The position numbers and the translations under genes were made by a program. Positions 1 to 55,990 of a stretch of 55,990 nt of DNA are shown here, piece by piece. The notes under the pieces were generated by a model that ran no database searches, had not been told where the DNA came from, and saw only the letters and a list, made by a program, of their open reading frames with translations. Position 1 is the first letter of the stretch; the number at the start of each line of letters is the position of its first letter. The stretch is from a virus. The stretch lies in the IMG/VR virus record IMGVR_UViG_3300045988_068752, positions 1 through 55,990 of that record. One strand, given 5' to 3'.

Positions 1-55
1 TTTTTTTACGAGCAACTAGATTCTTATTGATTCGCCCGGAGAATTGTCCGATTCT
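1..55. repeat. 55-nt terminal direct repeat, identical to 55936..55990; probably the assembler overlap of a circular contig
   Basis: Positions 1..55 (tttttttacgagcaactag...gtccgattct) are repeated exactly at 55936..55990. Confidence 0.9.
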
Positions 56-172
56 TGGAATACCATTATTGGCTTTACGATTTCCCCATTTCATACCCTT
101 AATTCCAAAGTGTTCAATGATGTCATCAAAATTATCGGTATGAATTAGTTCATTATCATGAATAATTAACAT
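1..172 (-). CDS. GMKWG-motif family paralog 1, N-terminal part; continues across the circular junction
   Basis: ATG at 172 is preceded by GGAGGA. It encodes MLIIHDNELIHTDNFDDIIEHFGIKGMKWGNRKANNG... The frame runs off position 1 and, through the overlap, stops at 55922 just after an A8 tract. Confidence 0.6.
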   Translation of the reverse strand, partial: MLIIHDNELIHTDNFDDIIEHFGIKGMKWGNRKANNGIPRIGQFSGRINKNLVARKK

Positions 173-173
173 T

Positions 174-353
174 TTATCCTCCTGGATAGTGAATTTTAGT
201 ATTTAGTTGACTGATAATATCCAGCAGTTCATAATAGTTATTTCTGTATGATACAACCATATTTGTCAAAATAAATACATAGCATAAAAGGGTAAACATT
301 CCCACGAATGAGAGAATGCTAATTACCCATAAAATCTTTTCGGATTTCTTCAT
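174..353 (-). CDS. Small membrane protein (59 aa, one N-terminal TM helix)
   Basis: Hand-translated: MKKSEKILWVISILSFVGMFTLLCYVFILTNMVVSYRNNYYELLDIISQLNTKIHYPGG. It fills the gap between 362 and 172 and falls just below the ORF-track length cutoff. Confidence 0.55.
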   Translation of the reverse strand: MKKSEKILWVISILSFVGMFTLLCYVFILTNMVVSYRNNYYELLDIISQLNTKIHYPGG

Positions 354-361
354 ATCAAATC

Positions 362-865
362 CTATTTATTTTTAAAGTCGTTAGGATTCAGATGAACGAC
401 GTCTTGCCACTTTAAAATTTCGACAATACCATTGTTGTGATAGTTTTCAAATAGCTTATACACATCTTTCTCATCTTCTTTAATAGTCAACAATTTGTTA
501 ATTGTAACGACAGCAAAGTCGCCTTCCCAACCTTCAGCTTCGTAATTTGGAATTTGAAGTTTAAGTTGTTGACCAGGGAAATATGATTCGCCCAATTCAG
601 GTTCTTTCAAGTAATTTACCAAAGTAGCAAATTGAGAGTCGTAAATAAATGGAGAACGTAAAGTTACATCCAAAATAGTTGACATCAATGTATGATTGTC
701 TTGGGTTTTAATCAATCCAATTAGAACTTCTCCAAGTTCAGCATCAGATTGAGCCTTCATTTCTTCCGTAAGAACATAAGGATATTCATAACGGAAATAT
801 GGATTGTTATCCACAACGGCAACTTTAGTGCCTTCTTCAGTTTCGAAGCGTTCAATTTTTAACAT
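362..865 (-). CDS. Hypothetical protein (167 aa) at the distal end of the tail/fibre module
   Basis: Long ORF tightly packed behind the fibre gene; no recognisable motif. Confidence 0.6.
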   Translation of the reverse strand: MLKIERFETEEGTKVAVVDNNPYFRYEYPYVLTEEMKAQSDAELGEVLIGLIKTQDNHTLMSTILDVTLRSPFIYDSQFATLVNYLKEPELGESYFPGQQLKLQIPNYEAEGWEGDFAVVTINKLLTIKEDEKDVYKLFENYHNNGIVEILKWQDVVHLNPNDFKNK

Positions 866-880
866 AGTTTAACCTTTCAA

Positions 881-2953
881 TTAAAGTCTATCTGGCCATG
901 GTTCATCAGTAATATAAACCATATTTGAGAAACGGATATCAGTAATATCACGATTGTCTGGTACATCTTCTAAGAATTGTAGACGAATTTGACGGGAGTC
1001 AGTGTTTCCACCAATATAGAATGTACCATAAGGAACACCCTTATCGTTTGTAATATTTCCAATTTTGGATGACGTAGGAGCGAATCCTAGCGGTAATGTG
1101 CCCTGTGGCACAATGACACAGAATTTGTTTCTATCTGATGGGTGAGCCACATATCCAGCAGCGCCTCTACGCTTAATACCGAACCAACCCCATGACAAAC
1201 CGCCCCAAATTAATTCCACATTAGAGTTAATTCGTCGGTACAATAACTTAGCACCACTAAATGCAGTTTGTGTGATTGATGCCAAGACCTCTCCAGTATC
1301 GCCATACAATACCTTCCAACAGTCCCTTGCAGTATTTCGAGGAACTCCCTTATCATAAGGTTTTATTTTAATCCATTTAATAGCACCGTTCTTTTTACGT
1401 CGGTCAACATATACCGCACCAACAGGTAAAGCCTGTAGTGTCTCTACGTTATTATCGTCATACGGGTAGTTATCCCCATATACAGTATCGGTATTATTTT
1501 CTTGTGTGGTGGCAGTATTACCGGAATTAGATGATAACCCCTCAAGAGCGGTGTGTAATTCTGAGTTCTTGATATAATAGTCTCCACCATTAGCCAACTT
1601 GGTATCAATGGCAGTACTGATAGAACTTTCTACAGAACCAACCTTAGCTCTCAAGGTACCTAGGTCAGTCTCTTTAGCGAAACTGTCCGTTACTGGGATT
1701 GTGAACGTCACTTCTCCAACAGTCACTTGAGTTCCATCCATGGTATCTACCTTAGTAACATCAGCCTTCTTAACATATTTAGCATCAAGAAGTGATGTCA
1801 TATCAGTGAAGATATCATTGATGTAATCAGAGTTTGTCTTAAGAGTTTCGACAATCTTTTGACTAGTAAGATTTTCAGTAATATATGAAGCAATAGCTCC
1901 AGATACACCGGTTTTGAATTGTTCTAATGACACAATATCAGTAGTATTCTTTTCAACCTTAGCCTTAAGAGTATCAAGACCTTCTTTAGCACCATCTGCT
2001 ACAGCTCTAGCCGAGGAAATATCACTTGAGATTGTGGATAGTTGGTCCGAGATAGATTGCGTGATTTTTGTTGTGAAATCACTACCTTCGAAATACGTAG
2101 TCAAATATGACTGTACGTATTGTTTCGCTGCAGCAATATCAGATTTAGATGTCTCTGTTACAAGAGTTGTTAAGTCCAATCTAAGTTGAGCGACGTCTAC
2201 AGAATTAATAATATCTGTCTTAGCAGTTAGAATTTTAGTATCTAATGCTTCAAGAATATCGGACTTGATAGTTTCCGCATTTAGAGATGCTACTTTTGTT
2301 TCAATACCCTGTAGTTTGCTCTCCTGATTTTGCAGTGATTTTGATTGTTCGTCCTTCAATGTATTGATGGACTCAACCAAAGCCGTTTTGATGTCATCTT
2401 GAATCTTCTTAATATCAATTAGCTTAGTTACACGATTAAGAATATCGTTCTTAAGAGTATCTGTATCAACAGCAGTTCCAGCCTTGTCCACAACACCCTT
2501 CTCTGATACAATTTTGTAAACAATACTTCGTAAGAAATCAGTATTGACAATATCGGTAGCAACCTCAATGAAGATTTGATTGCTAGTTGTATCAAAGTCA
2601 CGCACGAATGCGTATTTATCTTCCCCGTAGTGTACCCGAGATGCTCCGTCAGTGTCTTTAGGAGAATATACATCCAATTTCATAGTAATAGCATCGATTA
2701 AGAATACTGTTTTTGGAATAATAATTTTCGCATATCCTGAATAATTAATTAAATTATTAGGAATATCAACCACAAGAGTCCCTTTATCAGGTTTCCATGT
2801 GGCATTTAGTTCTGTTTTGGTATCGTTAGACGCTCTAAAAATAACGCCAGAGATGATTTGCTCATCTCCAGCTTCTGGTTCAGAGAATTTGATACCAATA
2901 GAACGGTCTGTACCATCATCAATAATAGTGACAGGAGTGTCTAAATATATCAT
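881..2953 (-). CDS. Putative tail fibre / receptor-binding protein (690 aa)
   Basis: Lies downstream of Tal. It has a long central coiled-coil-like segment rich in L/T/K/D/S heptads and a distinct globular C-terminal domain. Confidence 0.55.
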   Translation of the reverse strand: MIYLDTPVTIIDDGTDRSIGIKFSEPEAGDEQIISGVIFRASNDTKTELNATWKPDKGTLVVDIPNNLINYSGYAKIIIPKTVFLIDAITMKLDVYSPKDTDGASRVHYGEDKYAFVRDFDTTSNQIFIEVATDIVNTDFLRSIVYKIVSEKGVVDKAGTAVDTDTLKNDILNRVTKLIDIKKIQDDIKTALVESINTLKDEQSKSLQNQESKLQGIETKVASLNAETIKSDILEALDTKILTAKTDIINSVDVAQLRLDLTTLVTETSKSDIAAAKQYVQSYLTTYFEGSDFTTKITQSISDQLSTISSDISSARAVADGAKEGLDTLKAKVEKNTTDIVSLEQFKTGVSGAIASYITENLTSQKIVETLKTNSDYINDIFTDMTSLLDAKYVKKADVTKVDTMDGTQVTVGEVTFTIPVTDSFAKETDLGTLRAKVGSVESSISTAIDTKLANGGDYYIKNSELHTALEGLSSNSGNTATTQENNTDTVYGDNYPYDDNNVETLQALPVGAVYVDRRKKNGAIKWIKIKPYDKGVPRNTARDCWKVLYGDTGEVLASITQTAFSGAKLLYRRINSNVELIWGGLSWGWFGIKRRGAAGYVAHPSDRNKFCVIVPQGTLPLGFAPTSSKIGNITNDKGVPYGTFYIGGNTDSRQIRLQFLEDVPDNRDITDIRFSNMVYITDEPWPDRL

Positions 2954-2964
2954 TTAAACCTCCC

Positions 2965-3558
2965 TTATTGTCCGAGAGTTAGTGGATAAGCAGCACCTAC
3001 ACCGTCCATTTCAAGACGGCCTTTAGTAACGAAATCGGATACAGGCTCACCATTATATGTGAATTCTTTGTTGAATTGCACAAATACAAGATTTCCTTCA
3101 CCGTTGATTTCTTGATGGTTAGGGTCTTCAATTACCACGATATCATTAGCTTGATATGTCTTACCTACTTGAGCCTTCTCAAGAAGTCCAGCAAGTTTCT
3201 TGTAAACAACTCCGTAAACAATATTGCCAGACATAATGGTATGCATAACCATAGCATTAATGAAATTATCACGACATTGATCTTCGACTTTCTTTTGTTC
3301 GATTTCTTCATTTAATTTGTCGACCTGTTTAGTAGTTTCCTTGAATTCAATTTCAGAGAAATACTCTTTATGGAATGCTAGTAAACATTTACGAACGTAA
3401 TCCGCTTCATCAGACGCATTGTTAATTGTATGTTTACCTGGTAAATACACAGTAATCAAGTTTGTTGGTGTTTCTGTATATAATTCAAATAATGTCTTTT
3501 CGACAGTTCCATTACCATCGTAAATATGGTAAGAGGTACGGATTTTAAAGCTACTCAT
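2965..3558 (-). CDS. Hypothetical structural-module protein (197 aa)
   Basis: ORF between Tal and the fibre; function not recognisable. Confidence 0.55.
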   Translation of the reverse strand: MSSFKIRTSYHIYDGNGTVEKTLFELYTETPTNLITVYLPGKHTINNASDEADYVRKCLLAFHKEYFSEIEFKETTKQVDKLNEEIEQKKVEDQCRDNFINAMVMHTIMSGNIVYGVVYKKLAGLLEKAQVGKTYQANDIVVIEDPNHQEINGEGNLVFVQFNKEFTYNGEPVSDFVTKGRLEMDGVGAAYPLTLGQ

Positions 3559-3742
3559 TAGGTGAGTCCTCCTGTTTCATTTGTTCAATATGATTATCTA
3601 TATTTTGGTTGAGTTTCAAAGCGGCATTTTCTTCTCGCAAATCCTCAATCATAATATTCAATTCAATATTTTCTGCGGTTAAGTAACCAATTTGTGCTGA
3701 CAGACGTTGTAATAGTTTATCTGTCGATTTATCTTCGTACAT
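3551..3742 (-). CDS. Small coiled-coil protein (63 aa)
   Basis: ATG at 3742 has an AGGAGA RBS. The longer ORF-track start at 3835 would overlap Tal. Confidence 0.5.
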   Translation of the reverse strand: MYEDKSTDKLLQRLSAQIGYLTAENIELNIMIEDLREENAALKLNQNIDNHIEQMKQEDSPNE

Positions 3743-3749
3743 ATTTCTC

Positions 3750-6700
3750 CTATCTAAATCCTTTGTTCCAATCACTTTGTGTTTGTGCACGTTCAAGAGG
3801 TACGTAATACGTATGATTTTGATTAGAACCATCATTTACATATAACCAACAAGAAGAACCATATTCATTGGATTGTCCTTTAAATCGGACCATAAATAAC
3901 CCACGGACAGCAAATACATCGACGTCGTTTCGAACTGACGCCAAAGGACTATTAACCCATACGTTAGTCATAACTGGAGTATATTCGGCAGAGTCTGTAG
4001 CCCTACCATTAAACCACGCCGGAGTAGCTATTCGACCATTAGACCTAATAGTCACTCGGTTAGTTATTCCGTCTTTATGAGTTATATTTAGAATCCCATT
4101 CGCAGCATGTAGAGTTGTGGTATTACCAATATCAATACCATCAGTCCATATTCTTCGAATTTTACCCTTATCGGCAATAAGTTTATCAAACACACCCTCC
4201 AAACCAACAACTTTACTAGCATCTAAACTAGCGACTTTAGCTGAAGATATGGTTGCATCAGCGATATGGGCGTTTTTGATTACGCCATTATGGATAAGAG
4301 CGTTACCGTCGAATTCAAGGTTTTTACCTTTAAAGCGAATACCATTTGTGTTGACATTCACCTCACTCACGATACTATTTGCCGAATTTAAAGCTCGGAT
4401 AGCATAAGAATTACTTAATTGATTTACTACAGTCGCGGACCCCCAAGAACCGGGACTATATTCATCAGGCAAGCTATTTCCTCGAGCCATCATGATTTCT
4501 TTAATTTCAAAATCGCCGGCTTTATCAACCCAGAAGTAAAACGGATGCATATCCTTAGAATCAAACGTCATATCTTTATCGATGTTAAATGTTCGTTTGA
4601 ATGTTAGCCATTTGTCAAATTCAATAGTATTACCACTAGACCATATTGTTTTACCTTTGTTACGAGTATGGTCCTTCAATTCAACAGCATAAGAACTAGA
4701 CCCACTCTTATGCATAGTACTATTAATTCTATATTTAAAGCTTACAGTGAATGTGTCACCAACTTTAACTGAGTTAATAGTTAATGGTAAACTAACACCT
4801 CTCCAACGTTGCGTATCATTAGTTTTATATACAGTAATACGATAAGGATTCTTACCATAATTTCCCGGTGTTGGCGCTTTTACCATTACTCCAGGAGTGA
4901 TTGTTATATTAGATAAAGCATTCTCAAAAGTATCGGTATCCAAAATAATATTGTTAGATGGCGAACCTCCATTAGCAACAAATGTTTGGATTTCGTTACT
5001 CTTCATAACCATCTGAGCAATCTTGGTATTGATACCATTCTCATTTTCTCCAATAGTACGAGAGAATAAATCCACACGACTCACAACATCTTGGAATTTG
5101 GTATTTTGAGTTAAATCTACATCCAGAGGATTTTTCTTAAATCCATTTATGAATTTAGTTTGTTCCAACTGGAAGTTTCTGAAATATACGTTCAGAGTCT
5201 TACCCGGAAATACTGTAAGTTTAATATATACTTCTACCGCTTCTTCTTCTAATTCAAAAGAATAACCGAATCTATTAAACGCGCGTCTAAAAGGCACCAA
5301 ATCTATAATACCATCTTCGTGGTTTCTAAAATGGTGTCGATATGATTTTTCTGTTCCCGTTGATGTTCGGGTAGCCATTTCAAAAGCGAATATACTATCC
5401 GAATCCCATGTATTGGTCATTTTAGTTTCAATAGCAATATCCGCAGATAGTGTTAACATATCCCCTTTTTGTAAATTAAGGTTATATACCCTTTGAGAAA
5501 GCCAATGATAACTTCCAGCAGTCCCATAAAAATGCAAGATACCTTTCGCTTGGTTAAAGTTAGAATATCCGTGGTTGCCCACATCGATTTTCATACCTTG
5601 GTCGTCACCATAATGGACAATATTCCAAAAATCAGTTTTAGCCTTCTCTTCGTCGGTAATATTGAGTTGGAAATCACCATTTCTCAATAAATTTTGTCCA
5701 CCAGTATCATAGAGATTATCTTCGACCGCAGCAGACCAATCGACAACTGAGTCAGCAGAATGCAAAATACAATCTTTAATTGTAAATGGTACGTTATTTG
5801 TATCATCAACACGGAAATGAATCTTCGTTGCTTTATTCAATAATTCCTCGGTTAAATTTACGTAACCGACCCTAGTTTCCCATTCATCACTAGAAATGTT
5901 CTTTTGTGTAATAGCGGGGTACTCAGGAATGTTTTCTGGCCACGAACCAATATAACCTGAATTAGAATAAAATTCAGCAACTGATCTAGAATTAGTTACT
6001 CTAGAGTCGAACTTAATTTTGTATTGAATAATCAATCGGTCGTTAAGTTTCAACCCAAGTTCTTTAAGAGTTTGTCCACCAACGAAAGAATAACCCGGGA
6101 AAACTTGAAATCCATTACCGTTAAGTACGTATGCACCAGAGCGTATAGGTCTATCACTTCGAGAAATATAATTTCGACCACCATACTTCTTAGGAATAGA
6201 CTTCATTGTCTCCACTAAGCTTTGTCGGAGTTCTCCGATTTTAGTTTCAACAACAGTATTGGTGTTTGTTCGTGCGGCATTTAACATTTCATTCTTAGAA
6301 GCGTTAATGGCTTGACGAATAACCCCGGCCTCTTGTACAACACTAGATGAAATAAGACCGCTGACAGTACCATTTAAACTGCTAGTAACGGAAGATGTGA
6401 TTCTTCCTTCACTAAGTTTAATTTGAGCATCAGTGTATTTTTTAGATTCACCGCTCGCATTAGATACTGCTAGGTTAATTTCATTTGGAATGAGTTCTAG
6501 ACGAGCTTTTGCAGCATTCACATCGCCCTTGACCTCTTTATACTTCTCAGCAGCAAGTTCAATCTTTTCATTTGTTTGAGAAATAAGAGTTTTAATATTT
6601 GATACCTCACCCCCATAAGATACCATAGTTTTCTCTAATTCCGAAAGGTGATGATTGACTTCTTGCTTATAAGTACTTAGAGCCAATTCGTCTTGTGTTC

Positions 6701-8312
6701 CACTAGCAATAAGTTCGCCAATCTTTCGAGTTAAATACTCTCTATTGGCATTGAAGTCCTTCTCAATTTGCTCCAATTTTGATTGTGCGGCAGCAATCTG
6801 AGCGGCTTGGTCTTTAGATGCTCGTTTGAGGATTTCATTAGCGTCGGAAGTCACTTTATCTACTTTAGCTTTCATCTGTTCGTTTGAAACGGAGAATTCG
6901 TCTAATTTAGATTTGATTTCTTTCTCATAATCCGCAATTTTCTTATCAATTGCATCCCCAAAGTTTGCTGGAATAATTAAATTCCATTGTGTACCGTCGT
7001 AACGATACATTTCAACTTCGCCTTCTCCGATAGTCTTGTACCAAATATCATTAGCTTTCAATCCCTCAGTTGGAGGAGTATCTGGTCCAAAGAAATTCTT
7101 ACTTTTACCATCAAGAGATGTGATTACGTTGTTAACAGATTCTTCTAAAGGAGCCAATACATCGGCAATAACTTTATTGGTCATCTGTTTCCATTCGGCG
7201 CGTTGAACTTCAGCTAATGTGGCGCGGTCGTGCCCACTAGTACTAGCCGAAATCTTTTTAATTCGTTCTGATAGAACATCATATTCAATTTTATTAACTT
7301 TGACAGTGATATTTACCCCAATTTTCGGGACGTAAACCTCAACTGTATCACAAAGTTTGATGTTAATAAGGGCTTTAATAATAGCTTTTTCCCACGCAGT
7401 AGTGTCACTTAGAGGAACCATATCAACATCAATTTTAATATTTGGTAAATCTACCCCGTAGTTCTGTTCAAAATATTTTTTAGAGACTTTATCAACCATA
7501 TCTTTGGTGATAACTTTTACTTCGTTGTCTTTTTTGCCCTCTTTGACTTTGCTTGTTACGTCAATAGGACTCATACGTTTAGTAAAATAGTCGTTATAAT
7601 ATTTTGATTTGACCACATCACCATATACAACAACTTCCTTCTGATTTTCACCTTCAGGAGTATATTTGGCATATGGTAAAATGCTGGTATATTTACCACT
7701 CATGCTTGTGACAATCTTGATGTTCTTCAAATTCTTCCTAGGACGAATTGTAGTAACTCTTTCATGTCCTCTTCGACGATATAGATATATTTGGTTGTTG
7801 GTTCTTAGAACTTCTCCTCCAAATGCATCGACCATAGACCCCTCAGTACCGCTAATTAATGACAAGACATTCTTAATCTCATCGTGTTGCATAGCAGCCG
7901 TTGTAGTAATATCCGTAGCGAAATTGATATTAACTGGGTCTACAGCATGCGCTTTAATTCTAGCCCATACATCCATAGGCGTAGATGTTACGGCAGCGAA
8001 TGGTTTTACAAGAATACCGCTAAGACTGTCGGTAGATGTGACAGCCTTAACAGTTCTTTTCTTACCATCTAAATCATCATCAGTTTCGTAAATACGAAAT
8101 GCATGAGGTTCGTCGAAGTCATTGGGTTTGGCTAAGATATATCGTTCTGTACGAATCTCAGAAATCCAATCTCCGTTGAGAGGATATTCCATCTCCAATT
8201 CAAATTCACCATTTCGAACTTCGGTAACAATACAAGTCTCTGCATCATGGAGGATACCGATACCATTATTTTCGAACAAGGTTTCGTTTTGTTCATATAA
8301 AATAGGTCTCAT
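3750..8312 (-). CDS. Tail-associated lysin / Tal-type tail tip protein with large C-terminal extension (about 1520 aa)
   Basis: The N-terminus MRPILYEQNETLFENNGIGILHDAETCIVTEVRNGEFELEMEYP looks like the conserved siphovirus Tal (prophage tail endopeptidase) N-domain. The gene lies directly after Dit with an ATGA overlap at 8309-8312. Confidence 0.8.
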   Translation of the reverse strand: MRPILYEQNETLFENNGIGILHDAETCIVTEVRNGEFELEMEYPLNGDWISEIRTERYILAKPNDFDEPHAFRIYETDDDLDGKKRTVKAVTSTDSLSGILVKPFAAVTSTPMDVWARIKAHAVDPVNINFATDITTTAAMQHDEIKNVLSLISGTEGSMVDAFGGEVLRTNNQIYLYRRRGHERVTTIRPRKNLKNIKIVTSMSGKYTSILPYAKYTPEGENQKEVVVYGDVVKSKYYNDYFTKRMSPIDVTSKVKEGKKDNEVKVITKDMVDKVSKKYFEQNYGVDLPNIKIDVDMVPLSDTTAWEKAIIKALINIKLCDTVEVYVPKIGVNITVKVNKIEYDVLSERIKKISASTSGHDRATLAEVQRAEWKQMTNKVIADVLAPLEESVNNVITSLDGKSKNFFGPDTPPTEGLKANDIWYKTIGEGEVEMYRYDGTQWNLIIPANFGDAIDKKIADYEKEIKSKLDEFSVSNEQMKAKVDKVTSDANEILKRASKDQAAQIAAAQSKLEQIEKDFNANREYLTRKIGELIASGTQDELALSTYKQEVNHHLSELEKTMVSYGGEVSNIKTLISQTNEKIELAAEKYKEVKGDVNAAKARLELIPNEINLAVSNASGESKKYTDAQIKLSEGRITSSVTSSLNGTVSGLISSSVVQEAGVIRQAINASKNEMLNAARTNTNTVVETKIGELRQSLVETMKSIPKKYGGRNYISRSDRPIRSGAYVLNGNGFQVFPGYSFVGGQTLKELGLKLNDRLIIQYKIKFDSRVTNSRSVAEFYSNSGYIGSWPENIPEYPAITQKNISSDEWETRVGYVNLTEELLNKATKIHFRVDDTNNVPFTIKDCILHSADSVVDWSAAVEDNLYDTGGQNLLRNGDFQLNITDEEKAKTDFWNIVHYGDDQGMKIDVGNHGYSNFNQAKGILHFYGTAGSYHWLSQRVYNLNLQKGDMLTLSADIAIETKMTNTWDSDSIFAFEMATRTSTGTEKSYRHHFRNHEDGIIDLVPFRRAFNRFGYSFELEEEAVEVYIKLTVFPGKTLNVYFRNFQLEQTKFINGFKKNPLDVDLTQNTKFQDVVSRVDLFSRTIGENENGINTKIAQMVMKSNEIQTFVANGGSPSNNIILDTDTFENALSNITITPGVMVKAPTPGNYGKNPYRITVYKTNDTQRWRGVSLPLTINSVKVGDTFTVSFKYRINSTMHKSGSSSYAVELKDHTRNKGKTIWSSGNTIEFDKWLTFKRTFNIDKDMTFDSKDMHPFYFWVDKAGDFEIKEIMMARGNSLPDEYSPGSWGSATVVNQLSNSYAIRALNSANSIVSEVNVNTNGIRFKGKNLEFDGNALIHNGVIKNAHIADATISSAKVASLDASKVVGLEGVFDKLIADKGKIRRIWTDGIDIGNTTTLHAANGILNITHKDGITNRVTIRSNGRIATPAWFNGRATDSAEYTPVMTNVWVNSPLASVRNDVDVFAVRGLFMVRFKGQSNEYGSSCWLYVNDGSNQNHTYYVPLERAQTQSDWNKGFR

Positions 8313-9091
8313 ACTAGAACCCTCCAATTAGGCGTGACAGTTAATGTCGGAATAACAGAAGCAGGGTTCTGTCCGTCAGCTGTAATAGTAAATTTATTTT
8401 TAGACACTCCCGGAGCTAATTCAAAGAAATCCTTACCAACGGTTCTGTTGTTTAGATTTCGAATGGTCCGTCCATCTTTAGAATATGTCGCATATAAAGA
8501 GCAATCAATGAATACATTTTCATTGTTCAAATCTTTAAACAACATAGTAGTGTTCCCAACAGTCAACGAAAGATTCCCTCTAACTCCAGAAAATGAGATT
8601 ACAGGTTTTGCTGTATATAATGTTGGATTACTGACAAATTCTCCGTTATTAACTCTAAACGGAGCAATGTCTTTCACATATTTGTATGGTTGACATTTAA
8701 GTTTCGCAGTAAAACTAATACAACCATCATAGTAATATTTATTCTCAAACTCCATTTCCATGAGAATGATGTAATAAATATGTTTGGTATCAAAATATGG
8801 AATGAATGGAATCCATTCACCAATACCTTGATTAAATAACGTATAGATTTTGTTTCGAGCAGTAGAAATATCCCAGTCATTATCCCCGTGACTTCTACCA
8901 TCATAGAAACATTTCAGTTCAAATTCTGTTGGTTCATATCCGTCATCATCGTAAGCCAACTCCCCTTCATAGGAAGCTGGCGATATGAATGAGACTCTCC
9001 TTTTCGGAGCAGGAATATTAGGACGTTCCTGAATAACAACATTTAAAGCCTCTGAACTGTTATTATTAATCATAAAATATCCAGGTTTCAT
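8309..9091 (-). CDS. Distal tail protein (Dit)
   Basis: 260-aa ORF between the tape measure and Tal, the canonical siphovirus order. Confidence 0.7.
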   Translation of the reverse strand: MKPGYFMINNNSSEALNVVIQERPNIPAPKRRVSFISPASYEGELAYDDDGYEPTEFELKCFYDGRSHGDNDWDISTARNKIYTLFNQGIGEWIPFIPYFDTKHIYYIILMEMEFENKYYYDGCISFTAKLKCQPYKYVKDIAPFRVNNGEFVSNPTLYTAKPVISFSGVRGNLSLTVGNTTMLFKDLNNENVFIDCSLYATYSKDGRTIRNLNNRTVGKDFFELAPGVSKNKFTITADGQNPASVIPTLTVTPNWRVLV

Positions 9092-9096
9092 AGTTC

Positions 9097-12000
9097 TTAC
9101 CAGAATACCTCCTCACCTTTTCCTCGACGACTTTGATCGTCGAATGACTTAATATGACTTTGAATTTCTCTAGCAAGTTCTTTAGTGTTGACAGGTTTAC
9201 CGCCAGTATCCACATTAACATTAACGCTATATTCTTTCTTAGAATTATCGTTGTTAACAACTGTGGATGTGTTTGATTGTTGTGGCACGCCGTATAGTGG
9301 TGTCGGAGTAGAAATACGTCCTCTATAATCTAATGAATAATCAGACATTTTCATTTTGTCGAGATTACTCATGTCCACTACTGGAGTAATTGTCGGTGCA
9401 TAGCTCATATCATCAATAGCTACATCAAGCATATCACTTACACTATTGACTGCATCAGATACAGCATTTGCGAAGACATCGCCCTGACTAACCACACTAT
9501 CCGCAGCATCAGAGAACCCTTTACCGAATGAATCAGTAACCTCATCTACCATCTTAGGCATAGCGTCGCCAATACCTTTAGCAACCCCCATAGGGATAAA
9601 TTTACCAACATCTTTGGCAAACAATCTTGATGGTGAGTGAATATCGGCAGCAGCTCGAGCAGCTTCTCTAGCTTTACTAATAATTCTATTAGCAGCGCTT
9701 TCGATAGCCCACATATTAGCGTTCATACCATCAGCAACACCGGCAGAAATATAGTAACCTACATTATAACCGGCGCTTCTAGCAGAACCACTATAGCTAC
9801 TTACAATACCAATGATAGAACTCATACCAGAGGAAACTCTAGATGCCGATGAGCTCATTCCAGAAGAAATGGAGCTAGACATAGCAGCCATCATTGTACT
9901 TACAATTTGGTTAACAGTAGAATTCATTTGAGTAAATGAGTTTTGAATCTCATGTACTCTAGACGTAATAGTTTGAGATACTCCACTCATACCTTGGTTG
10001 ATATTAGCAGAAATAGAACTAATACTTGTTTGAATGGCTGTCGAAATACCAGAAAATGCAGTAGATGTTGCAGTAGCAACTGATTGCATTGATGTAGAAA
10101 TAGAAGTAACTACTCCTAGCATTCCAGTTTGCACAGCTGTTGATACAGATGTCATCGACATGGTTACCGCATTAGTAACTTCTGTAAAACCAATGAATAC
10201 CGCAGCCGCTAATGTAGAAATACCACTTAGCATAACTGTTTGGATATTCATCATACCGGTTTGTACAGCCATTTGCATCTGCATCATACCTTCCATAGCC
10301 GCTTGAGACAAGGTAGCGAATCCAGTAGATGAATTCGTCAATTCCATGAAGAATGTATTCATGGTTTGTTGGGTTGTAATAAGCGACTGATTGAAGAGTT
10401 CAATGATTGCAGGCATTGCTGAGAATGAACTTGACAGCAAAGTGACGCCATTTTGAATTCCGAGCATGCTTGCATCTAAAGCGGACATACCAAGAGACAA
10501 CATCTGGAATTGCATGTTCAAATTCATGAACACAGCAGATACAGACGTCAATGTAGTCATCAACGCAGTTACCGGAGCAATTAATCCTGTAAATGCAGTT
10601 GAAACTGGTGTAATGGAAGTGGATAACGTGGTCATACTTGTGGACATTGTGATGAATGCCGTGTTGACTGTAGGTAAGGTTCCCGATAATAAAGAAGCAC
10701 TAACACTAATCATGTTCATAGCAGTTGCAGTAGCAGATAAACCACTGACAGAACCAGCTAATGATGTACATGCAGTAGCTAAATCTTTAATATCTTTAGT
10801 AAATCCTTGAAGATTACCTGCGTAAGCAGACGCACCTAGTTTAGCAACCTCAACGGTTAATGAAGCCAATCCAGTAGCCGCGCTTGCACCATAATCTCCT
10901 ACAAGTTTAACACCTTCACCAAATAATTTGAATCCTTCACCAAAGCTCTTAGCAGCATCTCCAACAGCTCTAATGACATCAGCAACACCATCAAGAGCAG
11001 TCTTAATAGCAGTACCAATGGACTCAAATATTTTACCAACGCCTTCTAAGGCAGTTTTAACACCTTCAGCGAATGTCTTAATAACATTTGACACACCTTC
11101 GAGAGTTGTCTTAACATTATTACCGAACGATACAAAAATATTGTCTACGCCTTCGAGAACGTAACGAATAGAATCACCTGTAGCAGTAATAACGTTGGCT
11201 ATGGCATTAATAACATCAACAACGCCCTGAATGAATGCTTTGATAGTTTCTCCGATTACAGTAACTATAGAAACAACACCATTAACAACAGTTTCAATAC
11301 CACCAATAATTGAAATAATAACATCGGCTAAAGATCTAATTATTTCCGATACAGTAGTAAATAAGACTTGTAAAGTGTCTGTTATAGCAGTGAAAAATGG
11401 AAGTATTACAGGACCAATTTCTTGTATCCATGTAATGATGAAATCTCTAACCGGAGTTAAAACCTCGACGATTGCTGATAATACTGGTCCGGCCAAACTT
11501 TTTATTATTGTGACAATTATTTCAGATAACGACAAAAATAGTGATTGTAAAGATGAAATTATTCTATCTTTATTTTCAACTAAACCAGCGGCTAATTTTT
11601 CAATAAATGTTACAGCTATATCAATAGCAACATTTATTATAATAGACATATTGTTTACTATAGCAGTAGCAAGTTCTGTTAACAATCTAACTGCAGCATT
11701 AATTAATTGTGGTAGATTATTAGTTATACCTTCAATTAATCCTAAAAGTAATTTCAGACCGAAATTAACAAATTCAGGTATAAGAACAGCAAGGCCATTT
11801 AACGCTGTTAAAACGACCTTAATAAGACTAGAAACAATTGATGGAGCATTCTGTGCTAAAGAGCGAACAAATGCATCAAAAGCTTTAACTATATTTACAA
11901 CTGCTGTAGCACCTATCATTGATAGTTTCATTAAAGCCTTGGTGAAAATATCTAAGGCCATAGCACCTAGTAAGGCACCGGCGCCAATACCAATAGCAGC

Positions 12001-15000
12001 AACCCCAATAGCAACGAGAGTTACTGCCAATATAGCAAGTCCAGGAGCAACCATAGCCGCAAGGGCACCTGCAGCTAATAATATAGCCAACGCCCCACCG
12101 ATAGCAACTAACCCCACTCCAATTTGAGCCAGAGACATACTACCTAACATTTTCAAAGGAACGGCAATAGCAATTAGTGATGTCGACAACATTAATAATG
12201 TCGCAGCACCTACTAAGCTAGATGCACCTAATGTCGATAATATGGCAACGGACGCTACTAAAGCGCCTAGTGTTACACCCAATCCTATAAGTGCAGTTTG
12301 CATACCACTCCAAGGGATTGCTGCTAGTTGTGTCATTACAAATCCAATACTCAACAATACAGGAACAAACGATAGTAATACCATAGATGCTCCTATAGCA
12401 CTAAGAATGCCTCCAGACATATTGGTAAGAATTACCGTTATAGCGGTTAATCCTATTAATATACCCATAAGAGAATTCATAGCCGGTTCTAGTCTATCGG
12501 GAGCAATATTCGCAATATTGGTCAAACTAGACACTAATACTTTTACAGAAATAGAAAAAGTTATCAGGGTTAATATAGCCGATAAATTTACTTTGGCCCC
12601 GTCCAATAAGTGAGTAACGGCAACTAGACTGCCCATTAAGATAGCTAGTGTTTGTACTGATGATACCAATTTATCCGAACCAATATTTGAAATCTCTGTA
12701 AGAGACATAGTTAATACTTTAACGCTACCAGCAAATATAATCATAGCTGCCATGGCTGATTTATTAACTTTAGCCCCCTCTACGGCATGCATTGCCATAA
12801 CCAAGCTGCCCATAATAGTAACTAATATAGAAACAGCAGGTATTAAAGCATCCACATTTATTGCGGAAATAGCTTGTAAATCTTTAACTAAGACGCTAAC
12901 ACTACCAACAAACACAATCATTCCAAATATAGCAGAAGTATTAATTTTAGCGCCATCTAGAGCTCTCATAGAACCAACTAGCGCTGCCATTACTGTACCT
13001 ATTGCTAAAACAGAATTGGATAATGTCTCGGGTTTCATATCGGCAACGGATTTAATCGCGCTTACTAATACTTTAATAGACAATACAAATGATAGCATTG
13101 CCATAGACGTTCTAGCTTTAACTTCTACACCATCCATCATTCCCATAGATCCAGCTAACATAACCATCAATGTCCCGATTGATGCGACACCTCTTAAGAG
13201 TTCGTCAGGATTATATTTGACAAGATCTTTCATTGCACTAACTAAAATCTTAAGTGCGAAAACAAAACCAAGAAGTTTCAATGGATTTACTTTGATTTCG
13301 TCGATTTTAGAGAGTATCTTCATGCTTCCTAAAAGAACTAGTGATGCCGCGGATATGCCGCCGACGCCTTTCATTAATTCTTCATAACTTAATTTAGATA
13401 CTTCGGCCATTGCTTTAGCAAGCATTCTTACAGCAAATGAAAATCCAATAAGATTCATTGTAGTGCCGGGAGGAATATTATTAAGTTTAGAAAGTCGGTT
13501 CATTGCCCCTGTTAAAATATAACTAACAGTTGCGATTGCTCCTACAGACCTAACTAAATCATCGGAAGACATTCCTGCTAATACTTTCATAGATAAAGCC
13601 AACATCGTTATTGATGTTGCAATCATAAGTAATGATCCGGTTTTTAAACCAGTTGTAAAGGATTCAATAGCTCCTTTTAAACCAGTTAAAATTTCACGTA
13701 CTTTATCTACGATTTTATCGCCTTTTTTGATTAAGTCATTCAACGCATCCAATAATGGACCAATAATCGGAACACTTTTCTTCTTTCCACCTTTATCCTT
13801 CTTAAAAAGTTTAAAAATACTGAAGCTGGCGAGACCACCAAATGCTACTTTTAGAATTGACATAATATCAACTCCGGAAATAGCTTGTTTAAATTCGTTT
13901 ATGTTCTTCATAACAGACGAGAACATGTCTTTAAACATTTTAGAAATAACGGGAGCAAAGCCATTGACGTCAATATCTTTTTTGAAAGAAGAAAATGCAT
14001 TAGAAATGGCAGACATCATTTGATGTATTACATTTCCAACTTTTGATGCATACGATGATATTGTAGAAAATACTTTAGAAAATATAGCTCCCATTTTAGG
14101 AAGACCTTCGGATTTATTTAAAGCACTTTCTATGGATTGAACAAAATATAATAGTTTAGATGTAGCGATAGACAATATTGCCATTAACCGAGCAAATATG
14201 TCAGTTCCGGATGACATTTTAAAGAAAACATGTAATAAACTATTAATAATAGATAATGCAATACGTCCCAATGAACCTATAATGTTAAAAACATTAGCTA
14301 TAGCTCGTCCCAAATAGAACCATCCGGTACTATATTTAGAAGCGGATCTCAGAGATTCAAGAAATCTTGAGATTTTATCTATAGCCACGCTCAGGGGTTG
14401 TAAAATTGTTCCTGCAGAATATCCGACTGTTTTGAATCCTGCACCAATATTACTGAGTATCCATCCCAATGTTTTGAAGACATTACCCATTAATTTACCC
14501 AAAGAGCTAGCAGTTTTATATAAGAATATGTTATTCTTTATACTATTAGATATAGCTTCTATAGCTTTAGTAACACCAAATAAAACTTGAGCGGATTGTT
14601 TATAGTCACCAATTACGGATCTAAATCCTTCTCGGAATTTAGTCATAACTTTAAAGACTATTTCGAAACTATTTTTAATGGTATTAAATAAAGCTTCTTG
14701 TCCGCCTAAATCTTTCCATACTTTGAGCATGGCATTTCGATAGTTACCAAGGCTTCGTTCCATCTCTAGAACAGAGTCCCAATATTTACCTTGGTCGTCA
14801 TTGATGAATGGGTTAACAATATCGCCAATACTAGTCCACATGGACTTGGCTTCTTCGAAACCTCCAAGGAAATATTCCCATGTAGTAGCCCATCCAGAAC
14901 CAATAGCTTCCTGAACGGTATCCACTAATTGACCAAATGATTTAACTTTTGTTGCGGCGTCAAGCATGGACTCATCTGTCGAGAACTCTTTAAGAGTTTC

Positions 15001-16074
15001 TAGCAATACTTCAGTCGTTAACCATCCGTCTTTCAATGAGTCACGGAATGACTTGGTCATGTCTCGAGCATGACCCATCTTTTCTGCAGTTTGTGTCAAT
15101 CGGTCTTGGAATAGTTTACCACCCATACCCGCGTTAACTACAGAGTTCCAGTCTTGTAGACCTACACGACCAGCAGCCAACGCTTGAGACAATTGATACA
15201 TCGCCATACTAGCTTGTTGGGTGTTTGATCCAGAAGCAGCGGCCAAGTTGGAAATACCTTTAATAGCGATTGCTGATTTATCCAAGCTAACACCAGCAGC
15301 GGTAAATGTTCCGATGTTTCGAGTCATATCTGCAAACGAGTAAATGGTTTTATCAGCGTAGTCATTCAAGTCTTCCAACGCACCAGAAACTCTTCGCATA
15401 CGAACTGAACTATCTGGAATTTCCCATTCGGTATTCGTCATGATAGTTTGAACAGAACCAAGTTTGTTTTTGTACTCTTCTAAACCATCACCATATCCTC
15501 TAAAGAATTGTCCAGTAAAACTCATAGCTTTCTGAATCATTCCACCTAAGACATTACCCAAAGCAATATCCATGATAGATAGAGAATTTTGTACAGAACT
15601 AGCTGCTTTAGCGAAAGCATTAGATAGGGGACTTGCATCGAACCCCGACACTTTTGAATTCAAACCATCAATAGATTTAATGGAGTTCGGAAACCCTTGA
15701 TGGTTATCTGCCTTTTGGAAAATACCTTTCAACCTAGATAGAATTGAAGATGTAGTAGCTGTTTTGCTAGCGACATCTGTATTCATCCTATCAATAGATT
15801 GTCCAGCGCCAGACATATCAATACCTTTTGCGCTTCGGTTAAAAATTCCTTTAAGGCGAGATAGTAATCCCTCAGACTTTTGTGTCGATTTTGAAATTGT
15901 GTCTGTCATCTCTGACATGTCTGAGGCTATGTTTTTAGTCGCATCTTTACCATTGACTTTACCAAAAGCTTTCTTCATTCGTTCCAATGCGGCGACAGTG
16001 TCATCAGCATTCTTGGAAAAGCCTTTGTTATCTAAGGTGACCTTGGCGACTTTTTCATCTACATATCCAACCAT
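9097..16074 (-). CDS. Tail tape measure protein (2325 aa)
   Basis: The N-terminal region YADKTIYSFADMTRNIGTFTAAGVSLDKSAIAIKGISNLAAASGSNTQQASMAMYQLSQALAAGRVGLQDWNSV is typical of the TP901-type tape-measure domain. The remainder is very long, hydrophobic and repetitive. Confidence 0.9.
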   Translation of the reverse strand: MVGYVDEKVAKVTLDNKGFSKNADDTVAALERMKKAFGKVNGKDATKNIASDMSEMTDTISKSTQKSEGLLSRLKGIFNRSAKGIDMSGAGQSIDRMNTDVASKTATTSSILSRLKGIFQKADNHQGFPNSIKSIDGLNSKVSGFDASPLSNAFAKAASSVQNSLSIMDIALGNVLGGMIQKAMSFTGQFFRGYGDGLEEYKNKLGSVQTIMTNTEWEIPDSSVRMRRVSGALEDLNDYADKTIYSFADMTRNIGTFTAAGVSLDKSAIAIKGISNLAAASGSNTQQASMAMYQLSQALAAGRVGLQDWNSVVNAGMGGKLFQDRLTQTAEKMGHARDMTKSFRDSLKDGWLTTEVLLETLKEFSTDESMLDAATKVKSFGQLVDTVQEAIGSGWATTWEYFLGGFEEAKSMWTSIGDIVNPFINDDQGKYWDSVLEMERSLGNYRNAMLKVWKDLGGQEALFNTIKNSFEIVFKVMTKFREGFRSVIGDYKQSAQVLFGVTKAIEAISNSIKNNIFLYKTASSLGKLMGNVFKTLGWILSNIGAGFKTVGYSAGTILQPLSVAIDKISRFLESLRSASKYSTGWFYLGRAIANVFNIIGSLGRIALSIINSLLHVFFKMSSGTDIFARLMAILSIATSKLLYFVQSIESALNKSEGLPKMGAIFSKVFSTISSYASKVGNVIHQMMSAISNAFSSFKKDIDVNGFAPVISKMFKDMFSSVMKNINEFKQAISGVDIMSILKVAFGGLASFSIFKLFKKDKGGKKKSVPIIGPLLDALNDLIKKGDKIVDKVREILTGLKGAIESFTTGLKTGSLLMIATSITMLALSMKVLAGMSSDDLVRSVGAIATVSYILTGAMNRLSKLNNIPPGTTMNLIGFSFAVRMLAKAMAEVSKLSYEELMKGVGGISAASLVLLGSMKILSKIDEIKVNPLKLLGFVFALKILVSAMKDLVKYNPDELLRGVASIGTLMVMLAGSMGMMDGVEVKARTSMAMLSFVLSIKVLVSAIKSVADMKPETLSNSVLAIGTVMAALVGSMRALDGAKINTSAIFGMIVFVGSVSVLVKDLQAISAINVDALIPAVSILVTIMGSLVMAMHAVEGAKVNKSAMAAMIIFAGSVKVLTMSLTEISNIGSDKLVSSVQTLAILMGSLVAVTHLLDGAKVNLSAILTLITFSISVKVLVSSLTNIANIAPDRLEPAMNSLMGILIGLTAITVILTNMSGGILSAIGASMVLLSFVPVLLSIGFVMTQLAAIPWSGMQTALIGLGVTLGALVASVAILSTLGASSLVGAATLLMLSTSLIAIAVPLKMLGSMSLAQIGVGLVAIGGALAILLAAGALAAMVAPGLAILAVTLVAIGVAAIGIGAGALLGAMALDIFTKALMKLSMIGATAVVNIVKAFDAFVRSLAQNAPSIVSSLIKVVLTALNGLAVLIPEFVNFGLKLLLGLIEGITNNLPQLINAAVRLLTELATAIVNNMSIIINVAIDIAVTFIEKLAAGLVENKDRIISSLQSLFLSLSEIIVTIIKSLAGPVLSAIVEVLTPVRDFIITWIQEIGPVILPFFTAITDTLQVLFTTVSEIIRSLADVIISIIGGIETVVNGVVSIVTVIGETIKAFIQGVVDVINAIANVITATGDSIRYVLEGVDNIFVSFGNNVKTTLEGVSNVIKTFAEGVKTALEGVGKIFESIGTAIKTALDGVADVIRAVGDAAKSFGEGFKLFGEGVKLVGDYGASAATGLASLTVEVAKLGASAYAGNLQGFTKDIKDLATACTSLAGSVSGLSATATAMNMISVSASLLSGTLPTVNTAFITMSTSMTTLSTSITPVSTAFTGLIAPVTALMTTLTSVSAVFMNLNMQFQMLSLGMSALDASMLGIQNGVTLLSSSFSAMPAIIELFNQSLITTQQTMNTFFMELTNSSTGFATLSQAAMEGMMQMQMAVQTGMMNIQTVMLSGISTLAAAVFIGFTEVTNAVTMSMTSVSTAVQTGMLGVVTSISTSMQSVATATSTAFSGISTAIQTSISSISANINQGMSGVSQTITSRVHEIQNSFTQMNSTVNQIVSTMMAAMSSSISSGMSSSASRVSSGMSSIIGIVSSYSGSARSAGYNVGYYISAGVADGMNANMWAIESAANRIISKAREAARAAADIHSPSRLFAKDVGKFIPMGVAKGIGDAMPKMVDEVTDSFGKGFSDAADSVVSQGDVFANAVSDAVNSVSDMLDVAIDDMSYAPTITPVVDMSNLDKMKMSDYSLDYRGRISTPTPLYGVPQQSNTSTVVNNDNSKKEYSVNVNVDTGGKPVNTKELAREIQSHIKSFDDQSRRGKGEEVFW
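12409..13569 (-). repeat. Six to seven tandem ~59-aa hydrophobic coding repeats inside the tape measure gene
   Basis: TMP residues ~836-1222 repeat the pattern ..D.L...V..I.T......GSM....G.KVN.SA.......F..SVKVLV..L..I..I. One example is NVDALIPAVSILVTIMGSLVMAMHAVEGAKVNKSAMAAMIIFAGSVKVLTMSLTEISNI. Confidence 0.75.
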
Positions 16075-16085
16075 AGTTTACCTTT

Positions 16086-16463
16086 CTACATTCTAGCAGA
16101 TGGGTTTGTTTTCTTAACAAACTTTTCTCGTTCTGCCCATAGACGATCGAACTCTTTACCATTATTATGTTTATCTGCGGTCCATAATTTTTCAGATAAA
16201 GAATCGTATTTCTTAATATTTTCAGGACTCATTCCGAGTTTATCTTTACGTTGTTTCTCTTGAACGGATAACGTATGAAATTTTTTAGCATCATTATAAC
16301 GAGGTTGACCTTTTATAGGTTTACCAGTTTTTGCATCAAATTGCAAAGATGGTTTAAATAGAGAAGAAAACTTCTTTTTCAAACGCCTACGTCCCCACTT
16401 CATACCTTTGATTCCGAAGTGCTCAATGACATCTTTGGAAGATTGAATAGAGTAATAATCCAT
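16086..16463 (-). CDS. GMKWG-motif family paralog (125 aa, basic)
   Basis: N-terminus MDYYSIQSSKDVIEHFGIKGMKWGRRR; the remainder is K/R-rich. Confidence 0.8.
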   Translation of the reverse strand: MDYYSIQSSKDVIEHFGIKGMKWGRRRLKKKFSSLFKPSLQFDAKTGKPIKGQPRYNDAKKFHTLSVQEKQRKDKLGMSPENIKKYDSLSEKLWTADKHNNGKEFDRLWAEREKFVKKTNPSARM

Positions 16464-16475
16464 AAAATATCCTTT

Positions 16476-16835
16476 CTATTTTAGATAATCTTCTAAAATT
16501 TTATTAATTGCTTTCTTATATACCGAATTAATAGCTTCGTCAATATAAGGTCTTGGAGGAACATATCCTCCGGTACCCGTACCATGCCCATAATGTAAAA
16601 TTATGGCAATGTTTACTCCGTCATTAATATGCGTATTGTAAATTTCTAAGTCTTGTCCTCTTGAAGTATTAACAATCCTATACCCCCATGACTGCGCAGT
16701 TAGTCCTGATTTTGTAGGAGTAGCATCGGCAAGTGCTTTGACAATAGCTTTCCCTAGAGAATCCAAATCGGACGTTCGAGGTCGTTTTAAAAACTTTTCT
16801 AAATTTCCGAAATCTCCAGAAACGTGAATTGGCAT
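16476..16835 (-). CDS. Putative HK97 gp10-like head-tail/tail component (119 aa)
   Basis: Size and position in the tail module. The weak family resemblance was judged by eye only. Confidence 0.4.
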   Translation of the reverse strand: MPIHVSGDFGNLEKFLKRPRTSDLDSLGKAIVKALADATPTKSGLTAQSWGYRIVNTSRGQDLEIYNTHINDGVNIAIILHYGHGTGTGGYVPPRPYIDEAINSVYKKAINKILEDYLK

Positions 16836-17866
16836 TATTTATTAGCCTCCTTACGTTTCTTCTCATCTAGTTTTCTAGCGGCAGTCATTGCTGCTTCATT
16901 AGAAATAAGACCAACCGCCGCTCCTGCGGCAGCATTACCACCAATTTGTTTGGCGTACATAGCTCGTCTCGCGATAGTTTCTAGTTTGTTCTCACTATCA
17001 CTGATGATGTCGTCGGTCAATTTCTTAGAACCCTTTTTAATGAGATTCTTATGATCAAAGAATATAGTAGGGTTCTTAGATTTAAATCCAGAGAATTTTC
17101 TATCATTGATATCCAATAATCCAGCATATCCTTTTTCTTTCAATTTACCATAGAACTTATTAATATTCTTTGTCGCATCAGCATCTTTCCCTTGAGCAGC
17201 AAGAGCAACATTAAATAATTCATATGGGGATCCTTTTCTAAATCTAGAATCAGCCGCTCTAAGTCCTACTGTAACTTCATCGGCCATTTTTCTAAAATCA
17301 GAATCATTCTTATAAAGCTCTTTAAAAGTCTTTTTGGCAGCTCTATTAGGCGCTATCTTCAACTTTTTATTAGCCATTAATGTTATGATATTATCTTCTT
17401 TATCTAGACCTTGAGTTTTTCGAACTTCCCCCGGAACCATAAATGGATTTTTACGTTGTCGAGCCCGTTGTCCTCCATAAATTCCACGATATTTCATTTT
17501 ATCATGTTTTCTATACGCAGCATAAATATGACGGTCTTTATCGAATTTGGTAGCAGATGTCACAGTGTCAACTTTTTTGCCGGCTTTGAAACTTCGACCT
17601 AGAAATTCGTCTTGGACATAGTTTTTTCCATAATATGCAGCCACCCCGGCTGCTACCGCTGCTGCAGTACCTAAAGCAATCTTTTCATTTCTAAGCCGTT
17701 TTTGTAACTTAGCTTGTGCTTCTTCATCGGTCATCCCTTTTTGTTTATAATAATACAATAGATTTTTCTTATGACCATCATAAAGTTTATGAACACCCCA
17801 CTTCATTCCTTTGACTCCGTGGTGTTCTAAAACGGTTTGTGTAGATAATCCTAAATAATTATTCAT
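16835..17866 (-). CDS. GMKWG-motif family paralog (343 aa) with Ala/Gly-rich hydrophobic segments
   Basis: N-terminus MNNYLGLSTQTVLEHHGVKGMKWGVHK. It contains IALGTAAAVAAGVAAYYG and, near the C-terminus, GGNAAAGAAVGLISNEAA. Confidence 0.8.
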   Translation of the reverse strand: MNNYLGLSTQTVLEHHGVKGMKWGVHKLYDGHKKNLLYYYKQKGMTDEEAQAKLQKRLRNEKIALGTAAAVAAGVAAYYGKNYVQDEFLGRSFKAGKKVDTVTSATKFDKDRHIYAAYRKHDKMKYRGIYGGQRARQRKNPFMVPGEVRKTQGLDKEDNIITLMANKKLKIAPNRAAKKTFKELYKNDSDFRKMADEVTVGLRAADSRFRKGSPYELFNVALAAQGKDADATKNINKFYGKLKEKGYAGLLDINDRKFSGFKSKNPTIFFDHKNLIKKGSKKLTDDIISDSENKLETIARRAMYAKQIGGNAAAGAAVGLISNEAAMTAARKLDEKKRKEANK

Positions 17867-18443
17867 TCATCTGCTTCCTCCTTTCTTCCATTATTTTTCT
17901 ATTTCGAAGAACTTGTTGTTGATGTTCTGCCATTGCTTCGGCTCGTGTCATTTTCTTAGGAGGTTCTTGCAATGCCCCTACACAATTCAATAACATAATC
18001 AATTTATTAAGGTTTCTATTCTCCCAATCAAATGGTATATGATTCAAAGCCATCATCGCATAAATTATCTCAGATGTAAATATTTTCTTACGGCGATACT
18101 CTTTACCTCTACTAGAATTATTGTTTTTTGGTAATTCTGTAGCACTGGGTGTATCTTCCATATACTTTAAAATTTCCCTAAAATTAGCTTCTGTTAGACG
18201 AGATATATCAAACGGTTTATCGGCCATCATAACAATAAAATCAAGAATCTCATGTTGTTCTATGTTGGCAGAATTGTCAATAAACCTTTTCTTATACTTC
18301 GTCTCCCACTTGTCTAATACGGTTAGAGTATATTTGAAAGTAATATCTTCTTTGGGTTCTGTCATAATAAATTGAGATATGCTATCATCCCACATTTCAA
18401 GCTCATCCAAAGTTATAGTTAAAAACTCAGACATAATATTCAC
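17859..18443 (-). CDS. Putative Gp15-like tail assembly protein
   Basis: 194-aa ORF between the tail chaperone and the tape measure; the call rests mainly on position. Confidence 0.45.
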   Translation of the reverse strand: MNIMSEFLTITLDELEMWDDSISQFIMTEPKEDITFKYTLTVLDKWETKYKKRFIDNSANIEQHEILDFIVMMADKPFDISRLTEANFREILKYMEDTPSATELPKNNNSSRGKEYRRKKIFTSEIIYAMMALNHIPFDWENRNLNKLIMLLNCVGALQEPPKKMTRAEAMAEHQQQVLRNRKIMEERRKQMNE

Positions 18444-18460
18444 ACCTCAAACATTTTATA

Positions 18461-18494
18461 AAAACAAAAAGAGGCGGGTAAAATCCACGCCTCC
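18461..18494 (-). terminator. Intrinsic terminator (usable on both strands) inside the tail operon
   Basis: GAGGCG / CGCCTC stem (18471-18476 with 18488-18493) and an 11-nt loop. T-runs flank it on both strands (TTTTTGTTTT on the minus strand). Confidence 0.65.
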
Positions 18495-18512
18495 TTTTTT
18501 CAATTTCAATAA

Positions 18513-18917
18513 CTAGTTAGCCACAGCGGCCGCAGCAGCTGTATTAAGTCCACGAATATGTGCAGTAACACCAGAAATGAAGTTTTCAAGAACTTTACGA
18601 GAATCATCATGGAAGTCTTCAATCAATGCTTCATAAGCAAGAGATTGTTTGAATTCTTCACGAAGTTGGTCGCTCTTAATGAAGCGTTTACCATCTTCCG
18701 ATTTAACACCATATGCAGTAAGAACGAAGTCATTCAACAAATCATACATAGGTTCAATTTGTTTTTCTTCGATCAATTTATTGATATAGTTTTCCATGTT
18801 TTCGCTTCCATAGCGTTTTTGGAAAGAAATCAATTCCATACGGTTCAAGTTGAAATATAGAGTTTCTTCTTGTTTGTTACCGTCGAAATCTTCATATGTT
18901 ACTTTTTGTTTAAGCAT
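18513..18917 (-). CDS. Tail assembly chaperone (134 aa)
   Basis: Acidic small protein immediately after the major tail protein gene. Confidence 0.55.
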   Translation of the reverse strand: MLKQKVTYEDFDGNKQEETLYFNLNRMELISFQKRYGSENMENYINKLIEEKQIEPMYDLLNDFVLTAYGVKSEDGKRFIKSDQLREEFKQSLAYEALIEDFHDDSRKVLENFISGVTAHIRGLNTAAAAAVAN

Positions 18918-18941
18918 AAGTCAATACCTCCTATTTAGAAA

Positions 18942-19592
18942 TTATTTCAACAATTCAAGCAATTCAGTTGGCAATGGAAGACGAGCATCTGCTTCGTCAG
19001 TTCCGTAAAGAATATCTTCGATCTTCTTAAGTTTGTCAGCAGGAGTTGTAGTTGAGTTGAATGTCAATACTGAAGATGGTTTAGCTCCAGGCACAGCAAC
19101 AGGAGTTGATGAAATGCTCCATGATGGGTTTTGTGGTTCTGGACTGTCGTTCACAGTTGAGTGAGAACGTTCTGATGGAGCAGCTTTACATCCGTACCAG
19201 ATGTGGAGTTTGTAGCCATAGTCGTTACCTTTGATGTCGTTACCAAGGATTGATTTGTACGCGAAACCGAATGGTTTACGAGTTTGTTGTGAAACTGTGA
19301 GGCCTTTAGAAATTTCTTTCATACCGTCACATTCGTCAAATTCAGCTGGTGAAGAAAATGCTTCGATAGTTCCTTCGAATTTCTCAGCACCTGTTAGAGA
19401 CAAGTATACCATGTTGTCTGCGTATTGGTCATTAGACTCAGCACCTGATGGTGATTCGTTAGCAGCAGTAATACCATTCCAAGCAACACCTTTAGGATAT
19501 GTTCCATCGTCTGCTTGTGGGAAGAGAACGGCATTCGATACACCGGTCTCATAGAAACGTTTTCCTAGTTCGTCAAATACTAGTTTAGCCAT
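18942..19592 (-). CDS. Major tail (tube) protein
   Basis: MAKLVFDELGKRFYETGVSNAVLFPQADDGTYPKGVAWNGITAANESPSGAESNDQYADNMVYLSLTGAEKFEGTIEAFSSPAEFDECDG resembles phi13-type siphovirus major tail proteins. Position and the strong RBS agree. Confidence 0.8.
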   Translation of the reverse strand: MAKLVFDELGKRFYETGVSNAVLFPQADDGTYPKGVAWNGITAANESPSGAESNDQYADNMVYLSLTGAEKFEGTIEAFSSPAEFDECDGMKEISKGLTVSQQTRKPFGFAYKSILGNDIKGNDYGYKLHIWYGCKAAPSERSHSTVNDSPEPQNPSWSISSTPVAVPGAKPSSVLTFNSTTTPADKLKKIEDILYGTDEADARLPLPTELLELLK

Positions 19593-19923
19593 TTGTAATT
19601 CCTCCAGAATTAAGTGTCATAATAGTATGGTTCATATTCTCAGATACGAACTCATTGTTGTAAGTACAGTATTGATTTTCAAGTAGAGCATCCACAACAG
19701 GAGACTCTACTCGTTTATCAATAATTGTAAGTTGGTAGGACATATGCGTATGATATCGAATATCATCAGCATGTCTTTGATGAATCCCTTTTCGTCGATA
19801 AATAATACAAGGGTATTCGAGTTTTATGTTTGATACAGGGTTGTAATAAACTTTGTACCTCTCACCAGTTTTGTCAACAGCTTTCAGGATAATGTTATGC
19901 ACGTCAAGTCGTTGCTTGCTCAT
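19585..19923 (-). CDS. Head-tail connector / tail completion protein (113 aa)
   Basis: ATG at 19923 follows GGGAGGGG. The gene lies between the capsid and tail tube genes. Confidence 0.5.
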   Translation of the reverse strand: MSKQRLDVHNIILKAVDKTGERYKVYYNPVSNIKLEYPCIIYRRKGIHQRHADDIRYHTHMSYQLTIIDKRVESPVVDALLENQYCTYNNEFVSENMNHTIMTLNSGGITNG

Positions 19924-20233
19924 TATAGACCCCTCCCAAACTAACAACAACGCGAGGAGGTCGGATATCGAAACTTTCGACTTTCCATTTAACCCCCTGA
20001 AATTCAACGTATGTTAAATTTGCGATGTGTTCATTTAAAAATTGATTAGCGACAATTGACAGCTGGTTGGTAATGCGAACATTATCAATTGTTGATTTGT
20101 CGCTATTTTGATGTTGGTAACGATTACTTACCACATCCCCTTTGATAGCTTTAACAACTACTTTGGGTTCGTAGACTCCGAGTTCGATTTCTACGTCATC
20201 AATTCTAAAACCAGCTTTTCCGCTAAACTTCAT
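19904..20233 (-). CDS. Head-tail adaptor / head closure protein (109 aa)
   Basis: First ORF after the capsid gene; positional call. Confidence 0.5.
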   Translation of the reverse strand: MKFSGKAGFRIDDVEIELGVYEPKVVVKAIKGDVVSNRYQHQNSDKSTIDNVRITNQLSIVANQFLNEHIANLTYVEFQGVKWKVESFDIRPPRVVVSLGGVYNEQATT

Positions 20234-20236
20234 GGA

Positions 20237-22102
20237 TTATCCCCCAGGAACTCCTGTACGAGCAGCTTCAGATCCAGCAGCAGATCCAGCAGCAGGTTTG
20301 AAGTATACCGCAGCTTTAGCACGAGTAAGCGCACCAGACAAACGAGTTTCAATCAAATATTTCTGTTTGTTGAAGTCGATGTCGAAGTGTTCAAATGTGT
20401 TAACTTCACCACCACGGTTTGTACCGATTTGGTAGTCAGCCAAGTTAACCATGATCATTTCATCTGGTTTCAAGAAGTTTGTTTCAACGATTTCAGCAAC
20501 ACCAAACAATGAAGCAAGGTATTCTTTGGTAGCTGGTTGTTGGCCACCGAATACCCATTGTTCGTTCTTGTTACGGAGGAAACGAAGTTTAGTCAAGAAT
20601 AGAGGGTTCACGTAAAGTGATGGAGTTCCTGAACCAAGCATCTTAGTTTTCTCAGTAGCAACAGTTTCGAACAAGTCAAGAAGAGCGTTAGGGTTGTAAG
20701 TTGCTTTGATTGTGTAGAAGTCTTCGTCTTTAGTGATTGGACGAATCTTGTCTTCTTTGATTTTAGCAGCATCACCAGTAGCACGTCCGTCAGATACAAG
20801 GATTGCTTGAGCGATTTCGTCGTTCAACTTGATGCGCATTTCTTGGTTGAAGAATGCAGCAACGTTCAATTGTTGACCGATATCAATTTGGTCATCACGG
20901 TCAATTGATTGTTTTTTATAGATTGTTTGTGGGTCTGTCTTACGAGACAAGAAAGAAATGATTTGTTCTTTCTTTTCAGTTCCCTTGATATAACCTTTAG
21001 CACGAAGTTGTTCATCAGTCAAGTCAGAAAGGTCTGTCATGATAGATTTAACAAATGCAGTTGGTACTTTTGTTACGCTTTTAAGAATGTGTTCAGTAGC
21101 AGTGTTAGGAGAGTAGATTACTTGTACTCCGCCTTGAAGCGCATGATCAGGGAAAAGTTTGTCAATGTTGTTCATTGAGTGTTTAAGAGTGTCGCCACCG
21201 TCCATTTCAGAAAGAACTTGACCTACTGTACGACCACTTTTTTTAGCGGTTTCCATAGCAGCTTCAAGTGAGTGGCGAATTTCTTGTTCGTCATTTACAT
21301 TTTGTCCAAATGCATTATAGTGCATGATTTGTCCTCCTAGGGCAGATTGTTCTAATTCGGTTTCTTCATCGTCATCATCGTATTCTTCGGCAAGTTCGCT
21401 CAAAACTTCACCAACACGTTCGTCTACAGCATCTTCAAAGTCTTCTGCAATTGCAGCTTCATGTTGTTCCAAAGCTTCGTTTACCGCAGCTTCTGTAAGA
21501 ATAGCGACTGCTTCTTGTTGATCTTCATCAAGAGTTCCAAGAACTCCATCCATGATATCAGTAGCTTCACCTTCGTCCGCGTGTTGAATACGGTCGAAGA
21601 GGCTAATACGTTCTTGTCCAAGCAAAACATCGTTTGCTTTATGTAAAAGTTCGTTACTTTCCATTATAATAGTTTCCCCTTCATTAGGATTATCGGAGTG
21701 CTGTAACACTTCCGTAATAACAGCGCCTGGATTGGCTCCGGCGACTACAAGTGATACTTCATAGATATTACCATGGATAACGTCATTTTGGGGCGTACGT
21801 TTGATACGATTTGCACCGATTGACATCGACCAGATATCTCCATGTTGTACGAGTTCTTTGGCGCTTTGGGCTTTTGGAGTATTGTTGAAATATCCTTCGC
21901 CGTAAACGCCGTCGTTCGCATGATGCAACATAACATGACCGATTACATTCTCTGGCGTACTATGATCATGTGACCAAACCAGAGGAACCTTCTGTCCGTT
22001 ATTGTCTTTAAACGCACCATGTCGAATAATAACACCGTCTGTACAACGAGTGTCGTTACGAGTTACATAACCCGCGAAATCATACTTGGGATGTTTATCC
22101 AT
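20237..22102 (-). CDS. Prohead protease - acidic scaffold-like linker - HK97-fold major capsid protein fusion (621 aa)
   Basis: The N-terminal ~140 aa look like an HK97-family (S78) prohead protease (AGYVTRNDTRCTDGVIIRHGAF...VPLVWSHDH...EVSLVVAGANPGA). An acidic block EEYDDDDEETELEQ follows. The C-terminal ~300 aa are capsid-like (...MIMVNLADYQIGTNRGGEVNTFEHFDIDFNKQKYLIETRLSGAL). Confidence 0.75.
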   Translation of the reverse strand: MDKHPKYDFAGYVTRNDTRCTDGVIIRHGAFKDNNGQKVPLVWSHDHSTPENVIGHVMLHHANDGVYGEGYFNNTPKAQSAKELVQHGDIWSMSIGANRIKRTPQNDVIHGNIYEVSLVVAGANPGAVITEVLQHSDNPNEGETIIMESNELLHKANDVLLGQERISLFDRIQHADEGEATDIMDGVLGTLDEDQQEAVAILTEAAVNEALEQHEAAIAEDFEDAVDERVGEVLSELAEEYDDDDEETELEQSALGGQIMHYNAFGQNVNDEQEIRHSLEAAMETAKKSGRTVGQVLSEMDGGDTLKHSMNNIDKLFPDHALQGGVQVIYSPNTATEHILKSVTKVPTAFVKSIMTDLSDLTDEQLRAKGYIKGTEKKEQIISFLSRKTDPQTIYKKQSIDRDDQIDIGQQLNVAAFFNQEMRIKLNDEIAQAILVSDGRATGDAAKIKEDKIRPITKDEDFYTIKATYNPNALLDLFETVATEKTKMLGSGTPSLYVNPLFLTKLRFLRNKNEQWVFGGQQPATKEYLASLFGVAEIVETNFLKPDEMIMVNLADYQIGTNRGGEVNTFEHFDIDFNKQKYLIETRLSGALTRAKAAVYFKPAAGSAAGSEAARTGVPGG

Positions 22103-22123
22103 TATACGACATTTCCTCCATCA

Positions 22124-23446
22124 TTATTTGCCGCCATTTTGAAAGTCCTCTTCCGAATACTCTCCATCTTGGGGGTATTGAGCGTATTCATCGTATTGAC
22201 CTTCAGGGGACCCGACAGACCCAGGAATAGACACATTCTGACGAGCGTCAGAGATATTTGGATTATACAATTGGTCAGCCATAGGGTCGGCGATAGGACC
22301 GTATCCGATGACTGCACGGAATTCATTAGAAGTAAGAATTCGATTACGAAGCAAAGAATCACCAATCGTAGCAAGTTGACTTGTAGGTACCAATTTAAAT
22401 GGGTCACTATAAGTAACAATACGATGGCCTTGGGTATAACCAGTCTTGGTTATAAATTTTCGTTGAAATTCTTCTTGAATCCGTGTAACAATAGGATCAA
22501 TTGTTCTTGTATAATAGTTTTGCATTTGTTCCGCATTAGCGGTACCATCAAATACTGCTTTAGTCAAACCGATTTGGCTTAACAATTCATCTGTCAAATA
22601 TTTAATCTCATCCATTAGGTTGGAATTAATTTGTCTATTCAACTGAGTAATCTTTTCATCGGCAGTAATATATGCAATACCCAAATTAGAATCTTGAAGT
22701 TGTTTCTCAATATCTTTCACACGTGCATCAGCTTCTGCTCTCTTGATATCATTTCTGACAGGGACAGGAAGTTGAAGAATCATGTTCCATTTATTAGCGA
22801 CCGCATCAATATCTTGTTTATCTAGGATAGACAATTTTTGAATTAGGCGGTTCATAGTTGGGTTGTCATTACCTAAAATATTTGCTAGTGGATTTTCGAT
22901 AATCGCACACATCTTCTTAGGTACTATAACCTCTGAGAAATCCCCTTTATGTTCGTTATAAAGTTTTACACGAACCTTTGTAGGAAACCATTCCATAATT
23001 TTACCAACACGCATTGACTTAATATCATACGCCTCAGATTGAGTTGGGTCTAAAGTTGCTTCGACTGGAACAGCAGCCACAACCCCTTCATCAAATAGAG
23101 AATATACTAAATCATGAAAGAAATCTGTAGCGGACTGGTCCATGTTCATTTCAACTTCAAATAATCGTTGCAATGAGGACCCATACTGGACAGTCTGATT
23201 CTCTTTATCTTCAGCCAATTTAACGTGTTGAAACTTAACCGCACTAGCATCCATAGCGATTCGGTTGAAGATCATTGAAGAGATTGATGCCCTAGCATAT
23301 GTTCTTGATGGAATCGAATTGTTAGGATTAAGTGCTCTAGGTTCAGTCGATAGTTGAAACACGGGTTGTGTTTCGGTTAATGATGTTGTGTCATTTCGGT
23401 TAAACATAGACCAGGCATGTTGTAAACCATCAGTAAACATACTCAT
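22124..23446 (-). CDS. Portal protein
   Basis: 440-aa ORF between TerL and the protease-capsid gene. Confidence 0.7.
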   Translation of the reverse strand: MSMFTDGLQHAWSMFNRNDTTSLTETQPVFQLSTEPRALNPNNSIPSRTYARASISSMIFNRIAMDASAVKFQHVKLAEDKENQTVQYGSSLQRLFEVEMNMDQSATDFFHDLVYSLFDEGVVAAVPVEATLDPTQSEAYDIKSMRVGKIMEWFPTKVRVKLYNEHKGDFSEVIVPKKMCAIIENPLANILGNDNPTMNRLIQKLSILDKQDIDAVANKWNMILQLPVPVRNDIKRAEADARVKDIEKQLQDSNLGIAYITADEKITQLNRQINSNLMDEIKYLTDELLSQIGLTKAVFDGTANAEQMQNYYTRTIDPIVTRIQEEFQRKFITKTGYTQGHRIVTYSDPFKLVPTSQLATIGDSLLRNRILTSNEFRAVIGYGPIADPMADQLYNPNISDARQNVSIPGSVGSPEGQYDEYAQYPQDGEYSEEDFQNGGK

Positions 23447-23461
23447 AGTATTTCAGCCTTT

Positions 23462-25189
23462 CTATCCGAATAAGTCTAGATTACGTTTATACGCAACCCA
23501 TGCGTCAATAAGCGCGGCAACATTATCAATCTTTTCATCAGCACGACGTTTAGATAATTTGTAGTTACCGTTGTTGTCTTGAATTGCTATAGCATTACCC
23601 ATAGCGAATTTCATAAGTTCTTCATCGAAAATAAGAAGACGTTCTGTAGCCAAGTTTTTAAGTTCTCCCATAGGTACAGATTCTGTTTTGGCGCCTTGTA
23701 TTACTTTCTCAACACCGTATTCTCCATTGTCGCGAATCCATCTTTCAACAAATTCTCGAGCGTTATACGGGTCATAACCGAAAGCGTATACAACATACTT
23801 ATGCTCATAAATCATTGCTGTTAGGTCGTCGTAGACTCTGTTCATGTCTAAGACTACCCCATCCATAACTATAAGAGTTCCTTCAGCAATCAATTCGTCG
23901 TAACGATTTCTCATGGCCGAGGTTAACTTTTTAAGTTTCGATTCACAAACATAAGACCTAGTTTTTATACCGAACCTTCCCCTACCAAGAGGGAATAAGA
24001 ATGTAAATGCACAGAAGTCATCCCCTTGTGATAAGTCGGCGCCCAATGTACATTCTAGACCATCAAAGTTCTGAGGTCTATGCGGTATAGTTTCTTCATA
24101 TACAAAGAAATATGTGTATCCTTCAACAGGAATACCAAAACGTTTAGCGAGAGTATCCGCTCTTGTAGCAGGTTGATTCTCTGCACGTTCTACTTCATTT
24201 CGATAAGTTTCGTAGGAAACTGTAGCTCCCAAATTGGGATTGGCTTTCATCCATAGCTCAGGATAAGCCACTTCTCTAACGTCGTCGAGTCTATAGTACC
24301 AGATAGATACATGCGGGTTGAAATATCGGCCTTCCAATATGTCTACCAGCTCCATCTTGATAGTATCCCCGACACCGTCACGAGCAGTTCCTTCGGAAGA
24401 TGTAGCGATTATGAGATAGTTGTCATTCTTGGAAGCACCTTGTTCAATTGCCCCAATGACATCTTCTCTAACTTCCCCAGATAGCCATTCATCTACAGAA
24501 GCGTACTTACATCTTAAACCTTGTAGCTTATCAACTGACATAGGTCTTATTTCTAAGAGACTATTCGTGGCAAAATTTTCAACACCCTTCTTAGTAGATG
24601 CCAATAATTGTTTCTGAGTAAGATTACCAGTCATTTTAGACCCCTGAACCATGTATTGAATCAGAGGACCTTTAGCTCTACTTAAAGCAGTTCTAAATGG
24701 ACCCATAATTTCCTCAGCTTGCTTCATAGTTGGAGCAGCAACTACCTGATGGGTTGTAGATGTGTCAATCAACAACATGTATGCCTGCATGTATGTTGAG
24801 TATAGTGATTTAGCAGCACCACGTCCGACAATAAGATACTGTTTGGTCGTGAGTCGCTTAAATTTTGTTTTTATTTCCCATTTACCGAGTTTAGGATTGT
24901 AGACCTTGTCCTCGGAAATGTAAAACCAAGCGAGGGCACACTCGGCCCATAATTTAAAGGACGGTAATAGCGTGACATCGCTACCGTCTGTTAGAGTCAT
25001 TTCATTTTCGCAAAATCTAACAAAGCCTTCAATCGCTTGATTATCGTAGTAATAATCCGGTGACTCAATTAAGAAGTCAATACGGTTCATTTCCAGAGAC
25101 ACCATTCGATTTACCGGAATCTCACCTCTAAGAACTGCTTCTTTGAACTTCATGTATTCTTCCGGATAAGCTTTATTGGATAATACCAA
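23462..25189 (-). CDS. Terminase large subunit
   Basis: Walker A LIVGRGAAKS, Walker B-like YASVDEW, and C-terminal nuclease-type acidic motifs (GADLSQGDDF, GYDPYN, KIDNVAA). Confidence 0.9.
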   Translation of the reverse strand: MVLSNKAYPEEYMKFKEAVLRGEIPVNRMVSLEMNRIDFLIESPDYYYDNQAIEGFVRFCENEMTLTDGSDVTLLPSFKLWAECALAWFYISEDKVYNPKLGKWEIKTKFKRLTTKQYLIVGRGAAKSLYSTYMQAYMLLIDTSTTHQVVAAPTMKQAEEIMGPFRTALSRAKGPLIQYMVQGSKMTGNLTQKQLLASTKKGVENFATNSLLEIRPMSVDKLQGLRCKYASVDEWLSGEVREDVIGAIEQGASKNDNYLIIATSSEGTARDGVGDTIKMELVDILEGRYFNPHVSIWYYRLDDVREVAYPELWMKANPNLGATVSYETYRNEVERAENQPATRADTLAKRFGIPVEGYTYFFVYEETIPHRPQNFDGLECTLGADLSQGDDFCAFTFLFPLGRGRFGIKTRSYVCESKLKKLTSAMRNRYDELIAEGTLIVMDGVVLDMNRVYDDLTAMIYEHKYVVYAFGYDPYNAREFVERWIRDNGEYGVEKVIQGAKTESVPMGELKNLATERLLIFDEELMKFAMGNAIAIQDNNGNYKLSKRRADEKIDNVAALIDAWVAYKRNLDLFG

Positions 25190-25200
25190 AACGTTATCTC

Positions 25201-25650
25201 CTATTTCTTAATTACTTTAACAAGTTGCGTTGTTAAAGGAGCATAATCCTTAGGTTTGTTTTTCATAAAGTCATTAGCGACAGTCTTAAGAGCTACACCA
25301 GCGACTGTAGGAACAACAAATCCTGCAGCTTTCTTAAGAGTACCTTTAACAGTAGGTCCGCTATTGGTCTTATTGATTTTGTTTGCTCTTTGGATTTGCT
25401 CTGCGAAATCATTCTCCATGCGTAATCTGTTAGTTGCATTTCGAAGATCTTTATCAGTCATAACATGTCGATTGTTATACTTTTTATTCCATTTACTATT
25501 TGCAGCTTTATTAGCCTTTTTAATTTTATTGCGGGAATCGTATCGGTTCCTAAGTTTTCGGAATCCCCATTTCATACCTTTGACACCGTGGTGTTCAATG
25601 GTATCTAGATCCGAAACAATAGCAATAAGTTTTTCATCATTTAGGCTCAT
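25201..25650 (-). CDS. GMKWG-motif family paralog (149 aa, basic)
   Basis: MSLNDEKLIAIVSDLDTIEHHGVKGMKWGFRKLRNR...; C-terminal hydrophobic patch AAGFVVPTVAGVALKTV. Confidence 0.8.
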   Translation of the reverse strand: MSLNDEKLIAIVSDLDTIEHHGVKGMKWGFRKLRNRYDSRNKIKKANKAANSKWNKKYNNRHVMTDKDLRNATNRLRMENDFAEQIQRANKINKTNSGPTVKGTLKKAAGFVVPTVAGVALKTVANDFMKNKPKDYAPLTTQLVKVIKK

Positions 25651-25981
25651 TAAAATCCTCCTTTTGGATGATTATACGATGAGCAGTAGATTGAATAGAT
25701 TTTTCTAGGGAAGTAAGTACGCTCCCAGCAGGAGGGTCAAATTTAATTCTGATGTTAAGATAAACATACTGCTTGACCAATCGAAGTAAGTGTGTGTCAG
25801 TGGTATTTAATAATTGTTCCCAATTTGAATCTTCACTCATAACAAAGTCTTTGTTAAGTTGTGCTAGTTGAGACAATTCACCAATGATACCGTCTAACTC
25901 CATAATTAATCTTGAATCAAACCCGTCGTCTTCTTCCGAAGCAAAATCTAAAACAGACTTTACGTCTTTTAGAATTGTCAT
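25637..25981 (-). CDS. Hypothetical protein
   Basis: ATG at 25981 follows GGTGAGGTGG. The ORF-track start at 26026 would overlap the HNH gene. Confidence 0.55.
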   Translation of the reverse strand: MTILKDVKSVLDFASEEDDGFDSRLIMELDGIIGELSQLAQLNKDFVMSEDSNWEQLLNTTDTHLLRLVKQYVYLNIRIKFDPPAGSVLTSLEKSIQSTAHRIIIQKEDFNEPK

Positions 25982-25988
25982 ATCCACC

Positions 25989-26420
25989 TCACCATAATTT
26001 AGTGTCTCCAGGCGTTCTTTCAACATAATTAGATTCGGGATAAACTTTCTTATAATGGATTATAGCATGAGTTTCGTACGAAGTTGTTATTAGTAAATCT
26101 GGATTGAGAAGAATGTCTTCATTCCATTCTAATAAGTCTTCTTCGGTTACAGGAATCATATGATGAACTAATACTCGTCCCTCGATATTGATACCAGGAA
26201 CTCCTAGGTCATAACCCATATCTCTAGCGATAACATAATCTCTAAGTTCTCGCCAAAGCTTGCTTCGATAGAATCTATTAGATATCTCTCGAGGTGATTT
26301 GTATCCTCTATTTATTAATGACAGATAATTTAATCTGTCACCAAATGAATCAAATGTTATAAGTTTAGAATAACTCAAATCTTGAAGAATCGTTCTATCG
26401 GTTGTTAATAATGATGTCAT
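25989..26420 (-). CDS. HNH endonuclease
   Basis: VLVHHMIPVTEEDLLEWNEDILLNPDLLITTSYETHAIIH contains the HH...N...H..IH pattern. The gene sits in the packaging module. Confidence 0.65.
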   Translation of the reverse strand: MTSLLTTDRTILQDLSYSKLITFDSFGDRLNYLSLINRGYKSPREISNRFYRSKLWRELRDYVIARDMGYDLGVPGINIEGRVLVHHMIPVTEEDLLEWNEDILLNPDLLITTSYETHAIIHYKKVYPESNYVERTPGDTKLW

Positions 26421-26734
26421 AGTGCTTCAGATGGAGCATAACCACGAATTGCAGCGATTACTGCTTCGCTATCTCCTTTTCCTTTTACTTCACTGTCAAT
26501 CAAACTGATTTTGGATTCATTGAGTTTCTTCTTAGCTTTTAAGTTTTCCAACTGGATTTCGTTTTCAATTGTACCATAACGAAGCAATGCGTTCAATGTA
26601 CTGGGAGCGATAGTTCCATCTTGTAACTGTCTTTCCGCCAAATCAAATGCTTGCTTAGTTAATTGTTGCATTCGTCCTTCTGGAGTGAATGCTTGACGAA
26701 TTAAATAGTCGTCTTTATTTTTCTTCCGGGGCAT
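26417..26734 (-). CDS. Hypothetical protein; possible small terminase subunit
   Basis: 105-aa basic N-terminus in the packaging neighbourhood; no diagnostic motif. Confidence 0.3.
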   Translation of the reverse strand: MPRKKNKDDYLIRQAFTPEGRMQQLTKQAFDLAERQLQDGTIAPSTLNALLRYGTIENEIQLENLKAKKKLNESKISLIDSEVKGKGDSEAVIAAIRGYAPSEAL

Positions 26735-27053
26735 CTTCGATTACCTCCGGTTTCTCCTGAAGCTCGCGAAGAACACGAACAGCATGTTCGATATAGTCTT
26801 CTGCTTGATCAACCGTTAAATTAACTTTTGTTTCTTTAGCGAAACTCAAAAGTTTTTCTAACGCTTCTCGTTTCTTCTCATCATTAGGTAACAACATGTT
26901 ATCCAATGAAGATACAATAATCATAGCACGTTCTGCTAAAGTTGTAACTGATTTGTTGTGTGTAGCAGCTCCCAAATATTTAACCAATTCAAGAACCACT
27001 GGCGCAACGAAAACAATTAAAGTTGAAATTTCAATAAGTTTATCAACTGTCAT
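26715..27053 (-). CDS. Hypothetical membrane-associated protein
   Basis: ATG at 27053 follows AAGGAGA. Hydrophobic N-terminal segment IEISTLIVFVAPVVLELVKYLGAA. Confidence 0.55.
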   Translation of the reverse strand: MTVDKLIEISTLIVFVAPVVLELVKYLGAATHNKSVTTLAERAMIIVSSLDNMLLPNDEKKREALEKLLSFAKETKVNLTVDQAEDYIEHAVRVLRELQEKPEVIEDAPEEK

Positions 27054-27459
27054 TCTTAGTCTCCTTATGTCTTTGTTCTTCAATATAGTCATTAACTAAT
27101 CTTGTTATATAGGAGTTTCCTCCTTTATTAACATACGAATCGTATAGTGACAATATCTCGGAAACGGATAATCTTTCAGATTGTATTCCAGTAACTATTT
27201 GTAAACGAAGAAAATCTCTTTCTTGGGTTTGTTGCATCTCTTGAAAGCTAACAGTAAGTGCTTTCATAGAATTTTTAATACCCTCAATTTCTTCGTTTTG
27301 CTTCTTTTCCAAGTTAGTCCATAGTTTTTGGAATACTCTTGAGCCAAAACCAACGATCGACGCTCCAACACCAATGTACACACCAATCTGAGAAAGAACT
27401 TCAGGAGAAAAGAACCAGTGTATCAGAGCTTGTACGTGTTCAGCCATCTCTTGGGACAT
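27043..27459 (-). CDS. Hypothetical membrane-associated protein; first gene after the GC-rich island
   Basis: ATG at 27459 follows AAAGGAGG. Hydrophobic segment VLSQIGVYIGVGASIVGFG. Confidence 0.6.
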   Translation of the reverse strand: MSQEMAEHVQALIHWFFSPEVLSQIGVYIGVGASIVGFGSRVFQKLWTNLEKKQNEEIEGIKNSMKALTVSFQEMQQTQERDFLRLQIVTGIQSERLSVSEILSLYDSYVNKGGNSYITRLVNDYIEEQRHKETKNDS

Positions 27460-27611
27460 GGTCTACCTCCTTTCAGTGTATTTTGACCCCACTTTGGTAT
27501 CCTCGAATCTGAGTTTTAACCCACTCCGGGGATATTTTAGGGTGGTGGGGCGATGCAGGGGGGTGGGGTTTCTCTGCGGACCCTCCCCCTATGGGTCTGC
27601 AGTTACGTCTC
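27460..27611. other. GC-rich, G/C-tract-rich non-coding island (candidate cos/pac or late regulatory/leader region)
   Basis: 152 nt without a credible ORF in an AT-rich genome. G-tracts lie at 27528-27568 and a 10-bp hairpin at 27574-27602. Confidence 0.6.
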
Positions 27612-27920
27612 CTATGTATTTGTTGGTAGACGAATAGGTGTTGGTGTTGTAGGCTTACACACAGTCCAAACATCAGCAACTGGTCCATCATCAATGATGT
27701 AATTAATGGCAGTGGCATGGCGTTGAGCAATCTCAACTTCATCTAACGCATCATCAGTGTTGCCAATGACTTCAGCTAAGAGTTCTGGTGTGTTGTAGCC
27801 ATGTTCAGTGTCCCAACGAGACCAAGCATCATAGTCGTCGAAAGGATTGTAAGGGTTGTCAAACGTTGTTAACATAGTATCAACGACCGACGTCTCTTTA
27901 ACGTAATCTAGTTCATCCAT
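27612..27920 (-). CDS. Hypothetical acidic protein (102 aa)
   Basis: ORF directly downstream of the RNAP gene. Confidence 0.6.
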   Translation of the reverse strand: MDELDYVKETSVVDTMLTTFDNPYNPFDDYDAWSRWDTEHGYNTPELLAEVIGNTDDALDEVEIAQRHATAINYIIDDGPVADVWTVCKPTTPTPIRLPTNT

Positions 27921-27933
27921 AGAGTTCTCCTTT

Positions 27934-30579
27934 CTAGACTAGGTTCTGTACAGTAGACACACTAACGCCTAAAGCTTCTGCTACTTCAGCGTACGTTCTA
28001 CCGTTCTTAAGCATACCTTTAGCTCTGTTAGCTGTAGATAGACTGATAGAGTCTTCCTTCTTAGGAGTAGCTAACTGCTTAAGCCTATCTGAGTCTGAGA
28101 AGCGTATGATGTCAGTAAGCATCTTAGTACTCACAGCACCAGACTGAATAGCTTTCCATTCATCAGGCTCAATAGTAATCCTAGAAGACGCTCCGTCAGC
28201 ACCAGTACGTACACGAGCAGCTGCAATAGCCTGTTGTTTAAGCTTCTTGAGCTGGTCTTTCTGCATGTCAGGGTCACGTTTCTCAGCAATTACCTTGTTT
28301 GCAATGAGCTGTGCTTGACGTTCTCTAGGAGAGTTGGCTAAAGCAAGGTTTAGTTTGTTCTGTAGAGACTCAACTTGAGACTTGTACTGTAGTTTAGCCT
28401 CTTTAGACATGGTCATGTTAGGTGTTGTACTAACAACAGTGTTAGCTTTATCACGCATCTTACCAAGAGCGTTGATATAATCGCCATACATATTTTCGAT
28501 AGGGGTGCCTGAACCAAGTGTCTTAGCATCTTTAACCATTTCTACAACATGGTCTGTAGCAATAGTTCTAGATTTCTTAATCGTTGGTTTAAGTTTAGGA
28601 TTAGCGGCTAGTTCTTCTGGTGTACGATGATGCTCCCAGTATTCCAATGTTCGATGTTCTGTCTTAGACCTTGAAATAAGAGTAGAAGCTCCACCTTCCA
28701 TTTTACCAGTAATAACATTATAGTGTTGTTGATATGCTTTACGTAATTCAGGAATACGATTCTCTCTTTCGGAACGTAAATAATCTAAATTATGTTTTTC
28801 TGCATCAATAACCACCATTGAATGTTTAACGGCTCTAGCAATTTCAGATTGACTAGCACCTTTAAGAGTCATGTCGGTAATAAGGTTTGATACTTCGCCC
28901 ATTTGACGTTGCTTCATGGTCCAATTACCTTTTGAGTCACGAGTCAATAACTGTTTATTATCAGAATAATACTGTTTAGTATCAAAGTTCTTAAGCTCTT
29001 TCAATGAACGACTAGTTGCAATTCCGTTTTTATTATTAGGAATAACCATTACAGTGTCGCCATCAAAATCAGCACCAGATAATTTAGAAGCAACAGATGA
29101 ATCAATACCAACTGCATCTTTAGCGCCCTTCATAAATTTAGCTGGACCTTTTTCAAGTTTATTATTAACTGTTAATTCTGGTAATTCAAAAATACCACCA
29201 TGAGGATATCGAACAAGAACTACTTTCTCTCCATTCTTAAAGTTAGGAGCATATATTTCGTTAGCTTTGATACCAGACAATGGCAAAATAACTTGACCTT
29301 TCATTCTATCGAAGCCAGTTAATTTAAGATTATGACGTTTTGTTGTCAAGCCATCAGCAAAATCTTGCATGAGTGCTTTCTTAATAACTGGGTTTGTCAA
29401 ATTATTAATTTCGTCAAACTCTTTTTGTAATTTTTCATACGTAGTTTGAATACGACCTTTAACAAGAGCAGGTGGTTGTTTAGAAACAAACTGAGAAGAT
29501 AAGGTCTTAGACCAAGTTCCCCAGTCTCCTTCTTCATTAACTTTATTTATAGCGCCTTTTTGTCCATTGGCTTTGATTTGAGCACCAAATGGATTATCAG
29601 GGTCATCTTTTAAAGGTTTAAGAACGTCTTCTTTAGGAGTTCCTTTTTTCTTGTTGGTATTGAAAATAACATCGACACCTTTAGGAAAATCTTTAGGGTC
29701 TCCATAAACAGCCATACCTTTAAGATAATGAGTTCCACCTACACCAATACGAACCTGAGCGTATCTAGAACCACCAAGGTCTAAATCTTTGACCCCTGGA
29801 CGAAGTTCCATAACTCCATCTTTATCGGTACCACCTTGCTCGTCGTATCGAATATTAACGCGTTTCCAATCAATATGTTGGATTGGTTTTAAACCTAATT
29901 TAGTTGAACCGTCTTCGGCTTTATATAGATTAGGAGGAGCGATTTCGTGTTTGTGTTCACGCACAACATCAGGATTAGGTTCTTTTGTAAGAACTTTCAT
30001 TTCTACCCAGTGATTGTCATTGGTAGCATTCTTAACATATACTTTATGCATATGATAACCTTCTGCTTCTAATTGTTGAACAGCACGTTTAAGAGTATTT
30101 TCTTTGATACCTAATTGTTGTGCTGAACCAAGACCTACGTCCAAATATGGATTCTCTTTAATAAGAGCTTTAAGGTCACTCTTAATATTTTCCATTCTTG
30201 TAATGTTGTTCTTAACTTGTTCATTAAGATACATACGAACAGACGACTCAGGAATACCAGTCCTACGAGATATCTCAGTTGGACCATGTCCTTTTTCGTT
30301 TAGTTCAATTACCATAGAATGATTTCTTAGACGAATGGTTTGGTTGGCAATTGTGTTACGAGCACGAAATTCACTTGTCGTGAGTCCTAGTTTTGTAGCG
30401 ATTTGAGTATCGCTTAAACCCGTCTTACGATATTTGGCGACAGTATCGGACCATGATGTAGCCCGTTGATAAGAATTCTCACCAGAACCCCACGCATATC
30501 GTCCACTGTGTGGGATATTCCCTTGGTGAGGAGTACCTTTATGCAGAATAATATCCTCATAAGCTTCTTCTAAATTCAT
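27934..30579 (-). CDS. YonO/RDR-like two-barrel single-chain RNA polymerase with N- and C-terminal HTH modules (881 aa)
   Basis: VVLVRYPHGGIFELPELTV...VASKLSGADFDGDTVMVIPNN (DFDGD encoded at 29056..29070) matches the beta-prime/RDR catalytic double-psi barrel. Upstream, FGAQIKANGQKGAINKV resembles the beta-type barrel. HTH-like segments lie at aa 54-71, aa 97-118 and the last 22 aa. Confidence 0.7.
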   Translation of the reverse strand: MNLEEAYEDIILHKGTPHQGNIPHSGRYAWGSGENSYQRATSWSDTVAKYRKTGLSDTQIATKLGLTTSEFRARNTIANQTIRLRNHSMVIELNEKGHGPTEISRRTGIPESSVRMYLNEQVKNNITRMENIKSDLKALIKENPYLDVGLGSAQQLGIKENTLKRAVQQLEAEGYHMHKVYVKNATNDNHWVEMKVLTKEPNPDVVREHKHEIAPPNLYKAEDGSTKLGLKPIQHIDWKRVNIRYDEQGGTDKDGVMELRPGVKDLDLGGSRYAQVRIGVGGTHYLKGMAVYGDPKDFPKGVDVIFNTNKKKGTPKEDVLKPLKDDPDNPFGAQIKANGQKGAINKVNEEGDWGTWSKTLSSQFVSKQPPALVKGRIQTTYEKLQKEFDEINNLTNPVIKKALMQDFADGLTTKRHNLKLTGFDRMKGQVILPLSGIKANEIYAPNFKNGEKVVLVRYPHGGIFELPELTVNNKLEKGPAKFMKGAKDAVGIDSSVASKLSGADFDGDTVMVIPNNKNGIATSRSLKELKNFDTKQYYSDNKQLLTRDSKGNWTMKQRQMGEVSNLITDMTLKGASQSEIARAVKHSMVVIDAEKHNLDYLRSERENRIPELRKAYQQHYNVITGKMEGGASTLISRSKTEHRTLEYWEHHRTPEELAANPKLKPTIKKSRTIATDHVVEMVKDAKTLGSGTPIENMYGDYINALGKMRDKANTVVSTTPNMTMSKEAKLQYKSQVESLQNKLNLALANSPRERQAQLIANKVIAEKRDPDMQKDQLKKLKQQAIAAARVRTGADGASSRITIEPDEWKAIQSGAVSTKMLTDIIRFSDSDRLKQLATPKKEDSISLSTANRAKGMLKNGRTYAEVAEALGVSVSTVQNLV

Positions 30580-30596
30580 TGGGAATATGGTCCTTT

Positions 30597-31172
30597 CTAT
30601 CTAGGTTTGTTTTCTAAAATCCCAGAAAATTCTTTTATTGTATGATAAACATCATAGACATCTTCTGCTTCTGGAATAAATGTGTCAATGTTCTCGCCTT
30701 GATAAATACGAAGCTCAAAGTCCGTTTTCTCAGGAGCAACACCATATTCCAAACAGAAATATGCAGCGTAAACAAGCAATTGTTCCATTTTAGGTTTGGT
30801 AACGCCAGTCTTTAAATCATGTATCCGAAGAAATCCACGAGGATTATCTTTCTTAGGTGGGTCATAACGAATAGCATCAGCTGTACCAAATGCATATGGA
30901 GAGTAAAATAACAATACTTCGCTATCCATACGATATCCAATTGCGTCGTTAACAAAATTAGCAACTGCAGGATGAGTGTGACCAGGTAATAAACGAATTC
31001 TATGTTGAATTGCTTGACTGGCAAACTCATGAAGCTCAGTTCCACGTTGTTTAGCTTTTTCATTTTCAAAGCGCTCTACTAATTTTTCAGGATTGTATTT
31101 AAGCCAATGACATTGACTAGCACTCAAAAATGAATGTTTACCTTCGAATTCGGGATGTCTGTTCCATTTCAT
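30597..31172 (-). CDS. PD-(D/E)XK family nuclease (Cas4/RecB-like exonuclease)
   Basis: FGTADAIRYD ... LRIHDLKTG gives a D...D-x-K arrangement; replication-module context. Confidence 0.6.
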   Translation of the reverse strand: MKWNRHPEFEGKHSFLSASQCHWLKYNPEKLVERFENEKAKQRGTELHEFASQAIQHRIRLLPGHTHPAVANFVNDAIGYRMDSEVLLFYSPYAFGTADAIRYDPPKKDNPRGFLRIHDLKTGVTKPKMEQLLVYAAYFCLEYGVAPEKTDFELRIYQGENIDTFIPEAEDVYDVYHTIKEFSGILENKPR

Positions 31173-31443
31173 TGAGAACTTCCTCCTTATTCTCTGGATA
31201 TATAGTGCGAGCCCAACCTCCCATAGAATTATACTTGTCTAAGTAATATTCTTGATTAGGTCTGTACGGAGCATTAGCACTACGCTTAACTTCTAAATGA
31301 TAAGAATATGGACCGATGTCCACAGATAAATCTGGAATACCTTGAATGTGGCCAGAATCATTCTTCTTAACAATTGCATCAGGAAATCGTTGATGAATAT
31401 CCTGAATTAAGGCTCGTTGAAAATCTCTTTCAAGTTTGGACAT
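31138..31443 (-). CDS. VRR-NUC domain nuclease
   Basis: ERDFQRALIQDI...GIPDLSV...YHLEVKRS...YRPNQEYYL fits the VRR-NUC pattern. Confidence 0.7.
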   Translation of the reverse strand: MSKLERDFQRALIQDIHQRFPDAIVKKNDSGHIQGIPDLSVDIGPYSYHLEVKRSANAPYRPNQEYYLDKYNSMGGWARTIYPENKEEVLNEMEQTSRIRR

Positions 31444-32588
31444 TCTTTATCAATCCAGTTCCTTTCATTGAATTTCTTTTTACTACGAATTGAGCGTTCG
31501 ATAGCATCATCAATAGAAGCCGGGGATTTAAGATAAACGTAAAATAAATCATTAAAGGAGGTATTGACTCTGTTAATTCGTCCTTCTGATTGCTCCATCA
31601 CGCGATATGAATAATTCAGTGAATAAAACAGAATCGTATCAGTAGTTATGCAGTTCCATCCCTCGGCTCCGGCCGTGTACTGAACCAAATATACCCACTC
31701 AGCAGCATCGGGTATAGGTTCGTGTTTCTGACCGTTCCATTGATAATATGCCCTATTCAAATCTCGACAAATATCTTTCAATATGTCGAGCTCGTAGGTA
31801 TAATTATAAAAGACAATAATTCTTTCACGAGTCATGATTTGTTGTTTAGCATTTTCTATTCTACGTGGGCTTGTGTTAATTATCCTACGAAGAACTTGAG
31901 TAAATTCCGAAGCATTCATTATCGGAGTCTCAGTAAATGGATTAAACCTCGTATCAATAACTTGCTTATACAATTCTTTATCAAAAGCAGTATTAATATA
32001 TTGTCTATGAGTTTTGGTTGTTCGAAAATCAGCCATGGGCACAGCTAAATGACGTCTCAACCGTTCTAGTCTGTCCACCTCATGATATCGTTTAATCTGA
32101 GGGAACTTAGAATATGGATTGTATTCAACGTGTCTATCTACAAATTCAGTTTTGTTTCTGTAGAAATTGTTTGCTAAGAATATACACATCCAATCCATCC
32201 AAACATCTCCGGGTGTTGCTGTTAACATAATCCATTTGTTCTTACGAGCAATCTTAATGAAAGATGTACCCCATGAACCATATCCAATAGCTCGTTGCTC
32301 ATCAAATAAAAAGAAAGCATCTTTAACATCTAGATACTTTGTAATATTATTCCACGAGTCAACTGTCCCTTCAATGCCGAGCATTTCTAGGTCATGATGC
32401 CACTCTTTGTCATTACGCTTCTTAGCAACTGTAATAATATAAAGTGGTAAATCGCTATGGTTTTCCATATAATAAAATAGGCCGGTCAAGGATTTACCCG
32501 AACCGACCTTCCCGCACAATACAGAACCATTATGCAATCTATCAACCGCCCGCCGTTGATAGTCGTATAATTCAATTTTAGAAGCCAT
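31407..32588 (-). CDS. SF2 (DEAD/SNF2-like) helicase
   Basis: Walker A CGKVGSGKS, DExx-like LFDEQR, motif III-like LTATPG, and a C-terminal helicase lobe. Confidence 0.8.
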   Translation of the reverse strand: MASKIELYDYQRRAVDRLHNGSVLCGKVGSGKSLTGLFYYMENHSDLPLYIITVAKKRNDKEWHHDLEMLGIEGTVDSWNNITKYLDVKDAFFLFDEQRAIGYGSWGTSFIKIARKNKWIMLTATPGDVWMDWMCIFLANNFYRNKTEFVDRHVEYNPYSKFPQIKRYHEVDRLERLRRHLAVPMADFRTTKTHRQYINTAFDKELYKQVIDTRFNPFTETPIMNASEFTQVLRRIINTSPRRIENAKQQIMTRERIIVFYNYTYELDILKDICRDLNRAYYQWNGQKHEPIPDAAEWVYLVQYTAGAEGWNCITTDTILFYSLNYSYRVMEQSEGRINRVNTSFNDLFYVYLKSPASIDDAIERSIRSKKKFNERNWIDKECPNLKEIFNEP

Positions 32589-33117
32589 ACTTACGACGGA
32601 GTGGATTATCCACTACACGAATATAAGCATTCTTCAAGTTAAGACGAGCATACTGTCCATCTGGACTTGGGTCTCGTCGAGCGATAGTCATATCGCACAA
32701 TGCAATTTCCATATCGTCCAACATAGCTAACTGACTTTTGTCGTTCAAATACATACGGTCAGTTGGTACAATATCTTCATCGATAGGAGTTTCACCATTA
32801 TCATAAATAATAGCAATGCTTGGCAAACCGAATTGTGTATATACACGAACCTTGAAGAAATAAGACGGTCCAAACATGTCTGGATTCTCAGCCATCTTCT
32901 CCTCCATCTCATCAGTGATATTTTTAGGCTCATACAATTTAACGTTGACACCATATTGTTGTAGAAGTTCTACATCTTCTGGGTCTACCTTAACGTTAAA
33001 ATAACGGTCACCTGCGCGATTGTATTTTTCTTGACGCCCACTGAAGTTTCGAGCGAATAAGAATTCAACTTCTTCCAAAATAATTTGGGAGTTTGAAATT
33101 TGTGAAATTTTAGTCAT
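32578..33117 (-). CDS. Possible single-stranded DNA-binding protein
   Basis: 179-aa ORF between the polymerase and helicase genes. The context is typical for phage SSB-like proteins, but there is no diagnostic motif. Confidence 0.35.
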   Translation of the reverse strand: MTKISQISNSQIILEEVEFLFARNFSGRQEKYNRAGDRYFNVKVDPEDVELLQQYGVNVKLYEPKNITDEMEEKMAENPDMFGPSYFFKVRVYTQFGLPSIAIIYDNGETPIDEDIVPTDRMYLNDKSQLAMLDDMEIALCDMTIARRDPSPDGQYARLNLKNAYIRVVDNPLRRKYGF

Positions 33118-33157
33118 AGTAATGTCCTTTCTAAATGACGTGAGTCTGACTTTAATT

Positions 33158-33204
33158 CAAAAAAAAGAAAAAGGGAGAACAAATCAGCAGAATTTTGTTC
33201 TTCC
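33158..33204 (-). terminator. Strong intrinsic terminator/attenuator immediately downstream of promoter-motif copy a
   Basis: 11-bp stem (33173-33183 with 33194-33204, one mispair) and a 10-nt loop, followed on the minus strand by TTTTTCTTTTTTTT. Confidence 0.7.
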
Positions 33205-33206
33205 TC

Positions 33207-33236
33207 TCTATTATGTGCCATGTAAATCCTGCGAAT
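33207..33236 (-). promoter_or_regulatory. Conserved promoter-like motif, copy a
   Basis: Minus strand: CGCAG GATTTACATGGCA CATAAT AGA. Confidence 0.55.
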
Positions 33237-33264
33237 CCCAAAATTAACCCGCGAGGATATCCAA

Positions 33265-36200
33265 TCACGCGGTCTCAGGTTTTCTTACTTTGAGAGTTCC
33301 GTGATTGATAGAAATTGTTTGAGCATCAGGATATTTGTCTTGGAGCTCAAGAGCATCGACATAGTCCTTAGGCATGTTGTCAACGATTTGAGTAATATCC
33401 CCAACCTTGATAATTTTCTTAAGTCCATCGACTGCAATTTTATCGTAGTAAGAGAAATCAACATCTTCATAATCGAATTCGGAAGTTTGCTTAAATAAAT
33501 ATCCTTTTGTTCCTGCAATGGATTTGAAGTTTTCATTATCTTCAGTCCACATGCATTCTCTTCCTGACTTGGAAGCATAAATAGAACCGACCTTACCAAC
33601 GAATTCGTCGCCAAGATAAATATGACCCTTCGATTGTTTAGTGATAAAGAAATCTCTATCAACTAATTCTTCTTTGGTCCATACACGTTTGAGTAAATAT
33701 GTGTTAGCATACTCGGCTCCTGTTGGCGACCACTCATCATCTTCAAGCTGAGCAATGTACACAGCATTGTTAATAAGAGCCATACGTTTGTAAGTATGTT
33801 CGTGTTCGAACTTGTAGTTATATTTAGGTAATTTACCAAAGTCTTCAACGAACTTAATAATCTTTTCATCAGCATCTGGGATTTTAACAGAGTCGGTCTT
33901 AATATGACAGACCTTGTATCCTTGCTCTTCGATTGCAAATTTCAAGTCGACCATAAATAAAGCTCCACGTTTCGCAACGATGTTGTCAATATTGTCTGGG
34001 TGTTTGAACTTGTTATCGAATTTGGCAGAGGTCATTCCATATACTGAGTTGATTACAATCTTCAACGCTGTAACCAAAGGCTTACGATATTCTGGGTTGT
34101 CCAAGAATGGAACCAAGATACCATTAAACATTTGTTTAACTTCATCAACCTTATTATGCTTGAGTAATACACGAACTTTAAGTAAGTCTGCATATCTCTG
34201 AGTATATGGTCCGAAGTAGTTCATATTGATTAATGAATTCGGATGCATAGATTCTACGTCAAGCAAAGCGATATTTTTGTATACACCAGGTTCAGCATAC
34301 ACAAATCCACCTTCACCAGTTTCATAGCCACGGTAATATGACTTACCGAACTCATATTTGTATCCTGGGAAAATAGTATCAAGTTTAACATAATTAAATT
34401 TCTCTTGTGGATTAGGGTCGTCACCAAAGATAAATTTAGCAGTGAGCTGATTGTTAGTTGCATTCATCGAACCTTTTGAAATGGTTGCTAAGATTTCACG
34501 CGCAACGTAGTCAGCATATATAGCGTCGAATAATTTCTCAGTTGCATCAACGTCGTTAACACAGTAATCGACTACAACTGGAACTAACTCGTCAGGGACT
34601 GGTTGGTCCCAAGGAATTTCCATCTCGACGTGTTTAATTCCTAAGTCAACTTCCCAGCGCTTGAGTGACTGCTTCTTCTGAGAATACTCATAAATATCGG
34701 TATAGCTTAATTCATAAGCTGCCGCATACATTCCACTCTTCGCATTTTTTTCGTTGACGATTCTGTAGGACTGACGGAATAATTCTAAATTATCACATCC
34801 GAGTAATCGCGCATACAGAATATGATTATCGTATCGACGGTTGTTAAAACCGACTAGAGGAAATGAAAGAAGATGTTCGATTTGGTCTGGAGTTGGATTA
34901 ACCCATTTCACAAATTCGTCTTCTCCATATTTCTTCCACACAACAACAAACAGATTTGGATAGACCTCAATATCGAAGAATACTAATTCCTCTTTTGGAT
35001 ATATCTTGGTTCCACTTGTCAGCTTATCTTCCAGTGCTCCATTATCATCTCGAATAGACGACCATGGGATTTTCTGGAATACAGCCAAACAATATTCTCT
35101 GTTATTGGTTGAACGCAGAGCACGAAGAAATACATCATGCTTCAAATCAGTCAAGTCATATTCTAGACCCATGTCATATGCTTTCTGAATTTGGTCTGCA
35201 ATCCAATCGATTGTTGGTTTTGTATTTGGGTGACTTGGTTTCTCACCCTCAATAAGACCCAACTGTCTTTTTACAAATTTACGAAGAGTCTTCTCCGTGT
35301 ATGTAATTTCTTTTACGTCTTCGTACATCTTAACCTTTCTCTCTTTCAGCGGCAAGCCCGATGAAATATGAGATGGTTGAAGATTATTTGAGCCTTTATC
35401 AATTCGTCTCAGAGAGGCATTGCCTTTATATACTTTGATTTCAATATGCTCATCTACCAAATTATCTAACTCATTGACATTACCATCATAGATATAATGC
35501 AAATGAATTCCTTGTCCGGATTTAGACACCTCGGCATATGTTGGTGGGAACTTAGATGCGGCTTCGATATTTAAATCAAGGTTCTTCTCACCGTTCTCAT
35601 CTTTCAAATCGAAATCAATAACAATATGATTCAACGGAACTTTAACCCAATGTAATTTGTCCGTATGAATATCTTTTAAAGTTGTACGCACATCATCCCA
35701 TTTCATCATGGGATTTCCATTTCTTTGCGCTAGCTGTGCAGGATAATCTGCAGCAAGTCTATTAAATACTCTATTGTTGTAGTTGAACTTCAGCCAATTA
35801 TCAGGAACAATCATTTCATCAGGATTAGTTGTGCTGACAAGTCCTTCAGGAAATGCAACATTCCATCTAAATCCTTTGAAATAATTCTTAACGCGAGTAC
35901 CATCTATAGCGCTATCTTTGACCATGGTATCAAAATAACGCAGGGCTTCTCGTTTGATAACAGCTTTATAACCATCTGTCTTCCAACCCATTTCTTCCAA
36001 ATATTCTTTATACAGTTCTCCGAGTTGTCGAAGGCTAATTCCATCCTGCATATAAATTGCATTAGAACGAATAAAATCGAAGATATGGTCTGTTTGTTCG
36101 GCCATCTCAATATCGAAGTATTCATCGAAATAATCAAACCCTAATTCCTCAAAACGATTAATCGCTATATGAGCAATATAAGGCAACTCAAATTTTATTT

Positions 36201-37143
36201 GAGCCATCAATTGATTATATTTCGTATGACTAACTTTCTGTCCACTAGGATTTACAACAACGGCTCGTCGAGTAATACCCGAGTCAACGTTACGAACTTT
36301 ATAACGTTGGTTTGATGCTGTAATTAACAATCCATTAAAAATGACAGAATAAGGTTCCTTAAATTTCTTATTGACCTGAATAATTTCATGACTCGTCAAT
36401 TTCAATAACGGGGTATCGTTTTGAATATGACTGATATCAGTATCCTCATCAATTAACAATGGTACCTCTTGAACTTGTCCTGTTGCAAACTGGTCATTGC
36501 TTGTGAGCAGTTTCAAGTCAATAGGGGCACAGTAATCTTGGAATAACATTTTAAATATCTTTAGGACAGTTCCTTTACCGCTACCTTTCGAACCATACAA
36601 ATACATGAATTTTTCAATCTTATACATGTTGTTCGTTAATAATGCACCCATAAACCACAATATCTTATCGAGTTCTTGTGGCATATATAAAGTTCCAACC
36701 AATTCAGTAAAGGCGGGAGCTTCTCCTTCTGTTGGTGTATAATTTAATTGAGTAGTAGCATAGTCATGTCGCTTCATCTTGTGGTCAGAGAACAATATCT
36801 TTTGGTTGAAAGAAATATCGCCAGACTCACAAGCTTTACAGAAATCTTGAAATAGCCTGAACTTACCAACAGATGCTCTTCTAATTTCTTTTACATCAAT
36901 TCGTAACCCAGGTCTACCCTCTTCCAGTTCTTTAGCTCTACGCCAAAGTAAAGTGTCAATATCGTAAAATAAGTTCTTCTGTTGGGTATCCCAATAAGAA
37001 CCATTCCAATACGCATAGAATTTGGAGCCTTTAACAACTAAATCCTTAGTATCTCCGAAAATAAAATCTGGAGATACTTCATAATCTACCGTTCGGTTGT
37101 TTGATGTGAACTTTTTGATAGATACGTCTAAAAAATCCACCAA
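33265..37143 (-). CDS. Replicase fusion: SF3 (D5/P4-type) helicase + AEP primase-polymerase + family B DNA polymerase (1292 aa)
   Basis: Walker A GSKGSGKGT (36568..36594) with LLIDED. AEP motifs VIDFDLKD (DFD at 35608..35616) and SKSGQGIHLHY. PolB motifs: ExoI FFDIEV (34963..34980), ExoII GFNNRRYDNHIL, ExoIII YCVNDVDATEKLF, motif A LLDVESMHPNS, motif B KIVINSVYG, motif C HIKTDS (33889..33900). Confidence 0.85.
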   Translation of the reverse strand: MVDFLDVSIKKFTSNNRTVDYEVSPDFIFGDTKDLVVKGSKFYAYWNGSYWDTQQKNLFYDIDTLLWRRAKELEEGRPGLRIDVKEIRRASVGKFRLFQDFCKACESGDISFNQKILFSDHKMKRHDYATTQLNYTPTEGEAPAFTELVGTLYMPQELDKILWFMGALLTNNMYKIEKFMYLYGSKGSGKGTVLKIFKMLFQDYCAPIDLKLLTSNDQFATGQVQEVPLLIDEDTDISHIQNDTPLLKLTSHEIIQVNKKFKEPYSVIFNGLLITASNQRYKVRNVDSGITRRAVVVNPSGQKVSHTKYNQLMAQIKFELPYIAHIAINRFEELGFDYFDEYFDIEMAEQTDHIFDFIRSNAIYMQDGISLRQLGELYKEYLEEMGWKTDGYKAVIKREALRYFDTMVKDSAIDGTRVKNYFKGFRWNVAFPEGLVSTTNPDEMIVPDNWLKFNYNNRVFNRLAADYPAQLAQRNGNPMMKWDDVRTTLKDIHTDKLHWVKVPLNHIVIDFDLKDENGEKNLDLNIEAASKFPPTYAEVSKSGQGIHLHYIYDGNVNELDNLVDEHIEIKVYKGNASLRRIDKGSNNLQPSHISSGLPLKERKVKMYEDVKEITYTEKTLRKFVKRQLGLIEGEKPSHPNTKPTIDWIADQIQKAYDMGLEYDLTDLKHDVFLRALRSTNNREYCLAVFQKIPWSSIRDDNGALEDKLTSGTKIYPKEELVFFDIEVYPNLFVVVWKKYGEDEFVKWVNPTPDQIEHLLSFPLVGFNNRRYDNHILYARLLGCDNLELFRQSYRIVNEKNAKSGMYAAAYELSYTDIYEYSQKKQSLKRWEVDLGIKHVEMEIPWDQPVPDELVPVVVDYCVNDVDATEKLFDAIYADYVAREILATISKGSMNATNNQLTAKFIFGDDPNPQEKFNYVKLDTIFPGYKYEFGKSYYRGYETGEGGFVYAEPGVYKNIALLDVESMHPNSLINMNYFGPYTQRYADLLKVRVLLKHNKVDEVKQMFNGILVPFLDNPEYRKPLVTALKIVINSVYGMTSAKFDNKFKHPDNIDNIVAKRGALFMVDLKFAIEEQGYKVCHIKTDSVKIPDADEKIIKFVEDFGKLPKYNYKFEHEHTYKRMALINNAVYIAQLEDDEWSPTGAEYANTYLLKRVWTKEELVDRDFFITKQSKGHIYLGDEFVGKVGSIYASKSGRECMWTEDNENFKSIAGTKGYLFKQTSEFDYEDVDFSYYDKIAVDGLKKIIKVGDITQIVDNMPKDYVDALELQDKYPDAQTISINHGTLKVRKPETA

Positions 37144-37479
37144 TATACCTCCATTTCTACTATCACCCTTTTTTACCCCATTTTGGCCCTATCTCCCATT
37201 GTATATATATACTAGTTCATTTTCAACTCATCCCAGTATACAATAGGAAAAGGGGCCGTTTTTGGGGGAGAAATAGGGGATTTTAATAAAATTTTCACCT
37301 TTTTCTCATTTTTTTACATCAATATTATAGGTCACCTAGAAATACCCCAAATTTCCTCAGATTTTTTGGGGGATAGTTTTAAGCCAAAATTAGCCATTTT
37401 TGACCAATTTTCCTACAATATCAATGCAAATTCCTACAGTCACCCGAAGTTTTTCTGGGCATTTTCCATAGAAATATAC
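37144..37479. other. 336-bp non-coding region upstream of the replicase gene (candidate origin and/or regulatory hub)
   Basis: No ORF. It holds repeated C4-5/G4-5 tracts, direct repeats TTTTTGGGGGA (37259.. and 37364..), the AT palindrome gtatatatatac (37201..37212) and a sigma-A-like TTTGGG-16-TATAAT on the minus strand. Confidence 0.6.
37408..37439 (-). promoter_or_regulatory. Degenerate possible 11th copy of the promoter-like motif
   Basis: Minus strand: TGTAG GAATTTGCATTGA TATTGT AGGAAA. The 13-nt spacing is the same, but both anchor elements are mutated. Confidence 0.3.
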
Positions 37480-37731
37480 CTATTTAGAACGTTTAATCCA
37501 TCGTAATTCCACCCGATTCACCAAAGAATTATCCGTTTGATAGCTGTTTGCGACCCTTGCAAGGTACTCAAAACCATCAATTTTCACCCGGACAATCTCC
37601 CCATATAAGGTAGATAATATAGGATTTCGAGACAATACAAGCTTCCAGCCAGTTATAATCCCGTCCACATCTTTAATATACTTTGCGTCAAACGCGTCTA
37701 GCACTACTGGTGAATTTGTATTTTTCTTCAT
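37480..37731 (-). CDS. Hypothetical protein (83 aa)
   Basis: ORF directly downstream of the endolysin. Confidence 0.6.
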   Translation of the reverse strand: MKKNTNSPVVLDAFDAKYIKDVDGIITGWKLVLSRNPILSTLYGEIVRVKIDGFEYLARVANSYQTDNSLVNRVELRWIKRSK

Positions 37732-37736
37732 AATTA

Positions 37737-38663
37737 TTACTTAGCGTCCTTTTCTTTAGGAGGTTCTTGTGTAGTAAGAGGCTCGGTGGTAATAAATCCA
37801 TCTGGTTCAACCTTGAATGCTGGTTGTTTGTCAAGCTTACCATCCGGAAGAAGTTTGTACCAACCATCATTATATTTAATGAATTGGTCGGACTTCATAT
37901 CGCCATCTTTAGGATCTAGGTAGTACCAGTTGTCGAAGTATTTAACCCAACCGGTCTTCATCGCTCCGTCTTTGTCGAAGTAGTACCATTTACCACCAAT
38001 CTTGACCCAAGACGTAGCCATATAACCTTTGGCGTTAAACCAATACCACTTACCATCAGTATGTTTCAACCAGCGGTCAGTGTATGCATATCCATCTTTG
38101 TCGAAGTAGAACCATGATTTATTTTCTGCAACGTATTCGAATCGGTTTGTTGGGTATGACCCGTTTTGACGTACATACCACCAACCAGTGTTATTTTTCT
38201 TCCAACCTGGTTCAACTGGCTTAGCGGTACCAGCTCCTGTGAGACGATATACGTAGTAATATGGCTTACCAGCATATACCCAGCGTTCGTCGTGGTCGTT
38301 TACTGAGATACCATTATATGCCCAGTTACAGTGGATGATATTATCGCTATCAACAAAGATACCAGTGTGGCCTCCAGCACCTGCTGACTGCCCTTTACGT
38401 CCCCAGATGAAGATATCGCCACGTTGAGCATCCCAAGGTGTGTTCTCGGCAATAAGCTCGAAGCCGTTGTCAAGCAACCATTGGTGTTGGTATTCAGTGT
38501 TTACTGCCCAACCAGCAGATACGGCTCCGCCTGAGCGTAGTGCGTAATAAATAGATGATGAACAGTCGTATGAGTCAGGCCCATCACGGTGCTCCATACT
38601 GTAATATACTTGTCCTTCACGGTTTTTCATCCAAGCAAGTGCTGTTTCTAAATTAATTGTCAT
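37737..38663 (-). CDS. Endolysin: Amidase_5/CHAP-like N-terminal domain + choline-binding-type (YG/CW_binding_1) repeats
   Basis: The N-terminus [63 protein letters not shown] resembles streptococcal/lactococcal phage lysins. The C-terminus has repeats such as [56 protein letters not shown] at 38663 follows AGGAGA. Confidence 0.9.
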
Positions 38664-38868
38664 TTTGTTTCTCCTGTCTTGTAAATATTTTGTATTTGTA
38701 ATGTTCAGTTGGGAAATGATGTTTAACGCCATTTGACTCAACTATAATAAATTCTTGTGGATTCATAGCATGCATACTAATATAAACATCCACAACGTCG
38801 TAATATAAAGATTCGTTTAGGTTGCGTTTATCTTGCACAACCACAATTTGTTTACTATCTAAAATCAT
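38653..38868 (-). CDS. Hypothetical protein (71 aa)
   Basis: ORF upstream of the endolysin; no TM segment, so not an obvious holin. Confidence 0.55.
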
Positions 38869-38873
38869 CTTAG

Positions 38874-39980
38874 TTACCCCTTATCATCACTTCGATAGTC
38901 CTTATCAATTATTGGATGGAAGAGCCATAAGATTGCCTTGAACATTTTCTCATTAAGCGGCTCTTTTTCTTCTTTGTCTTCTTTTTGTGGCTTGAAAGTA
39001 AGGTTCTCAGTCTTAGTTTCTTCCGTCGGAATATGGAACTTTTTGGACCGAAATTCAGACTCTTCTTCACCCCCGGGATTTTTGTCGGTTTGGGAATAAA
39101 TTTCAGTGGCTACGCCTTCTTTAATCAATTGCTTTTCATCAGGCATCAACTCACGAAAAGTATCTACATAATTAGAAAATCCATCGAAAGATAACCATGG
39201 CGTAATAATAATGAGACATGCTATTTTTTTATAAACCATATTGCGGTCGTGTGCTTGACGTAATTTGTTATCTAAATCGTTCGCAGGACTACGTTGATCT
39301 AAAACGTTTTGAACTAGTAAATTCATGACACTATTAATTTCTTTAGAGAAAAGACGAATTTCTACATCCTGTTTAACTGTAATACTATTAGCATTACTTT
39401 CCATAGATTCCATGAATTGTTCTTTAAACTTTTCCAATTCTTTATCAATTTGAGAATCTAATTCTTCAGCGACACCCTCAATAATTAATTGACGTTCGTA
39501 GCTATGCAAATATGAAATGATTTCTTCATTAATTCTTTTACGAACAATCGGGTCATTCATCATATCCTCAGCAGCATATCGCATTGAGTCAACAGCAGAG
39601 TCATCAGGATTTTCTTTCTTAGGCTTTTTGAAAGTCATATATGGTTCATCTTGACCGAACACATATACATGACCAACCTCTTCTTCCTCCCCATCTTCAG
39701 CTCGAACACCCTTCAACCAGCATGCAGTCATCGCAGCGTAGTTAGATAGGTCTTCTAAGGTGTCTAGGAGGCTCTCAGAGCCCACCTGCTGCGTTCTAGA
39801 GTCGTCCGTGAGTGCTTCTAAGCGGTTCATTTTGTCGCCCATACGGACGATGCTAGCCACGATTCCGTGCTTGTCCAAAGACTCCTCAAATGAGTTACCA
39901 TAGTCGCTATTTTTCTTACAAAATGTCTTGTATTGTCCGTCGTACTGCTCACGCATTGTGTTGTTATTTACTTTTGTCAT
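38874..39980 (-). CDS. DUF1599/MazG-like (all-alpha NTP pyrophosphohydrolase-like) N-terminal domain fused to a long C-terminal region with an internal duplication
   Basis: YKTFCKKNSDYGNSFEESLDKHGIVASIVRMGDKMNRLEAL...DTLEDLSNYAAM fits the DUF1599 pattern. The later segments ERQLIIEGVAEELDSQIDKE and EKQLIKEGVATEIYSQTDKN are repeats. Confidence 0.5.
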   Translation of the reverse strand: MTKVNNNTMREQYDGQYKTFCKKNSDYGNSFEESLDKHGIVASIVRMGDKMNRLEALTDDSRTQQVGSESLLDTLEDLSNYAAMTACWLKGVRAEDGEEEEVGHVYVFGQDEPYMTFKKPKKENPDDSAVDSMRYAAEDMMNDPIVRKRINEEIISYLHSYERQLIIEGVAEELDSQIDKELEKFKEQFMESMESNANSITVKQDVEIRLFSKEINSVMNLLVQNVLDQRSPANDLDNKLRQAHDRNMVYKKIACLIIITPWLSFDGFSNYVDTFRELMPDEKQLIKEGVATEIYSQTDKNPGGEEESEFRSKKFHIPTEETKTENLTFKPQKEDKEEKEPLNEKMFKAILWLFHPIIDKDYRSDDKG

Positions 39981-40242
39981 TTTCTTCCCCTTCAAAGTGT
40001 TCTTCTACGCTAACATTTTTCATAGTCTTAAACAAATGCTCTTTTTCAGCTTTCGAATATTTAAAGATATCAATCTTCTTAATTCGACTTGGGTCAATAG
40101 GTATGATTACTTGACTAGGTGTCCCAGGCATAGTAAGTAAATACGAAATTAAGACATATGTGTCACGTACTTCAACATTAGTTACTACATCATAACGGTC
40201 AAAATCTTTACCGTTAGTATGCTCAATATAAACACATTTCAT
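39964..40242 (-). CDS. Small hypothetical protein (92 aa), member of a tandem small-paralog group
   Basis: The segment IIPIDPSRIKKIDIFKYSKAEKE resembles segments in the ORFs starting at 40503 and 41245. Confidence 0.55.
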   Translation of the reverse strand: MKCVYIEHTNGKDFDRYDVVTNVEVRDTYVLISYLLTMPGTPSQVIIPIDPSRIKKIDIFKYSKAEKEHLFKTMKNVSVEEHFEGEENDKSK

Positions 40243-40254
40243 TTCTTTACTCCT

Positions 40255-40503
40255 TTATCTTACTCTCGGATATGCTTTTTCGAAATCTTCTTTAGATTCG
40301 AAGTATTCAACCATAGCCACATTCGACAAAGGAATATATACTATCTTACGAGCTTGGTCGTTTAAATCAATCCTAAGAAGATTAATCCCATTGTCCAAGA
40401 ATCCGAAATCATTAACGTCTTCCCAAATATGTATTGCAAATCCGCTCATATTTCGAGCTTGCTCATCGTCAATATATTTGACATGTAAAACACCATTAGC
40501 CAT
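40255..40503 (-). CDS. Small hypothetical protein (82 aa), tandem small-paralog group
   Basis: IVYIPLSNVAMVEYFESKEDFEKAYP. Confidence 0.55.
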   Translation of the reverse strand: MANGVLHVKYIDDEQARNMSGFAIHIWEDVNDFGFLDNGINLLRIDLNDQARKIVYIPLSNVAMVEYFESKEDFEKAYPRVR

Positions 40504-40862
40504 TATTGTACCCTCCTGCTTTTCCCAGTGAGCGGAGTAGGCGTGATGATTTCATCAATAGCCATAACATCCGCCTTCAAAATTTCAACTGTAATAAAAT
40601 CGTTACCTGACATATATTCTATCTCACAGAATTCACCACCAGGCCACCATCTAATAGCTACGACATCTTCAAATCGTATGGTCTTAATATCCCCAGTAGT
40701 GTTCACATATTTAACTTCGATTGTTATTGGAGCAGCGTAATTTAATAGTAAATTAAATCCCGATTTCAGCCTCTCCAACAATAAAGAGTTCACATCAGGA
40801 GTCTCTCCGTGATTAACTCCTTTAAACATGCCCATACCAAATGAATTAATTTTGTAAATCAT
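40503..40862 (-). CDS. Hypothetical protein (119 aa)
   Basis: ORF with ATGA-type coupling to its neighbours. Confidence 0.55.
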   Translation of the reverse strand: MIYKINSFGMGMFKGVNHGETPDVNSLLLERLKSGFNLLLNYAAPITIEVKYVNTTGDIKTIRFEDVVAIRWWPGGEFCEIEYMSGNDFITVEILKADVMAIDEIITPTPLTGKSRRVQ

Positions 40863-41245
40863 TTAATTATTCCATTTCTTCCCGGTTTGTTGTCCTTATC
40901 CCGATACTCAACGTCAATCTTATATTTCTTGCCGATACCCCATTCAGGAACAATATCACCATCATTCTGCCATGTTGGTTTGGGATAAATACCATGGTAT
41001 CCATTGAAATCCTCTTGAGAGCTGAACATTTTAAATTCTTTAATTCTGGACAAAGCAATATTGGTAACCATATATATGGTTTTTCCTTCTTCATTCTTAT
41101 TAGGAACCCAATGTGCAATAGTCAAAAACAAACCGTCTTTAGTTTCGCACGTGTCTACATTAAAGAATATATTATAGAATTTTTCATCATTATATTCGAC
41201 CTCAACAATAGTATCTGACTTAACACGTTGTTTAGTATTAACCAT
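40859..41245 (-). CDS. Small hypothetical protein (128 aa), tandem small-paralog group
   Basis: IYMVTNIALSRIKEFKMFSSQEDFNGYHG. Confidence 0.55.
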   Translation of the reverse strand: MVNTKQRVKSDTIVEVEYNDEKFYNIFFNVDTCETKDGLFLTIAHWVPNKNEEGKTIYMVTNIALSRIKEFKMFSSQEDFNGYHGIYPKPTWQNDGDIVPEWGIGKKYKIDVEYRDKDNKPGRNGIIK

Positions 41246-41780
41246 TGTTTACCCCCGTAATCAAGTCAGTTTCAGGTTCCCAATATGGTTCACCAGCAAT
41301 AAAACGTCGAGTTTGTTCGTCTGATAGTTTGTGAACCTTCTGCATATCATAAATGAATTCATTGTAGTAATCGAAATTATCAATTACCTTACCTTCACGA
41401 CGTACGGTGTCGAATGCAGACCAATTGATTTCCTCAGGATAAATAGGAGGAGTCAAACGACGCAAATGGATAAGCGGGAATTTGATTTTATGGTCTTCAA
41501 CTTTGAGTTGTAGAGAAATAGAATTACTCCAACCAAAGAATTCGTCAAGCGGTTCAACTTCAAGACCAGCAGTTCTTCGTAAGTCTGCCACTGTTACAGA
41601 TCCACCATTAGAAAGATGACGTAAAATAGCATCAAGCCACACCATCATTTGGTCTTCAGGTTCGCATGACAGAAGTTCGTATAATTCATTATACTCTTCT
41701 GCTTGTTTTTCAAAGTCAGAAGGTTTGATAACGGGGATGCGTGTAATGTCTAGTGAATATCTCATTTTAGTTTTCTCCAT
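41238..41780 (-). CDS. Hypothetical protein (180 aa)
   Basis: Long ORF; the alternative ATG at 41765 has the better RBS. Confidence 0.55.
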   Translation of the reverse strand: MEKTKMRYSLDITRIPVIKPSDFEKQAEEYNELYELLSCEPEDQMMVWLDAILRHLSNGGSVTVADLRRTAGLEVEPLDEFFGWSNSISLQLKVEDHKIKFPLIHLRRLTPPIYPEEINWSAFDTVRREGKVIDNFDYYNEFIYDMQKVHKLSDEQTRRFIAGEPYWEPETDLITGVNNG

Positions 41781-42432
41781 TCAATTTTTTCTCATAGTCT
41801 ACAATCCACTTTGGTTTCTGTAGAATATCATAGTTATAGTAATTTTCTTCTTTAATAGTTGACAAGAGGAAGTAGTTGTGAATATGTAGTTCTGTACCTT
41901 CCGGTTTGTGTGCTGAAAATGGTATGTTACCAAATAAGTATTCTAAGAACGGATTGTCTATATTATATATTTGTGTCAAATAAATATTAGGATGCGCGGT
42001 GTAATAATCCCCATCATGCTTAAATCGAAACATTTTCATACGACCCTCTTTGATAGAGTTGGCCATATATTTATCGAAGTTCAACTCTTCCCTAAGCATA
42101 TCGATACAGAACAGTTGTTGTTCTTTAATGCTTTGGAAAATAAGCATGCGTAGGTCCTTAGGTTTTTCAGAAATAAGAATGAATGGATAATACCCACCAT
42201 TCTTAGTATCCTGCATAAGATTGTATCGTGTTCCCACAAAAATGTTTAGTTTAGGGGCTTTAATATTGTGTTCTAGCATTACCCCGTTATAAATATCAGC
42301 CCATCGGGATAATACAGGAGTGAATGACTCAGTCTTCGCGAAGTTTTCGAGGTGGGTTTTAATCCCACTCTCCTTTACATCATATTCTGAGCCCTCATAA
42401 CCGCTAAAGAATGATAAAATTCCCTTTATCAT
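41767..42432 (-). CDS. Hypothetical protein (221 aa)
   Basis: Long ORF. Confidence 0.55.
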   Translation of the reverse strand: MIKGILSFFSGYEGSEYDVKESGIKTHLENFAKTESFTPVLSRWADIYNGVMLEHNIKAPKLNIFVGTRYNLMQDTKNGGYYPFILISEKPKDLRMLIFQSIKEQQLFCIDMLREELNFDKYMANSIKEGRMKMFRFKHDGDYYTAHPNIYLTQIYNIDNPFLEYLFGNIPFSAHKPEGTELHIHNYFLLSTIKEENYYNYDILQKPKWIVDYEKKLNGEN

Positions 42433-43048
42433 TTCCTTTTACCTCACTTTCTTTCACGTATAAACCGTCGTTGATTACTCCTTCAGTATATTCCTGAATT
42501 CCGAATGTATATATCCTCTGGGATTTTTCTGAGAGTGAAGTCATAGAAAACATAGGATATACTGAGCAATACATATTCACAAGTTTAACTAGTTCCTTAG
42601 TATTACTATTCAATGCGAAATGCAACATACGGTTATATAGTTCCGCATTATTACTTCCATCAGGAGCGTTCCAAAGAATACAGATGCATGGTAAATCCCA
42701 ACCCTTTTTATAAAGGATTAGGAAGTTGTTACCTGCAGAGAAATCCAATAGATGTCGAATTCTACCAGTACGATTGAATAATACGTTGTAATCGCCAACA
42801 ACATATTTAGCAGTCTTATCCATATGATACTGGATAACTTTCCATGAATTACCATCAGTAAATTTCTGGAAGTCGAATAACTTTTTGTCAAAGTATGGCA
42901 TTTCTTTATACCATACTTTCCAATTATAATCCTTCCAATCTGAAAGAATAACACGCGCACCCTCGACATATTCCTCTAAGCGATTTTTAATATGTCCACT
43001 CACTAGTCCTGTCTTAAGCAGGAACAAACTCACTAATTGTTTTAACAT
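42404..43048 (-). CDS. Hypothetical protein (214 aa)
   Basis: Long ORF. Confidence 0.55.
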   Translation of the reverse strand: MLKQLVSLFLLKTGLVSGHIKNRLEEYVEGARVILSDWKDYNWKVWYKEMPYFDKKLFDFQKFTDGNSWKVIQYHMDKTAKYVVGDYNVLFNRTGRIRHLLDFSAGNNFLILYKKGWDLPCICILWNAPDGSNNAELYNRMLHFALNSNTKELVKLVNMYCSVYPMFSMTSLSEKSQRIYTFGIQEYTEGVINDGLYVKESEVKGNDKGNFIIL

Positions 43049-43049
43049 T

Positions 43050-44147
43050 TTATTCTCCTAACCAACTATCTTCTTTTGTGTATTGAATTCTAAATTCTGG
43101 CATAAAGCGTTCGTCCACAATATCGCTAATTAAGTGATTGTGTTCGTGCCACAAGCTTGCAGACTCTTTGTACGCTTCTTCAGTAATATGGAATAGTCCA
43201 TAAGTACCATCGACATTTTCTTTACCAAGACGGTGACGTTCCACGAATGAAATGATTGTGTCATTGATTACTGGGTCTTCGTCATATTCTAGGTCAAGTC
43301 CTAAGGTCTCAACCATCATATCTGCGAATTGTTCTTCAGTTCCAGCTTTACCTGTCGCAAAGGCAAGTTGCTTAGCGTAGTAAATAATCATTTCACCAAT
43401 AGATGCCCAATCAGAATGGATTGTACCAGCACCGAAGTATTCCGTACGGTCACGGATAATATCTTCACGGATGTTCTTATCACCGATATTTTCCTTTATT
43501 GGAATATATTCCCATGAGAATAACACGGCTAAGTTATCACGCAGCTGCTCATCTTGGATATCATAGCGTTCCATAACAAGTGCACGCCAGTAGTCATAGA
43601 TTTCAGTTGTGTTTTGGTCATAAATACGACGGTCATGTTCCATATCGTTTGCCATTAAAGATTTAATTTGAGCTGTCATTTCCCTTGTGCTACTAATAAC
43701 CGAGCGTGCAGTAAACATACTATCACGATGGTTTAGTAGTTTTGTTCCTTCCTTGAATTTTTGTACGTATTCGTAATGATTGCCATCCATATCCACTTCA
43801 GTAATGAGTTCTTCCGTCAGTGGATTATAGTCAACCCCGAAACGTTTCTCATATGGTGATAGTTCACGTCGAATATCATTATCTGGTGTACGATACCAAT
43901 CAAGGCCATCATTAGGCAGCCCATCGATTTCACGGATATGTTCCGCGAATTCTTCTTCTCGTTCCACCTGTGCAGCAAGTTTTTCTTCAGTCTTCTTAGC
44001 TTCAGCTTGTTTGATGAGTTCTTCATAAGACAACCCTTCAGCTTCTAAAGCATCTTCTTCTTTCCACCATTTGTAAATACGGTAAGCGCCGTATCCGACG
44101 CCAGCCGCACCCACAATACCCAATAATACTTTAACAGGTGTATTCAT
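43050..44147 (-). CDS. Hypothetical N-terminally membrane-anchored protein (365 aa)
   Basis: N-terminal TM segment VKVLLGIVGAAGVGYGAYRIY. Confidence 0.6.
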   Translation of the reverse strand: MNTPVKVLLGIVGAAGVGYGAYRIYKWWKEEDALEAEGLSYEELIKQAEAKKTEEKLAAQVEREEEFAEHIREIDGLPNDGLDWYRTPDNDIRRELSPYEKRFGVDYNPLTEELITEVDMDGNHYEYVQKFKEGTKLLNHRDSMFTARSVISSTREMTAQIKSLMANDMEHDRRIYDQNTTEIYDYWRALVMERYDIQDEQLRDNLAVLFSWEYIPIKENIGDKNIREDIIRDRTEYFGAGTIHSDWASIGEMIIYYAKQLAFATGKAGTEEQFADMMVETLGLDLEYDEDPVINDTIISFVERHRLGKENVDGTYGLFHITEEAYKESASLWHEHNHLISDIVDERFMPEFRIQYTKEDSWLGE

Positions 44148-44148
44148 T

Positions 44149-45012
44149 TTAGTTCAATTCCTTTCTAGTTTTCTTAGGCACGAAATCATGGAAGTTTGTT
44201 GTCGCATATAGGTTGCGAGGTAATTTCCAGCGTACGTAGAATTGGGTTTCATTTTCTTGTTTGTCATCGTTCCATACTTCGTGTGCGTCCCATTCAATAT
44301 AGAACCCATCAGTATCTGTCCAACCAAATGGTAGAGCTGCTTTAGGAACTTCAAATCCAAGAATATCTAATACTTCAGCGAATGTCAACATTCCTTTTCG
44401 CATCATGCGTTCTGTGAGGATATTGTCTGCTTCCTTAATAACACCTTCGTTATATTCTGGTGAGTCAGAAGCGTATTTGTGTGATTTCTTGAACCACATT
44501 CCATAGAAATCACCTTCGTTTGGTACAATTGACTCAACTTCAATTTCTTCACCATCAACTTCTACAGTCTTAGTTTCAAGTGGTGCGTCAATTTTCTTGA
44601 ATGTTTCTTCATCAAGGACTGTCTTAGCACGTAGACGGTAACGAGCGTGTTCTTCTGTAACCATTACAAGCGCTGCAGATACGGCTTTAAGACGGTTTGT
44701 TTGAATAGCAAAACCTAGAATAATTGATGCTGTGGATGCTGTTGCGATAGCCACTGGTACAGCAACGTCTTTAGTGACATCTTTTACAACATCGAAACGT
44801 GTGAATTCTTCACCAGCTGCTTCCATTTTTTCATATTTAGCTTTTGTAGCTTCAAGTTTCTTACCAGATTTGATACCTTCATATACAGAATATCCGTATC
44901 CAACAAGACCTGCACCTAACAAAATAACTGGTGCGTATTTCTTACTAAGAATTTTGGTTGTTACCCAAGTTGTTTTAGCTGTAGCTTTTACTGCGTTTAA
45001 ATTGAATTTCAT
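44149..45012 (-). CDS. Hypothetical membrane protein (287 aa)
   Basis: Two hydrophobic segments (APVILLGAGLVGYGYSV; VAVPVAIATASTASIILGFAI). Confidence 0.6.
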   Translation of the reverse strand: MKFNLNAVKATAKTTWVTTKILSKKYAPVILLGAGLVGYGYSVYEGIKSGKKLEATKAKYEKMEAAGEEFTRFDVVKDVTKDVAVPVAIATASTASIILGFAIQTNRLKAVSAALVMVTEEHARYRLRAKTVLDEETFKKIDAPLETKTVEVDGEEIEVESIVPNEGDFYGMWFKKSHKYASDSPEYNEGVIKEADNILTERMMRKGMLTFAEVLDILGFEVPKAALPFGWTDTDGFYIEWDAHEVWNDDKQENETQFYVRWKLPRNLYATTNFHDFVPKKTRKELN

Positions 45013-45027
45013 TTTTATACCCCTTTA

Positions 45028-45240
45028 TTATAATGATGTTTCTGACAAAATAGTGTACGCCATAGCGGACTCACTTGTGAAATGCGAATGTGCATCTACT
45101 TTCCGCTCTTTACTAATATGATCAATATGATCAAATTCAATAGACCAATTCTTTCCGTCTTTAACGACTTTTACGTTTTCGACCTCTGAAAATAACATAG
45201 GTCTAACTCCTGAAATACGTGGATAAATTCTAATTCTCAC
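45028..45240 (-). CDS. Hypothetical protein (70 aa)
   Basis: ORF track. Confidence 0.5.
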   Translation of the reverse strand: MRIRIYPRISGVRPMLFSEVENVKVVKDGKNWSIEFDHIDHISKERKVDAHSHFTSESAMAYTILSETSL

Positions 45241-45509
45241 TTTTCGAGCTCCTTTTTAATTAGTGAATATACTTCATCAATCTTTTTGTTGATGAATGCT
45301 TCTTCTGACTCCTGCTTCTTAAGTACATCAGGAGTAACCCAGAAATAACCGATATTGTATACATTTCTATCGAAGTTATACCATTTACCTCGATATTTGA
45401 TCAAGTATTGATTGTTAATGATTTCATAATGGTCGATGTCGTACCACGTGTCGGTGTGAATACCGTTGTGTAATATAACACAGGCCATGGATAATTGATA
45501 ATCTTTCAT
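45237..45509 (-). CDS. Hypothetical protein (90 aa)
   Basis: The probable start is ATG at 45509 (MKDYQLSMAC...). The track start at 45545 overlaps the small upstream ORF. Confidence 0.5.
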   Translation of the reverse strand: MKDYQLSMACVILHNGIHTDTWYDIDHYEIINNQYLIKYRGKWYNFDRNVYNIGYFWVTPDVLKKQESEEAFINKKIDEVYSLIKKELEK

Positions 45510-45516
45510 GCATATA

Positions 45517-45606
45517 TCATTTTCCTTTCGCCCATAAGTAGGCAAGAATAACCCAACCGATTGGTGGTGTGCACAATAAGAATAAAGTTCCTAGTAATTT
45601 CTTCAT
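45517..45606 (-). CDS. Very small hydrophobic peptide (29 aa)
   Basis: GGAGGAAAG RBS then ATG; encodes MKKLLGTLFLLCTPPIGWVILAYLWAKGK. Confidence 0.45.
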   Translation of the reverse strand: MKKLLGTLFLLCTPPIGWVILAYLWAKGK

Positions 45607-45607
45607 T

Positions 45608-45721
45608 TTACTTTCCTCCAATAAATGATTTTAAGTTTTTATTAAACTTTTGTTTTCTTTCACGAACCAAACGAATACGTTTTTGAGTTGGTGTCTCAGG
45701 TTCATACTCGTCTTTTTCCAT
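45608..45721 (-). CDS. Possible small basic peptide (37 aa)
   Basis: MEKDEYEPETPTQKRIRLVRERKQKFNKNLKSFIGGK; the RBS is weak. Confidence 0.3.
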   Translation of the reverse strand: MEKDEYEPETPTQKRIRLVRERKQKFNKNLKSFIGGK

Positions 45722-45744
45722 TAGAGCAATAAGATATTTACCGC

Positions 45745-46047
45745 CTAATTTATTACGATTACTAAAATCCTCAGGTAGCATGTTATTCCCCCCTCAAGTT
45801 GTTTAAGTTTATCATTAAACCATTCGGGACATTTGTCATTCATAAACAGGTTATCGCTAATTTTCAATACTTGACGAACATCATCCACTTTTAAGTCTTT
45901 TAGTTTAATATATTGTATAAAAGTATTTAGTACATTGTTTAGATCTTCCTCAGAAACTCGTCCTTTATCTATTAATGTATTAAAATAAATTTCATTAGAT
46001 ATTAATACTAAATTTTCGATATTCATCTGATCAAAATTACTTAACAT
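45745..46047 (-). CDS. Hypothetical protein (100 aa)
   Basis: ATG at 46047 follows GGAGGTG. The longer track ORF overlaps the upstream gene. Confidence 0.55.
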   Translation of the reverse strand: MLSNFDQMNIENLVLISNEIYFNTLIDKGRVSEEDLNNVLNTFIQYIKLKDLKVDDVRQVLKISDNLFMNDKCPEWFNDKLKQLEGGITCYLRILVIVIN

Positions 46048-46048
46048 A

Positions 46049-46708
46049 TCACACCTCCACAGGTTGAGGGAATTGGATTTTAAATCCTCCACCTCGAGCA
46101 GCAACGATACGAGCTCCTTGCAAGCCCTGTCCGTTTCCAGAAATAGTCCAACCAAACGATTGGTCTGTAAATTTAGACGGTTGATCAGATAACTCATAGA
46201 AATCACCCACAGTCACTACGCCATACGCATCCAAATTAGCAAGCATGATGTTAAATACTTCTTGTGCATCCTGACGTGTGTCGAAGATAATTTCTTCAAC
46301 ATAATTTGATGCCTTGCGATTGCGCTTAGCATAGCTTTGTGTATAGTCCTGACGGTTCGCGTCTCGCCAAGAGTCTATACGCGTAACATTATTTACACCA
46401 CGTCCCCAGTAACTTGGTGTAGTTCTGCGAGCGTGGATATAATCTTGTCCGAAAATAGCTCGTTGGATAGCCGTTGTAGCCATATCCGCCAAACCATTTT
46501 GGATACTTGGCACGACCACATCATAAAACATGTGACCCGACCAGCCACGAAATCCTTCTTCACCGAAGAATACATTTCCGAGCCATTTTCCAACCCCGGA
46601 TTTTTTCACCCGACCCTTTGCAACTGGTTGGATATGTTTATCCATTATCTCATTCGCCTCATCAAGAGGTTTTACCTTAGTTTTCACCTTGTTATATTCT
46701 GTTGCCAT
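46049..46708 (-). CDS. Hypothetical protein (219 aa)
   Basis: Long ORF. Confidence 0.6.
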   Translation of the reverse strand: MATEYNKVKTKVKPLDEANEIMDKHIQPVAKGRVKKSGVGKWLGNVFFGEEGFRGWSGHMFYDVVVPSIQNGLADMATTAIQRAIFGQDYIHARRTTPSYWGRGVNNVTRIDSWRDANRQDYTQSYAKRNRKASNYVEEIIFDTRQDAQEVFNIMLANLDAYGVVTVGDFYELSDQPSKFTDQSFGWTISGNGQGLQGARIVAARGGGFKIQFPQPVEV

Positions 46709-46709
46709 C

Positions 46710-46955
46710 CTATGACCTAATCCCTTCTACTTTTGCCATCCATCGAGCGTCCGCTGGTGCCATTTCTTTCCTAACTCCAGAAATAGCCATAAATCGTTCG
46801 CCTTCGAATGTCATTCTATCATTAAAAACATTCAACTCCGTCGCAAAATCCGCGAGCAATATATCTCGAGGACCATCTAATGGAATATAGAATGTTACAG
46901 TGTGGTTACGGTTTTCAACTTTAACCGCCCCATAGTCTTCGAGCACTACTGCCAT
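46710..46955 (-). CDS. Hypothetical protein (81 aa)
   Basis: ORF track. Confidence 0.55.
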   Translation of the reverse strand: MAVVLEDYGAVKVENRNHTVTFYIPLDGPRDILLADFATELNVFNDRMTFEGERFMAISGVRKEMAPADARWMAKVEGIRS

Positions 46956-46967
46956 AATTATTCATCG

Positions 46968-47150
46968 CTAGTTTTTGTTTTCGCCTGTTGTATATCCCCA
47001 GACATAGTGGGCCAATCCCACGACACCTCCCGTCAAAAATCCTGCGACTCGTACATCAAGCGCAAAGAAATATACCAAAGCGGTATACAGCATTGCATAT
47101 AGCAATCCCCCAGATAACAACATAATCAAAAAACCAAATAAAGTTTTCAC
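46968..47150 (-). CDS. Small two-TM protein (60 aa), holin-like topology
   Basis: GTG at 47150 follows AAAGGAGAAG; encodes VKTLFGFLIMLLSGGLLYAMLYTALVYFFALDVRVAGFLTGGVVGLAHYVWGYTTGENKN. Confidence 0.5.
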   Translation of the reverse strand: MKTLFGFLIMLLSGGLLYAMLYTALVYFFALDVRVAGFLTGGVVGLAHYVWGYTTGENKN

Positions 47151-47171
47151 TAGCTTCTCCTTTCTAATTTT

Positions 47172-47197
47172 AAAAAAAGAATACCGAGTGTTATTCT
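47172..47197 (-). terminator. Putative intrinsic terminator ending the 47215..47547 cassette
   Basis: AGAATA/TATTCT stem followed by T7 on the minus strand; the stem is AT-rich. Confidence 0.45.
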
Positions 47198-47214
47198 CGA
47201 TATCCTTTTGAAAC

Positions 47215-47547
47215 TTATTCTTCAGTGTTATCACTGTCGTCAGATCCAAGATCAAAATCATCTTCGTCAGTTGCGTCGTCACCGTCATTACGTGATGCGT
47301 CTGCAAGCGCTTTCGCTGCGAATCCCAGTACAGTAACGCCAAGTGTCGCAAATCCAACTTTCTTCAACCATGGGCGGTTTTTAACAATCCATTGTTTAAC
47401 CTTACCTTTTGGTTCTTCGACTTCAATTGTCATTGTGTCTTGAACGTCCTCTACTGTTTCTTCAACAGTTTCAGCTACTTGTTCCGCAACCTTCCCGGTA
47501 GCGTCTACAACTTCCTCAATATTTTTTGAAACATTTTTCTTTGACAT
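47215..47547 (-). CDS. Acidic protein with central TM segment (110 aa); monocistronic cassette
   Basis: Motif copy b lies upstream and a hairpin+T-run downstream. The sequence includes ...VGFATLGVTVLGFAAKALA...DDATDEDDFDLGSDDSDNTEE. Confidence 0.7.
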   Translation of the reverse strand: MSKKNVSKNIEEVVDATGKVAEQVAETVEETVEDVQDTMTIEVEEPKGKVKQWIVKNRPWLKKVGFATLGVTVLGFAAKALADASRNDGDDATDEDDFDLGSDDSDNTEE

Positions 47548-47574
47548 GATGATGCCCTCCTTTATTTTTTATCG

Positions 47575-47604
47575 TTTCATTATGACCTATGTAATTTCTG
47601 CGGA
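47575..47604 (-). promoter_or_regulatory. Conserved promoter-like motif, copy b
   Basis: Minus strand: CGCAG AAATTACATAGGT CATAAT GAAA. Confidence 0.6.
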
Positions 47605-47607
47605 TTT

Positions 47608-47886
47608 TTATAATCCAGCAAGACATTCCTCACGGCCGGCCATATATTTAACCGGAGGAAGTCCTTTACGTTCGCGGACGATATTAATTTCATTATAGAT
47701 TAGCTCCAATCTATATTTGCAAAACTTCTTGATAGCCATAGCATCTGTACGAATACTATGGTCGTAGTGGCGAGGATAACTGTCTTCACCGAAATCAAAA
47801 TAACCCAGCTCACATTTGTAATAGAATACGGATATACACAAACTAATAACATAACTCTTCGGTGTATATGACATTTTACTCATCAT
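47608..47886 (-). CDS. Hypothetical protein (92 aa)
   Basis: ORF track. Confidence 0.5.
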   Translation of the reverse strand: MMSKMSYTPKSYVISLCISVFYYKCELGYFDFGEDSYPRHYDHSIRTDAMAIKKFCKYRLELIYNEINIVRERKGLPPVKYMAGREECLAGL

Positions 47887-48025
47887 CTTCCTCCACTTTC
47901 ACAAAATGAATTACCATATTTGAATTAGGTACATCAATTTCAATACCTTTATTGCTTGCATTAAAGGTATCGTAAAGATGGTTCATTTGTTCATAGTCCA
48001 TCTCTAAGCGAATATGTTGTTTCAT
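47876..48025 (-). CDS. Hypothetical protein (49 aa)
   Basis: ATG at 48025 overlaps the upstream TGA (ATGA) and follows AGGAGAGGA. Confidence 0.45.
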   Translation of the reverse strand: MKQHIRLEMDYEQMNHLYDTFNASNKGIEIDVPNSNMVIHFVKVEEDDE

Positions 48026-48516
48026 GTTAAATAATCCTCTCCTAAATAATAACGCAACCATGTTACGGTGTCCCACTCGTTTGTATCAACACGGTTATAT
48101 ATTGTGTCAATCACATCAAGAAAATATCTAATGTGTTCTTTGTCGACGGCATATTCTTTTGGATGGGCAAATGGTTCGAACCATAAGTTCTCTCCCATTA
48201 TACTTTCCATCTCATCGTAGTAAAATCCTTCAGCCAATGAAGCGATTAACTCATCTACCATATTTCGAGATATATTCCACAAACAAAGCTCACTATCTAA
48301 TTTCTCAGTGTTATCCGATACCATCAGTAACCCAAATATATATCTCCGATAGTCCTCTTCGAATTTTAGTTTAGTCCAATTTCGAATTAGCCTACCGATA
48401 TACCAATCGTCTATGAAAAATAATTCTTGTAACGGTAACTTACGTATATTTTGTACAACCGTATCATAGAATTCTTCCTTAGACAATACCAGGGTATATT
48501 CTTCGGTAGAAACCAT
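48022..48516 (-). CDS. Hypothetical protein, paralog of 48521..49021
   Basis: Shares patterns with its neighbour: LPLQELFFIDDWYIGRLIRNWT / EEDYRRYIFGLLMV versus MPLDDFLLIPNNEIDKYIAAWT / QEDYKRYFQFIMTI. Confidence 0.6.
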   Translation of the reverse strand: MVSTEEYTLVLSKEEFYDTVVQNIRKLPLQELFFIDDWYIGRLIRNWTKLKFEEDYRRYIFGLLMVSDNTEKLDSELCLWNISRNMVDELIASLAEGFYYDEMESIMGENLWFEPFAHPKEYAVDKEHIRYFLDVIDTIYNRVDTNEWDTVTWLRYYLGEDYLT

Positions 48517-48520
48517 CACT

Positions 48521-49021
48521 TCAACCTTCTTCCTCATGATTTTCTTCTAATACTTTGTCATAGTATTTTTCGAATTCCTTACGCAGTTCAGTAGCGCTCA
48601 TATATGCTCTGCGATTGTCCGGGTCATTTTCAATTTTGTTTGCCGTTTCGGATATCAATTCGTATAACAATTGATAGTTTTCATGCATTACATCCGCGGT
48701 TCCGAATACAGTTTTGTAATATGAAGTTTCTAACATAGATAACAACATAGAGTCAATAATCTTACGGGCAATACGGAAATAGTATAAATCCATATCTACG
48801 ATATGCATTTCAGGCGGAATTGTCATGATGAATTGGAAATATCGTTTGTAGTCTTCTTGTGCAGGACTGTTACCCTTTTCATCTGGGTCCGTCCACGCAG
48901 CGATATATTTGTCAATTTCGTTGTTTGGAATTAACAAAAAGTCATCAAGCGGCATCGCTTTAATCATATCAATAATTGTCTGCTTGAATTCAGCAGACGT
49001 TTTAACAATTGGTCTAGCCAT
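48521..49021 (-). CDS. Hypothetical protein, paralog of 48022..48516
   Basis: See the paired motifs in the previous entry. Confidence 0.6.
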   Translation of the reverse strand: MARPIVKTSAEFKQTIIDMIKAMPLDDFLLIPNNEIDKYIAAWTDPDEKGNSPAQEDYKRYFQFIMTIPPEMHIVDMDLYYFRIARKIIDSMLLSMLETSYYKTVFGTADVMHENYQLLYELISETANKIENDPDNRRAYMSATELRKEFEKYYDKVLEENHEEEG

Positions 49022-49033
49022 TTTTACCTCACT

Positions 49034-49264
49034 TTATAAATACAAATTCTCAATGATGGATACCATCATAAATAGGTATATAAACCCAATAAATAACATT
49101 CCAGTAAATGCTATTAGGAAACCTAAGAACCCCAACGTGCTCATAAGATTTAACATCAATAAGAAACCAATTGTCTCTACACATAAAACTAGAAACGTCA
49201 ATGCGAACATGAATAACACATCTGTTAAGTTGTTTTCTAATACATATTTAATTTTCTCCCACAT
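49034..49264 (-). CDS. Small multi-TM membrane protein (76 aa), holin-like topology
   Basis: VLFMFALTFLVLCVETIGFLLMLNLMSTLGFLGFLIAFTGMLFIGFIYLFMMV. Confidence 0.55.
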   Translation of the reverse strand: MWEKIKYVLENNLTDVLFMFALTFLVLCVETIGFLLMLNLMSTLGFLGFLIAFTGMLFIGFIYLFMMVSIIENLYL

Positions 49265-49625
49265 TTATTCCATTTCCTTTCAAATAATAATTTCTGATAA
49301 TTTGTTTAGGAGTCAGCTCACCATTAAATACACCATACACATAAATTTCATATGTCCATCTGTCAGTACGAATATTGTATTGTAAAGGTGTTACCGATGT
49401 AATAATACCCGCTTTAAATATAGACAATTCGTCATGCAAAATCTCAGGTTCAATTTTTTGCACACCATCGGACATTCGAGTATATCTTTCGTATCCTTGC
49501 ATACCAATTTCTTGAAGATTTGTAGATACTTCAATTTTAAAACGGTTGTCATCAAGCCGCGTAACATACTTCTTAATAATTGGATTTTTTGGTTTTGTCT
49601 CCTTCGTCATAACAATATCTGTCAT
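49248..49625 (-). CDS. Hypothetical protein (125 aa)
   Basis: ORF with a GAGGAGG RBS directly after a terminator. Confidence 0.6.
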   Translation of the reverse strand: MTDIVMTKETKPKNPIIKKYVTRLDDNRFKIEVSTNLQEIGMQGYERYTRMSDGVQKIEPEILHDELSIFKAGIITSVTPLQYNIRTDRWTYEIYVYGVFNGELTPKQIIRNYYLKGNGINVGEN

Positions 49626-49640
49626 GTTTACCTCCTCACA

Positions 49641-49666
49641 AAAAGAAAGGGATAAGTAATCCCTTT
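49641..49666 (-). terminator. Intrinsic terminator ending the 49665..49955 cassette
   Basis: AAAGGGAT/ATCCCTTT 8-bp stem (49646-49653 with 49659-49666) followed by CTTTTTG on the minus strand. Confidence 0.6.
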
Positions 49667-49955
49667 ATTTGAAAAATCGTTTGCTGACTACTCCCCAGAG
49701 CTTGGATGTAATAATGTTCATTCTTTCGAAATATAACACGCCAGCCATTCCAGTTACATCGATAATAGCTCTTAAAATTGTTTCCGGCTTCAACTTGTTT
49801 TTGTCACGTTCGTTCCGTACTGCAACGAGTTTTGCCAATTTCAAATTAAGATCCATAATCTCAGCTTCTGTTTCAGCTAGAGCTATTTTCGTTTGAAGTT
49901 CCTCTATTTGCATGTTAAGCCCATCAAAGCATATAGCCATCATAATTTCTCTCAT
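49665..49955 (-). CDS. Hypothetical protein (96 aa); monocistronic cassette
   Basis: Motif copy j upstream and a terminator downstream. Confidence 0.65.
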   Translation of the reverse strand: MREIMMAICFDGLNMQIEELQTKIALAETEAEIMDLNLKLAKLVAVRNERDKNKLKPETILRAIIDVTGMAGVLYFERMNIITSKLWGVVSKRFFK

Positions 49956-49970
49956 ATATTTTTACCTTCC

Positions 49971-50000
49971 TTTCATTATAGCATAGGGAAATCCTGCGCA
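49971..50000 (-). promoter_or_regulatory. Conserved promoter-like motif, copy j (overlaps the last codons of 49976..50335)
   Basis: Minus strand: CGCAG GATTTCCCTATGC TATAAT GAAA. Confidence 0.6.
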
Positions 50001-50335
50001 CCATTTGGTACGAATTTTACCGGTGATAATTCGGGCGGCAATATGGCTGGTTTAAGAGTTACTCTAACATCCGCGTCACCTTTCCATACGGGAGGAACCA
50101 AATATATGGTTGTGAGTATCCAAGTTTTGCCGAGAAAATTCACTAGTAGAAGAGAATTATCATTAGAATTGTTTAATAAATAATCCTTACGAAGCAAACG
50201 CATGATTTCGTTATTAACAAAATGAATATTAACCACGCTTTGTTTAAGTATAGCATCGAATTCTTCCGTAACATTCTCATGAACCATTGTCGAATATACT
50301 TTGTTTTGGTATTTAATTATAAGTCTTCCAATCAT
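49976..50335 (-). CDS. Hypothetical protein (119 aa)
   Basis: ORF track. Confidence 0.55.
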   Translation of the reverse strand: MIGRLIIKYQNKVYSTMVHENVTEEFDAILKQSVVNIHFVNNEIMRLLRKDYLLNNSNDNSLLLVNFLGKTWILTTIYLVPPVWKGDADVRVTLKPAILPPELSPVKFVPNGAQDFPML

Positions 50336-50337
50336 AT

Positions 50338-50655
50338 TTATACCGCCCTCACTAAATGCAACACAATATACTGTGAACCAAATTCTGGCTTATGAAAATT
50401 CATACTCTTTAATGAATAATCATCATGAACTTTACCACCGATAATAAATGTAGGCTTACACTTTGGTGGTATTGTCAACTTTGCAAATCGACACGCATCC
50501 CTAATATGTTGATAATAAGGTATAATAACACCTATTTTCTTCTCAACATACTCACCTGTATCCCAATAGCGAGATGATTCGTCCCATATAGTAACATCTT
50601 GAAATGAATACACCTTACCATCTATCTCAAATATAAATCGATTAATTGGTTCCAT
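50338..50655 (-). CDS. Hypothetical protein (105 aa)
   Basis: ORF track. Confidence 0.55.
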   Translation of the reverse strand: MEPINRFIFEIDGKVYSFQDVTIWDESSRYWDTGEYVEKKIGVIIPYYQHIRDACRFAKLTIPPKCKPTFIIGGKVHDDYSLKSMNFHKPEFGSQYIVLHLVRAV

Positions 50656-50945
50656 TAGTCATCTCCAAAAATCTTACGCAATTCGTCATTTTGGTCCTTA
50701 AGAAACATAGATTCGCCTAGTTTACCTTCTTCCCCAATCGCTTCATTAAGTTCGCGATTATATTTGGTATTTCGTCGACCAAGAATAAGATAGGCAACTG
50801 CGGTAAGGATGCCTGTAGCAGCCATACCAACAGCACCTTTAATTTGTTCATTCGCACGACCATCGACTTGTCCACGGTAATACGCTTCTTGCATGTCTTT
50901 GTCTTCAAATTCTACACCTTCAATTTTAAACATATTTTTAAACAT
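50655..50945 (-). CDS. Hypothetical membrane protein (96 aa)
   Basis: TM segment AVGMAATGILTAVAYLILG. Confidence 0.55.
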   Translation of the reverse strand: MFKNMFKIEGVEFEDKDMQEAYYRGQVDGRANEQIKGAVGMAATGILTAVAYLILGRRNTKYNRELNEAIGEEGKLGESMFLKDQNDELRKIFGDD

Positions 50946-50959
50946 ATTAGTTTCTCCTT

Positions 50960-51286
50960 TTATTCATCCAAAGTTTTATCTAATGCTCGTAGTATAATGA
51001 CTAACTCAGAAATATATGACAGGGGTATATGCTTTTTGGGAGTGTATGCGCATTCCACACATTTCAAATAAAGTTCAGTCATACCTTTTTTCAAAACTGC
51101 CAATTGTAATTCGGAATCAATATCCTTAATTTCATAAGCACGTTTTTCGACTCGGTCAACTTTATCGATATCATCAACCAATGTATTGATACTTTCTTTA
51201 CAATCTTTTCTAAGCTTTTTGTTAAAAAATAACCATGTAATTAGTGAACTACGGTCTTTCAAACTGTCGTTGTTTAATATATACAT
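50960..51286 (-). CDS. Hypothetical protein (108 aa)
   Basis: ATG at 51286 follows GGGGGAG. Confidence 0.55.
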   Translation of the reverse strand: MYILNNDSLKDRSSLITWLFFNKKLRKDCKESINTLVDDIDKVDRVEKRAYEIKDIDSELQLAVLKKGMTELYLKCVECAYTPKKHIPLSYISELVIILRALDKTLDE

Positions 51287-51297
51287 TATTACTCCCC

Positions 51298-51435
51298 CTA
51301 TGTAATATCCCAAACCTTTTTAATCAAGTATAAAATTACTCCAACTTTCGTTAAGCTGGAAATTGTAACATTCCGATTTTGCTTTTTCTCAGTAGCAGTT
51401 CTTGCTATAATTTGTTGCAATACTTCTTTATCCAT
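51298..51435 (-). CDS. Small protein (45 aa)
   Basis: GAGGAGG RBS directly after a terminator; encodes MDKEVLQQIIARTATEKKQNRNVTISSLTKVGVILYLIKKVWDIT. Confidence 0.5.
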   Translation of the reverse strand: MDKEVLQQIIARTATEKKQNRNVTISSLTKVGVILYLIKKVWDIT

Positions 51436-51449
51436 TTGTACCTCCTCAC

Positions 51450-51477
51450 AAAAAAAGAAAGGATATTTTCATATCCT
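51450..51477 (-). terminator. Intrinsic terminator ending the 51483..51665 cassette
   Basis: AGGATAT/ATATCCT stem (51460-51466 with 51471-51477) and a 4-nt loop, followed by TTCTTTTTTT on the minus strand. Confidence 0.65.
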
Positions 51478-51482
51478 AATCT

Positions 51483-51665
51483 TTAGAAATTTTCATTTCT
51501 AAGTTTCTTTAATACGCTTTGAACTGTATTCAAGCGACGTTTATGAAATTCGCTATCTTCGTTAATGTAACCCTGTTTTTCGAGTTTCTTTACATAATCC
51601 TCTTCCAACACGGCGTATAACGCCAACAAGCGAAATCCTAATTCTCGCACACATTTTCTGAACAT
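51483..51665 (-). CDS. Small protein (60 aa); monocistronic cassette
   Basis: Motif copy c upstream, AAGGAGGA RBS, terminator downstream. Confidence 0.65.
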   Translation of the reverse strand: MFRKCVRELGFRLLALYAVLEEDYVKKLEKQGYINEDSEFHKRRLNTVQSVLKKLRNENF

Positions 51666-51687
51666 ATTAAGTCCTCCTTAAATTTTA

Positions 51688-51716
51688 TTTCATTATAGGA
51701 TGTGTAAAAACTGCGT
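51688..51716 (-). promoter_or_regulatory. Conserved promoter-like motif, copy c
   Basis: Minus strand: CGCAG TTTTTACACATCC TATAAT GAAA. Confidence 0.6.
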
Positions 51717-51862
51717 TACAATAATTTTTTAAAAGCAGCTTCCATTTTCTCATATTTAAGTTGGATAATCGCAGGGTTCTGCATAATGTTAAGCATATCA
51801 CTAGCGTTTTCGTGTAACAAATCAGGTCTAGTTATAAAAATAATTGGTTCGGGTCTATTCAT
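51716..51862 (-). CDS. Small protein (48 aa)
   Basis: ATG at 51862 (MNRPEPIIFITRPDLL...) follows AAAGGAGG. Confidence 0.5.
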   Translation of the reverse strand: MNRPEPIIFITRPDLLHENASDMLNIMQNPAIIQLKYEKMEAAFKKLL

Positions 51863-51941
51863 TATCTTTACCTCCTTTGAATAATGTCCGAATGATGTCA
51901 ATTACCATAAACAATGATAAAATCCACATAAATAAAGTCAT
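51855..51941 (-). CDS. Possible small hydrophobic peptide (28 aa)
   Basis: AAAGGAGG RBS; encodes MTLFMWILSLFMVIDIIRTLFKGGKDNE. Its stop overlaps the next start. Confidence 0.4.
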   Translation of the reverse strand: MTLFMWILSLFMVIDIIRTLFKGGKDNE

Positions 51942-52053
51942 GTATATTACCTCCTTTACTTGACTTCACAAAACCCTCCATATGTAAATTTGACTGAATA
52001 AAGTTGAGGCTTCCTCCTTAAAAATAATTATTTATGGAGAGCTTGGTGAAATC

Positions 52054-52080
52054 AAAAAAGAAAGGAGCCTTTAAGCTCCT
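52054..52080 (-). terminator. Intrinsic terminator ending the 52085..52273 cassette
   Basis: AGGAGC/GCTCCT stem (52063-52068 with 52075-52080) followed by TTTCTTTTTT on the minus strand. Confidence 0.6.
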
Positions 52081-52084
52081 ATTC

Positions 52085-52273
52085 TTATTCTTCCTTATTA
52101 GTATTGCGTACCAACAATGATAACGCCACAACAGCAGTTCCTACGGTCAGTAAACCTTCAATAGTACCTTGACCTGCTCCTTTAAGGCAACTAACAATAA
52201 ATTTGTCGTTTTCCTTAATTTCAAGCGGTGTGTCTACAAAGTTAACAAGACCTAAAAATCCTTTGTTTGTCAT
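52085..52273 (-). CDS. Small protein with C-terminal TM segment (62 aa); monocistronic cassette
   Basis: ATG at 52273 follows GGAGGA; encodes MTNKGFLGLVNFVDTPLEIKEND...GLLTVGTAVVALSLLV. Confidence 0.65.
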   Translation of the reverse strand: MTNKGFLGLVNFVDTPLEIKENDKFIVSCLKGAGQGTIEGLLTVGTAVVALSLLVRNTNKEE

Positions 52274-52296
52274 TATGTTGTCCTCCAATATTTTTA

Positions 52297-52325
52297 TTTC
52301 ATTATAGGGTATGTAATTACTGCGA
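52297..52325 (-). promoter_or_regulatory. Conserved promoter-like motif, copy d
   Basis: Minus strand: CGCAG TAATTACATACCC TATAAT GAAA. Confidence 0.6.
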
Positions 52326-52763
52326 TTAAGTTAACTTCCTATAGTCACCAATAAGTTTATCAGGAAAATATTCCCCATCGTTATTGATATCCAATATAGG
52401 CGCTTTCTCTCCTTCATCTAACATATCAGCAACTGTGTGTGAATATGCCTTGATTGTTGCGAAGAACATAGGTGCGTCCTTCTTGGAAATATAAACCGTC
52501 TGTGCAGTATGTGCTCGCTTAGGTTTAGGGTTGTGAATACGGATACCTTCAAAATAACTTTTATCTGGATCGATAAATCCAGACATAATTACTGGTACGT
52601 CGTTAGCTACCAAATTCACATACACGATATACTCTCCAATCTTCTCATCGAAATATGAGTGAATGTATTTAAAAAGAAGAGAATGTACATTTGGCATTCT
52701 CTTAGTAACTCCGAATTTCCTTCCTGTCTTTTTAACAGTTTTCCTTTTCTTGCTAATAGGCAT
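52326..52763 (-). CDS. Hypothetical protein (145 aa) with basic N-terminus
   Basis: ATG at 52763 follows AAGGAGG; encodes MPISKKRKTVKKTGRKFGVTKR... Confidence 0.6.
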   Translation of the reverse strand: MPISKKRKTVKKTGRKFGVTKRMPNVHSLLFKYIHSYFDEKIGEYIVYVNLVANDVPVIMSGFIDPDKSYFEGIRIHNPKPKRAHTAQTVYISKKDAPMFFATIKAYSHTVADMLDEGEKAPILDINNDGEYFPDKLIGDYRKLT

Positions 52764-52799
52764 AGCAAACCTCCTTAAATGATTTTGAAAAAAAAAAAA

Positions 52800-52890
52800 C
52801 GAAGGAGTGAATATGCGGCATCGCACCGCACTTCCATTTCTGGATGCTTTCCTAAAACCTACTAAGCATATTCTTATGGCTTATTCCTTC
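52800..52890 (-). ncRNA. Candidate ~90-nt structured small RNA (third promoter-RNA-oligoT cassette)
   Basis: It begins at the end of motif copy e. A GAAGGA/TCCTTC closing stem (52885-52890 with 52801-52806) is followed by G+T12. An internal TGCGG-TGCGATG-CCGCA hairpin has 5 bp and a 7-nt loop. No ORF and no RBS. Confidence 0.35.
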
Positions 52891-52916
52891 ATTATAATGT
52901 ATGTAAATCCTGCGAA
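52887..52916 (-). promoter_or_regulatory. Conserved promoter-like motif, copy e
   Basis: Minus strand: CGCAG GATTTACATACAT TATAAT GAAG. Confidence 0.6.
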
Positions 52917-52925
52917 ATTCAAAAA

Positions 52926-53040
52926 AAAAGGGTGCCGGATTCGAACCGACGACAGCCATCCGTATTCACGTTATCCAATGTGGGGAATACGGGCGCTCTA
53001 ATATGGATAAATATCCACACACCACTGAGCTAAGCCCTTT
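52926..53040 (-). ncRNA. 114-nt tRNA-like RNA with expanded D-loop and anticodon arm
   Basis: Minus strand: AAAGGGC TTA GCTC AGTGGT[GTGTGGATATTTATCCATAT]TA GAGC G CCGTATTC[17-nt loop]GAATACGG ATGGCTGTC GTCGG TTCGAAT CCGGC ACCCTTT + T-run. The D-arm, T-arm and acceptor pairing are canonical. About 40 nt are extra. Confidence 0.5.
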
Positions 53041-53067
53041 TCATTATAGCGTATGTAATTTCTGCGA
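53038..53067 (-). promoter_or_regulatory. Conserved promoter-like motif, copy f
   Basis: Minus strand: CGCAG AAATTACATACGC TATAAT GAAA. The terminal AAA are the first three nt of the tRNA-like acceptor stem. Confidence 0.6.
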
Positions 53068-53071
53068 AAAA

Positions 53072-53145
53072 AAAGAATAGAGTGGAGTTGAACCACGTCG
53101 CCCCTCCTGAATAATCAGGATGCTCTCCCGCTGAGCTATATTCTT
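53072..53145 (-). tRNA. tRNA gene (about 73 nt) with non-canonical anticodon loop; identity unassigned
   Basis: Minus strand: AAGAATA TA GCTC AGCGGGA GAGC A TCCTG ATTATT CAGGA GGGGCGAC GTGG TTCAACT CCAC TC TATTCTT + T8. The 7-bp acceptor stem is perfect and the D-arm and T-loop are canonical, but the anticodon loop has only 6 nt. Confidence 0.6.
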
Positions 53146-53172
53146 CATTATATGGTATGTAAATCCTGCGGA
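53143..53172 (-). promoter_or_regulatory. Conserved promoter-like motif, copy g
   Basis: Minus strand: CGCAG GATTTACATACCA TATAAT GAAG. The terminal AAG are tRNA positions 1-3. Confidence 0.6.
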
Positions 53173-53174
53173 TT

Positions 53175-53199
53175 AAAAAAGAGAGGGAATTAACCCTCT
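53175..53199 (-). terminator. Intrinsic terminator ending the 53207..53623 cassette
   Basis: AGAGGG/CCCTCT stem (53182-53187 with 53194-53199) followed by CTTTTTT on the minus strand. Confidence 0.65.
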
Positions 53200-53206
53200 G
53201 ATGATT

Positions 53207-53623
53207 TTATAAAGATTTATAAAACTTAACAATATCTTTAAATTCACCTTTACGTTCGTTTACGATTGGTGTAATCTTATTTATATGTTGTGTGAAATAA
53301 TCTTTAACTTCTTCATCGTTTTTAATTCCCTCTACAATATCCTTATTTACTTGCGATAGTCGTTCATGTGTTTCAAACATTTTTTGTGTTCTATCATATA
53401 TTTCATCTTTAGAAATAGATTCAATAACAGCTTCTGCTTCTCTACGAAGACGTTTGTAAAGCGATTTGGTGTATTCAATAATATGTAAGTTAGCTTTTGA
53501 AATGCCAACCACCATTTTATATTGATCATCCAACATCTTTCCAAGTTCGACATCGTTTAGCATATACGCTAATTCAATCATATTTGTTTGATTTAGTGAT
53601 AGTTCGTTAGTTTGTTTAGTCAT
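53207..53623 (-). CDS. Hypothetical protein (138 aa); monocistronic cassette
   Basis: Motif copy h upstream, AGGAGGG RBS, terminator downstream. Confidence 0.7.
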   Translation of the reverse strand: MTKQTNELSLNQTNMIELAYMLNDVELGKMLDDQYKMVVGISKANLHIIEYTKSLYKRLRREAEAVIESISKDEIYDRTQKMFETHERLSQVNKDIVEGIKNDEEVKDYFTQHINKITPIVNERKGEFKDIVKFYKSL

Positions 53624-53651
53624 GACAATGACCCTCCTATAATAAATTTTA

Positions 53652-53681
53652 TTTCATTATAGGGTTTGGAATTCCTGCGAA
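53652..53681 (-). promoter_or_regulatory. Conserved promoter-like motif, copy h
   Basis: Minus strand: CGCAG GAATTCCAAACCC TATAAT GAAA. Confidence 0.6.
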
Positions 53682-53707
53682 AAAAGAGGAGTATATGTAA
53701 ATACTCC
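53680..53707 (-). terminator. Intrinsic terminator ending the 53735..53869 cassette
   Basis: GGAGTAT/ATACTCC stem (53688-53694 with 53701-53707) followed by TCTTTTTT, which runs straight into the CGCAG of motif copy h. Confidence 0.6.
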
Positions 53708-53734
53708 GTTATATCATGTAGTTGTGAATAGATG

Positions 53735-53869
53735 CTAACGATCATATTTCTTTATCATGTATGCCCACAGTCCAATAACGGCTGCTCCGGCAACTGACAC
53801 GAAAATAGGCGTCTCTAGCATTGTGTATTCCCACACTCTACAAGCTTTACGTTTAAGTTTATCCGACAT
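53735..53869 (-). CDS. Small membrane protein (44 aa); monocistronic cassette
   Basis: AAGGAGGA RBS; encodes MSDKLKRKACRVWEYTMLETPIFVSVAGAAVIGLWAYMIKKYDR. It is below the ORF-track cutoff. Confidence 0.55.
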   Translation of the reverse strand: MSDKLKRKACRVWEYTMLETPIFVSVAGAAVIGLWAYMIKKYDR

Positions 53870-53883
53870 ATGTTTGTCCTCCT

Positions 53884-53913
53884 TTTCATTATGTGGTATG
53901 TATTTTATGCGAA
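53884..53913 (-). promoter_or_regulatory. Conserved promoter-like motif, copy i (most divergent: CGCAT)
   Basis: Minus strand: CGCAT AAAATACATACCA CATAAT GAAA. Confidence 0.5.
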
Positions 53914-53986
53914 TTTGAGATGAAAATCACACCCGGGCAAATTTTGGAAATTCAAAAAAAGAGGGAGCCATGTAGACTCCGCTTCT

Positions 53987-54400
53987 TTATTTACCAGTAT
54001 ATGAATTATAATATTTGGTCGCTAACGAACGATGTCCTAAATATAGATCATAATTATCATCTATCTTTTTCTTTAGCTTTTTGGCGACTTTTTGTTTAAT
54101 CTGCTTGCCTTTCTTTTTCGCTTTCTCGGATTTTTCTCTATAAAGATAAGCATTCACGTGAGATTTATAAAGCGCTTTATCTGCTGCAGATTGATGTTGA
54201 GCAGCCATACCTAACTTGTAGTGAGGATGATTTTGGTCGAATACTGCAGGTAACGTATTTGAAGCATGACGGTCTGATTCTTTATAGCTGGAGTATAAAT
54301 CTTTAAGTTGTTTATGACGACTCTTAATACCCCAACGCATACCTTTAATCCCATAGTGCTCAATAACATCTTGGGAGGATTGAATAGAAATATAATTCAT
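53987..54400 (-). CDS. GMKWG-motif family paralog (137 aa, basic)
   Basis: MNYISIQSSQDVIEHYGIKGMRWGIKSRHKQ... Confidence 0.8.
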   Translation of the reverse strand: MNYISIQSSQDVIEHYGIKGMRWGIKSRHKQLKDLYSSYKESDRHASNTLPAVFDQNHPHYKLGMAAQHQSAADKALYKSHVNAYLYREKSEKAKKKGKQIKQKVAKKLKKKIDDNYDLYLGHRSLATKYYNSYTGK

Positions 54401-54415
54401 TTATACCCCCCCTAA

Positions 54416-54958
54416 TTAATAACGTCCGCCAGCTAAAGTTGCAGCTTTCTTACGTGCTGTTTTAGCGTTTGCAATATCTCTGTTAAAATTATTATTCAGA
54501 TCTTTGTAGGCAGCAGACATTTTCTTACGTGCCATTGTCTGACGTTCTCGATAATCTTTACGAGATTCTCCTTGAGATTTTTTACGCTTACTGAAATAGG
54601 CATCTTGACTGTATTTATTAAAGATCTTATCATCACCATCTCCATGACGGGATAGCGCCGCATTCCTATCTTTCTTATATTTTTTATTAGCTTTGACCAT
54701 ATCGTTAACATAACGATTACGGAATTCCAATGACCGTGTTGTACCCATTAAGGTTCCCATTTTTGATCGTCTTCTTGATTCTTTAATGGACCTATCAGTT
54801 AGAATAGGGTGTCGTACAGAGTTGATAGCTGTTCTGCCTGCAGCAGCGCCCCAACGTTTCATACGCTGGCCCCACTTCATTCCTTTGACTCCGTGGTGTT
54901 CGATAACATCTTGAACGTTATCTGTGTGGTAAATTTCATCTTCATTAATAATAATCAT
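54416..54958 (-). CDS. GMKWG-motif family paralog (180 aa, basic)
   Basis: MIIINEDEIYHTDNVQDVIEHHGVKGMKWGQRMKRWG... Confidence 0.8.
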   Translation of the reverse strand: MIIINEDEIYHTDNVQDVIEHHGVKGMKWGQRMKRWGAAAGRTAINSVRHPILTDRSIKESRRRSKMGTLMGTTRSLEFRNRYVNDMVKANKKYKKDRNAALSRHGDGDDKIFNKYSQDAYFSKRKKSQGESRKDYRERQTMARKKMSAAYKDLNNNFNRDIANAKTARKKAATLAGGRY

Positions 54959-54964
54959 AATTAT

Positions 54965-55561
54965 TTATCCTTTCAATCCAGCTTTTCTAGCCATTCTTTG
55001 GTATTCAGCAGCTCGGCCGCCATACATACTTGCATTAGCGCCATAATTATTAATGAACGAGTTTGACATAGTACGTTCATGAACATAATGGCCAGATTTA
55101 TCCATCAAATCTTTTCGACTCGATCTATATAATTCTTCCCTATATTTCATTTTATCACGAAGAGTTCTAGGGTCATTTTTACCATATTTGGATTTGGATT
55201 CTTTCCATTTGTTTCTAGCCTCGTGATAAGCTCCATCATAAGGTTTACGAACTTGCTTATATGCGTCTTTATAAGAAATTCCTTTTTTATTCGATAGAAT
55301 TTTAGCTTGTTGCTTTTCAATCTTTCTACCGTTTTGATAACGACGATATTGTCCATCTAGACCTTGGAACGACCCAGCAAATTCATCCATAAATCGGTTC
55401 ATAGCAGTATCAGACATACGTTTGTTTAATTTGGTCAGTTTTCTTTGAGCTCTAGCAGCGCCTCTTGAAGATACAACCCTTCGCTGGCCCCACTTCATGC
55501 CCTTAATCCCGAAGTGTTCGATAACATCTTGGGAAGATTGAATAGAGTAATATTCAGTCAT
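54965..55561 (-). CDS. GMKWG-motif family paralog (198 aa, basic)
   Basis: MTEYYSIQSSQDVIEHFGIKGMKWGQRRVVSS... Confidence 0.8.
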   Translation of the reverse strand: MTEYYSIQSSQDVIEHFGIKGMKWGQRRVVSSRGAARAQRKLTKLNKRMSDTAMNRFMDEFAGSFQGLDGQYRRYQNGRKIEKQQAKILSNKKGISYKDAYKQVRKPYDGAYHEARNKWKESKSKYGKNDPRTLRDKMKYREELYRSSRKDLMDKSGHYVHERTMSNSFINNYGANASMYGGRAAEYQRMARKAGLKG

Positions 55562-55572
55562 TCATTTACTCC

Positions 55573-55935
55573 TTATAAATATTTACGTTTGGCTACGCCG
55601 CTCATGTTGTATTTAGCAATATTATATGCTTTAGCGGCAGCCTTACCAGCGTTCTTAACCCCATACTTAGCGGCCTTACCAGCAAATTTGACGCCTTCCC
55701 TAGCAAAAGCTGCTTTCTGAGGATCTGTCACTTTCCATAATTGATATTGTAACGCCGCAGCCGTTGCGGCCCCAATAGTGCCTCCTACAATTTTCTTATT
55801 ACGTTTATTACGAGTAAGACGTAACGCCGCTTTTTGATTCATGTCAGTAAGGTCTTTATTTTTATTAATAAGTTCCCTACGTTTAGGATCGTTCTTACCA
55901 AGAGCAGCAATTTTCTTTTCATTATCCCGTTTCAT
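55573..55935 (-). CDS. C-terminal portion of GMKWG paralog 1 in the +1 frame (basic region plus Gly/Ala hydrophobic segment); no RBS of its own
   Basis: MKRDNEKKIAALGKNDPKRRELINKNK...KIVGGTIGAATAAALQYQLW... begins inside the A8 tract (55935..55942). The architecture matches the C-terminal halves of the other family members. Confidence 0.55.
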   Translation of the reverse strand: MKRDNEKKIAALGKNDPKRRELINKNKDLTDMNQKAALRLTRNKRNKKIVGGTIGAATAAALQYQLWKVTDPQKAAFAREGVKFAGKAAKYGVKNAGKAAAKAYNIAKYNMSGVAKRKYL

Positions 55936-55990
55936 TTTTTTTACGAGCAACTAGATTCTTATTGATTCGCCCGGAGAATTGTCCGATTCT
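55936..55990. repeat. Second copy of the 55-nt terminal overlap
   Basis: Exact match to 1..55. Confidence 0.9.

Follow-up and report, generated by a model that had tools for sequence, protein, structure and literature searches.

The polymerase gene and its neighbourhood

The window analysed here, a 55,990-nucleotide stretch of viral DNA (positions 1 to 55,990 of IMG/VR record IMGVR_UViG_3300045988_068752), carries on its minus strand an 881-residue ORF (27934..30579) that PHROG 4291 and Foldseek identify as a two-barrel RNA polymerase with helix-turn-helix (HTH) modules at both ends. The ORF, singled out in an earlier note made from the sequence alone, is real by the ORF list, and all features described below lie on the same strand. 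The profile phrog_4291 ("RNA-dependent RNA polymerase") covers residues 4-879 with E=3e-303, and the protein belongs to the PHROG 4291 or 'phage 1706' family. Full-length homologues occur in 250 phage records, and the family comprises 1,159 clusters at 50% identity (E<=1e-30), nearly all of them full length. The window polymerase is ~39% identical to orf75 of phage 1706 over the full length and 41-44% identical to actinophage members; the closest record is the polymerase of Caudovirus D_HF5_2C (83% identity), the window being an oral-metagenome member. The Pfam RdRP family (PF05183) matches residues 493-616 with 22.3 bits (E=6e-5), below its gathering cutoff of 23.8 bits, and a precomputed match is carried by a few close relatives (P0068, P0098). 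Many GenBank homologues are labelled 'RNA-dependent RNA polymerase', while most actinophage records read 'HTH DNA-binding domain protein'. In 2010 Ruprich-Robert & Thuriaux included the family among the YonO-like proteins, as their "phage 1706" branch (PMC2919709), and Koert et al. 2021 described a "putative RNA polymerase", noting its DxDGD motif, HTH domains at both ends and an HHpred probability of 95.7% for the RdRP match (bioRxiv 10.1101/842583). The novelty implied by the earlier note was therefore overstated. No biochemical report on any member of the family was found in the literature.

Upstream in the same operon (30597..33117) PHROG assigns genes for an SSAP (32578..33117), a helicase (31407..32588), a VRR-Nuc-type endonuclease (31138..31443) and a Cas4-like exonuclease (30597..31172), an order kept in 1706, Circum, Avazak, DrGrey, ReqiPepy6, Count, Yotsuba and RavenPuff. 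The polymerase gene is followed by a small ORF of 102 residues (27612..27920, phrog_4303), a candidate partner that is present here and in nine of nine relatives examined, after the polymerase gene in every one. The synteny of endonuclease, exonuclease, polymerase, PHROG 4303 ORF and right genome end extends to 10 genomes. Because a conserved cos region lies at 27542..27589 (GGGGGAGGG-TCCGCAGAGAAA-CCCCACCCCCC-TGCATCGCC, then CCCTAAAATATCCCCGG), no other large gene separates the polymerase gene from the right end. Alignment pairs this region with the genome ends given in the records of 1706, Circum, DrGrey, Avazak and ReqiPepy6, and the ReqiPepy6 record also annotates a 3' cos overhang. Between the polymerase gene and the late module no terminator was found. 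The earlier claim that the genome holds no sigma factor and no other beta or beta-prime gene stands for the 30 ORFs scanned with PHROGs.

Barrels, active site and helix-turn-helix modules

The two-barrel fold first proposed from sequence signatures is borne out by PHROG 4291, by predicted structures and by Foldseek searches against the PDB. The six best PDB matches of the full-length AlphaFold model (pLDDT 75.9) are to QDE-1 and RDR2 (E 1e-7 to 1e-4). A core-only model (pLDDT 81.5) has 26 PDB matches at E<=1e-3, every one of them a two-barrel RNA polymerase: QDE-1 first, followed by Thermus-phage single-subunit RNAPs, RDR2 and AR9 beta'. The core model matches QDE-1 with E=2.7e-11 and TM 0.50-0.54, at 12-15% sequence identity to QDE-1 and RDR2, and the barrels are its most confidently modelled portion. 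Barrel 1 (residues 241-349, 29533..29859) is a beta-subunit-like double-psi β-barrel with six strands in both models and a core-model pLDDT >90; barrel 2 (residues 428-514, 29038..29298) is the beta-prime-like catalytic one, also six-stranded in the models and matched by QDE-1, RDR2 and AR9 beta'. As modelled, the two face each other as in QDE-1.

Barrel 2 bears the Mg-binding DFDGD and R-x-P, and barrel 1 an invariant aspartate and a basic hairpin. DFDGD (residues 504-508, 29056..29070) is encoded where the earlier note placed it, within an invariant SGADFDGD, and falls inside the barrel fold, as the loop between helix 494-499 and strand 509-514, the final strand of the second barrel. The R-x-P upstream of it is R457-Y-P459 (29203..29211) in VRYPHGG, 45 residues before DFDGD. 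None of R457, P459, D504, D506 and D508 varies among 79 homologues at ~45% identity, a constancy far beyond chance, and D254, R277 and K287 in barrel 1 are likewise invariant. The lysine-bearing signature of the beta-like barrel had been mis-assigned to FGAQIKANGQKGAINKV (residues 331-347), in which the lysines vary and only N345 is invariant: where the window protein has GQKGAINKV, relatives read VTSAMNIV, GQRGKLNIV or KNGAINIL, and in the model the segment is a low-confidence loop plus the final strand of barrel 1. Judged by the alignments, the true beta-like basic signature is instead the invariant hairpin YAQVRIGVGGTHYLKGMA (residues 273-290, 29710..29763; strands 273-280 and 284-292), which contains R277 and K287, with the invariant D254 upstream. 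Beta-like barrels hold an invariant aspartate and two basic residues (D709, R738 and K743 in QDE-1; D837, K979 and K987 in Rpb2), and D254, R277 and K287 are candidate counterparts of the QDE-1 residues (PMC2919709). Past the catalytic loop lies a highly conserved helical region (residues 554-617, 28729..28920; MGxVSNLITDMT...ARAV.HSMVVIDAEKH), within the Pfam RdRP match and with many invariant columns.

Pfam, PHROG and helix pairs in the model place all three previously proposed HTH segments where they had been expected. Module 1 (residues 54-71, 30367..30420; helices 57-64 and 68-95) is matched by phrog_3855 'HTH DNA binding protein' over residues 41-72 (E=3e-10). Module 2 (residues 97-118, 30226..30291; helices 100-107 and 111-118) is matched by Pfam HTH_IclR over residues 96-119 (33.6 bits); its recognition helix ESSVR (residues 111-115) is invariant, and G97, E111, S112 and R115 are invariant columns. 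The C-terminal three-helix HTH (residues 847-881, 27937..28041; helices 847-858, 863-870 and 874-880) is sigma-70 region 4-like, with Pfam matches over residues 856-880 to HTH_23 (47.3 bits) and Sigma70_r4_2 (37.4 bits, cutoff 25.7). The HTH-like modules in the model exceed these three: a probable winged-helix-like module (residues 150-198, 29986..30132; helices 152-156 and 160-172, strands 176-183 and 191-198) has a weak Pfam HTH_36 match over residues 153-175, and a conserved three-helix unit occupies residues 805-837. In the predicted structure at least four modules of the helix-turn-helix type flank the polymerase core. The extreme N-terminus carries a conserved signature that is predicted to be disordered (residues 11-33, 30481..30549; L-H-K-G...S-G-R-Y-A-W-G-S-G; pLDDT <50), with H13, G15, S25-Y28 and G31-G33 invariant. 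It may be a relative of the DUF7211 head-module tag, a match seen at the polymerase N-terminus of three of ten relatives, all below threshold, and not in the window protein.

A promoter-like motif and its possible reader

The earlier note had further suggested that the polymerase might recognise promoters of its own and that the genome contains a matching class. A candidate class is present: the pattern CGCAG-N13-TATAAT has 13 matches in the window against 1.9 expected, and the motif has 10 copies, all on the gene strand, nine exact and one with one mismatch. A weight matrix finds 10 sites on the gene strand and none on the opposite strand or in shuffles. One copy, CGCAGGATTTACATGGCACATAAT (33210..33233; exact pattern match, weight-matrix score 27.2), precedes the operon in which the polymerase gene comes last. 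The other nine, candidate cognate promoters, fall in an early-region block (47579..53911), at 47579-47602, 49975-49998, 51692-51715, 52301-52324, 52891-52914, 53043-53066, 53147-53170, 53656-53679 and 53888-53911. The same architecture, identical and gap-free, is found in Lactococcus 1706, Arthrobacter Circum, Streptomyces DrGrey and Gordonia Avazak, all polymerase carriers; over five genomes the weight matrix gives 52 sites on the gene strand, none on the opposite strand and none in shuffles, with none in an SPbeta control. The motif is AT-rich, and unchanged in the 60% GC Streptomyces phage. A copy before the polymerase operon occurs in 8 genomes (the window, D_HF5_2C, Circum, Avazak, DrGrey, ReqiPepy6, Count and RavenPuff), and is weak in most relatives. 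The own-promoter idea gains support from this identical spacing in distant phages that share the polymerase.

The geometry of the motif is not sigma-70-like. TTACA and TATAAT are spaced by 5 nt, a -35-like hexamer at the 16-18 nt expected between -35 and -10 elements accompanies one of the ten window copies (at 18 nt), and a TG extension none; sigma-70-type promoters are not enriched in the window (51 vs 44±6). Two tRNA-like units, which an Rfam scan did not recognise, start 1-2 nt past TATAAT, and terminators of the classical hairpin-plus-U type close the early units (19 vs 5.6±2.5 expected). Before the late genes of five genomes we found no conserved promoter-like element other than the CGCA...TATAAT class.

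Our best explanation, to which we would give a probability of roughly 55%, is a sigma-independent phage transcriptase that reads the CGCAG-N13-TATAAT-type promoter and is possibly delivered by the virion. The polymerase would be the phage's own DNA-dependent transcriptase, with no need of a sigma factor, and its HTH modules would read a 24-30 bp phage-specific promoter, tCGCA-N3-4-TTACA-N5-TATAAT-GA, nine copies of which would serve short early transcription units and one the operon ending in the polymerase gene itself. Transcription would probably start immediately past TATAAT. We infer the activity, template and promoter specificity of the enzyme, and three points run counter to this explanation: the motif holds a perfect TATAAT, the primary-sigma -10 consensus in both phyla; hairpin-plus-U terminators fit host RNA polymerase at least as well; and the reader of the motif could be another conserved phage protein, such as the PHROG 4303 protein.

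Delivery of the polymerase in the virion is suggested by its relatives. In P0315 a single ORF at the portal position of the head module joins a portal domain to the polymerase core, and in P0343 the polymerase gene comes next after the portal gene. The portal-fused versions are without the terminal HTH modules, each comes from a single metagenomic contig, and no promoter-like motif was seen on these short contigs. In the ReqiPepy6 record the polymerase homologue carries the note 'structural protein'; of the phage 1706 proteins six are marked as structural in their record, and orf75 is not among them. The polymerase would be a late product, expressed together with the late genes that come after it beyond the joined cos site with no terminator in between, and would then be packaged in the capsid and injected, so that early genes could be read without host polymerase. 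We put forward this course of late synthesis, packaging and injection tentatively, at somewhat under even odds. The full picture, a very large siphophage group of two phyla that runs transcription largely free of host RNAP by means of a capsid-carried, HTH-guided, motif-reading polymerase starting directly past TATAAT, is more doubtful still; in it the 24-30 bp promoter would have changed hardly at all since the phages diverged. The hosts of that group would be Lactococcus, oral Firmicutes, Arthrobacter, Gordonia, Streptomyces, Rhodococcus and others, and the polymerase would be carried free, beside the portal or fused to it.

The foremost alternative, which we consider rather unlikely as a whole, is a YonO-like late-gene transcriptase. 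Host RNAP would read the ten TATAAT units as -10 promoters, the upstream block of the motif would be an operator for a phage regulator (possibly the polymerase's own HTH modules), and the enzyme, made from the last operon, would transcribe the structural and lysis genes, an operon of ~27 kb, across the joined cos. The late genes of SPbeta are indeed one YonO-transcribed operon that starts downstream of yonO (PMC5467207), and here too the late module comes straight after the polymerase gene, both on one strand and with no terminator between them. The perfect primary-sigma -10 element, the enrichment of intrinsic terminators in the early region and the absence of the polymerase from the 1706 structural-protein list likewise fit this alternative. 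Against it, no distinct conserved promoter-like element was found before the late genes in the five genomes; host reading of the motif is hard to reconcile with the nine of ten window copies that have no suitably spaced -35-like hexamer and with the missing TG extensions. In addition, a 24-30 bp block common to phages of Firmicutes and Actinobacteria needs a conserved reader, the polymerase is the sole conserved protein with recognisable DNA-binding domains, and the motif also stands upstream of the polymerase operon.

That the enzyme is a true RNA-dependent RNA polymerase, copying phage or host transcripts into antisense or double-stranded RNA or amplifying small RNA, is improbable. Its top structural matches are QDE-1 and plant RDR2 and its nearest sequence family is Pfam RdRP, but the database label derives solely from the Pfam name, and double-stranded DNA is the substrate indicated by the four or more HTH modules, by the conserved motif with its cognate look and by the portal fusion. 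The two-barrel relatives in crAss-like and Thermus phages are likewise DNA-dependent, which counts against an RNA template. RNA-mediated regulation was raised as a possibility in PMC2919709; YonO, however, is a DNA-dependent enzyme (PMC5467207), and QDE-1 also uses DNA templates (PMC9508822).

A slightly slimmer chance still falls to an accessory role in replication or recombination, with the enzyme supplying RNA that primes synthesis or activates an origin. Such a role would account for the synteny with replication and recombination genes (the DNA polymerase-SSAP-helicase-nuclease module), but the phage DNA polymerase (1,292 residues) already has a primase-like domain (phrog_864/1829, residues 120-412), and ten dispersed promoter-like sites before genes are unlike what an origin function predicts. 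A mere DNA-binding regulator with a decayed polymerase core, in keeping with the 'HTH DNA-binding domain protein' label of most actinophage records and with Pfam thresholds being passed by the HTH domains only, is scarcely credible, since all eight active-site positions and long barrel stretches are invariant across phyla and the barrels are the best-modelled part of the protein, the pattern expected from purifying selection on catalysis.

For asking how minimal two-barrel RNA polymerases locate their promoters, the PHROG 4291 family is unusually tractable because its putative DNA readers are fused to the core and a sharp candidate promoter recurs across two phyla. Many cultured hosts and phages are at hand, in the SEA-PHAGES collections and as Lactococcus phage 1706. 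If the polymerase does read the motif, it would provide sigma-free promoter specificity within the fold common to cellular RNA polymerases, hundreds of labels ('RNA-dependent RNA polymerase', 'HTH DNA-binding protein', 'tail fiber', 'transcription factor D5') would be corrected, and a compact orthogonal polymerase-promoter pair for Gram-positive hosts might be gained. Were the full, capsid-carried scheme also true, no earlier minimal two-barrel polymerase would match this one in having a defined apparatus for promoter recognition fused to it; if host polymerase reads the motif instead, it is merely another member of an already predicted family.

Comparison with known systems

The TTTACA of the motif resembles the -35 hexamer TTGACA of sigma-70 promoters, and the match of the C-terminal HTH to Sigma70_r4_2 is generic, but the 5-nt spacing of TTACA and TATAAT is incompatible with a sigma-70 holoenzyme. 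The T7/SP6 promoter consensus is a contiguous ~24-bp element with TATA at its end, followed at once by a conserved, G/A-rich start region. The window motif has a similar layout, a functional analogy only, as the fold of T7 RNAP is unrelated.

QDE-1 and RDR2 have the same barrel order as the window polymerase, beta-like and then beta-prime-like, and apparently the same set of eight active-site positions, given the equivalence proposed for barrel 1 (PMC2919709); unlike it, they are eukaryotic silencing enzymes without HTH modules. The Thermus-phage proteins P74 gp62, P32 gp64 and P23-45 gp96 are phage-encoded minimal two-barrel polymerases of different sequence families and the second-best structural matches of the core model (Foldseek E about 2-4e-8 and 6e-4). 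According to the paper that describes them, in which HTH modules go unmentioned, P23-45 gp96 is fused to the tape measure, so that a siphovirus can deliver such an enzyme in a virion protein (bioRxiv 10.1101/2022.12.01.518664); where PHROG 4291 relatives are fused, the partner is the portal instead. The virion polymerase gp66 of crAss-like phi14:2 is a two-barrel, QDE-1-like enzyme, as stated in bioRxiv 10.1101/2020.03.07.982082. The crAss-like and N4 virion polymerases are made late, packaged and injected and use phage-specific early promoters, a course that is proposed for the window polymerase. They belong to podoviruses and are much larger than the window polymerase, and Foldseek returned no match to them.

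Like the window polymerase, YonO of SPbeta is a phage-encoded single chain (~100 kDa) whose gene precedes the late module; it is the DNA-dependent RNAP of the SPbeta late genes, and its promoter recognition was left explicitly unresolved (Forrest et al. 2017, PMC5467207). The earlier note's choice of YonO as the characterised analogue holds for R-x-P...DxDGD, found at similar spacing, and fails for overall sequence similarity (hhalign probability 2.7% with the 79-sequence profile); on reading its sequence, YonO also lacks the recognisable HTH modules of the window polymerase. By analogy the window polymerase resembles YonO in function, yet it lies outside YonO's own family. From the 'phage 1706' family, PHROG 4291, nothing essential sets it apart, the neighbourhood, DxDGD and terminal HTHs being the same. 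In earlier papers on the family and in the wider literature we found no mention of the motif, of the barrel-1 signature as corrected here or of fusions to the portal, and what is added here is a motif conserved across phages of two phyla, a copy of it before the polymerase operon, and a portal fusion lineage.

Fold and candidate active site of the polymerase

The polymerase ORF (27934..30579, minus strand) encodes 881 residues, as the earlier note had read it, with DFDGD at residues 504-508 (nt 29056..29070) and VRYPHGG 45 residues upstream. The PHROGs family phrog_4291, 'RNA-dependent RNA polymerase', covers the protein end to end (E=3e-303), and a Pfam RdRP match scores 22.3 bits, just under the 23.8-bit cutoff. 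Translated searches recover full-length homologues in 250 phage records, among them one that is 83% identical in a phage from human saliva, with 39-44% identity among the matches listed for Arthrobacter, Gordonia, Streptomyces, Lactococcus 1706-like, Faecalibacterium, Rhodococcus, Microbacterium and Curtobacterium phages. An exhaustive profile search extends the family to 1,159 clusters at 50% identity (E<=1e-30); the best 150 of these are nearly all full length, so helix-turn-helix (HTH)-barrel-barrel-HTH is the usual architecture. In one homologue, P0251 (1,062 residues), this architecture is preceded by a 2'-5' RNA ligase / 2H-phosphoesterase-type domain (PF13563, 27.7 bits, at cutoff), and a second, P0257 (1,068 residues), shares its N-terminal offset.

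PDB sequence searches, using either the single sequence or a 13-sequence profile, returned only HTH proteins and a marginal match to AR9 β' (E=1.6). Comparing the family profile by hhalign with YonO, the two-barrel RNA polymerase of Bacillus prophage SPbeta, a check that the earlier note had proposed, gave no match. Since sequence methods miss both the solved polymerases and YonO, sequence by itself leaves the fold unsettled, and we therefore used structure. The full-length AlphaFold model (pLDDT 75.9) was built on a 79-sequence alignment, for which distant homologues were gathered by profile search, and its best six PDB matches are the cellular RNA-dependent RNA polymerases QDE-1 and RDR2 (E 1e-7 to 1e-4). 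A core-only model (residues 225-640, pLDDT 81.5) gives 26 PDB matches at E<=1e-3, every one a two-barrel RNA polymerase: QDE-1 (E=2.7e-11, TM 0.50-0.54), the single-subunit enzymes encoded by Thermus phages P74 and P32, RDR2, AR9 β' and the tape-measure-fused polymerase of P23-45. Two barrels of six strands each are modelled at residues 241-349 and 428-514, with DFDGD in the loop preceding the final strand of the second. The predicted structure supports the two-barrel polymerase fold.

The β-like motif originally proposed for the first barrel, GQKGAINKV, was rejected because it is not conserved: when the protein is aligned with nine phage homologues from six host genera and two more from the protein collection, conservation fails at the FGAQIKANGQKGAINKV lysines, whereas YAQVRIGVGGTHYLKGMA (residues 273-290) is invariant. 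The latter is also far closer to the β-subunit motif, GDK-x5-HGxKG. A 2010 review defines eight residues as invariant in all two-barrel enzymes (D709, R738, K743, R962, P964, D1007, D1009 and D1011 of QDE-1; PMC2919709), and their candidate counterparts D254, R277, K287, R457, P459, D504, D506 and D508 are all invariant in the 79 sequences; D254, R277 and K287 are candidates assigned by their place in the modelled barrel 1, not by superposition.

The three HTH segments described alongside the barrels are real. Pfam places HTH_IclR at residues 96-119 and both HTH_23 and Sigma70_r4_2 at 856-880, all above cutoff; PHROG 3855, 'HTH DNA binding protein', matches residues 41-72; and the AlphaFold model has helix pairs matching all three, together with a winged-helix-like unit (150-198) and a three-helix unit (805-837).

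A promoter-like element and its putative reader

The element CGCAG-N13-YATAAT, also pointed out from the sequence, stands up to counting, with 13 matches in the window (at most one mismatch) against 1.9 expected. Nine exact copies and one with a single mismatch lie on the gene strand; nine of these ten fall within the early region (47.6-53.9 kb) and the tenth between the DNA polymerase and SSAP genes, where the polymerase operon begins. In distant relatives, searches for repeats brought up the same element, gap-free: Arthrobacter phage Circum (CGCGTAAATTACAnGGGCTATAATGA), Lactococcus phage 1706 (CGCATGTTTTACATAnACTATAGTAGAA), Streptomyces phage DrGrey (TCGCATATTTTACACGCCCTATAGTGAGACCCC) and Gordonia phage Avazak (TCGCAGAATTTACACGTCCTATAATGAGACCCC). 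The motif has lineage-specific variants, TATAGT in 1706 and DrGrey and CGCGT in Circum. Scoring with a weight matrix derived from all five genomes yields 52 gene-strand sites, whereas the other strand, Markov shuffles and 49 kb of SPbeta yield none. In D_HF5_2C, Circum, Avazak, DrGrey, ReqiPepy6, Count and RavenPuff, the endonuclease-exonuclease-polymerase operon has a weaker copy immediately 5' of it.

SP6/T7-class promoters have the cores ACACTATAGAAGA / CACTATAGGGAGA, to which the 1706 copies (L013:24030-42931), ...ACACTATAGTAGAAAG, are close. As the polymerase fold is unrelated to theirs, this likeness may reflect convergent use of a TATA melting element immediately ahead of the start site.

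Between 45000 and 55990 the window holds 19 hairpin-plus-U terminators (5.6±2.5 expected), predominantly on the strand of the genes and each one immediately 5' of the next motif copy, so that the early region is a chain of short promoter-terminator units. DrGrey is arranged likewise and has a conserved hairpin, GACCCCGCAAGGGGTTTGGGTTTCG. Two tRNA-like units, 53068-53146 and 52916-53042 (minus strand, promoter to U-run), fold as cloverleaves whose acceptor stem begins 1-2 nt past TATAAT and ends at the U-run; one carries an 'anticodon' loop of 4 nt, the other large insertions besides a canonical GGUUCGAAUCC T-loop. These starts would fit initiation directly after TATAAT and are suggestive of the start site, no further, because Rfam recognises no tRNA in either unit. 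ARAGORN labels the first 'tRNA-???', which we dropped as proof of the start site given the blank Rfam result and the modest z-scores of the folds. Sequences resembling tRNAs follow motif copies in 1706 and Avazak too.

The motif is an AT-rich block of 24-30 bp, unchanged in phages of 34-60% GC with hosts from two phyla, and a conserved reader is therefore needed. The polymerase, with its invariant HTH recognition helices, is the sole conserved protein with recognisable DNA-binding domains. The best-supported mechanism, to which we give a probability of roughly 0.55, is that the enzyme would act as a sigma-independent, DNA-dependent transcriptase whose fused HTH modules recognise the conserved CGCA-TTACA-TATAAT promoter. 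In the main rival explanation, which we consider less likely, the protein would be a YonO-like late-gene polymerase and the host enzyme would read the motif: TATAAT is the -10 element that primary sigma factors use universally, and the early units close with hairpin-U terminators of the classical kind, at the excess of 19 over 5.6±2.5. The geometry of the motif is unlike that of sigma-70 promoters, however: TTACA and TATAAT are 5 nt apart, only one of the ten window copies offers a -35-like hexamer at a distance of 16-18 nt, and canonical promoters are not enriched in the window (51 vs 44±6).

Possible delivery in the virion

If the transcriptase reads early promoters it must be there at infection, and we tentatively extend the mechanism to an enzyme that would be carried in the virion. 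Three observations, from two contigs and one GenBank record, favour this indirectly. Two metagenomic contigs of ~70% GC place a polymerase core lacking the terminal HTHs upstream of the S78 prohead protease. In one, a single 1,789-residue ORF (P0315, L016:1866-7235) joins a portal domain (PF04860, E=3e-29) to the polymerase core and occupies the portal position of the head module, ahead of the S78 protease and capsid gene; in the other (P0343, L017:229-5658) the gene for the polymerase comes right after that for the portal, and the fragment upstream matches the portal C-terminus (E=6e-10). The weight matrix finds no promoter sites on either contig, which is uninformative because both span head genes only. 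The polymerase homologue of ReqiPepy6 is called a 'structural protein' in a GenBank note; against delivery, orf75 of 1706 is not among the proteins marked structural in its record.

A DUF7211 tag, D[VI]IEH[FHY]G[IV]KGM[KR]WG, opens eight window ORFs, among them those of a paralogous family (starts at 16463, 17866, 25650, 54400, 54958 and 55561, minus strand, plus an ORF across the assembly join with its tag at ~84-151). It also opens head-module proteins in every relative, the carriers lying for the most part beside the terminase and portal genes or between them. One carrier, orf7 of 1706, is annotated 'structural protein'; the tag may serve in virion targeting or as a protease site. The N-terminus of the polymerase is invariant and disordered (L-x-H-Y-G...S-G-R-Y-P-W-G-S-G) and its resemblance to this tag offers a weak lead to delivery. 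We kept it as a lead only, since Pfam scores DUF7211 in the polymerase N-termini of three of ten relatives, below threshold, and gives the window protein no score.

Genome layout and comparison with known systems

The window ends are identical (1-55 = 55936-55990), and the window is a circular assembly of a single phage genome, complete and circularly permuted, that is 55,935 bp long and has all genes on the minus strand. The order SSAP, helicase, VRR-Nuc endonuclease, Cas4-like exonuclease, polymerase, PHROG 4303 ORF, genome end is kept in ten genomes. The PHROG 4303 ORF (27612-27920, minus strand) comes next after the polymerase gene in each of the ten genomes examined and encodes a small acidic protein (MLTT.DNPYNPF...W..WD), a candidate polymerase partner. 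Past it, a 150-bp gap rich in G/C runs can be aligned with the termini annotated in relatives. Cos is thereby placed near 27542/27543, and no other large gene lies between the polymerase gene and the right end. The cos region (27542-27589, minus strand) reads GGGGGAGGG-TC(T)CGCA(A/G)A...CCCCCC..TGCATCGCC, then left end CCC(C/T)AAAA.ATCCCCGG, and is conserved across phyla; its TCGCA(A/G)A is similar to the upstream half of the promoter motif. Searching near the genome ends for a distinct late promoter yielded only this conserved block. Elsewhere on the minus strand, the endolysin gene (37737-38741) lies just upstream of a fused primase-DNA polymerase gene (33265-37143, 1,292 residues, phrog_4210) and apart from the holin-like gene (26715-27092).

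The family is not new: it is known but uncharacterised, the window protein joins it as a new member, and we found no biochemical study of it in the literature. The 1706 protein was placed among five YonO-like two-barrel families (Ruprich-Robert and Thuriaux 2010, PMC2919709), and an RdRP HHpred match, DxDGD and HTHs at both ends were reported in the same phage supercluster (Koert et al. 2021, bioRxiv 10.1101/842583). GenBank labels disagree, ranging over 'RNA-dependent RNA polymerase', 'HTH DNA-binding protein', 'transcription factor D5', 'tail fiber protein' and 'excise'. Literature searches on the promoter sequence and on the N-terminal tag returned no relevant paper; the searchable literature appears not to contain the promoter's conservation across phyla, the fusions to the portal or the barrel-1 signature as corrected here, and together these make the question directly testable. 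Joined into a circle, the genome has the polymerase gene immediately upstream of a lysis, packaging and structural module that shares its strand, and no terminator separates the two, a layout like that of YonO, whose own gene lies upstream of the late operon it transcribes (PMC5467207).

Follow-up and report, generated by a model that had tools for sequence, protein, structure and literature searches.

A co-oriented promoter-like motif in a 56-kb phage genome and the single-chain RNA polymerase that probably reads it

Ten copies of a promoter-like motif punctuate the early region of the phage genome studied here, and they raise the question of which enzyme reads them, the host sigma-A holoenzyme or a polymerase of the phage itself. 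The window, meaning the whole 55,990-nt stretch analysed (IMG/VR record IMGVR_UViG_3300045988_068752), is a closed, circular genome of 55,990 bp because an ORF reads through the 1/55990 junction, and the motif census is therefore genome-wide. This 56-kb genome is that of a phage of mouth bacteria. No published description of the motif was found in the literature. The ten sites are almost certainly transcription start signals, and comparison with distant phages suggests that they are probably promoters of the phage's own 881-aa two-barrel RNA polymerase, not of the host holoenzyme.

Motif census and operon layout

Scanning both strands for CGCAG-N13-YATAAT returned nine exact matches, each of them on the minus strand, against a shuffle expectation of 0.05 (nine matches occurred in none of the shuffles), and the tenth copy (53884-53911), which reads CGCAT, was picked up at one mismatch. 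The copies share a 28-nt core carrying ~40 bits of information, and none of the 15 positions upstream of it exceeds 1 bit. When a weight matrix derived from the ten copies was run over the whole genome, it recovered exactly the same ten sites, with zero matches on the plus strand. All genes are co-directional, and all ten copies lie on the gene strand between 33.2 and 53.9 kb; the late block (~27.9 kb down to position 1) contains none. Like sigma-70/sigma-A promoters, the motif has an exact TATAAT, the sigma-A -10 consensus, whose departures fall mostly at sigma-A-tolerated positions (CATAAT, TATAGT), and a TTTACA block one base off the -35 consensus. Unlike them, its two blocks are 5 bp apart instead of 17, a properly spaced -35 and a TG extension are absent from the copies (only 51715 has a -35-like hexamer, a chance resemblance), and the start would fall 1-2 nt rather than 6-9 nt past the hexamer. 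Sites of the sigma-70 type show no enrichment (80 observed versus 73 expected). The motif looks like a compressed bipartite promoter.

The copies directly follow terminators and either precede start codons by 17-60 nt or stand at the head of structured RNAs (Table 1). An earlier note on this DNA had listed ten minus-strand copies with neither a conserved -35 nor a TG, six of them heading monocistronic units that end in a hairpin plus T-run, three heading small RNAs, one (33233) followed at once by a terminator and none in the packaging/structural block, and all of this was borne out; four of the six unit ends were recovered by terminator scan and two were read from the sequence. Its description of the copies as intergenic holds for most, although 49998 runs into the final codons of the ORF upstream of it and two others, 52324 and 51715, directly adjoin stop codons. 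Likewise, the cassettes do have terminators of their own, but they are not self-contained: three long operons (51435-49976, 49625-47608 and 47150-37737) lie behind the terminators of cassettes 51483-51665, 49665-49955 and 47215-47547, respectively, without a promoter of their own, and would therefore be expressed by read-through only. The proposed insulation of the regulon must consequently be abandoned, as most genes behind the cassettes are promoter-less and dependent on terminator read-through. Without the motif copies, the whole early region would be promoter-less.

Table 1. Coordinates of the motif copies and associated features (all on the minus strand).
Feature	Position	Strand	Remarks
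Motif copy 10	53884..53911	(-)	CGCATAAAATACATACCACATAATGAAA; first promoter past late-operon terminator
Motif copy 9	53652..53679	(-)	ahead of 138-aa ORF 53207-53623
Motif copy 8	53143..53170	(-)	ahead of tRNA-like RNA A
Motif copy 7	53039..53066	(-)	ahead of tRNA-like RNA B
Motif copy 6	52887..52914	(-)	ahead of small RNA C
Motif copy 5	52297..52324	(-)	ahead of 62-aa membrane-type ORF 52085-52273
Motif copy 4	51688..51715	(-)	ahead of 60-aa ORF 51483-51665
Motif copy 3	49971..49998	(-)	overlaps upstream ORF end; ahead of 96-aa ORF 49665-49955
Motif copy 2	47575..47602	(-)	ahead of 110-aa acidic/membrane ORF 47215-47547
Motif copy 1	33206..33233	(-)	variant CATAAT-AGAG
Intrinsic terminator, cassette 53735-53869	53688..53707	(-)	terminator scan
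Intrinsic terminator, cassette 53207-53623	53182..53199	(-)	terminator scan
Intrinsic terminator, cassette 52085-52273	52063..52080	(-)	terminator scan
Hairpin + T-run, cassette 51483-51665	51451..51477	(-)	read from sequence
Intrinsic terminator, cassette 49665-49955	49646..49666	(-)	terminator scan
Hairpin + T-run, cassette 47215-47547	47172..47204	(-)	read from sequence
tRNA-like RNA A	53073..53146	(-)	cloverleaf; 4-6-nt loop replaces anticodon loop
tRNA-like RNA B	52925..53042	(-)	D- and T-arms; hairpin inserts in D-loop and anticodon arm
Small RNA C	52800..52890	(-)	~90 nt
Sigma-A-like TTGAAA-17-TACAAT	37198..37226	(-)	upstream of DNA polymerase gene
Leader hairpin + U-run	33163..33209	(-)	directly after copy 1; -14.2 kcal/mol
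881-aa single-chain two-barrel RNA-polymerase-like protein	27934..30579	(-)	
102-aa acidic protein, phrog_4303	27612..27920	(-)	always next after polymerase gene across supercluster
GC-rich non-coding gap	27460..27611	(-)	downstream of polymerase; no motif copy; then late genes

RNA structures abutting the hexamer

Several RNA structures begin almost at the hexamer itself. The acceptor-like stem of RNA A starts 1-2 nt past it (its 3' end lies in a U-run), the terminal stem of RNA B starts at nt 1, and so does the closing stem of RNA C (GAAGGA/UCCUUC, then U12), while the leader hairpin after copy 1, which probably attenuates the polymerase operon, has its 5' arm from nt 2. In at least 10 of 16 lineages the leader terminators of the polymerase operon start 1-3 nt past the hexamer, and their arms covary (AGAAGGA/TCCTTCT, AGAAGAG/CTCTTCT, GAGAGG/CCTCTT, AGGGA/TCCCT), as do the tRNA-like acceptor stems among relatives (AAGAATA/TATTCTT versus AAGAAGA/TCTTCTT). 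Shine-Dalgarno sequences are also found at nt 1-5 past the hexamer, both in phage 1706 and in the window, where AAGGAGG begins 4 nt past it at copy 53911 and the corresponding element 5 nt past it at copy 49998. Since covarying structures abut the hexamer, we infer that transcription starts directly after TATAAT. Enzymes of the sigma-70 family start 6-9 nt past the -10 hexamer and their sigma factors need an A at its position 2; a start directly after TATAAT cannot be made by an enzyme of this type. Among 519 instances, a purine directly follows the hexamer in essentially all and 42 (~8%) lack the A at position 2 (e.g., TTTAAT, TGTAAT, TCTAAT), counts that are biased in that the 120 loci were picked by exact motif match and the matrix spans +1 to +4. 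At the polymerase-operon copy, several lineages carry TTTTAT.

Conservation of the motif together with a two-barrel polymerase

The motif recurs in hundreds of distant phages encoding the unusual single-protein RNA polymerase, ahead of small genes and with its spacing kept (CGCR-N6-7-ACA-N5-TATAAT-GA). Caudovirus D_HF5_2C has nine copies, Lactococcus phage 1706 has 9-10 of cgCAtgTTTTACATAnaCTATAGT-AGAAAG, Arthrobacter phage Mudcat seven, Streptomyces phage DrGrey 12 (e.g., CGCAGGATTTACACGCCCTATAATGAGA versus CGCAGGATTTACATACCATATAATGAAG in the window) and Gordonia phage Kenosha eight, so that the bearers come from two bacterial phyla, Firmicutes and Actinobacteria. The polymerases of these phages are only 39-46% identical, and little is common to the compared phages except the replication module and the 881-aa protein. 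The copy at the copy 1 position, ahead of the polymerase operon, is kept in nearly all lineages, and copy 1 itself is the predicted promoter of the SSAP-helicase-endonuclease-exonuclease-polymerase operon. Copies on the gene strand versus the opposite one numbered 55 versus 0 in six genomes, 49 versus 0 in 80 polymerase loci from IMG/VR and 530 versus 0 in 120 IMG/VR motif loci picked by exact motif match (579 versus 0 over the 200 IMG/VR loci). Homologues of supercluster genes were present on 110 of the 120 motif-bearing stretches, and within IMG/VR the motif is almost confined to the polymerase-bearing lineage. Because the signal recurs in phages that all encode this polymerase, the motif is probably its promoter. 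The earlier note had linked the motif to a YonO-like polymerase of the phage and pointed to relatives as the place to look for it, and the phages named above, which share both motif and enzyme, argue for that link. The motif and the polymerase each mark the lineage, so that co-occurrence cannot single out the polymerase against other proteins conserved in it, such as phrog_4079 or phrog_4303.

The 881-aa protein is a credible polymerase, judged from its sequence and predicted fold. Helix-turn-helix (HTH) domains lie at residues ~40-175 and 853-881, the latter resembling sigma-70 region 4 (matched in 5/6 members); these segments are well conserved across homologues, the GADFDGD loop is invariant in 27 diverse homologues, and Pfam RdRP is matched by 4/6 members. 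Foldseek with a structure model of moderate confidence (pLDDT 68, TM ~0.25) placed QDE-1 (E = 1.7e-6) and RDR2 first, followed by Rpb1 and beta'. Koert et al. (bioRxiv 10.1101/842583) likewise reached the polymerase view, by HHpred. The earlier note's comparison with T7-class promoters therefore does not extend to the enzyme, which is a two-barrel, QDE-1-like polymerase with fused HTH domains; the search of the large ORFs gave no T7-like (Pol-A type) RNAP. No sigma factor was detected among the larger proteins scanned (small ORFs covered in part), nor any MotA- or AsiA-like protein among the proteins scanned, and the HTH-flanked polymerase is the only transcription-type DNA-binding protein conserved supercluster-wide. 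Its constant neighbor, the phrog_4303 protein, is a candidate cofactor. The N-terminus of the 881-aa protein weakly resembles the DUF7211 tag. Packaging of the protein in the virion is only hinted at by sequence; the GenBank record of phage 1706 flags seven proteins as virion components, the polymerase not among them.

The closest known arrangement is that of Thermus phage P23-45, in which two single-chain two-barrel polymerases are each paired with a separate conserved, co-occurring promoter motif, AT-rich for the virion RNAP gp96 and GC-rich for the non-virion RNAP gp64 (bioRxiv 10.1101/2022.12.01.518664; PMC10770324). There as here, a QDE-1-like enzyme goes with a 15-30-nt motif directly upstream of starts, and motif and enzyme co-occur among relatives. 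The present enzyme differs in belonging to another clade, in having HTH domains at both ends and no tape measure fusion; its motif is unrelated in sequence, and its lineage spans two phyla. YonO of SPbeta, the only characterised relative (Forrest et al., 2017, PMC5467207), is also a single-polypeptide two-barrel RNAP of ~100 kDa with a DxDGD loop, encoded beside the genes it serves. Unlike the 881-aa protein, it has no HTH and its C-terminus, as judged from sequence, is Cys-rich (CxxC...CxxC); similarity between the two is too low for tblastn. The late genes served by YonO are transcribed from a single start site, for which no promoter has yet been defined (PMC5467207); the yonN-yonK gap contains a stretch of 15 nt identical to the window motif, but outside the mapped start-site interval. 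The contiguous block up to +1, with an upstream part for duplex recognition and an AT-rich part for melting, the conserved purine-rich initial transcript and the many copies on one strand recall T7/T3/SP6 promoters, but there is no resemblance to the T7 consensus and the enzyme family is unrelated.

Alternative readings and the proposed mechanism

Among the points against the polymerase reading are that the hexamer is an exact sigma-A -10 consensus, and that YonO serves late genes, yet the late block here lacks motif copies. An unlikely alternative is that the sites are host sigma-A promoters at which a phage activator, bound to CGCAG/TTACA (-30 to -18), replaces the -35 contact; the HTH domains of the 881-aa protein might themselves be this activator, in which case the protein would serve as a factor and not as a polymerase. 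This would suit the perfect -10 without a -35, the tolerated hexamer variation, the HTH-rich protein conserved across the supercluster and an intrinsic terminator after each unit, as fits bacterial RNAP, and it would release the phage polymerase to serve late genes, as YonO does. It would also parallel the middle promoters of T4, which combine a MotA box with a sigma-70 -10 (sigma appropriation), in having a good -10 and a phage-specific box instead of a -35. The box here, however, reaches -18, MotA/AsiA homologues and sigma factors are absent from the proteins scanned, and the start-site evidence is against a sigma-70-type open complex: a +7 start would delete the covarying structures and the Shine-Dalgarno sequences at 1-5 nt, some hexamers lack the A at position 2, and the near-universal purine follows directly. 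An activator would still be needed at time zero.

It is less probable still that both enzymes use the sites, with a weak host sigma-A start via the -10, a few nt downstream, stopping at the terminators yet making the first polymerase, after which the phage enzyme takes over and reads through. Such dual use would account for the retention of an exact TATAAT across hosts of two phyla, for the leader terminator ahead of the polymerase operon and for promoter-less operons, and a late block, located behind terminators; in addition, hairpin-dependent termination by multisubunit RNAPs requires a flap domain, which is missing from YonO (PMC5467207). The scheme is purely inferential, however; promoters that have a -10 but neither TG nor -35 are very weak, lineages with TTTTAT at the polymerase operon could not bootstrap in this way, and the separate sigma-A-like site ahead of the DNA polymerase gene offers an alternative entry point. 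Least probable is that the motif initiates nothing and is a co-oriented binding site (a stoperator-like operator or a shut-off site) or an RNA processing/stability element. Actinophages commonly carry co-oriented intergenic repeats whose function is unknown (PMC7302621), and with co-directional genes read-through transcripts would carry the motif; nevertheless, its position behind terminators and just ahead of start codons or structured RNAs, the AT-rich hexamer with its following purine, the otherwise promoter-less early region and the lack of a repressor or integrase in these phages all oppose it.

With the 881-aa polymerase as the probable reader, its fused HTH domains would dock on duplex DNA at CGCAG (~-24) and the -35-like TTTACA (~-15), about one helical turn apart, the AT-rich hexamer (-6 to -1) would melt, and RNA would start at the purine immediately past it (G-A-R-A). 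As such promoters would drive the seemingly earliest genes and the polymerase gene alike, something must act first. The sigma-A-like site at 37198..37226 belongs to a block that is also conserved in D_HF5_2C and is a candidate for the place where host RNAP enters and produces the initial polymerase. Another possible solution is an injected polymerase acting on phage-specific early promoters, as with the virion RNAPs of N4 and crAss-like phages, among which gp66 of phi14:2 is a two-barrel enzyme (bioRxiv 10.1101/2020.03.07.982082); N4 promoters, however, are DNA hairpins, and the N4/crAss-like enzymes are much larger. Each promoter would then serve one short unit, a tiny protein or structured RNA that is probably highly expressed and ends at a hairpin plus U-run, and read-through would reach the genes further downstream and probably also the 27-kb late block, which begins past a gap (27460..27611) where cos-type relatives have their genome ends. 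The variant copy 1 and the leader terminator would together control the polymerase operon, an arrangement that implies autoregulation of the enzyme.

Distribution of the motif in the window and in related phages

The ten minus-strand copies described in the earlier note were recovered by independent counting. The pattern CGCAG-N13-YATAAT occurs nine times exactly, always on the minus strand (0.05 expected), and the tenth copy reads CGCAT. When the ten copies were turned into a weight matrix and both strands of the whole window were scanned with it, just those ten sites came back and none on the plus strand. The 28-nt core holds approximately 40 bits and the upstream flank almost none (no position before CGCAG exceeds 1 bit). 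The reported arrangement of the copies was also borne out, as six of them head single small ORFs, each closed by a hairpin plus T-run, three head small RNAs and one is followed directly by a hairpin plus U-run. The description of these cassettes as insulated has to be revised. Three of the cassette terminators precede multi-gene operons that have no promoter of their own, which makes attenuation, not insulation, the fitting description of the system. Behind one terminator, a 222-bp gap contains a degenerate half-motif (CAGTCAAATTTACATATGGAGGG) that lacks the hexamer and may be the remnant of a promoter.

The distribution of the motif is much broader than the reader behind that note could see. 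Searching the genomes of relatives de novo for over-represented words gave the same element as the top word in every genome searched. Lactococcus phage 1706 has ten copies of (c/g)CAyrTTTTACATAnnCTATAGT-AGAAAG, Arthrobacter phage Mudcat bears CGCGTAAAWTACAnGGGCTATAAT-GA, and Streptomyces phage DrGrey and Gordonia phage Kenosha share tCGCAnnnWTTACAyGyCCTATAAT-GAGACCCCTAC. Spacing is identical to that of the window and the key bases CGC and ACA hardly vary. One copy of DrGrey, the host of which is an actinomycete of 72% GC, agrees with a window copy in 23 of 28 nt. In DrGrey and Kenosha (L006 and L127 among the compared loci), which infect different host genera, conservation is as strong in the 11 nt that follow the hexamer (GAGACCCCTAC) as in the promoter; in the actinophage members this stretch may represent a conserved start of the transcript or a 5'-UTR element.

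Matches to the window matrix on the gene and opposite strands were 10/0 for the window, 9/0 for Caudovirus D_HF5_2C, 9/0 for 1706, 7/0 for Mudcat, 12/0 for DrGrey and 8/0 for Kenosha. These six genomes span five host genera, and the motif, which the earlier note had proposed to look for beside YonO-like genes, is present in all six together with the polymerase. Equal frequency on the other strand, which the same note had named as an outcome against its reading, was not seen: no opposite-strand match was found in the six genomes or in 80 IMG/VR loci chosen by their polymerase gene, where 49 matches lie on the polymerase strand. About half of these 80 loci, many of which contain little upstream DNA, have a match. 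Measured from the polymerase gene, most matches are located approximately 0.9-1 kb upstream in the actinophage type and 2.65 kb upstream in the oral clade, where the polymerase-operon promoter is situated. In IMG/VR, an exact 17-base pattern is found in more than 120 stretches. Homologues of genes of the six reference genomes are carried by 110 of 120 motif-bearing stretches, and the 120 hold 530 matrix matches, with no locus having matches on both strands. Taken with the hits at polymerase loci, this co-occurrence across relatives, judged on polymerase-bearing members of the lineage, indicates that the motif is a trait of the phage lineage and not of any host.

Genome layout and non-coding elements

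All long ORFs of the window are carried by the minus strand and one of them crosses the 1/55990 junction, showing that the window is a closed phage genome of 55,990 bp. Its sole close relative in GenBank is Caudovirus D_HF5_2C from human saliva, the only DNA-level match among GenBank phages. The endolysin that ends the small-gene region suggests a Streptococcus host. One gene downstream of the polymerase there is a non-coding gap, GC-rich with G/C-runs, conserved with D_HF5_2C. Because the genomes of the linear relatives 1706, Mudcat, DrGrey and Kenosha end at the equivalent place, the gap is probably the cos site. Upstream of the DNA polymerase gene, a 336-bp non-coding stretch is a candidate replication origin and/or early promoter for host RNA polymerase (RNAP). 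It has a 21-nt inverted repeat and TCCCCCAAAAA repeats in addition to a conserved sigma-A-like TTGAAA-17-TACAAT.

Positions of the features discussed, in the window unless another record is named
Feature	Position	Strand	Remarks
DUF7211-type basic proteins, late operon end			First in transcription order (55,990 to 1)
DUF7211 proteins	ORF starts near 55561, 54958, 54393, about 190 (wraps to 55573), 25650, 17866, 16463	minus
Small-gene region	~53.9-37.7 kb		Last gene: Amidase_5/choline-binding endolysin
tRNA-like RNA A	53073-53146	minus
tRNA-like RNA B	52925-53042	minus
RNA C	52800-52890	minus
Half-motif gap	52084-51863
Non-coding stretch upstream of DNA polymerase gene	37144-37479
DNA polymerase/primase gene	37143-33265
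Leader of polymerase operon	33163-33209	minus	Hairpin plus U-run
Operon: single-strand-annealing protein (SSAP), helicase, endonuclease, exonuclease, 881-aa protein	last gene 30579-27934
phrog_4303 gene	27612-27920	minus	102 aa
GC-rich non-coding gap	27460-27611
Terminase, portal, capsid and tail genes			After GC-rich gap; last in transcription order
tRNA-like RNA, L001	27876-27965
tRNA-like RNA, L127 (Kenosha) record	33353-33440
tRNA-like RNA, L003	about 31090-31190
GAAATTACATACCCT site, SPbeta NC_001884.1 (L209) record	about 60127-60151		yonN-yonK gap

Two of the small RNAs, A and B, belong to a tRNA-like family with members in the compared loci L001, L127 and L003 as well as in L032, L063, L066, L091, L029, L046 and L078. 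These RNAs have normal D- and T-arms, and the anticodon loop is replaced by a tetraloop (for example GAAA or GCAA) or a long insert; they are fused to the promoter without a gap, terminate in a U-run and lack an encoded CCA. Rfam gave no match at gathering thresholds. RNA A scores 24.1 bits against a threshold of 29 and ARAGORN assigns it a 2-base "anticodon"; RNA B is not called, and the RNAs of relatives have tetraloops. With neither a 7-nt anticodon loop nor a sufficient score, A and B are not canonical tRNAs. Nearly all members of the family are missed by ARAGORN and Rfam. A role as decoys for tRNA-targeting defences or tRNA enzymes is possible.

Probable position of the transcription start

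In nearly all lineages, the polymerase-operon copy of the motif runs straight into a hairpin plus U-run, and in at least 10 of 16 the 5' arm of this leader hairpin starts 1-3 nt past the hexamer. Its arms vary in sequence and stay complementary (AGAAGGA/TCCTTCT, AGAAGAG/CTCTTCT, GAGAGG/CCTCTT, AGGGA/TCCCT). In the window and at the equivalent place in L128-L207, position and pairing are kept across very distant lineages and sequence is not; the hairpin is probably an attenuator or an autoregulatory switch. Within the window, the terminal stem closes on nt 1-2 in the leader, in both tRNA-like RNAs and in RNA C, and the acceptor-like stems of the tRNA-like RNAs covary among relatives (AAGAATA/TATTCTT versus AAGAAGA/TCTTCTT). 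An extended Shine-Dalgarno sequence (AGAAAGAAGGT) begins at nt 1 after the hexamer in phage 1706, and the Shine-Dalgarno of window copies 53911 and 49998 at nt 4-5. Directly behind the hexamer there is a purine in essentially all of 519 instances, G in 91% and A in 9%, and A/G, R and A come next; as the matrix includes those positions, the count is biased.

Holoenzymes of the sigma-70 family start 6-9 nt past the -10 element, and such a start would omit these stems and Shine-Dalgarno elements. RNA structures and Shine-Dalgarno sequences located 1-5 nt after the hexamer thus appear not to fit it. Sigma factors also require A at position 2 of the hexamer (-11). This base is present in 10/10 window copies and is replaced by T, G or C in about 8% of the 519 related instances (TTTAAT, TGTAAT, TCTAAT), while TTTTAT is the hexamer of the polymerase-operon copy in several lineages. 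On this evidence, we infer that +1 is the purine directly after the hexamer. CGCAG would then span about -24 to -20, TTTACA about -17 to -12 and the hexamer -6 to -1.

The polymerase-like protein and the reading of the motif

The 881-aa protein belongs to phrog_4291, annotated as "RNA-dependent RNA polymerase". Full-length homologues (39-46% identity) are found in approximately 250 GenBank phages, including the Lactococcus 1706 group, Faecalibacterium phages and phages of Arthrobacter, Gordonia, Streptomyces, Rhodococcus, Microbacterium and Curtobacterium, and besides its members in at least 250 sequenced phages, the family counts at least 8,000 protein clusters in metagenomes. In linear genomes, the gene is always at the right end. 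The catalytic DxDGD loop is invariant as GADFDGD in six members and in 27 diverse homologues. Pfam RdRP scored 22.3 bits against a cutoff of 23.8, with E < 0.01 in 4/6 members. PDB sequence and profile searches were uninformative on the catalytic core (best by sequence, a phage beta' with E about 1). The AlphaFold (AF2) model, which rose from a pLDDT of 47 with a shallow alignment to 68 with more diverse homologues, has QDE-1 (E = 1.7e-6), RDR2 and then Rpb1/beta' as its best Foldseek matches in the PDB. The TM-score to the best structure matches is only about 0.25, so that the two-barrel polymerase fold is predicted with moderate confidence. Three HTH segments lie in the N-terminal 175 residues, and the C-terminal HTH matches sigma-70 region 4 in 5/6 diverse members. 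The non-structural proteins conserved in the supercluster are the DNA polymerase/primase, SSAP, helicase, endonuclease, exonuclease, polymerase-like protein, phrog_4079 and phrog_4303, among which the polymerase-like protein alone has recognisable DNA-binding domains. Directly after its gene, in every lineage examined, stands the acidic phrog_4303 protein, a candidate cofactor or inhibitor of the polymerase. The same 881-aa protein was regarded as a possible RNA polymerase and supercluster signature by Koert et al. (bioRxiv 10.1101/842583), where promoters or the motif are not mentioned.

The motif sites are very likely promoters, as far as sequence can tell. The main rival to their being promoters of the phage polymerase is that host RNAP reads them together with a phage factor. 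The hexamer YATAAT of all ten window copies is -10-like (close to TATAAT), and in sequence the motif looks like a sigma-70 promoter with its spacer compressed from 17 to 5 bp. Neither a phage sigma factor nor a MotA/AsiA-type appropriation factor was found among the 19 proteins scanned. A plain sigma-A reading was rejected: in a consensus scan, sigma-70-type sites were not enriched in the region (80 found versus 73 expected), and the earlier statement that the -35 position is not conserved stood, with a chance -35 in one of ten copies and a TG extension in none. Taking TTTACA as a -35 with a -10 further downstream was likewise discarded, as inspection revealed no conserved hexamer 17 bp downstream. 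The T7-class idea of the earlier note survives in its architectural half. A contiguous conserved block up to +1 and multiple co-oriented copies make the layout functionally like that of T7 promoters, while Pfam and PHROG detected no T7-like RNAP gene in the large ORFs, where a DNA polymerase/primase and the RdRP-like protein were seen. The motif appears to be a member of neither the sigma-70 nor the T7 promoter family. The best-supported reading, which we consider probable, assigns the sites to the phage's own two-barrel polymerase with its fused HTH domains.

The closest functional precedent is Thermus phage P23-45, with two single-chain two-barrel polymerases and an own motif for each (PMC10770324). 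YonO produces one very long late transcript, the promoter of which was left undefined (Forrest et al., PMC5467207), and offers a model for motif-driven read-through into the late block. In SPbeta, GAAATTACATACCCT followed by TAAAAT has a 15-nt identity to the core of the window motif and is kept in one close relative (L212). It lies outside the start interval bracketed by the primers of Forrest et al., downstream of the primer-extension primer, and was therefore not counted as support. A simple pattern gave no consistent motif at more distant yonO loci.

If the sites are read by the phage's own polymerase, its fused HTH modules would bind the CGCAG and TTTACA blocks, about one helical turn apart, and the catalytic module would melt the AT hexamer and initiate with GTP or ATP. 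Each promoter would yield a short abundant product, with partial terminator read-through supplying the operons beyond; the promoter-less late block could be supplied by transcripts that start at the polymerase-operon promoter and run through the cos-like gap. Polymerase synthesis would be limited or autoregulated by the leader terminator. As motif promoters serve apparent early genes and the polymerase gene itself, a bootstrap problem arises. The first polymerase could be made by host RNAP from the sigma-A-like promoter upstream of the DNA polymerase gene or by weak host-RNAP firing at the perfect TATAAT, or the phage could inject the enzyme. The N-terminal DUF7211 motif DVIEH[HFY]G[IV]KGM[KR]WG, shared by seven basic proteins of the late/structural block, may be a virion-targeting tag. 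To this motif the invariant N-terminus of the polymerase family (..L.HYGT.R.SGRYPWGSG) is weakly similar (hhalign probability 65%; Pfam E = 0.019 for one homologue), but the polymerase is not among the virion proteins listed in the 1706 GenBank record. More tentative, and in our judgement somewhat doubtful as a whole, is the proposal of a small self-sufficient system, in which an enzyme with tandem N-terminal HTHs and a sigma-70-region-4-like C-terminal HTH would read a compressed promoter (CGCAG, -35-like TTTACA, 5-bp spacer, -10-like TATAAT, start on the next purine) without sigma or host subunits in phages of Firmicutes and Actinobacteria, and may even be injected via a DUF7211-related N-terminal tag.

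Non-exhaustive searches by name, cluster and literal motif found no published description of the motif. For annotation, its value lies in early transcription units, in a conserved attenuator that precedes the polymerase operon, and in tRNA-like RNAs without an anticodon that form a family. No promoter is defined for YonO-type or HTH-fused single-chain two-barrel polymerases, and if the link to the polymerase holds, an annotation curiosity would become a transcription system that has a 28-bp consensus and can be tested. A minimal two-barrel enzyme would then have gained promoter specificity by fusing sigma-like HTH modules, which bears on the evolution of sigma-dependent initiation, and the pair would constitute a compact orthogonal polymerase-promoter system, comparable to that of T7, that already functions in Gram-positive hosts of both low and high GC.

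Follow-up and report, generated by a model that had tools for sequence, protein, structure and literature searches.

When a primase is fused to a helicase, the primase lies at the N terminus in 94% of cases (PMC4889955). The reverse order, with a family B DNA polymerase (PolB) appended, was first described by Kazlauskas et al. (2016, NAR 44:4551; PMC4889955) in GP55 of Lactococcus phage 1706 (YP_001828703), reported as a fusion of an SF3 helicase, an AEP primase and PolB. Purified and assayed as one 1317 aa protein, GP55 was later characterised by Zhang et al. (2025, NAR gkaf542; PMC12205980) as a 'four-in-one replicase' having helicase, RNA primase, polymerase and exonuclease activities, with over 1000 homologues in nr. 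In the same work, priming was found to need a small alpha-helix domain (aHD), in which residues Y655 and F667 were reported to be essential; the substitution D509A abolishes priming, D712A/E714A abolishes exonuclease activity and D949A abolishes polymerase activity. GP55 is a dimer, in contrast to the hexameric canonical AEP-SF3 enzymes (PMC12205980). The only other chain reported to unite a helicase, a primase and a polymerase is Pas55 of Actinoplanes phage phiAsp2 (PMC4889955), which is composed of an SF3 helicase, a DnaG primase and PolA; as its DnaG-type primase and family A polymerase differ from the AEP and PolB modules of GP55-type fusions, the two arose independently. Literature searches returned no account of the GP55-type fusion architecture beyond these two publications.

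The window, a 55,990 nt stretch of viral DNA (IMG/VR record IMGVR_UViG_3300045988_068752), contains a gene that very probably encodes an orthologue of gp55 of phage 1706, and hence a GP55-type four-in-one replicase. As described in the earlier note, which named no strand, the ORF list and translation reveal a single unbroken frame of 1292 codons; this lies on the minus strand, the plus-strand reading of the same interval having stops throughout. The stop codon occupies positions 33265-33267, and the earliest in-frame start codon is the TTG at 37143. Since the 'MDF...' N terminus of the homologues aligns with the codon that follows, translation probably begins at the GTG at 37140 and would yield a protein of 1291 aa. 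All residue positions are nevertheless counted from the TTG. Upstream lie a ribosome binding site and a promoter-like match (Table 1), although over the upstream region as a whole such matches are not clearly enriched relative to shuffled sequences.

Table 1. Features of the replicase locus, with coordinates in the window.
Feature	Residues	Coordinates	Strand	Evidence
Replicase gene	1-1292	33265..37143	-	ORF list; full-length match to phrog_4210 (1453 bits); 45% identity to GP55
Candidate sigma-70-like promoter, TTGAAA-17-TACAAT		37198..37226	-	Consensus scan, 10/12 matches; pattern match only
Shine-Dalgarno sequence, GGAGG		37148..37152	-	Read from sequence; 7 nt before GTG 37140, 4 nt before TTG 37143
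N-terminal beta-rich domain	1-125	36769..37143	-	Conserved in family; predicted model and invariant residues
D5/P4-type SF3 helicase P-loop domain	~130-340	36124..36756	-	Pfam, PHROG, Foldseek, invariant residues
Helical region with beta-hairpin, between helicase core and AEP	~341-454	35782..36123	-	Secondary structure of model
AEP catalytic domain, PriS-like, NrS-1-type	~455-600	35344..35781	-	PHROG, sub-threshold Pfam, hhalign, GP55 mutant
aHD, primase accessory module of GP55-type replicases	~601-705	35029..35343	-	Model, alignment to GP55
PolB 3'-5' exonuclease subdomain	~715-900	34444..35001	-	Invariant columns, phrog_1252, Foldseek
PolB polymerase subdomain	~901-1292	33268..34443	-	PDB profile match, Foldseek, invariant columns

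A BLASTP comparison with GP55 scored 1129 bits, at 45% identity across aa 2-1249, and the two proteins are colinear over approximately 1290 aa. Both have the same succession of an N-terminal domain, SF3 helicase, AEP, aHD and the exonuclease and polymerase parts of PolB. Residues 2-1261 also match positions 1-1292 of the 1304 in the profile of phrog_4210, a single PHROG family that spans the whole architecture. The survey of phage databases suggested in the earlier note found this architecture in 252 deposited phage genomes, each with a colinear homologue at a query coverage of at least 80%, mostly annotated as 'DNA primase/polymerase'; more than 100 metagenomic database proteins, 1291-1292 aa in length, are 84-92% identical to the window protein. 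The architecture is already known from PMC4889955, PMC12205980 and annotation pipelines, and the window protein is a further member of a known family.

Conservation of individual residues was judged in two alignments, one of 12 sequences representing the family and one of 19 close homologues, and structure was predicted for the helicase-primase and PolB halves separately. All of the motifs quoted in the earlier note are present, colinear and correctly placed, and the domain tests bear out the helicase, primase, polymerase order that it described as inverted relative to the usual one. Scanning the whole protein against Pfam at default thresholds recovered DUF5906 and neither AEP nor PolB, for which PHROGs, scans of segments, profile-profile comparison and structure prediction were needed.

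The DUF5906 match (4.5e-12, aa 182-293) recurs in all 12 family members, some of which also match Pox_D5 and PPV_E1_C, and the region matches primase-helicase families among the PHROGs. In Foldseek searches the moderate-confidence model of the N-terminal half (pLDDT 70, pTM 0.42; the prediction is poor for the P-loop core, aa 204-270) resembled the D5-type helicases ASFV PrimPol, NrS-1 CTR, MPXV E5 and vaccinia D5 (probability 1.0, E ~2e-8). Together with the DUF5906 match, this bears out the earlier assignment to the D5-type SF3 helicases. The Walker A motif, LYGSKGSGKGT, is at aa 182-192, with G187, G189 and K190, and Walker B, LLIDED, at aa 229-234, with Walker B residues D234/D236; the ASNQ...RR segment (aa 276-293) contains the sensor-1 residue N278 and the arginine finger R292/R293. 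K190, D234/D236, N278 and R292/R293 are invariant in both alignments. Preceding this core is a domain modelled as beta strands followed by one long helix, with D3, F4, P25, D34, G39, W46, W51 and D63 invariant in the family alignment, which in GP55 is placed within the 'helicase domain' (PMC12205980). The region following the core may correspond to the C-terminal winged-helix domain of D5-family helicases (PMC4889955), to judge from its position and the secondary structure of the model.

The AEP domain has the catalytic residues D510/D512 in motif I (VIDFDLKD, aa 508-515), the signature S540-K541-x-G543-x-G545-x-H547-x-H549 in motif II (SKSGQGIHLHY, aa 540-550), and E568/K570, followed by R579/R580, as motif III. 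These motifs are invariant across the family, D510/D512, H547/H549 and E568 being so in both the 12- and 19-sequence alignments, and they coincide with strands predicted in the model at aa 506-511, 546-552 and 567-571. Of 11 family members, all 11 matched four primase PHROGs over the N-terminal AEP portion of those families, and nine matched Pfam Prim-Pol, below the gathering threshold. Profile alignment with hhalign paired the segment with the NrS-1-like primase of Salmonella phage 9NA (gp74) at a probability of 84% (E 7.5e-6), whereas two Streptococcus phage Prim-Pol proteins gave a probability of only 8% (E 0.004), with the motifs in register; the 9NA primase is thus the better comparator in such alignments. 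In Foldseek searches the AEP fold was covered only as part of the N-terminal half, for which helicase matches dominate. The profile scores are weak to moderate, and together with the PHROG matches, the alignment to the 9NA primase and the invariant motifs I-III they support the earlier assignment of this domain as an AEP primase. Across the 12 family members, Pfam detected neither PriCT_1 nor the NrS1 HBD, whilst control phage primases do show them, in agreement with the published view that the unrelated aHD replaces the accessory domain.

Within PolB, the exonuclease motifs are ExoI (FFDIEV, aa 722-727; D724/E726), ExoII (GFNNRRYDNHIL, aa 765-776; N768/Y771/D772) and ExoIII (YCVNDVDATEKLF, aa 860-872; Y860/N863/D864). 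These are followed by polymerase motifs A (LLDVESMHPNS, aa 960-970; D962), B (KIVINSVYG, aa 1028-1036; K1028/N1032/Y1035/G1036) and C (HIKTDS, aa 1080-1085; K1082-T-D1084-S), and all six are invariant in the family alignment. The domain is divergent, as Pfam DNA_pol_B was detected only below threshold and in just three of the 12 members. Searched against the PDB, the single sequence had a marginal match to Pol II (E 0.006), which strengthened to 1.1e-7 against E. coli Pol II with the family profile; the same profile search had no match to the AEP or SF3 domains. The model of this half (pLDDT 78) resembled the archaeal PolB enzymes 9N, KOD and Tgo, E. coli Pol II and Pol alpha in Foldseek, with E values down to 7e-18. 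The identification of PolB in the earlier note is thus supported by structure, profile and motifs alike.

Between AEP and PolB lies a fourth module, the aHD, which the earlier note had missed. Four helices are predicted, at aa 617-627, 641-657, 665-676 and 682-690, and the segment from aa 617 to 690 is well modelled. Of the seven residues at which inactivating mutations have been made in GP55, six are conserved in the window protein: K189 of the helicase corresponds to K190, D509 of the primase to D512 (the acidic pair D507/D509 being D510/D512), D712/E714 of the exonuclease to D724/E726, D949 of the polymerase to D962 and Y655 of the aHD to Y662. Every one of the 19 close homologues retains the last of these, as do all but one of the 12 family sequences. 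The exception is F667, which in an ungapped alignment is equivalent to R674, with a phenylalanine, F672, two residues upstream. Arginine or lysine occupies this site in the clade to which the window protein belongs (11 of 19 close homologues), and phenylalanine elsewhere. F672 may compensate for the change.

The ORF is thus intact, and it encodes four modules, each with recognisable homologues and with all of the catalytic residues conserved. We infer from GP55 the four activities of the window protein, along with the nucleotides that it prefers, its primer specificity and its oligomeric state. By this analogy, the N-terminal helicase would unwind the duplex and confer strand displacement, as the UTP- or dTTP-driven helicase of GP55 does (PMC12205980). 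AEP and the aHD would synthesise short RNA primers de novo on the single-stranded template, the small aHD standing in for the usual PriL/HBD accessory module; GP55 starts its primers with GTP, and the sites that it uses, 5'-CCAAC-3' being one example, are loosely specified (PMC12205980). PolB would then take the primers, in cis or in trans, extend them with dNTPs and proofread the product, and if the protein is a dimer like GP55, one subunit may prime whilst the other extends. The description of the gene product in the earlier note as a single-chain replisome core accords with the published biochemistry of the 45% identical GP55 (PMC12205980).

The window belongs to a 1706-like phage, whose host is probably an oral, choline-containing Streptococcus. 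Following the replicase are genes for an SSAP, then an SF2 helicase, an endonuclease and finally an exonuclease, an arrangement matching that of gp66-69 in phage 1706. Immediately downstream of the replicase there is a candidate phage-encoded DPBB (YonO-like) RNA polymerase as well as a recombination module. These neighbours, together with the presence of R674 at the position of an essential GP55 residue, would fit a replicase in which AEP and the aHD had lost primase activity in this clade and served as a linker or DNA-binding module, leaving the helicase and polymerase to work, for instance, from YonO-like RNA polymerase transcripts or through recombination via the SSAP and exonuclease. This seems improbable: D510, D512, H547, H549, E568, R579 and R580 are invariant across phages of Firmicutes and Actinobacteria, the pattern expected from purifying selection on an active site, and Y662 is widely kept; F672 may make good the loss of the phenylalanine; and the recombination genes downstream are shared by phage 1706, whose GP55 nonetheless primes (PMC12205980).

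A protein-primed PolB of the phi29 type, using a terminal protein on a linear genome and making AEP irrelevant, is more improbable still. The authors of the GP55 study did align its PolB motifs with those of the phi29 polymerase, and GP55 displays strand displacement and very long products (PMC12205980), but the helicase domain accounts for most of this displacement and GP55 extends its own RNA primers (PMC12205980), whilst the nearest structural matches of the window PolB in Foldseek are RNA/DNA-primed enzymes, namely archaeal PolB, E. coli Pol II and human Pol alpha; the protein-primed reading is accordingly rejected. There is next to no chance that the long frame results from an assembly or frameshift artefact joining a helicase-primase gene to a separate polymerase gene. 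Nothing was found in favour of this beyond the non-ATG start codon, its sole weak point, and that start is preceded by a good ribosome binding site. The same length and architecture in over 100 independent metagenomic proteins, and the uninterrupted fusion in the 252 phage genomes, which come from several bacterial phyla, indicate that the fusion is not an artefact of sequencing; with the purification and assay of GP55 as a single chain (PMC12205980), the artefact is effectively refuted. The preferred reading remains a GP55-type four-in-one replicase.

Within that reading, the clade of oral streptococcal phages might have a remodelled aHD, so that priming differs from that of GP55 in its template specificity or in the nucleotide that initiates it, perhaps alongside a YonO-like RNA polymerase at the origin. 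This is a speculative and rather doubtful suggestion, made because the phenylalanine has moved two positions to F672, an arginine occupies the original site and a 5 aa insertion (GLIEG) is found in the first aHD loop of the clade. A natural substitution at so critical a position could assist structure-function work on the role of the aHD in priming. Combining unwinding, priming, extension and proofreading in one chain gives a replisome about as compact as any known and an attractive tool enzyme for primer-free isothermal amplification; these are merits of the GP55 family, and the member contributed by the window, from a probable oral Streptococcus phage, is moderately divergent (45% identical to GP55).

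Relative to GP55, from a phage of Lactococcus where the window phage probably infects Streptococcus, the window protein is 55% divergent in sequence, and its clade has the aHD loop insertion and its own C-terminal tail of approximately 30 aa at the end of PolB. Conversely, the C-terminal PolB region of GP55 contains an insertion of around 45 aa, which neither the window protein nor any other aligned family member has. The canonical AEP-SF3 primase-helicases (vaccinia D5/MPXV E5, ASFV C962R PrimPol, NrS-1 polymerase and 9NA gp74) share the D5-like type of SF3 helicase and the NrS-1-like AEP; in the window protein the helicase instead precedes AEP, a full PolB is added, and the unrelated aHD is found in place of HBD or PriCT, neither of which was detected in the window family. 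Homologues colinear over their full length and 37-42% identical, which share the invariant motifs and belong to phrog_4210, are annotated as 'DNA primase/polymerase' in actinobacteriophages (e.g. Arthrobacter phage KeaneyLin gp60, Gordonia phage Gravy gp61, Streptomyces phage RosaAsantewaa gp39 and Rhodococcus phage ReqiPoco6), and likewise found in the Faecalibacterium phage FP_oengus, as a 'helicase/polymerase'. Literature searches found no published biochemistry on these homologues. They differ from the window protein in their hosts, in their high-GC genomes and in having kept phenylalanine at the position of GP55 F667, and some of them also have an insertion of approximately 23 aa before AEP motif I.

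The replicase is encoded on the minus strand of the window by a single frame of 1292 codons without interruption (33265..37143), as seen in both the ORF list and the translation; the plus-strand reading of the same interval was rejected, being full of stops. An earlier note, made from the sequence alone, had described this one polypeptide as a fusion of an SF3 (D5-type) helicase, an archaeo-eukaryotic primase (AEP) plus a DNA polymerase of family B (PolB), and every motif it quoted was found, colinear, in the order given there and close to the residue numbers it cites. The first start in frame is TTG at 37143, from which residues are numbered here. The product is probably 1291 aa long, because the spacing of the GGAGG at 37152-37148 suits the next codon, GTG at 37140, better than the TTG, and because aligned homologues begin 'MDF...' exactly at that GTG.

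The only domain recognised by Pfam is DUF5906, a P-loop domain (aa 182-293, E 4.5e-12). The whole replicase falls into one PHROGs family, phrog_4210 ('DNA polymerase'; 1453 bits), with aa 2-1261 aligned to profile positions 1-1292 of 1304, and its sub-regions also match primase-helicase and polymerase families. Its structure was predicted in two halves. In Foldseek searches the N-terminal model (aa 1-705; pLDDT 70; its P-loop core is of poor quality) resembled the D5-type SF3 helicases ASFV PrimPol, the C-terminal region of NrS-1, MPXV E5 and vaccinia D5 (E about 2e-8), which together with the Pfam match bears out the helicase assignment. The C-terminal model (aa 690-1292; pLDDT 78) resembled archaeal PolB, E. 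coli Pol II and human Pol alpha, with E values down to 7e-18, and a PDB search with the family profile found E. coli Pol II (1.1e-7). Across a family alignment of 12 sequences from phages of Firmicutes and Actinobacteria, residues are invariant in the helicase (G187/G189/K190, D234/D236, N278, R292/R293), AEP (D510/D512, S540/K541/G543/G545/H547/H549, E568/K570, R579/R580), exonuclease (D724/E726, N768/Y771/D772, Y860/N863/D864) and polymerase (D962, K1028/N1032/Y1035/G1036, K1082/T1083/D1084/S1085); the last two sets, with the structural and profile matches, uphold the PolB assignment.

The AEP primase was the weakest of the domain assignments, and was therefore tested separately by searches with aa 455-600 alone, taken from 11 family members. 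Each of these 11 segments matched four phage primase PHROGs, the same four every time, in their N-terminal AEP region (best E 6e-6), and nine gave sub-threshold matches to Pfam Prim-Pol. With hhalign, the segment matched gp74 of Salmonella phage 9NA, an NrS-1-like primase with the NrS-1 HBD Pfam domain, at 84% probability (E 7.5e-6); alignment with bona fide Streptococcus phage Prim-Pol proteins kept motifs I-III in register (E 0.004), at a probability of only 8%. In the replicase model these three motifs sit on beta strands, as expected of an AEP core. The primase call is supported by the PHROG matches, the gp74 alignment and the placement of the motifs.

The fused architecture has already been published, is listed among the PHROGs and appears routinely in annotations, and a homologue has been biochemically characterised. 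Kazlauskas et al. (2016, PMC4889955) reported the SF3-AEP-PolB fusion in gp55 of Lactococcus phage 1706, one of two cases they named of helicase, primase and polymerase in one polypeptide, and found the gp55 type in Lactococcus and Rhodococcus phages. As the primase is N-terminal in 94% of the primase-helicase fusions in that study, the inverted order remarked on in the earlier note is real, and had been noted before; the fusion itself agrees with the published architecture and with homology to GP55. Zhang et al. (2025, PMC12205980) purified GP55, a 'four-in-one' replicase of 1317 aa, and found it to be a dimer with DNA polymerase activity (abolished in D949A), 3'-5' exonuclease activity (abolished in D712A/E714A), a UTP/dTTP-dependent helicase conferring strand displacement (abolished in K189A) and RNA primase activity (abolished in D509A). 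Priming prefers initiation with GTP at sites such as 5'-CCAAC-3', yields primers of 2-22 nt and requires a new alpha-helix domain (aHD) between AEP and PolB, mutation of either Y655 or F667 being sufficient to abolish it. GP55 replicated ssM13 completely de novo, its primase and polymerase cooperate in trans, and it has more than 1000 homologues, mostly from human-associated phages (PMC12205980). A literature search on this architecture found nothing beyond these two papers.

With 45% identity to GP55, colinear end to end, the replicase counts as one more moderately divergent member of the GP55-type family. Near the C-terminus of its PolB (aa ~1202-1245), GP55 carries an insertion of some 45 aa that neither the replicase nor any of the 10 other aligned members possesses, and the reference enzyme is therefore atypical there; in the window's clade, unlike in GP55, the first aHD loop is lengthened by an insertion of 5 aa. 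From GP55 we infer the activities of the structural parts identified here. The N-terminal helicase would unwind duplex DNA and support strand displacement, AEP and aHD would make short RNA primers on the exposed single strands, and PolB would extend these with proofreading; in a dimer, the two subunits could share out the tasks of priming and extension.

Residues mutated in GP55 are conserved in the replicase (K190, D512, D724/E726, D962, Y662) with the sole exception of F667, which is R674 in an ungapped alignment. Loss of primase activity in the window's clade, a reading founded only on this change, is unlikely. The site holds R or K in 11 of 19 close homologues and F in the remainder, and since the local sequence is V-F-[LM]-R-A in the clade vs x-L-x-F-A elsewhere, the aromatic residue appears, from the alignment, to have moved two positions. 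The replicase is distinctive only in this remodelling, which is specific to the clade and concerns one critical aHD position. That replication instead starts by phi29-like protein priming is very improbable, and an origin of the frame in a frameshift or assembly artefact, less probable still, is dismissed: over 100 independent proteins from databases have lengths of 1291-1292 aa and share 84-92% identity with the replicase, and a survey of phage databases for the same architecture, as the earlier note had advised, found 252 deposited phage genomes with a colinear homologue spanning 80% or more of it.

Among deposited genomes the closest is Caudovirus D_HF5_2C, which comes from human saliva; its homologue of the replicase gene, annotated 'DNA polymerase/primase', is 79% identical in nucleotides and 84% in amino acids. 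The choline-binding repeats of the endolysin suggest a host with choline-containing teichoic acids, for example of the Streptococcus mitis/oralis/pneumoniae group, in keeping with the salivary origin of this relative.

Features surrounding the replicase gene in the window
Feature	Coordinates	Strand	Remarks
1525-aa ORF	3750..8327	-	very long; presumably structural (tail) region
2325-aa ORF	9097..16074	-	very long; presumably structural (tail) region
881-aa protein	27934..30579	-	beyond exonuclease; phrog_4291; probably, by sequence, a YonO-like single-subunit phage RNA polymerase
Exonuclease	30597-31172	-	phrog_3953; weak DUF2800 match
Small endonuclease	31138-31443	-	downstream of replicase
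SF2 helicase	31407-32588	-	downstream of replicase
SSAP / ssDNA-binding protein	32578-33117	-	downstream of replicase
Intergenic region	37144..37480		337 nt, upstream of replicase gene
Promoter candidate	37226-37198	-	sigma-70-like, TTGAAA-17-TACAAT; pattern match
Endolysin	37737..38741	-	Amidase_5 and choline-binding repeats; upstream of replicase
373-aa protein	38874..39995	-	N-terminal DUF1599 ('nucleotide modification associated domain 1'), E 7e-6; phrog_1485; may act in DNA or nucleotide modification

The replicase gene is directly followed downstream by a recombination/repair module (30597..33117, minus strand), whose order of SSAP, helicase, endonuclease and exonuclease is that of gp66-69 in phage 1706; the approximately 10 small ORFs between gp55 and gp66-69 in that phage are absent in the window. 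Over its whole length the 881-aa protein aligns with phrog_4291 ('RNA-dependent RNA polymerase'; 1009 bits); it also gives a weak Pfam RdRP match, and HTH motifs lie at either end. Its DxDGD motif (ADFDGD; SGADFDGDTVMV) is the one that binds metal in double-psi-beta-barrel RNA polymerases; its closest GenBank relative is annotated 'putative transcription factor D5'.

The intergenic stretch upstream of the replicase gene could serve in regulation or as an origin. It has TTTTTGGGGGA twice, in exact copies 104 nt apart, and an imperfect 21-nt inverted repeat (37185-37205 / 37237-37257) straddles the promoter candidate.

Follow-up and report, generated by a model that had tools for sequence, protein, structure and literature searches.

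The 55,990-nucleotide stretch of viral DNA analyzed here (the window) comes from an about 56-kb siphophage, probably one of oral streptococci. Positions 53170 to 52788 of its minus strand hold three units, each composed of a promoter motif, a structured RNA and a T-run. The original prediction of three head-to-tail minus-strand cassettes was borne out when the coordinates were re-checked on the sequence, and relatives of the phage gave comparative support. The array and its flanks contain the following features, with starts (+1) and RNA ends as predicted:

53175 to 53199, minus strand: upstream terminator, hairpin AGAGGG-TTAATT-CCCTCT plus T6, which ends the ORF at 53623-53207
53147 to 53170, minus strand: promoter g (unit 1), CGCAGGATTTACATACCATATAAT, of the form CGCAG...TATAAT, with 0 mismatches to the cross-phage pattern
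53067 to 53146, minus strand: unit 1 RNA, predicted +1 at G 53146, U8 end at 53074-53067
53145 to 53073, minus strand: tRNA-like core of unit 1, with an 8-bp closing helix and canonical D and T arms
53043 to 53066, minus strand: promoter f (unit 2), CGCAGAAATTACATACGCTATAAT
52921 to 53042, minus strand: unit 2 RNA, tRNA-shaped, predicted +1 at G 53042, U9 end at 52929-52921
52891 to 52914, minus strand: promoter e (unit 3), CGCAGGATTTACATACATTATAAT
52788 to 52890, minus strand: unit 3 RNA, predicted +1 at G 52890, with G 52800 followed by U12 at 52799-52788
52326 to 52763, minus strand: 145-aa ORF (phrog_1494) whose N-terminus is basic, located immediately past the U12 and lacking its own promoter

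AATC separates the T6 of the upstream terminator from promoter g, and the CGCAG of promoter f follows immediately after the T8 of unit 1. The T-run of unit 2, previously given as T10, is T9 (52929-52921), and GAATTT lies between it and the CGCAG of promoter e. In unit 1, the "anticodon" stem has 5 to 6 bp and its loop 4 to 6 nt. The unit 2 RNA measures about 114 nt before the T9 and has the closing helix GAAAAGGG/CCCUUUUU, a 20-nt hairpin inserted in the D loop (a relative, L021, has no such insert), an "anticodon" stem of 8 bp with a 17-nt loop (4 nt in another relative, L014), and the T arm GUCGG-UUCGAAU-CCGGC. Unit 3 was found exactly as claimed, with a 90-nt RNA whose 3' end, TCCTTC, precedes G and T12 at 52788-52799. 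Its closing helix GAAGGA/UCCUUC leads into a cloverleaf-like four-way junction, which comprises P2 (GAAUAU/AUAUUC), a D-like arm (GCUU/AAGC), a short GNRA hairpin and the T-loop-like hairpin GCGG-UGCGAUG-CCGC. A plus-strand ORF (52807-53001, 64 aa) that overlaps units 2 and 3 was rejected because relatives carry indels of 5, 15 and 20 nt there.

The promoter block is 24 bp long (CGCA-N4-TTAC-N6-TATAAT). The window contains CGCAG-N13-TATAAT-GAA 10 times, always on the coding strand, while chance predicts about 0 copies. When the 27-nt motif was searched with up to 3 mismatches, the window gave 8 matches, all on the minus strand (0.00 expected), and allowing at most 1 mismatch to the looser pattern CGCRNNNNTTACNNNNNNTATART gave 9 (0.12 expected). 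The ten copies start at 53911, 53679, 53170, 53066, 52914, 52324, 51715, 49998, 47602 and 33233, and all 10 carry a perfect hexamer, either TATAAT or CATAAT. The copies outside the array are:

53888 to 53911, minus strand: CGCATAAAATACATACCACATAAT, followed by GAAAAGGAGG...ATG, with the Shine-Dalgarno sequence (SD) beginning 3 nt past the motif
53656 to 53679, minus strand: promoter copy upstream of the ORF at 53623-53207
52301 to 52324, minus strand: mRNA-type copy, from the motif scan
51692 to 51715, minus strand: mRNA-type copy, from the motif scan
49975 to 49998, minus strand: mRNA-type copy, from the motif scan
47579 to 47602, minus strand: mRNA-type copy, from the motif scan
33159 to 33233, minus strand: tenth copy with its RNA (promoter 33233-33210, hairpin RNA of about 50 nt, T5CT8), flanked by the genes for the DNA polymerase and the ssDNA-binding protein

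To place the start site, we used 120 related IMG/VR loci (oral-phage contigs), which contain 428 copies of the motif (357 unique). In these relatives, TATAAT is followed by G (96%), A (95%) and A (87%), and downstream of the motif lies either an RBS with ATG or a non-coding RNA. Among 122 unique units made of promoter, closing helix and T-run, 88 have a helix whose first base is the G immediately following TATAAT. The closing helices vary by compensation (GAGAAG/CTTCTC, GAAGAG/CTCTTC, GAGAGGG/CCCTCTC, GAAGGA/TCCTTC and GAAGAATA/TATTCTTT). The mean helix length at offset 0 was 7.0, compared with 5.42+/-0.15 for permuted controls. In a set selected without regard to helices, whose non-coding filter is too permissive on RBS-like words and thus undercounts non-coding RNA (ncRNA) units, the mean was 6.36 against 4.91+/-0.23, and 0/1000 permutations reached as high a value. 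The helix signal weakened from offset 4 on.

Since the closing helix begins at the first G and covaries with the sequence before the T-run, the 5' end of the RNA most likely abuts the motif. The SD lies only 2 to 4 nt past TATAAT in 8/190 mRNA units with a strong SD, including that of the 53911 promoter of the window, and this also points to a start at the end of the motif. The comparative data thus argue for the T7-style start that had been put forward as one of two options. The other option, that the acceptor stems were wrongly drawn, was rejected, as the helices of many RNA families covary from the first base after TATAAT. The numbering of the stem did change. The motif's last bases had been taken as acceptor positions 1-3, but the Rfam acceptor starts at the A that follows the G, so the G is position -1/0 or else, in the minimum free energy (MFE) fold, is joined to the U-run by a G.U pair. 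The 5'/3' complementarity is in part automatic, since GAAA can pair with the U-run, and the first G pairs with U in 26/41 clusters. Covariation within each RNA family is thin because families have few independent lineages. The terminal helices were missed by MAFFT/RNAalifold, owing to the unequal lengths of family members at the 5' and 3' ends, and were analyzed by custom scripts instead.

Transcription would begin at the G directly following TATAAT or 1 to 3 nt before it, and the purine-rich first 6 to 10 nt (GAAGA...) would pair with the pyrimidine-rich segment made last. In the relatives, the gap from helix to U-tract is 0 to 3 nt, or the helix runs into the U-tract, and the U-tracts range from T5 to T13. 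The closing helix and the U8-U12 immediately after it may then act as an intrinsic-type terminator. With a start at the end of the motif, the primary transcript would already bear the closing or acceptor stem, so that little or no 5' processing should be needed, as had been anticipated; it would be a finished, end-paired RNA with no 5' leader and with oligo-U as its only tail. The comparison also supports a closing stem plus oligo-U as the probable end of the unit and, with it, the functional likeness to Pol III units that had been noted.

Units 1 and 2 had been described as tRNA-type units. Both have cloverleaf MFE folds, and the acceptor stem, the D arm with G18G19 and the T arm with a GTTCRANNC loop are present (in the Rfam alignment for unit 1 and in the MFE folds for both). 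Among relatives, the tRNA elbow nucleotides (TAGCTCAGNGGGAGAGC and GGTTCRANTCC) are kept, and the "anticodon" and T stems show double compensatory changes. However, neither unit has the canonical 5-bp stem and 7-nt loop with U33, anticodon and R37, as the unit 1 loop has 6 nt and that of unit 2 has 17 nt. The "anticodon" loop of relatives has 4 to 8 nt, and CAT, TGT and CGT swap on the same body. CCA is missing from the encoded 3' end, where U8 or U9 follows the stem. Against the Rfam tRNA model (RF00005), unit 1 scored 24.1 bits (E 0.013), under the gathering score of 29, and ARAGORN reported 53146-53074 as "tRNA-???"; units 2 and 3 gave no Rfam match at E <=10. At gathering thresholds, Rfam reported nothing in the window, 16 related loci and 3 reference phages except a few tRNA-like RNAs (as tRNA). 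The unique tRNA-like RNAs with an adjoining promoter and a terminal T-run have aberrant or inconsistent anticodons in 9/9 cases, while the canonical tRNAs of the related contigs L017 and L107 have neither promoter nor T-run. In Lactococcus phage 1706, too, the promoter is followed by a tRNA-like RNA that lacks an anticodon (38.5 bits). Units 1 and 2 are therefore anticodon-less tRNA mimics, and without a functional anticodon loop the RNAs cannot decode.

Taken together, the data make it likely that the cassettes are three autonomous ncRNA genes, each with a phage-specific promoter read by a phage polymerase, a closing-helix and U-run end and a tRNA-shaped product. The products would keep the acceptor-like helix and the D and T arms that form the elbow. 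As to their role, we can offer a weakly supported guess, that they are stable mimics which titrate a host factor for the tRNA elbow or acceptor; a tRNA-targeting defense toxin might be the target, or an enzyme that processes or modifies tRNA. No gene for Rsr, RtcB, a CCA-adding enzyme or a ligase was found among 30 ORFs searched with Pfam and 6 searched with PHROGs.

On the other hand, the cassettes may be cis devices, structured leaders and terminators that attenuate or insulate the next gene and stabilize 5' ends, with the tRNA shape incidental or inherited. Unit 3 is followed by an ORF that has an RBS and no promoter, and 22/39 ncRNA clusters in relatives lie directly before an RBS and ATG without a promoter. 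Both ncRNA cassettes of phage 1706 are upstream of ORFs, and the tenth motif copy is succeeded by a bare hairpin terminator before the SSB gene. But units 1 and 2 precede another promoter and not a gene, as do 14/39 clusters. Differing RNA families occupy the same site before the same ORF family, which makes a dedicated leader unlikely, and the conservation of the elbow nucleotides together with compensatory change in the stems also argues against a purely incidental shape. We consider the cis role unlikely. As part of the autonomous-gene reading, the last cassette may also throttle read-through into the downstream ORF. That 145-aa ORF family also follows the RNA array in relatives; its AF2 model (pLDDT 48.7) was too poor for a fold search.

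We then considered which polymerase reads the motif. The window encodes a candidate:

27934 to 30579, minus strand: gene of an 881-aa single-chain two-barrel RNA polymerase that has HTH domains at both termini and is proposed to read the motif

The catalytic loop GADFDGD is at aa 502-508. The AF2 model (pLDDT 82.8) matched QDE-1 (8e-11) and the Thermus phage nvRNAPs 8f72 and 8f5m (3-4e-8) in Foldseek, and also RDR2. The protein scored 1009 bits against phrog_4291, while Pfam RdRP gave 6e-5, below its cutoff, and Pfam placed Sigma70_r4_2 and other HTH domains at the C-terminus. Searches against PDB chains with the single sequence and a 5-sequence profile returned HTH matches and a weak beta' match (E ~0.5). 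No T7-like (Pol A family) RNA polymerase gene was found, and the two-barrel enzyme was the only polymerase-like protein besides the DNA polymerase. The T7-style geometry thus does not imply a T7-like polymerase. The reader would instead be a QDE-1/YonO-like single chain fused to HTH domains, one of them sigma-region-4-like. A polymerase packaged in the virion by fusion to the tape-measure protein, as in P23-45, was looked for and not found: the tape-measure protein carries TMP domains only and lacks DxDGD. This counts against the enzyme as the reader of these early-looking genes.

The polymerase is common to the window and three phages of other hosts, with 39-44% identity. In these phages, CGCRNNNNTTACNNNNNNTATART matched the coding strand 8 times in Lactococcus phage 1706, 9 times in Arthrobacter phage Circum (45% GC) and 6 times in Streptomyces phage Scap1 (61% GC), with <=0.12 expected by chance in each, and the degenerate pattern CGCR-N4-TTAC-N6-TATART has 6 to 9 strand-specific copies in them. 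A search of 596 Gb of bacterial genomes for the exact motif returned 14 stretches only, all in MAG contigs, several of them phage-sized. The co-occurrence of motif and polymerase and the near-absence of the motif from bacteria make the phage polymerase the probable reader. The co-occurrence would also fit some other factor conserved in these phages, for instance an activator or a sigma-like protein.

If the motif were an ordinary host sigma-A promoter, perhaps with a phage activator at CGCAG/TTACA, the start would lie about 7 nt past TATAAT, and the 5' strands of the closing helices would be absent from the RNA. The TATAAT is a perfect -10 hexamer, the region looks early and is distant from the phage polymerase gene, and the neighboring mRNA units end in classic hairpin and T-run terminators, a type that also acts on the host polymerase. 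But a -35 hexamer at 16-18 bp is lacking, as is a TG extension; the sequence 17 bp upstream of TATAAT is T-rich or variable, and TTACA lies only 5 bp from the hexamer. Sigma-70-type matches were not enriched (43 compared with 38 expected, and 44 with 40). GAA after the hexamer is kept at 87-96%, and the helices covary from offset 0 above permuted controls. With an RNA 5' end that abuts the motif, sigma-70 geometry does not fit: judged indirectly from the helices and the SDs, some of which lie 2-4 nt past the hexamer, the usual start spacing of 5-9 nt past the -10 appears not to be present. The same 24-bp architecture recurs in phages of hosts as different as Lactococcus, Arthrobacter and Streptomyces, and the motif is missing from bacterial genomes other than those phage-like MAG contigs. 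We therefore regard a sigma-A promoter as improbable, and the phage's own 881-aa polymerase most likely reads the motif, with the host sigma-A holoenzyme a less likely reader.

It is very improbable that the motif is an RNA-processing or DNA-level signal and that the small RNAs are cut from a long transcript. Strand-specific intergenic repeats could be processing sites, but the motif has no internal dyad, a T-run terminator nearly always precedes it, an RBS or an RNA 5' helix follows at a fixed short distance, and an AT-rich TATAAT leading to a purine start is what one expects where DNA melts and transcription initiates. We give hardly any credence to units 1 and 2 as functional tRNAs that decode codons, for example frameshift or suppressor tRNAs in which the loops are unusual or an intron is present: ARAGORN called unit 1 a tRNA, relatives were called Met, Thr, Gly or Ile, and two relatives and the 1706 RNA passed the Rfam tRNA threshold, but against this stand loops of 4, 6, 8 or 17 nt, the varying "anticodon" on near-identical bodies, the poor Rfam results of both units, the U-run in place of an encoded CCA and the different organization of canonical tRNAs in related contigs.

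The promoter resembles those of T7 and SP6 in several respects. T7/SP6-type promoters are read by a single-subunit RNA polymerase and run contiguously from -17 to +6. The motif here is likewise one contiguous block of about 24 bp, with an AT-rich TATA-type segment that would end at -1 and a conserved purine start within the motif (GAAG, as in SP6), so that the promoter reaches the predicted +1 together with a conserved initial transcribed sequence. As in those phages, the transcripts would not need 5' trimming, and the motif is repeated on one phage strand. The sequence likeness to the SP6 promoter is weak, and in contrast to T7 and SP6 the candidate reader is a two-barrel RdRP/YonO-like enzyme with HTH domains and not a Pol A family polymerase.

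The enzymes gp96/gp64 of Thermus phage P23-45 and YonO of SPbeta belong to the same polymerase fold class as the 881-aa enzyme, for which Foldseek matched 8f72 and 8f5m. Each of the P23-45 enzymes has its own phage-specific motif upstream of mapped start sites (PMC10770324). The motif of the window differs from these, and its start sites are predicted from sequence. HTH domains are not mentioned for the P23-45 enzymes (PMC10770324), whereas the 881-aa enzyme has them at both ends. Our literature search found no promoter described for the HTH-fused polymerase family, and neither this promoter nor these RNAs described. The promoter of YonO-type two-barrel polymerases, that of SPbeta YonO included, is explicitly stated to be an open question (PMC5467207).

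The RNAs also resemble bacterial Y RNAs (YrlA, Yrn1), which are likewise small mimics of the acceptor, D and T arms (PMC4201824). Some Y RNAs are phage-encoded, and Yrn1 has a 5-bp "anticodon" stem and a 6-nt loop, as does unit 1 (PMC4201824). The 1706 homologue sits, like a Y RNA, at the tip of a long 5'/3' stem. Unlike in Y RNAs, the ends here are a short acceptor-like helix followed by oligo-U. Rfam gave no Y-RNA match in the window, the related loci or the reference phages, no Ro60/Rsr (TROVE) gene was found among the ORFs scanned, which included only part of the small ones, and the GNCGAAN0-1G motif of Y RNAs was not seen by eye.

Pol III RNAs such as VA and EBER come from compact units and have a 5'-triphosphate, paired ends and a 3' oligo-U from T-run termination. 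The likeness of the cassettes to Pol III genes is purely functional: the virus infects bacteria, its promoters are exclusively upstream ones, and termination probably requires the closing helix, as in intrinsic terminators. The predicted ends share with intrinsic terminators a helix, 0-3 nt and a U-tract of 5-13 nt. However, the "hairpin" here is the closing helix of an entire multi-branched RNA of 55-120 nt, and the 5' strand of the helix would be the very first transcribed sequence, whereas the neighboring mRNA units have textbook hairpin terminators.

A more far-reaching reading, which we put forward only tentatively, is that the motif plus G is the promoter class of the HTH-fused polymerases and drives processing-free, trans-acting tRNA mimics directed at the host tRNA-binding machinery, for example as decoys for tRNA-targeting immunity. 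On this reading, the promoter would predate the split between phage lineages of Actinobacteria and Firmicutes, and the closing helix of the RNA would be its terminator. The HTH-fused YonO/QDE-1-like polymerase family comprises 1852 clusters at 50% identity.

The analysis supplies a concrete 24-bp consensus with fixed geometry, common to Streptococcus-like, Lactococcus, Arthrobacter and Streptomyces phages. If the reading is true, it would offer a compact orthogonal set of polymerase, promoter and terminator for Gram-positive bacteria and would explain the transcription of thousands of unannotated phage genomes. The cassettes would represent a hidden layer of phage ncRNA genes that current annotation misses entirely; they are unannotated in OR148986 (within the syntenic 8.5 kb examined) and in NC_010576 (20000-55597). 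Anticodon-less tRNA mimics are recurrent, and the factor they target could mark a new site of conflict between phage and host. With regard to genome layout, the genes around the cassettes look early, and the polymerase gene lies about 17-25 kb downstream of the cassettes, at the right genome end.

Read on the minus strand, the stretch 53199-52788 of the window holds a terminator, three promoter-RNA-T-run units and then an ORF. The putative promoter is the motif CGCAG-N13-TATAAT-GAA, and the elements follow one another as listed.

First element of 53199-52788, minus strand: hairpin + T6 terminator of the upstream ORF
53170-53147, minus strand: promoter copy g, then G at 53146 and unit 1
53074-53067, minus strand: T8, end of unit 1
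53066-53043, minus strand: promoter copy f, touching the T8 of unit 1, then G at 53042 and unit 2
52929-52921, minus strand: T9, end of unit 2, with GAATTT next
52914-52891, minus strand: promoter copy e, after GAATTT, then G at 52890 and unit 3
52799-52788, minus strand: G + T12, end of unit 3, with the RBS and ATG of a 145-aa ORF next
52326-52763, minus strand: 145-aa ORF with a basic N-terminus (MPISKKRKTVKK...)

At the level of sequence, this anatomy of predicted promoter, RNA and T-run is clear. The cassette coordinates of the original prediction were correct on the minus-strand reading, the sole slip being a T10 after unit 2, which is actually a T9.

The motif recurs in the window far above chance. 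With up to three mismatches we found 8 matches against 0.00 expected, and a looser pattern gave 9 matches against 0.12 expected. Including those near 51715 and 33233, the window contains ten copies, all on the coding strand: six lie 10 to 30 nt upstream of an RBS and ATG, three precede units 1 to 3, and one precedes a short hairpin RNA. The stretch with this tenth copy (33159-33233, minus strand), flanked by the genes for the DNA polymerase and the ssDNA-binding protein, consists of the motif (CGCAGGATTTACATGGCACATAAT), a hairpin of some 50 nt (AGAACAAA...TTTGTTCT) and T5CT8, so that the site has the form of a promoter with an immediate terminator, upstream of a gene.

A motif scan of IMG/VR yielded at least 120 loci, mostly on contigs of 54 to 59 kb. 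The loci listed carry 428 motif copies (357 unique), in which TATAAT is followed by G in 96%, then by A in 95% and again A in 87%. About three-quarters of these copies precede an RBS and ATG, and the remainder precede structured RNAs with a terminal T-run. The combination of promoter, closing helix and T-run was found in 122 unique units of the listed loci, and in 88 units the helix begins at the G directly 3' of TATAAT. Across unrelated RNA families, the 5' strand of the helix covaries with the 3' strand (GAGAAG/CTTCTC, GAAGAG/CTCTTC, GAGAGGG/CCCTCTC, GAAGGA/TCCTTC, GAAGAATA/TATTCTTT and GAAGAAGC/GCTTCTTC). The comparison of loci establishes both that the predicted design recurs and that the presumed 5' start covaries with the 3' end.

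Many mRNA-type units (for example in the related loci L026 at 13399, L062 and L095; window 53911) have first 8 nt (GAAAGAAA) that complement their own terminator U-tract (TTTCTTTT). The ends of these mRNAs could be paired as well, or the complementarity may be a by-product of a purine start and a U-run. In six related loci (L032, L068, L099, L110, L111 and L113), the D_HF-type tRNA-like RNA carries a fused second module some 85 nt long (AATAGGTAC...GGTGCGATTCCGGG...GCCTAT); this module has its own T-loop-like hairpin, is followed by one long T-run (T10-T18), and stands alone behind the promoter in L058. Another cassette RNA family, of about 110 to 125 nt with AAGACACGAA...TTTTCGTTGG in common, occurs in L002, L007, L060 and L072 and has no Rfam match.

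As a control for the complementarity that GAAA and a U-run provide for free, the 5' and 3' ends were re-paired among 41 RNA clusters. The mean helix length from offset 0 was 7.0 compared with 5.42 ± 0.15 in the permuted pairs of the 41 clusters. In a set picked without a helix criterion, the mean was 6.36 compared with 4.91 ± 0.23, and none of 1000 permutations was as high. The excess over permutations was gone when the start was forced at least 4 nt downstream. The Shine-Dalgarno sequence (SD) begins 2 to 4 nt after TATAAT in 8 of the 190 strong-SD mRNA units, one of the eight being in the window. Together, the closing-helix covariation, the permutation controls and the early SD starts argue that the RNA 5' end coincides with the motif end, and transcription would start at the G after TATAAT. 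A start 1 to 3 nt further upstream, within AAT, would also be compatible with the comparative data, and in several RNAs the closing C is separated from the U-run by an A, for which the final T of TATAAT could be the pairing partner. The geometry of either start differs from that of a sigma-70 promoter; the motif has neither a -35 hexamer at 16 to 18 bp nor a TG extension, and sigma-70-type matches were not enriched.

The closing helix and the U-run would terminate transcription. Since the closing helix of the whole RNA would serve as the terminator, the primary transcript would already be the finished RNA, and 5' processing would be unneeded. As a guess, the RNAs might act in trans as decoys. 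That the last cassette of an array acts in cis is a possibility to be taken seriously, since an ORF without a promoter directly follows unit 3 and 22 of 39 RNA clusters; however, promoters come next after units 1 and 2, and the same ORF family is preceded by different RNA families at one site. In relatives, the 145-aa ORF family always lies directly 3' of the RNA array, irrespective of the preceding RNA family. This ORF lacks a Pfam domain, only 16 homologues of it turned up, its AF2 model is poor (pLDDT 48.7), and its product could be a partner of the cassette RNAs.

Unit 1 aligned with the Rfam tRNA model over its full length at 24.1 bits, under the threshold of 29, with one loop nucleotide missing and an insertion in the T stem. 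Its minimum free energy fold is a cloverleaf with a closing helix from the first G. Among its relatives, the "anticodon" stem carries double compensatory changes (UA/CG, CG/GC, UA/AU/GC), the T stem is likewise compensated, and the loop varies (ATTATT, AATACT, CATCAT, CATTGT, TAAA, GAAA). Unit 2 has the shape of unit 1 plus a 20-nt hairpin in the D loop, which is absent from the relative L021, and its "anticodon" loop has 17 nt (4 nt in L014). Unit 3 had no match in Rfam and fits a four-way junction of closing helix, D-like arm, short GNRA hairpin and a T-loop-like hairpin beside the 3' strand. Its pairing holds in 96.8% of cells compared with 37-51% for slid partners; two of its helices covary and two are invariant, in two lineages only, which makes this evidence thin.

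ARAGORN, run over all listed loci, found 9 unique tRNA-likes with a promoter directly before them and a T-run at their end, all 9 with aberrant or inconsistent anticodons, while the canonical tRNAs in L017 and L107 (Lys-TTT, Ile-TAT, Thr-TGT, Leu-TAA) have neither promoter nor T-run. This internal control supports setting the cassette tRNA-likes apart from true tRNAs. Since the elbow and the acceptor-like helix are kept and the anticodons are aberrant, the unit RNAs appear as tRNA mimics, whose shape predicts that they are incapable of decoding. Units 1 and 2 had been called tRNA-type; with a sub-threshold score in unit 1, odd loops and aberrant anticodons, they are better described as non-decoding mimics. 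Lactococcus phage 1706 (L122), a reference phage in culture, has two unannotated, promoter-driven ncRNA genes (11077-11196 and 15737-15806), which directly precede orf43 and orf51. One of the two encodes an anticodon-less tRNA-like RNA that scores 38.5 bits with the Rfam tRNA model; its stem has 3 bp and its loop 6 nt, and it sits atop a long extension stem of the 5' and 3' ends. Among known RNAs, the tRNA-like domains of bacterial Y RNAs come closest; the Yrn1 "anticodon" loop has 6 nt (PMC4201824). Membership in the Y RNA family itself was rejected, there being no Rsr gene among the ORFs scanned, no Ro-binding motif and no Rfam hit.

Across phages, a single degenerate pattern, CGCR-N4-TTAC-N6-TATART, occurs on the coding strand only, at 9 sites in the window, 8 in 1706, 9 in Arthrobacter phage Circum (45% GC) and 6 in Streptomyces phage Scap1 (61% GC), with at most 0.12 expected by chance in each. 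The pattern is followed by GAAr (window), A-GAAAG (1706), GAG or AGA (Circum) and GAGACCCCTAC (Scap1). The four phages have in common an 881-aa protein of 39-44% identity, and one IMG/VR locus has the exact oral-phage motif with a polymerase merely 41% identical. A preprint (10.1101/842583) already places these phages in one supercluster defined by the putative polymerase; promoters go unmentioned there, and zero tRNA genes are reported in the Streptomyces cluster. Among representative genomes of bacteria and archaea (596 Gb), only 14 stretches carried the exact motif; every one is a MAG contig, several are phage-sized and one is binned as Streptococcus. This argues that the motif is not a host promoter class. 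In the genomes compared, the link of motif and polymerase spans phyla, and from this co-occurrence we infer that the phage polymerase would read the motif, perhaps by contacting CGCA and TTAC through its HTH domains and melting the TATAAT segment. The reader might instead be the host polymerase, acted on by a small conserved phage factor, but the start-site geometry speaks against any sigma-70-family mechanism.

The 881-aa protein belongs to phrog_4291 (1009 bits; annotated "RNA-dependent RNA polymerase"), has HTH domains at its N- and C-terminal ends and contains the loop GADFDGD. For its AF2 model (pLDDT 82.8), 44 diverse homologues were used, and the model matched QDE-1 (E 8e-11), the Thermus phage non-virion RNA polymerases 8f72 and 8f5m (3-4e-8), plant RDR2 and, weakly, Pol I and Pol II in Foldseek. 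The modeled fold is that of a two-barrel polymerase. The family is very large and comprises 1852 clusters at 50% identity. For the two P23-45 two-barrel polymerases, Cappable-seq mapped a separate promoter motif each (PMC10770324), and the YonO promoter is still undefined (PMC5467207). A virion polymerase was sought in the window and not found.

Intrinsic terminators and tRNA mimics are known kinds of element, as are phage-specific promoters that serve phage polymerases. What appears to be new is a defined, phylum-spanning promoter of an HTH-fused two-barrel polymerase family, a whole-RNA closing helix as terminator that makes the primary transcript the finished RNA, and a recurrent phage class of anticodon-less tRNA mimics. 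All three are unannotated in the deposited genomes over the stretches compared, are without description in the searchable literature, and can be tested directly.

Window genes lie on the minus strand without exception and encode terminase, portal, a 2325-aa tape-measure protein and a primase-polymerase. A 621-aa ORF (20237-22102, minus strand) joins a prohead protease (Peptidase_S78) to a major-capsid-like C-terminus in one protein, and the lysin (37737-38741, minus strand) has Amidase_5 and choline-binding repeats. The nearest deposited genome, Caudovirus D_HF5_2C, is from saliva; its polymerase is 83% identical to that of the window, and its syntenic site has a single unannotated cassette with the same promoter, a tRNA-like RNA and T8. 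One related 57-kb contig is binned as Streptococcus. Mitis-group streptococci have choline in their cell walls, and the lysin repeats, the binned contig and the saliva origin together point to a host in this group.

A gap next to the polymerase gene (27611-27460) is probably a cos/pac region; if so, the gene would sit at the right genome end, immediately ahead of this gap, as in 1706, Circum and Scap1. The gap is 152 nt long, GC-rich and rich in C-runs (..CCCCACCCCCCTGCATCGCCCCACCACCC..), with the polymerase gene region on one side and an ORF in the small-terminase position on the other. Four ORFs with a common N-terminal DUF7211 motif (53987-55561 and 25201-25650, minus strand) look like a paralogous family; upstream of the first promoter copy, three of them stand in a row (137, 180 and 198 aa), whose fourth relative, of 149 aa, lies beside the terminase. 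A 337-nt non-coding gap (37143-37479) upstream of the DNA polymerase gene has CCCCCAAAAA-type repeats; of the sigma-70-like sites in this region, the best (TTGAAA-17-TACAAT, 37226-37198) lies in it too. The gap could be an origin or a host-read early promoter, and the site, as a lead only, could serve early host-driven expression of the polymerase operon.
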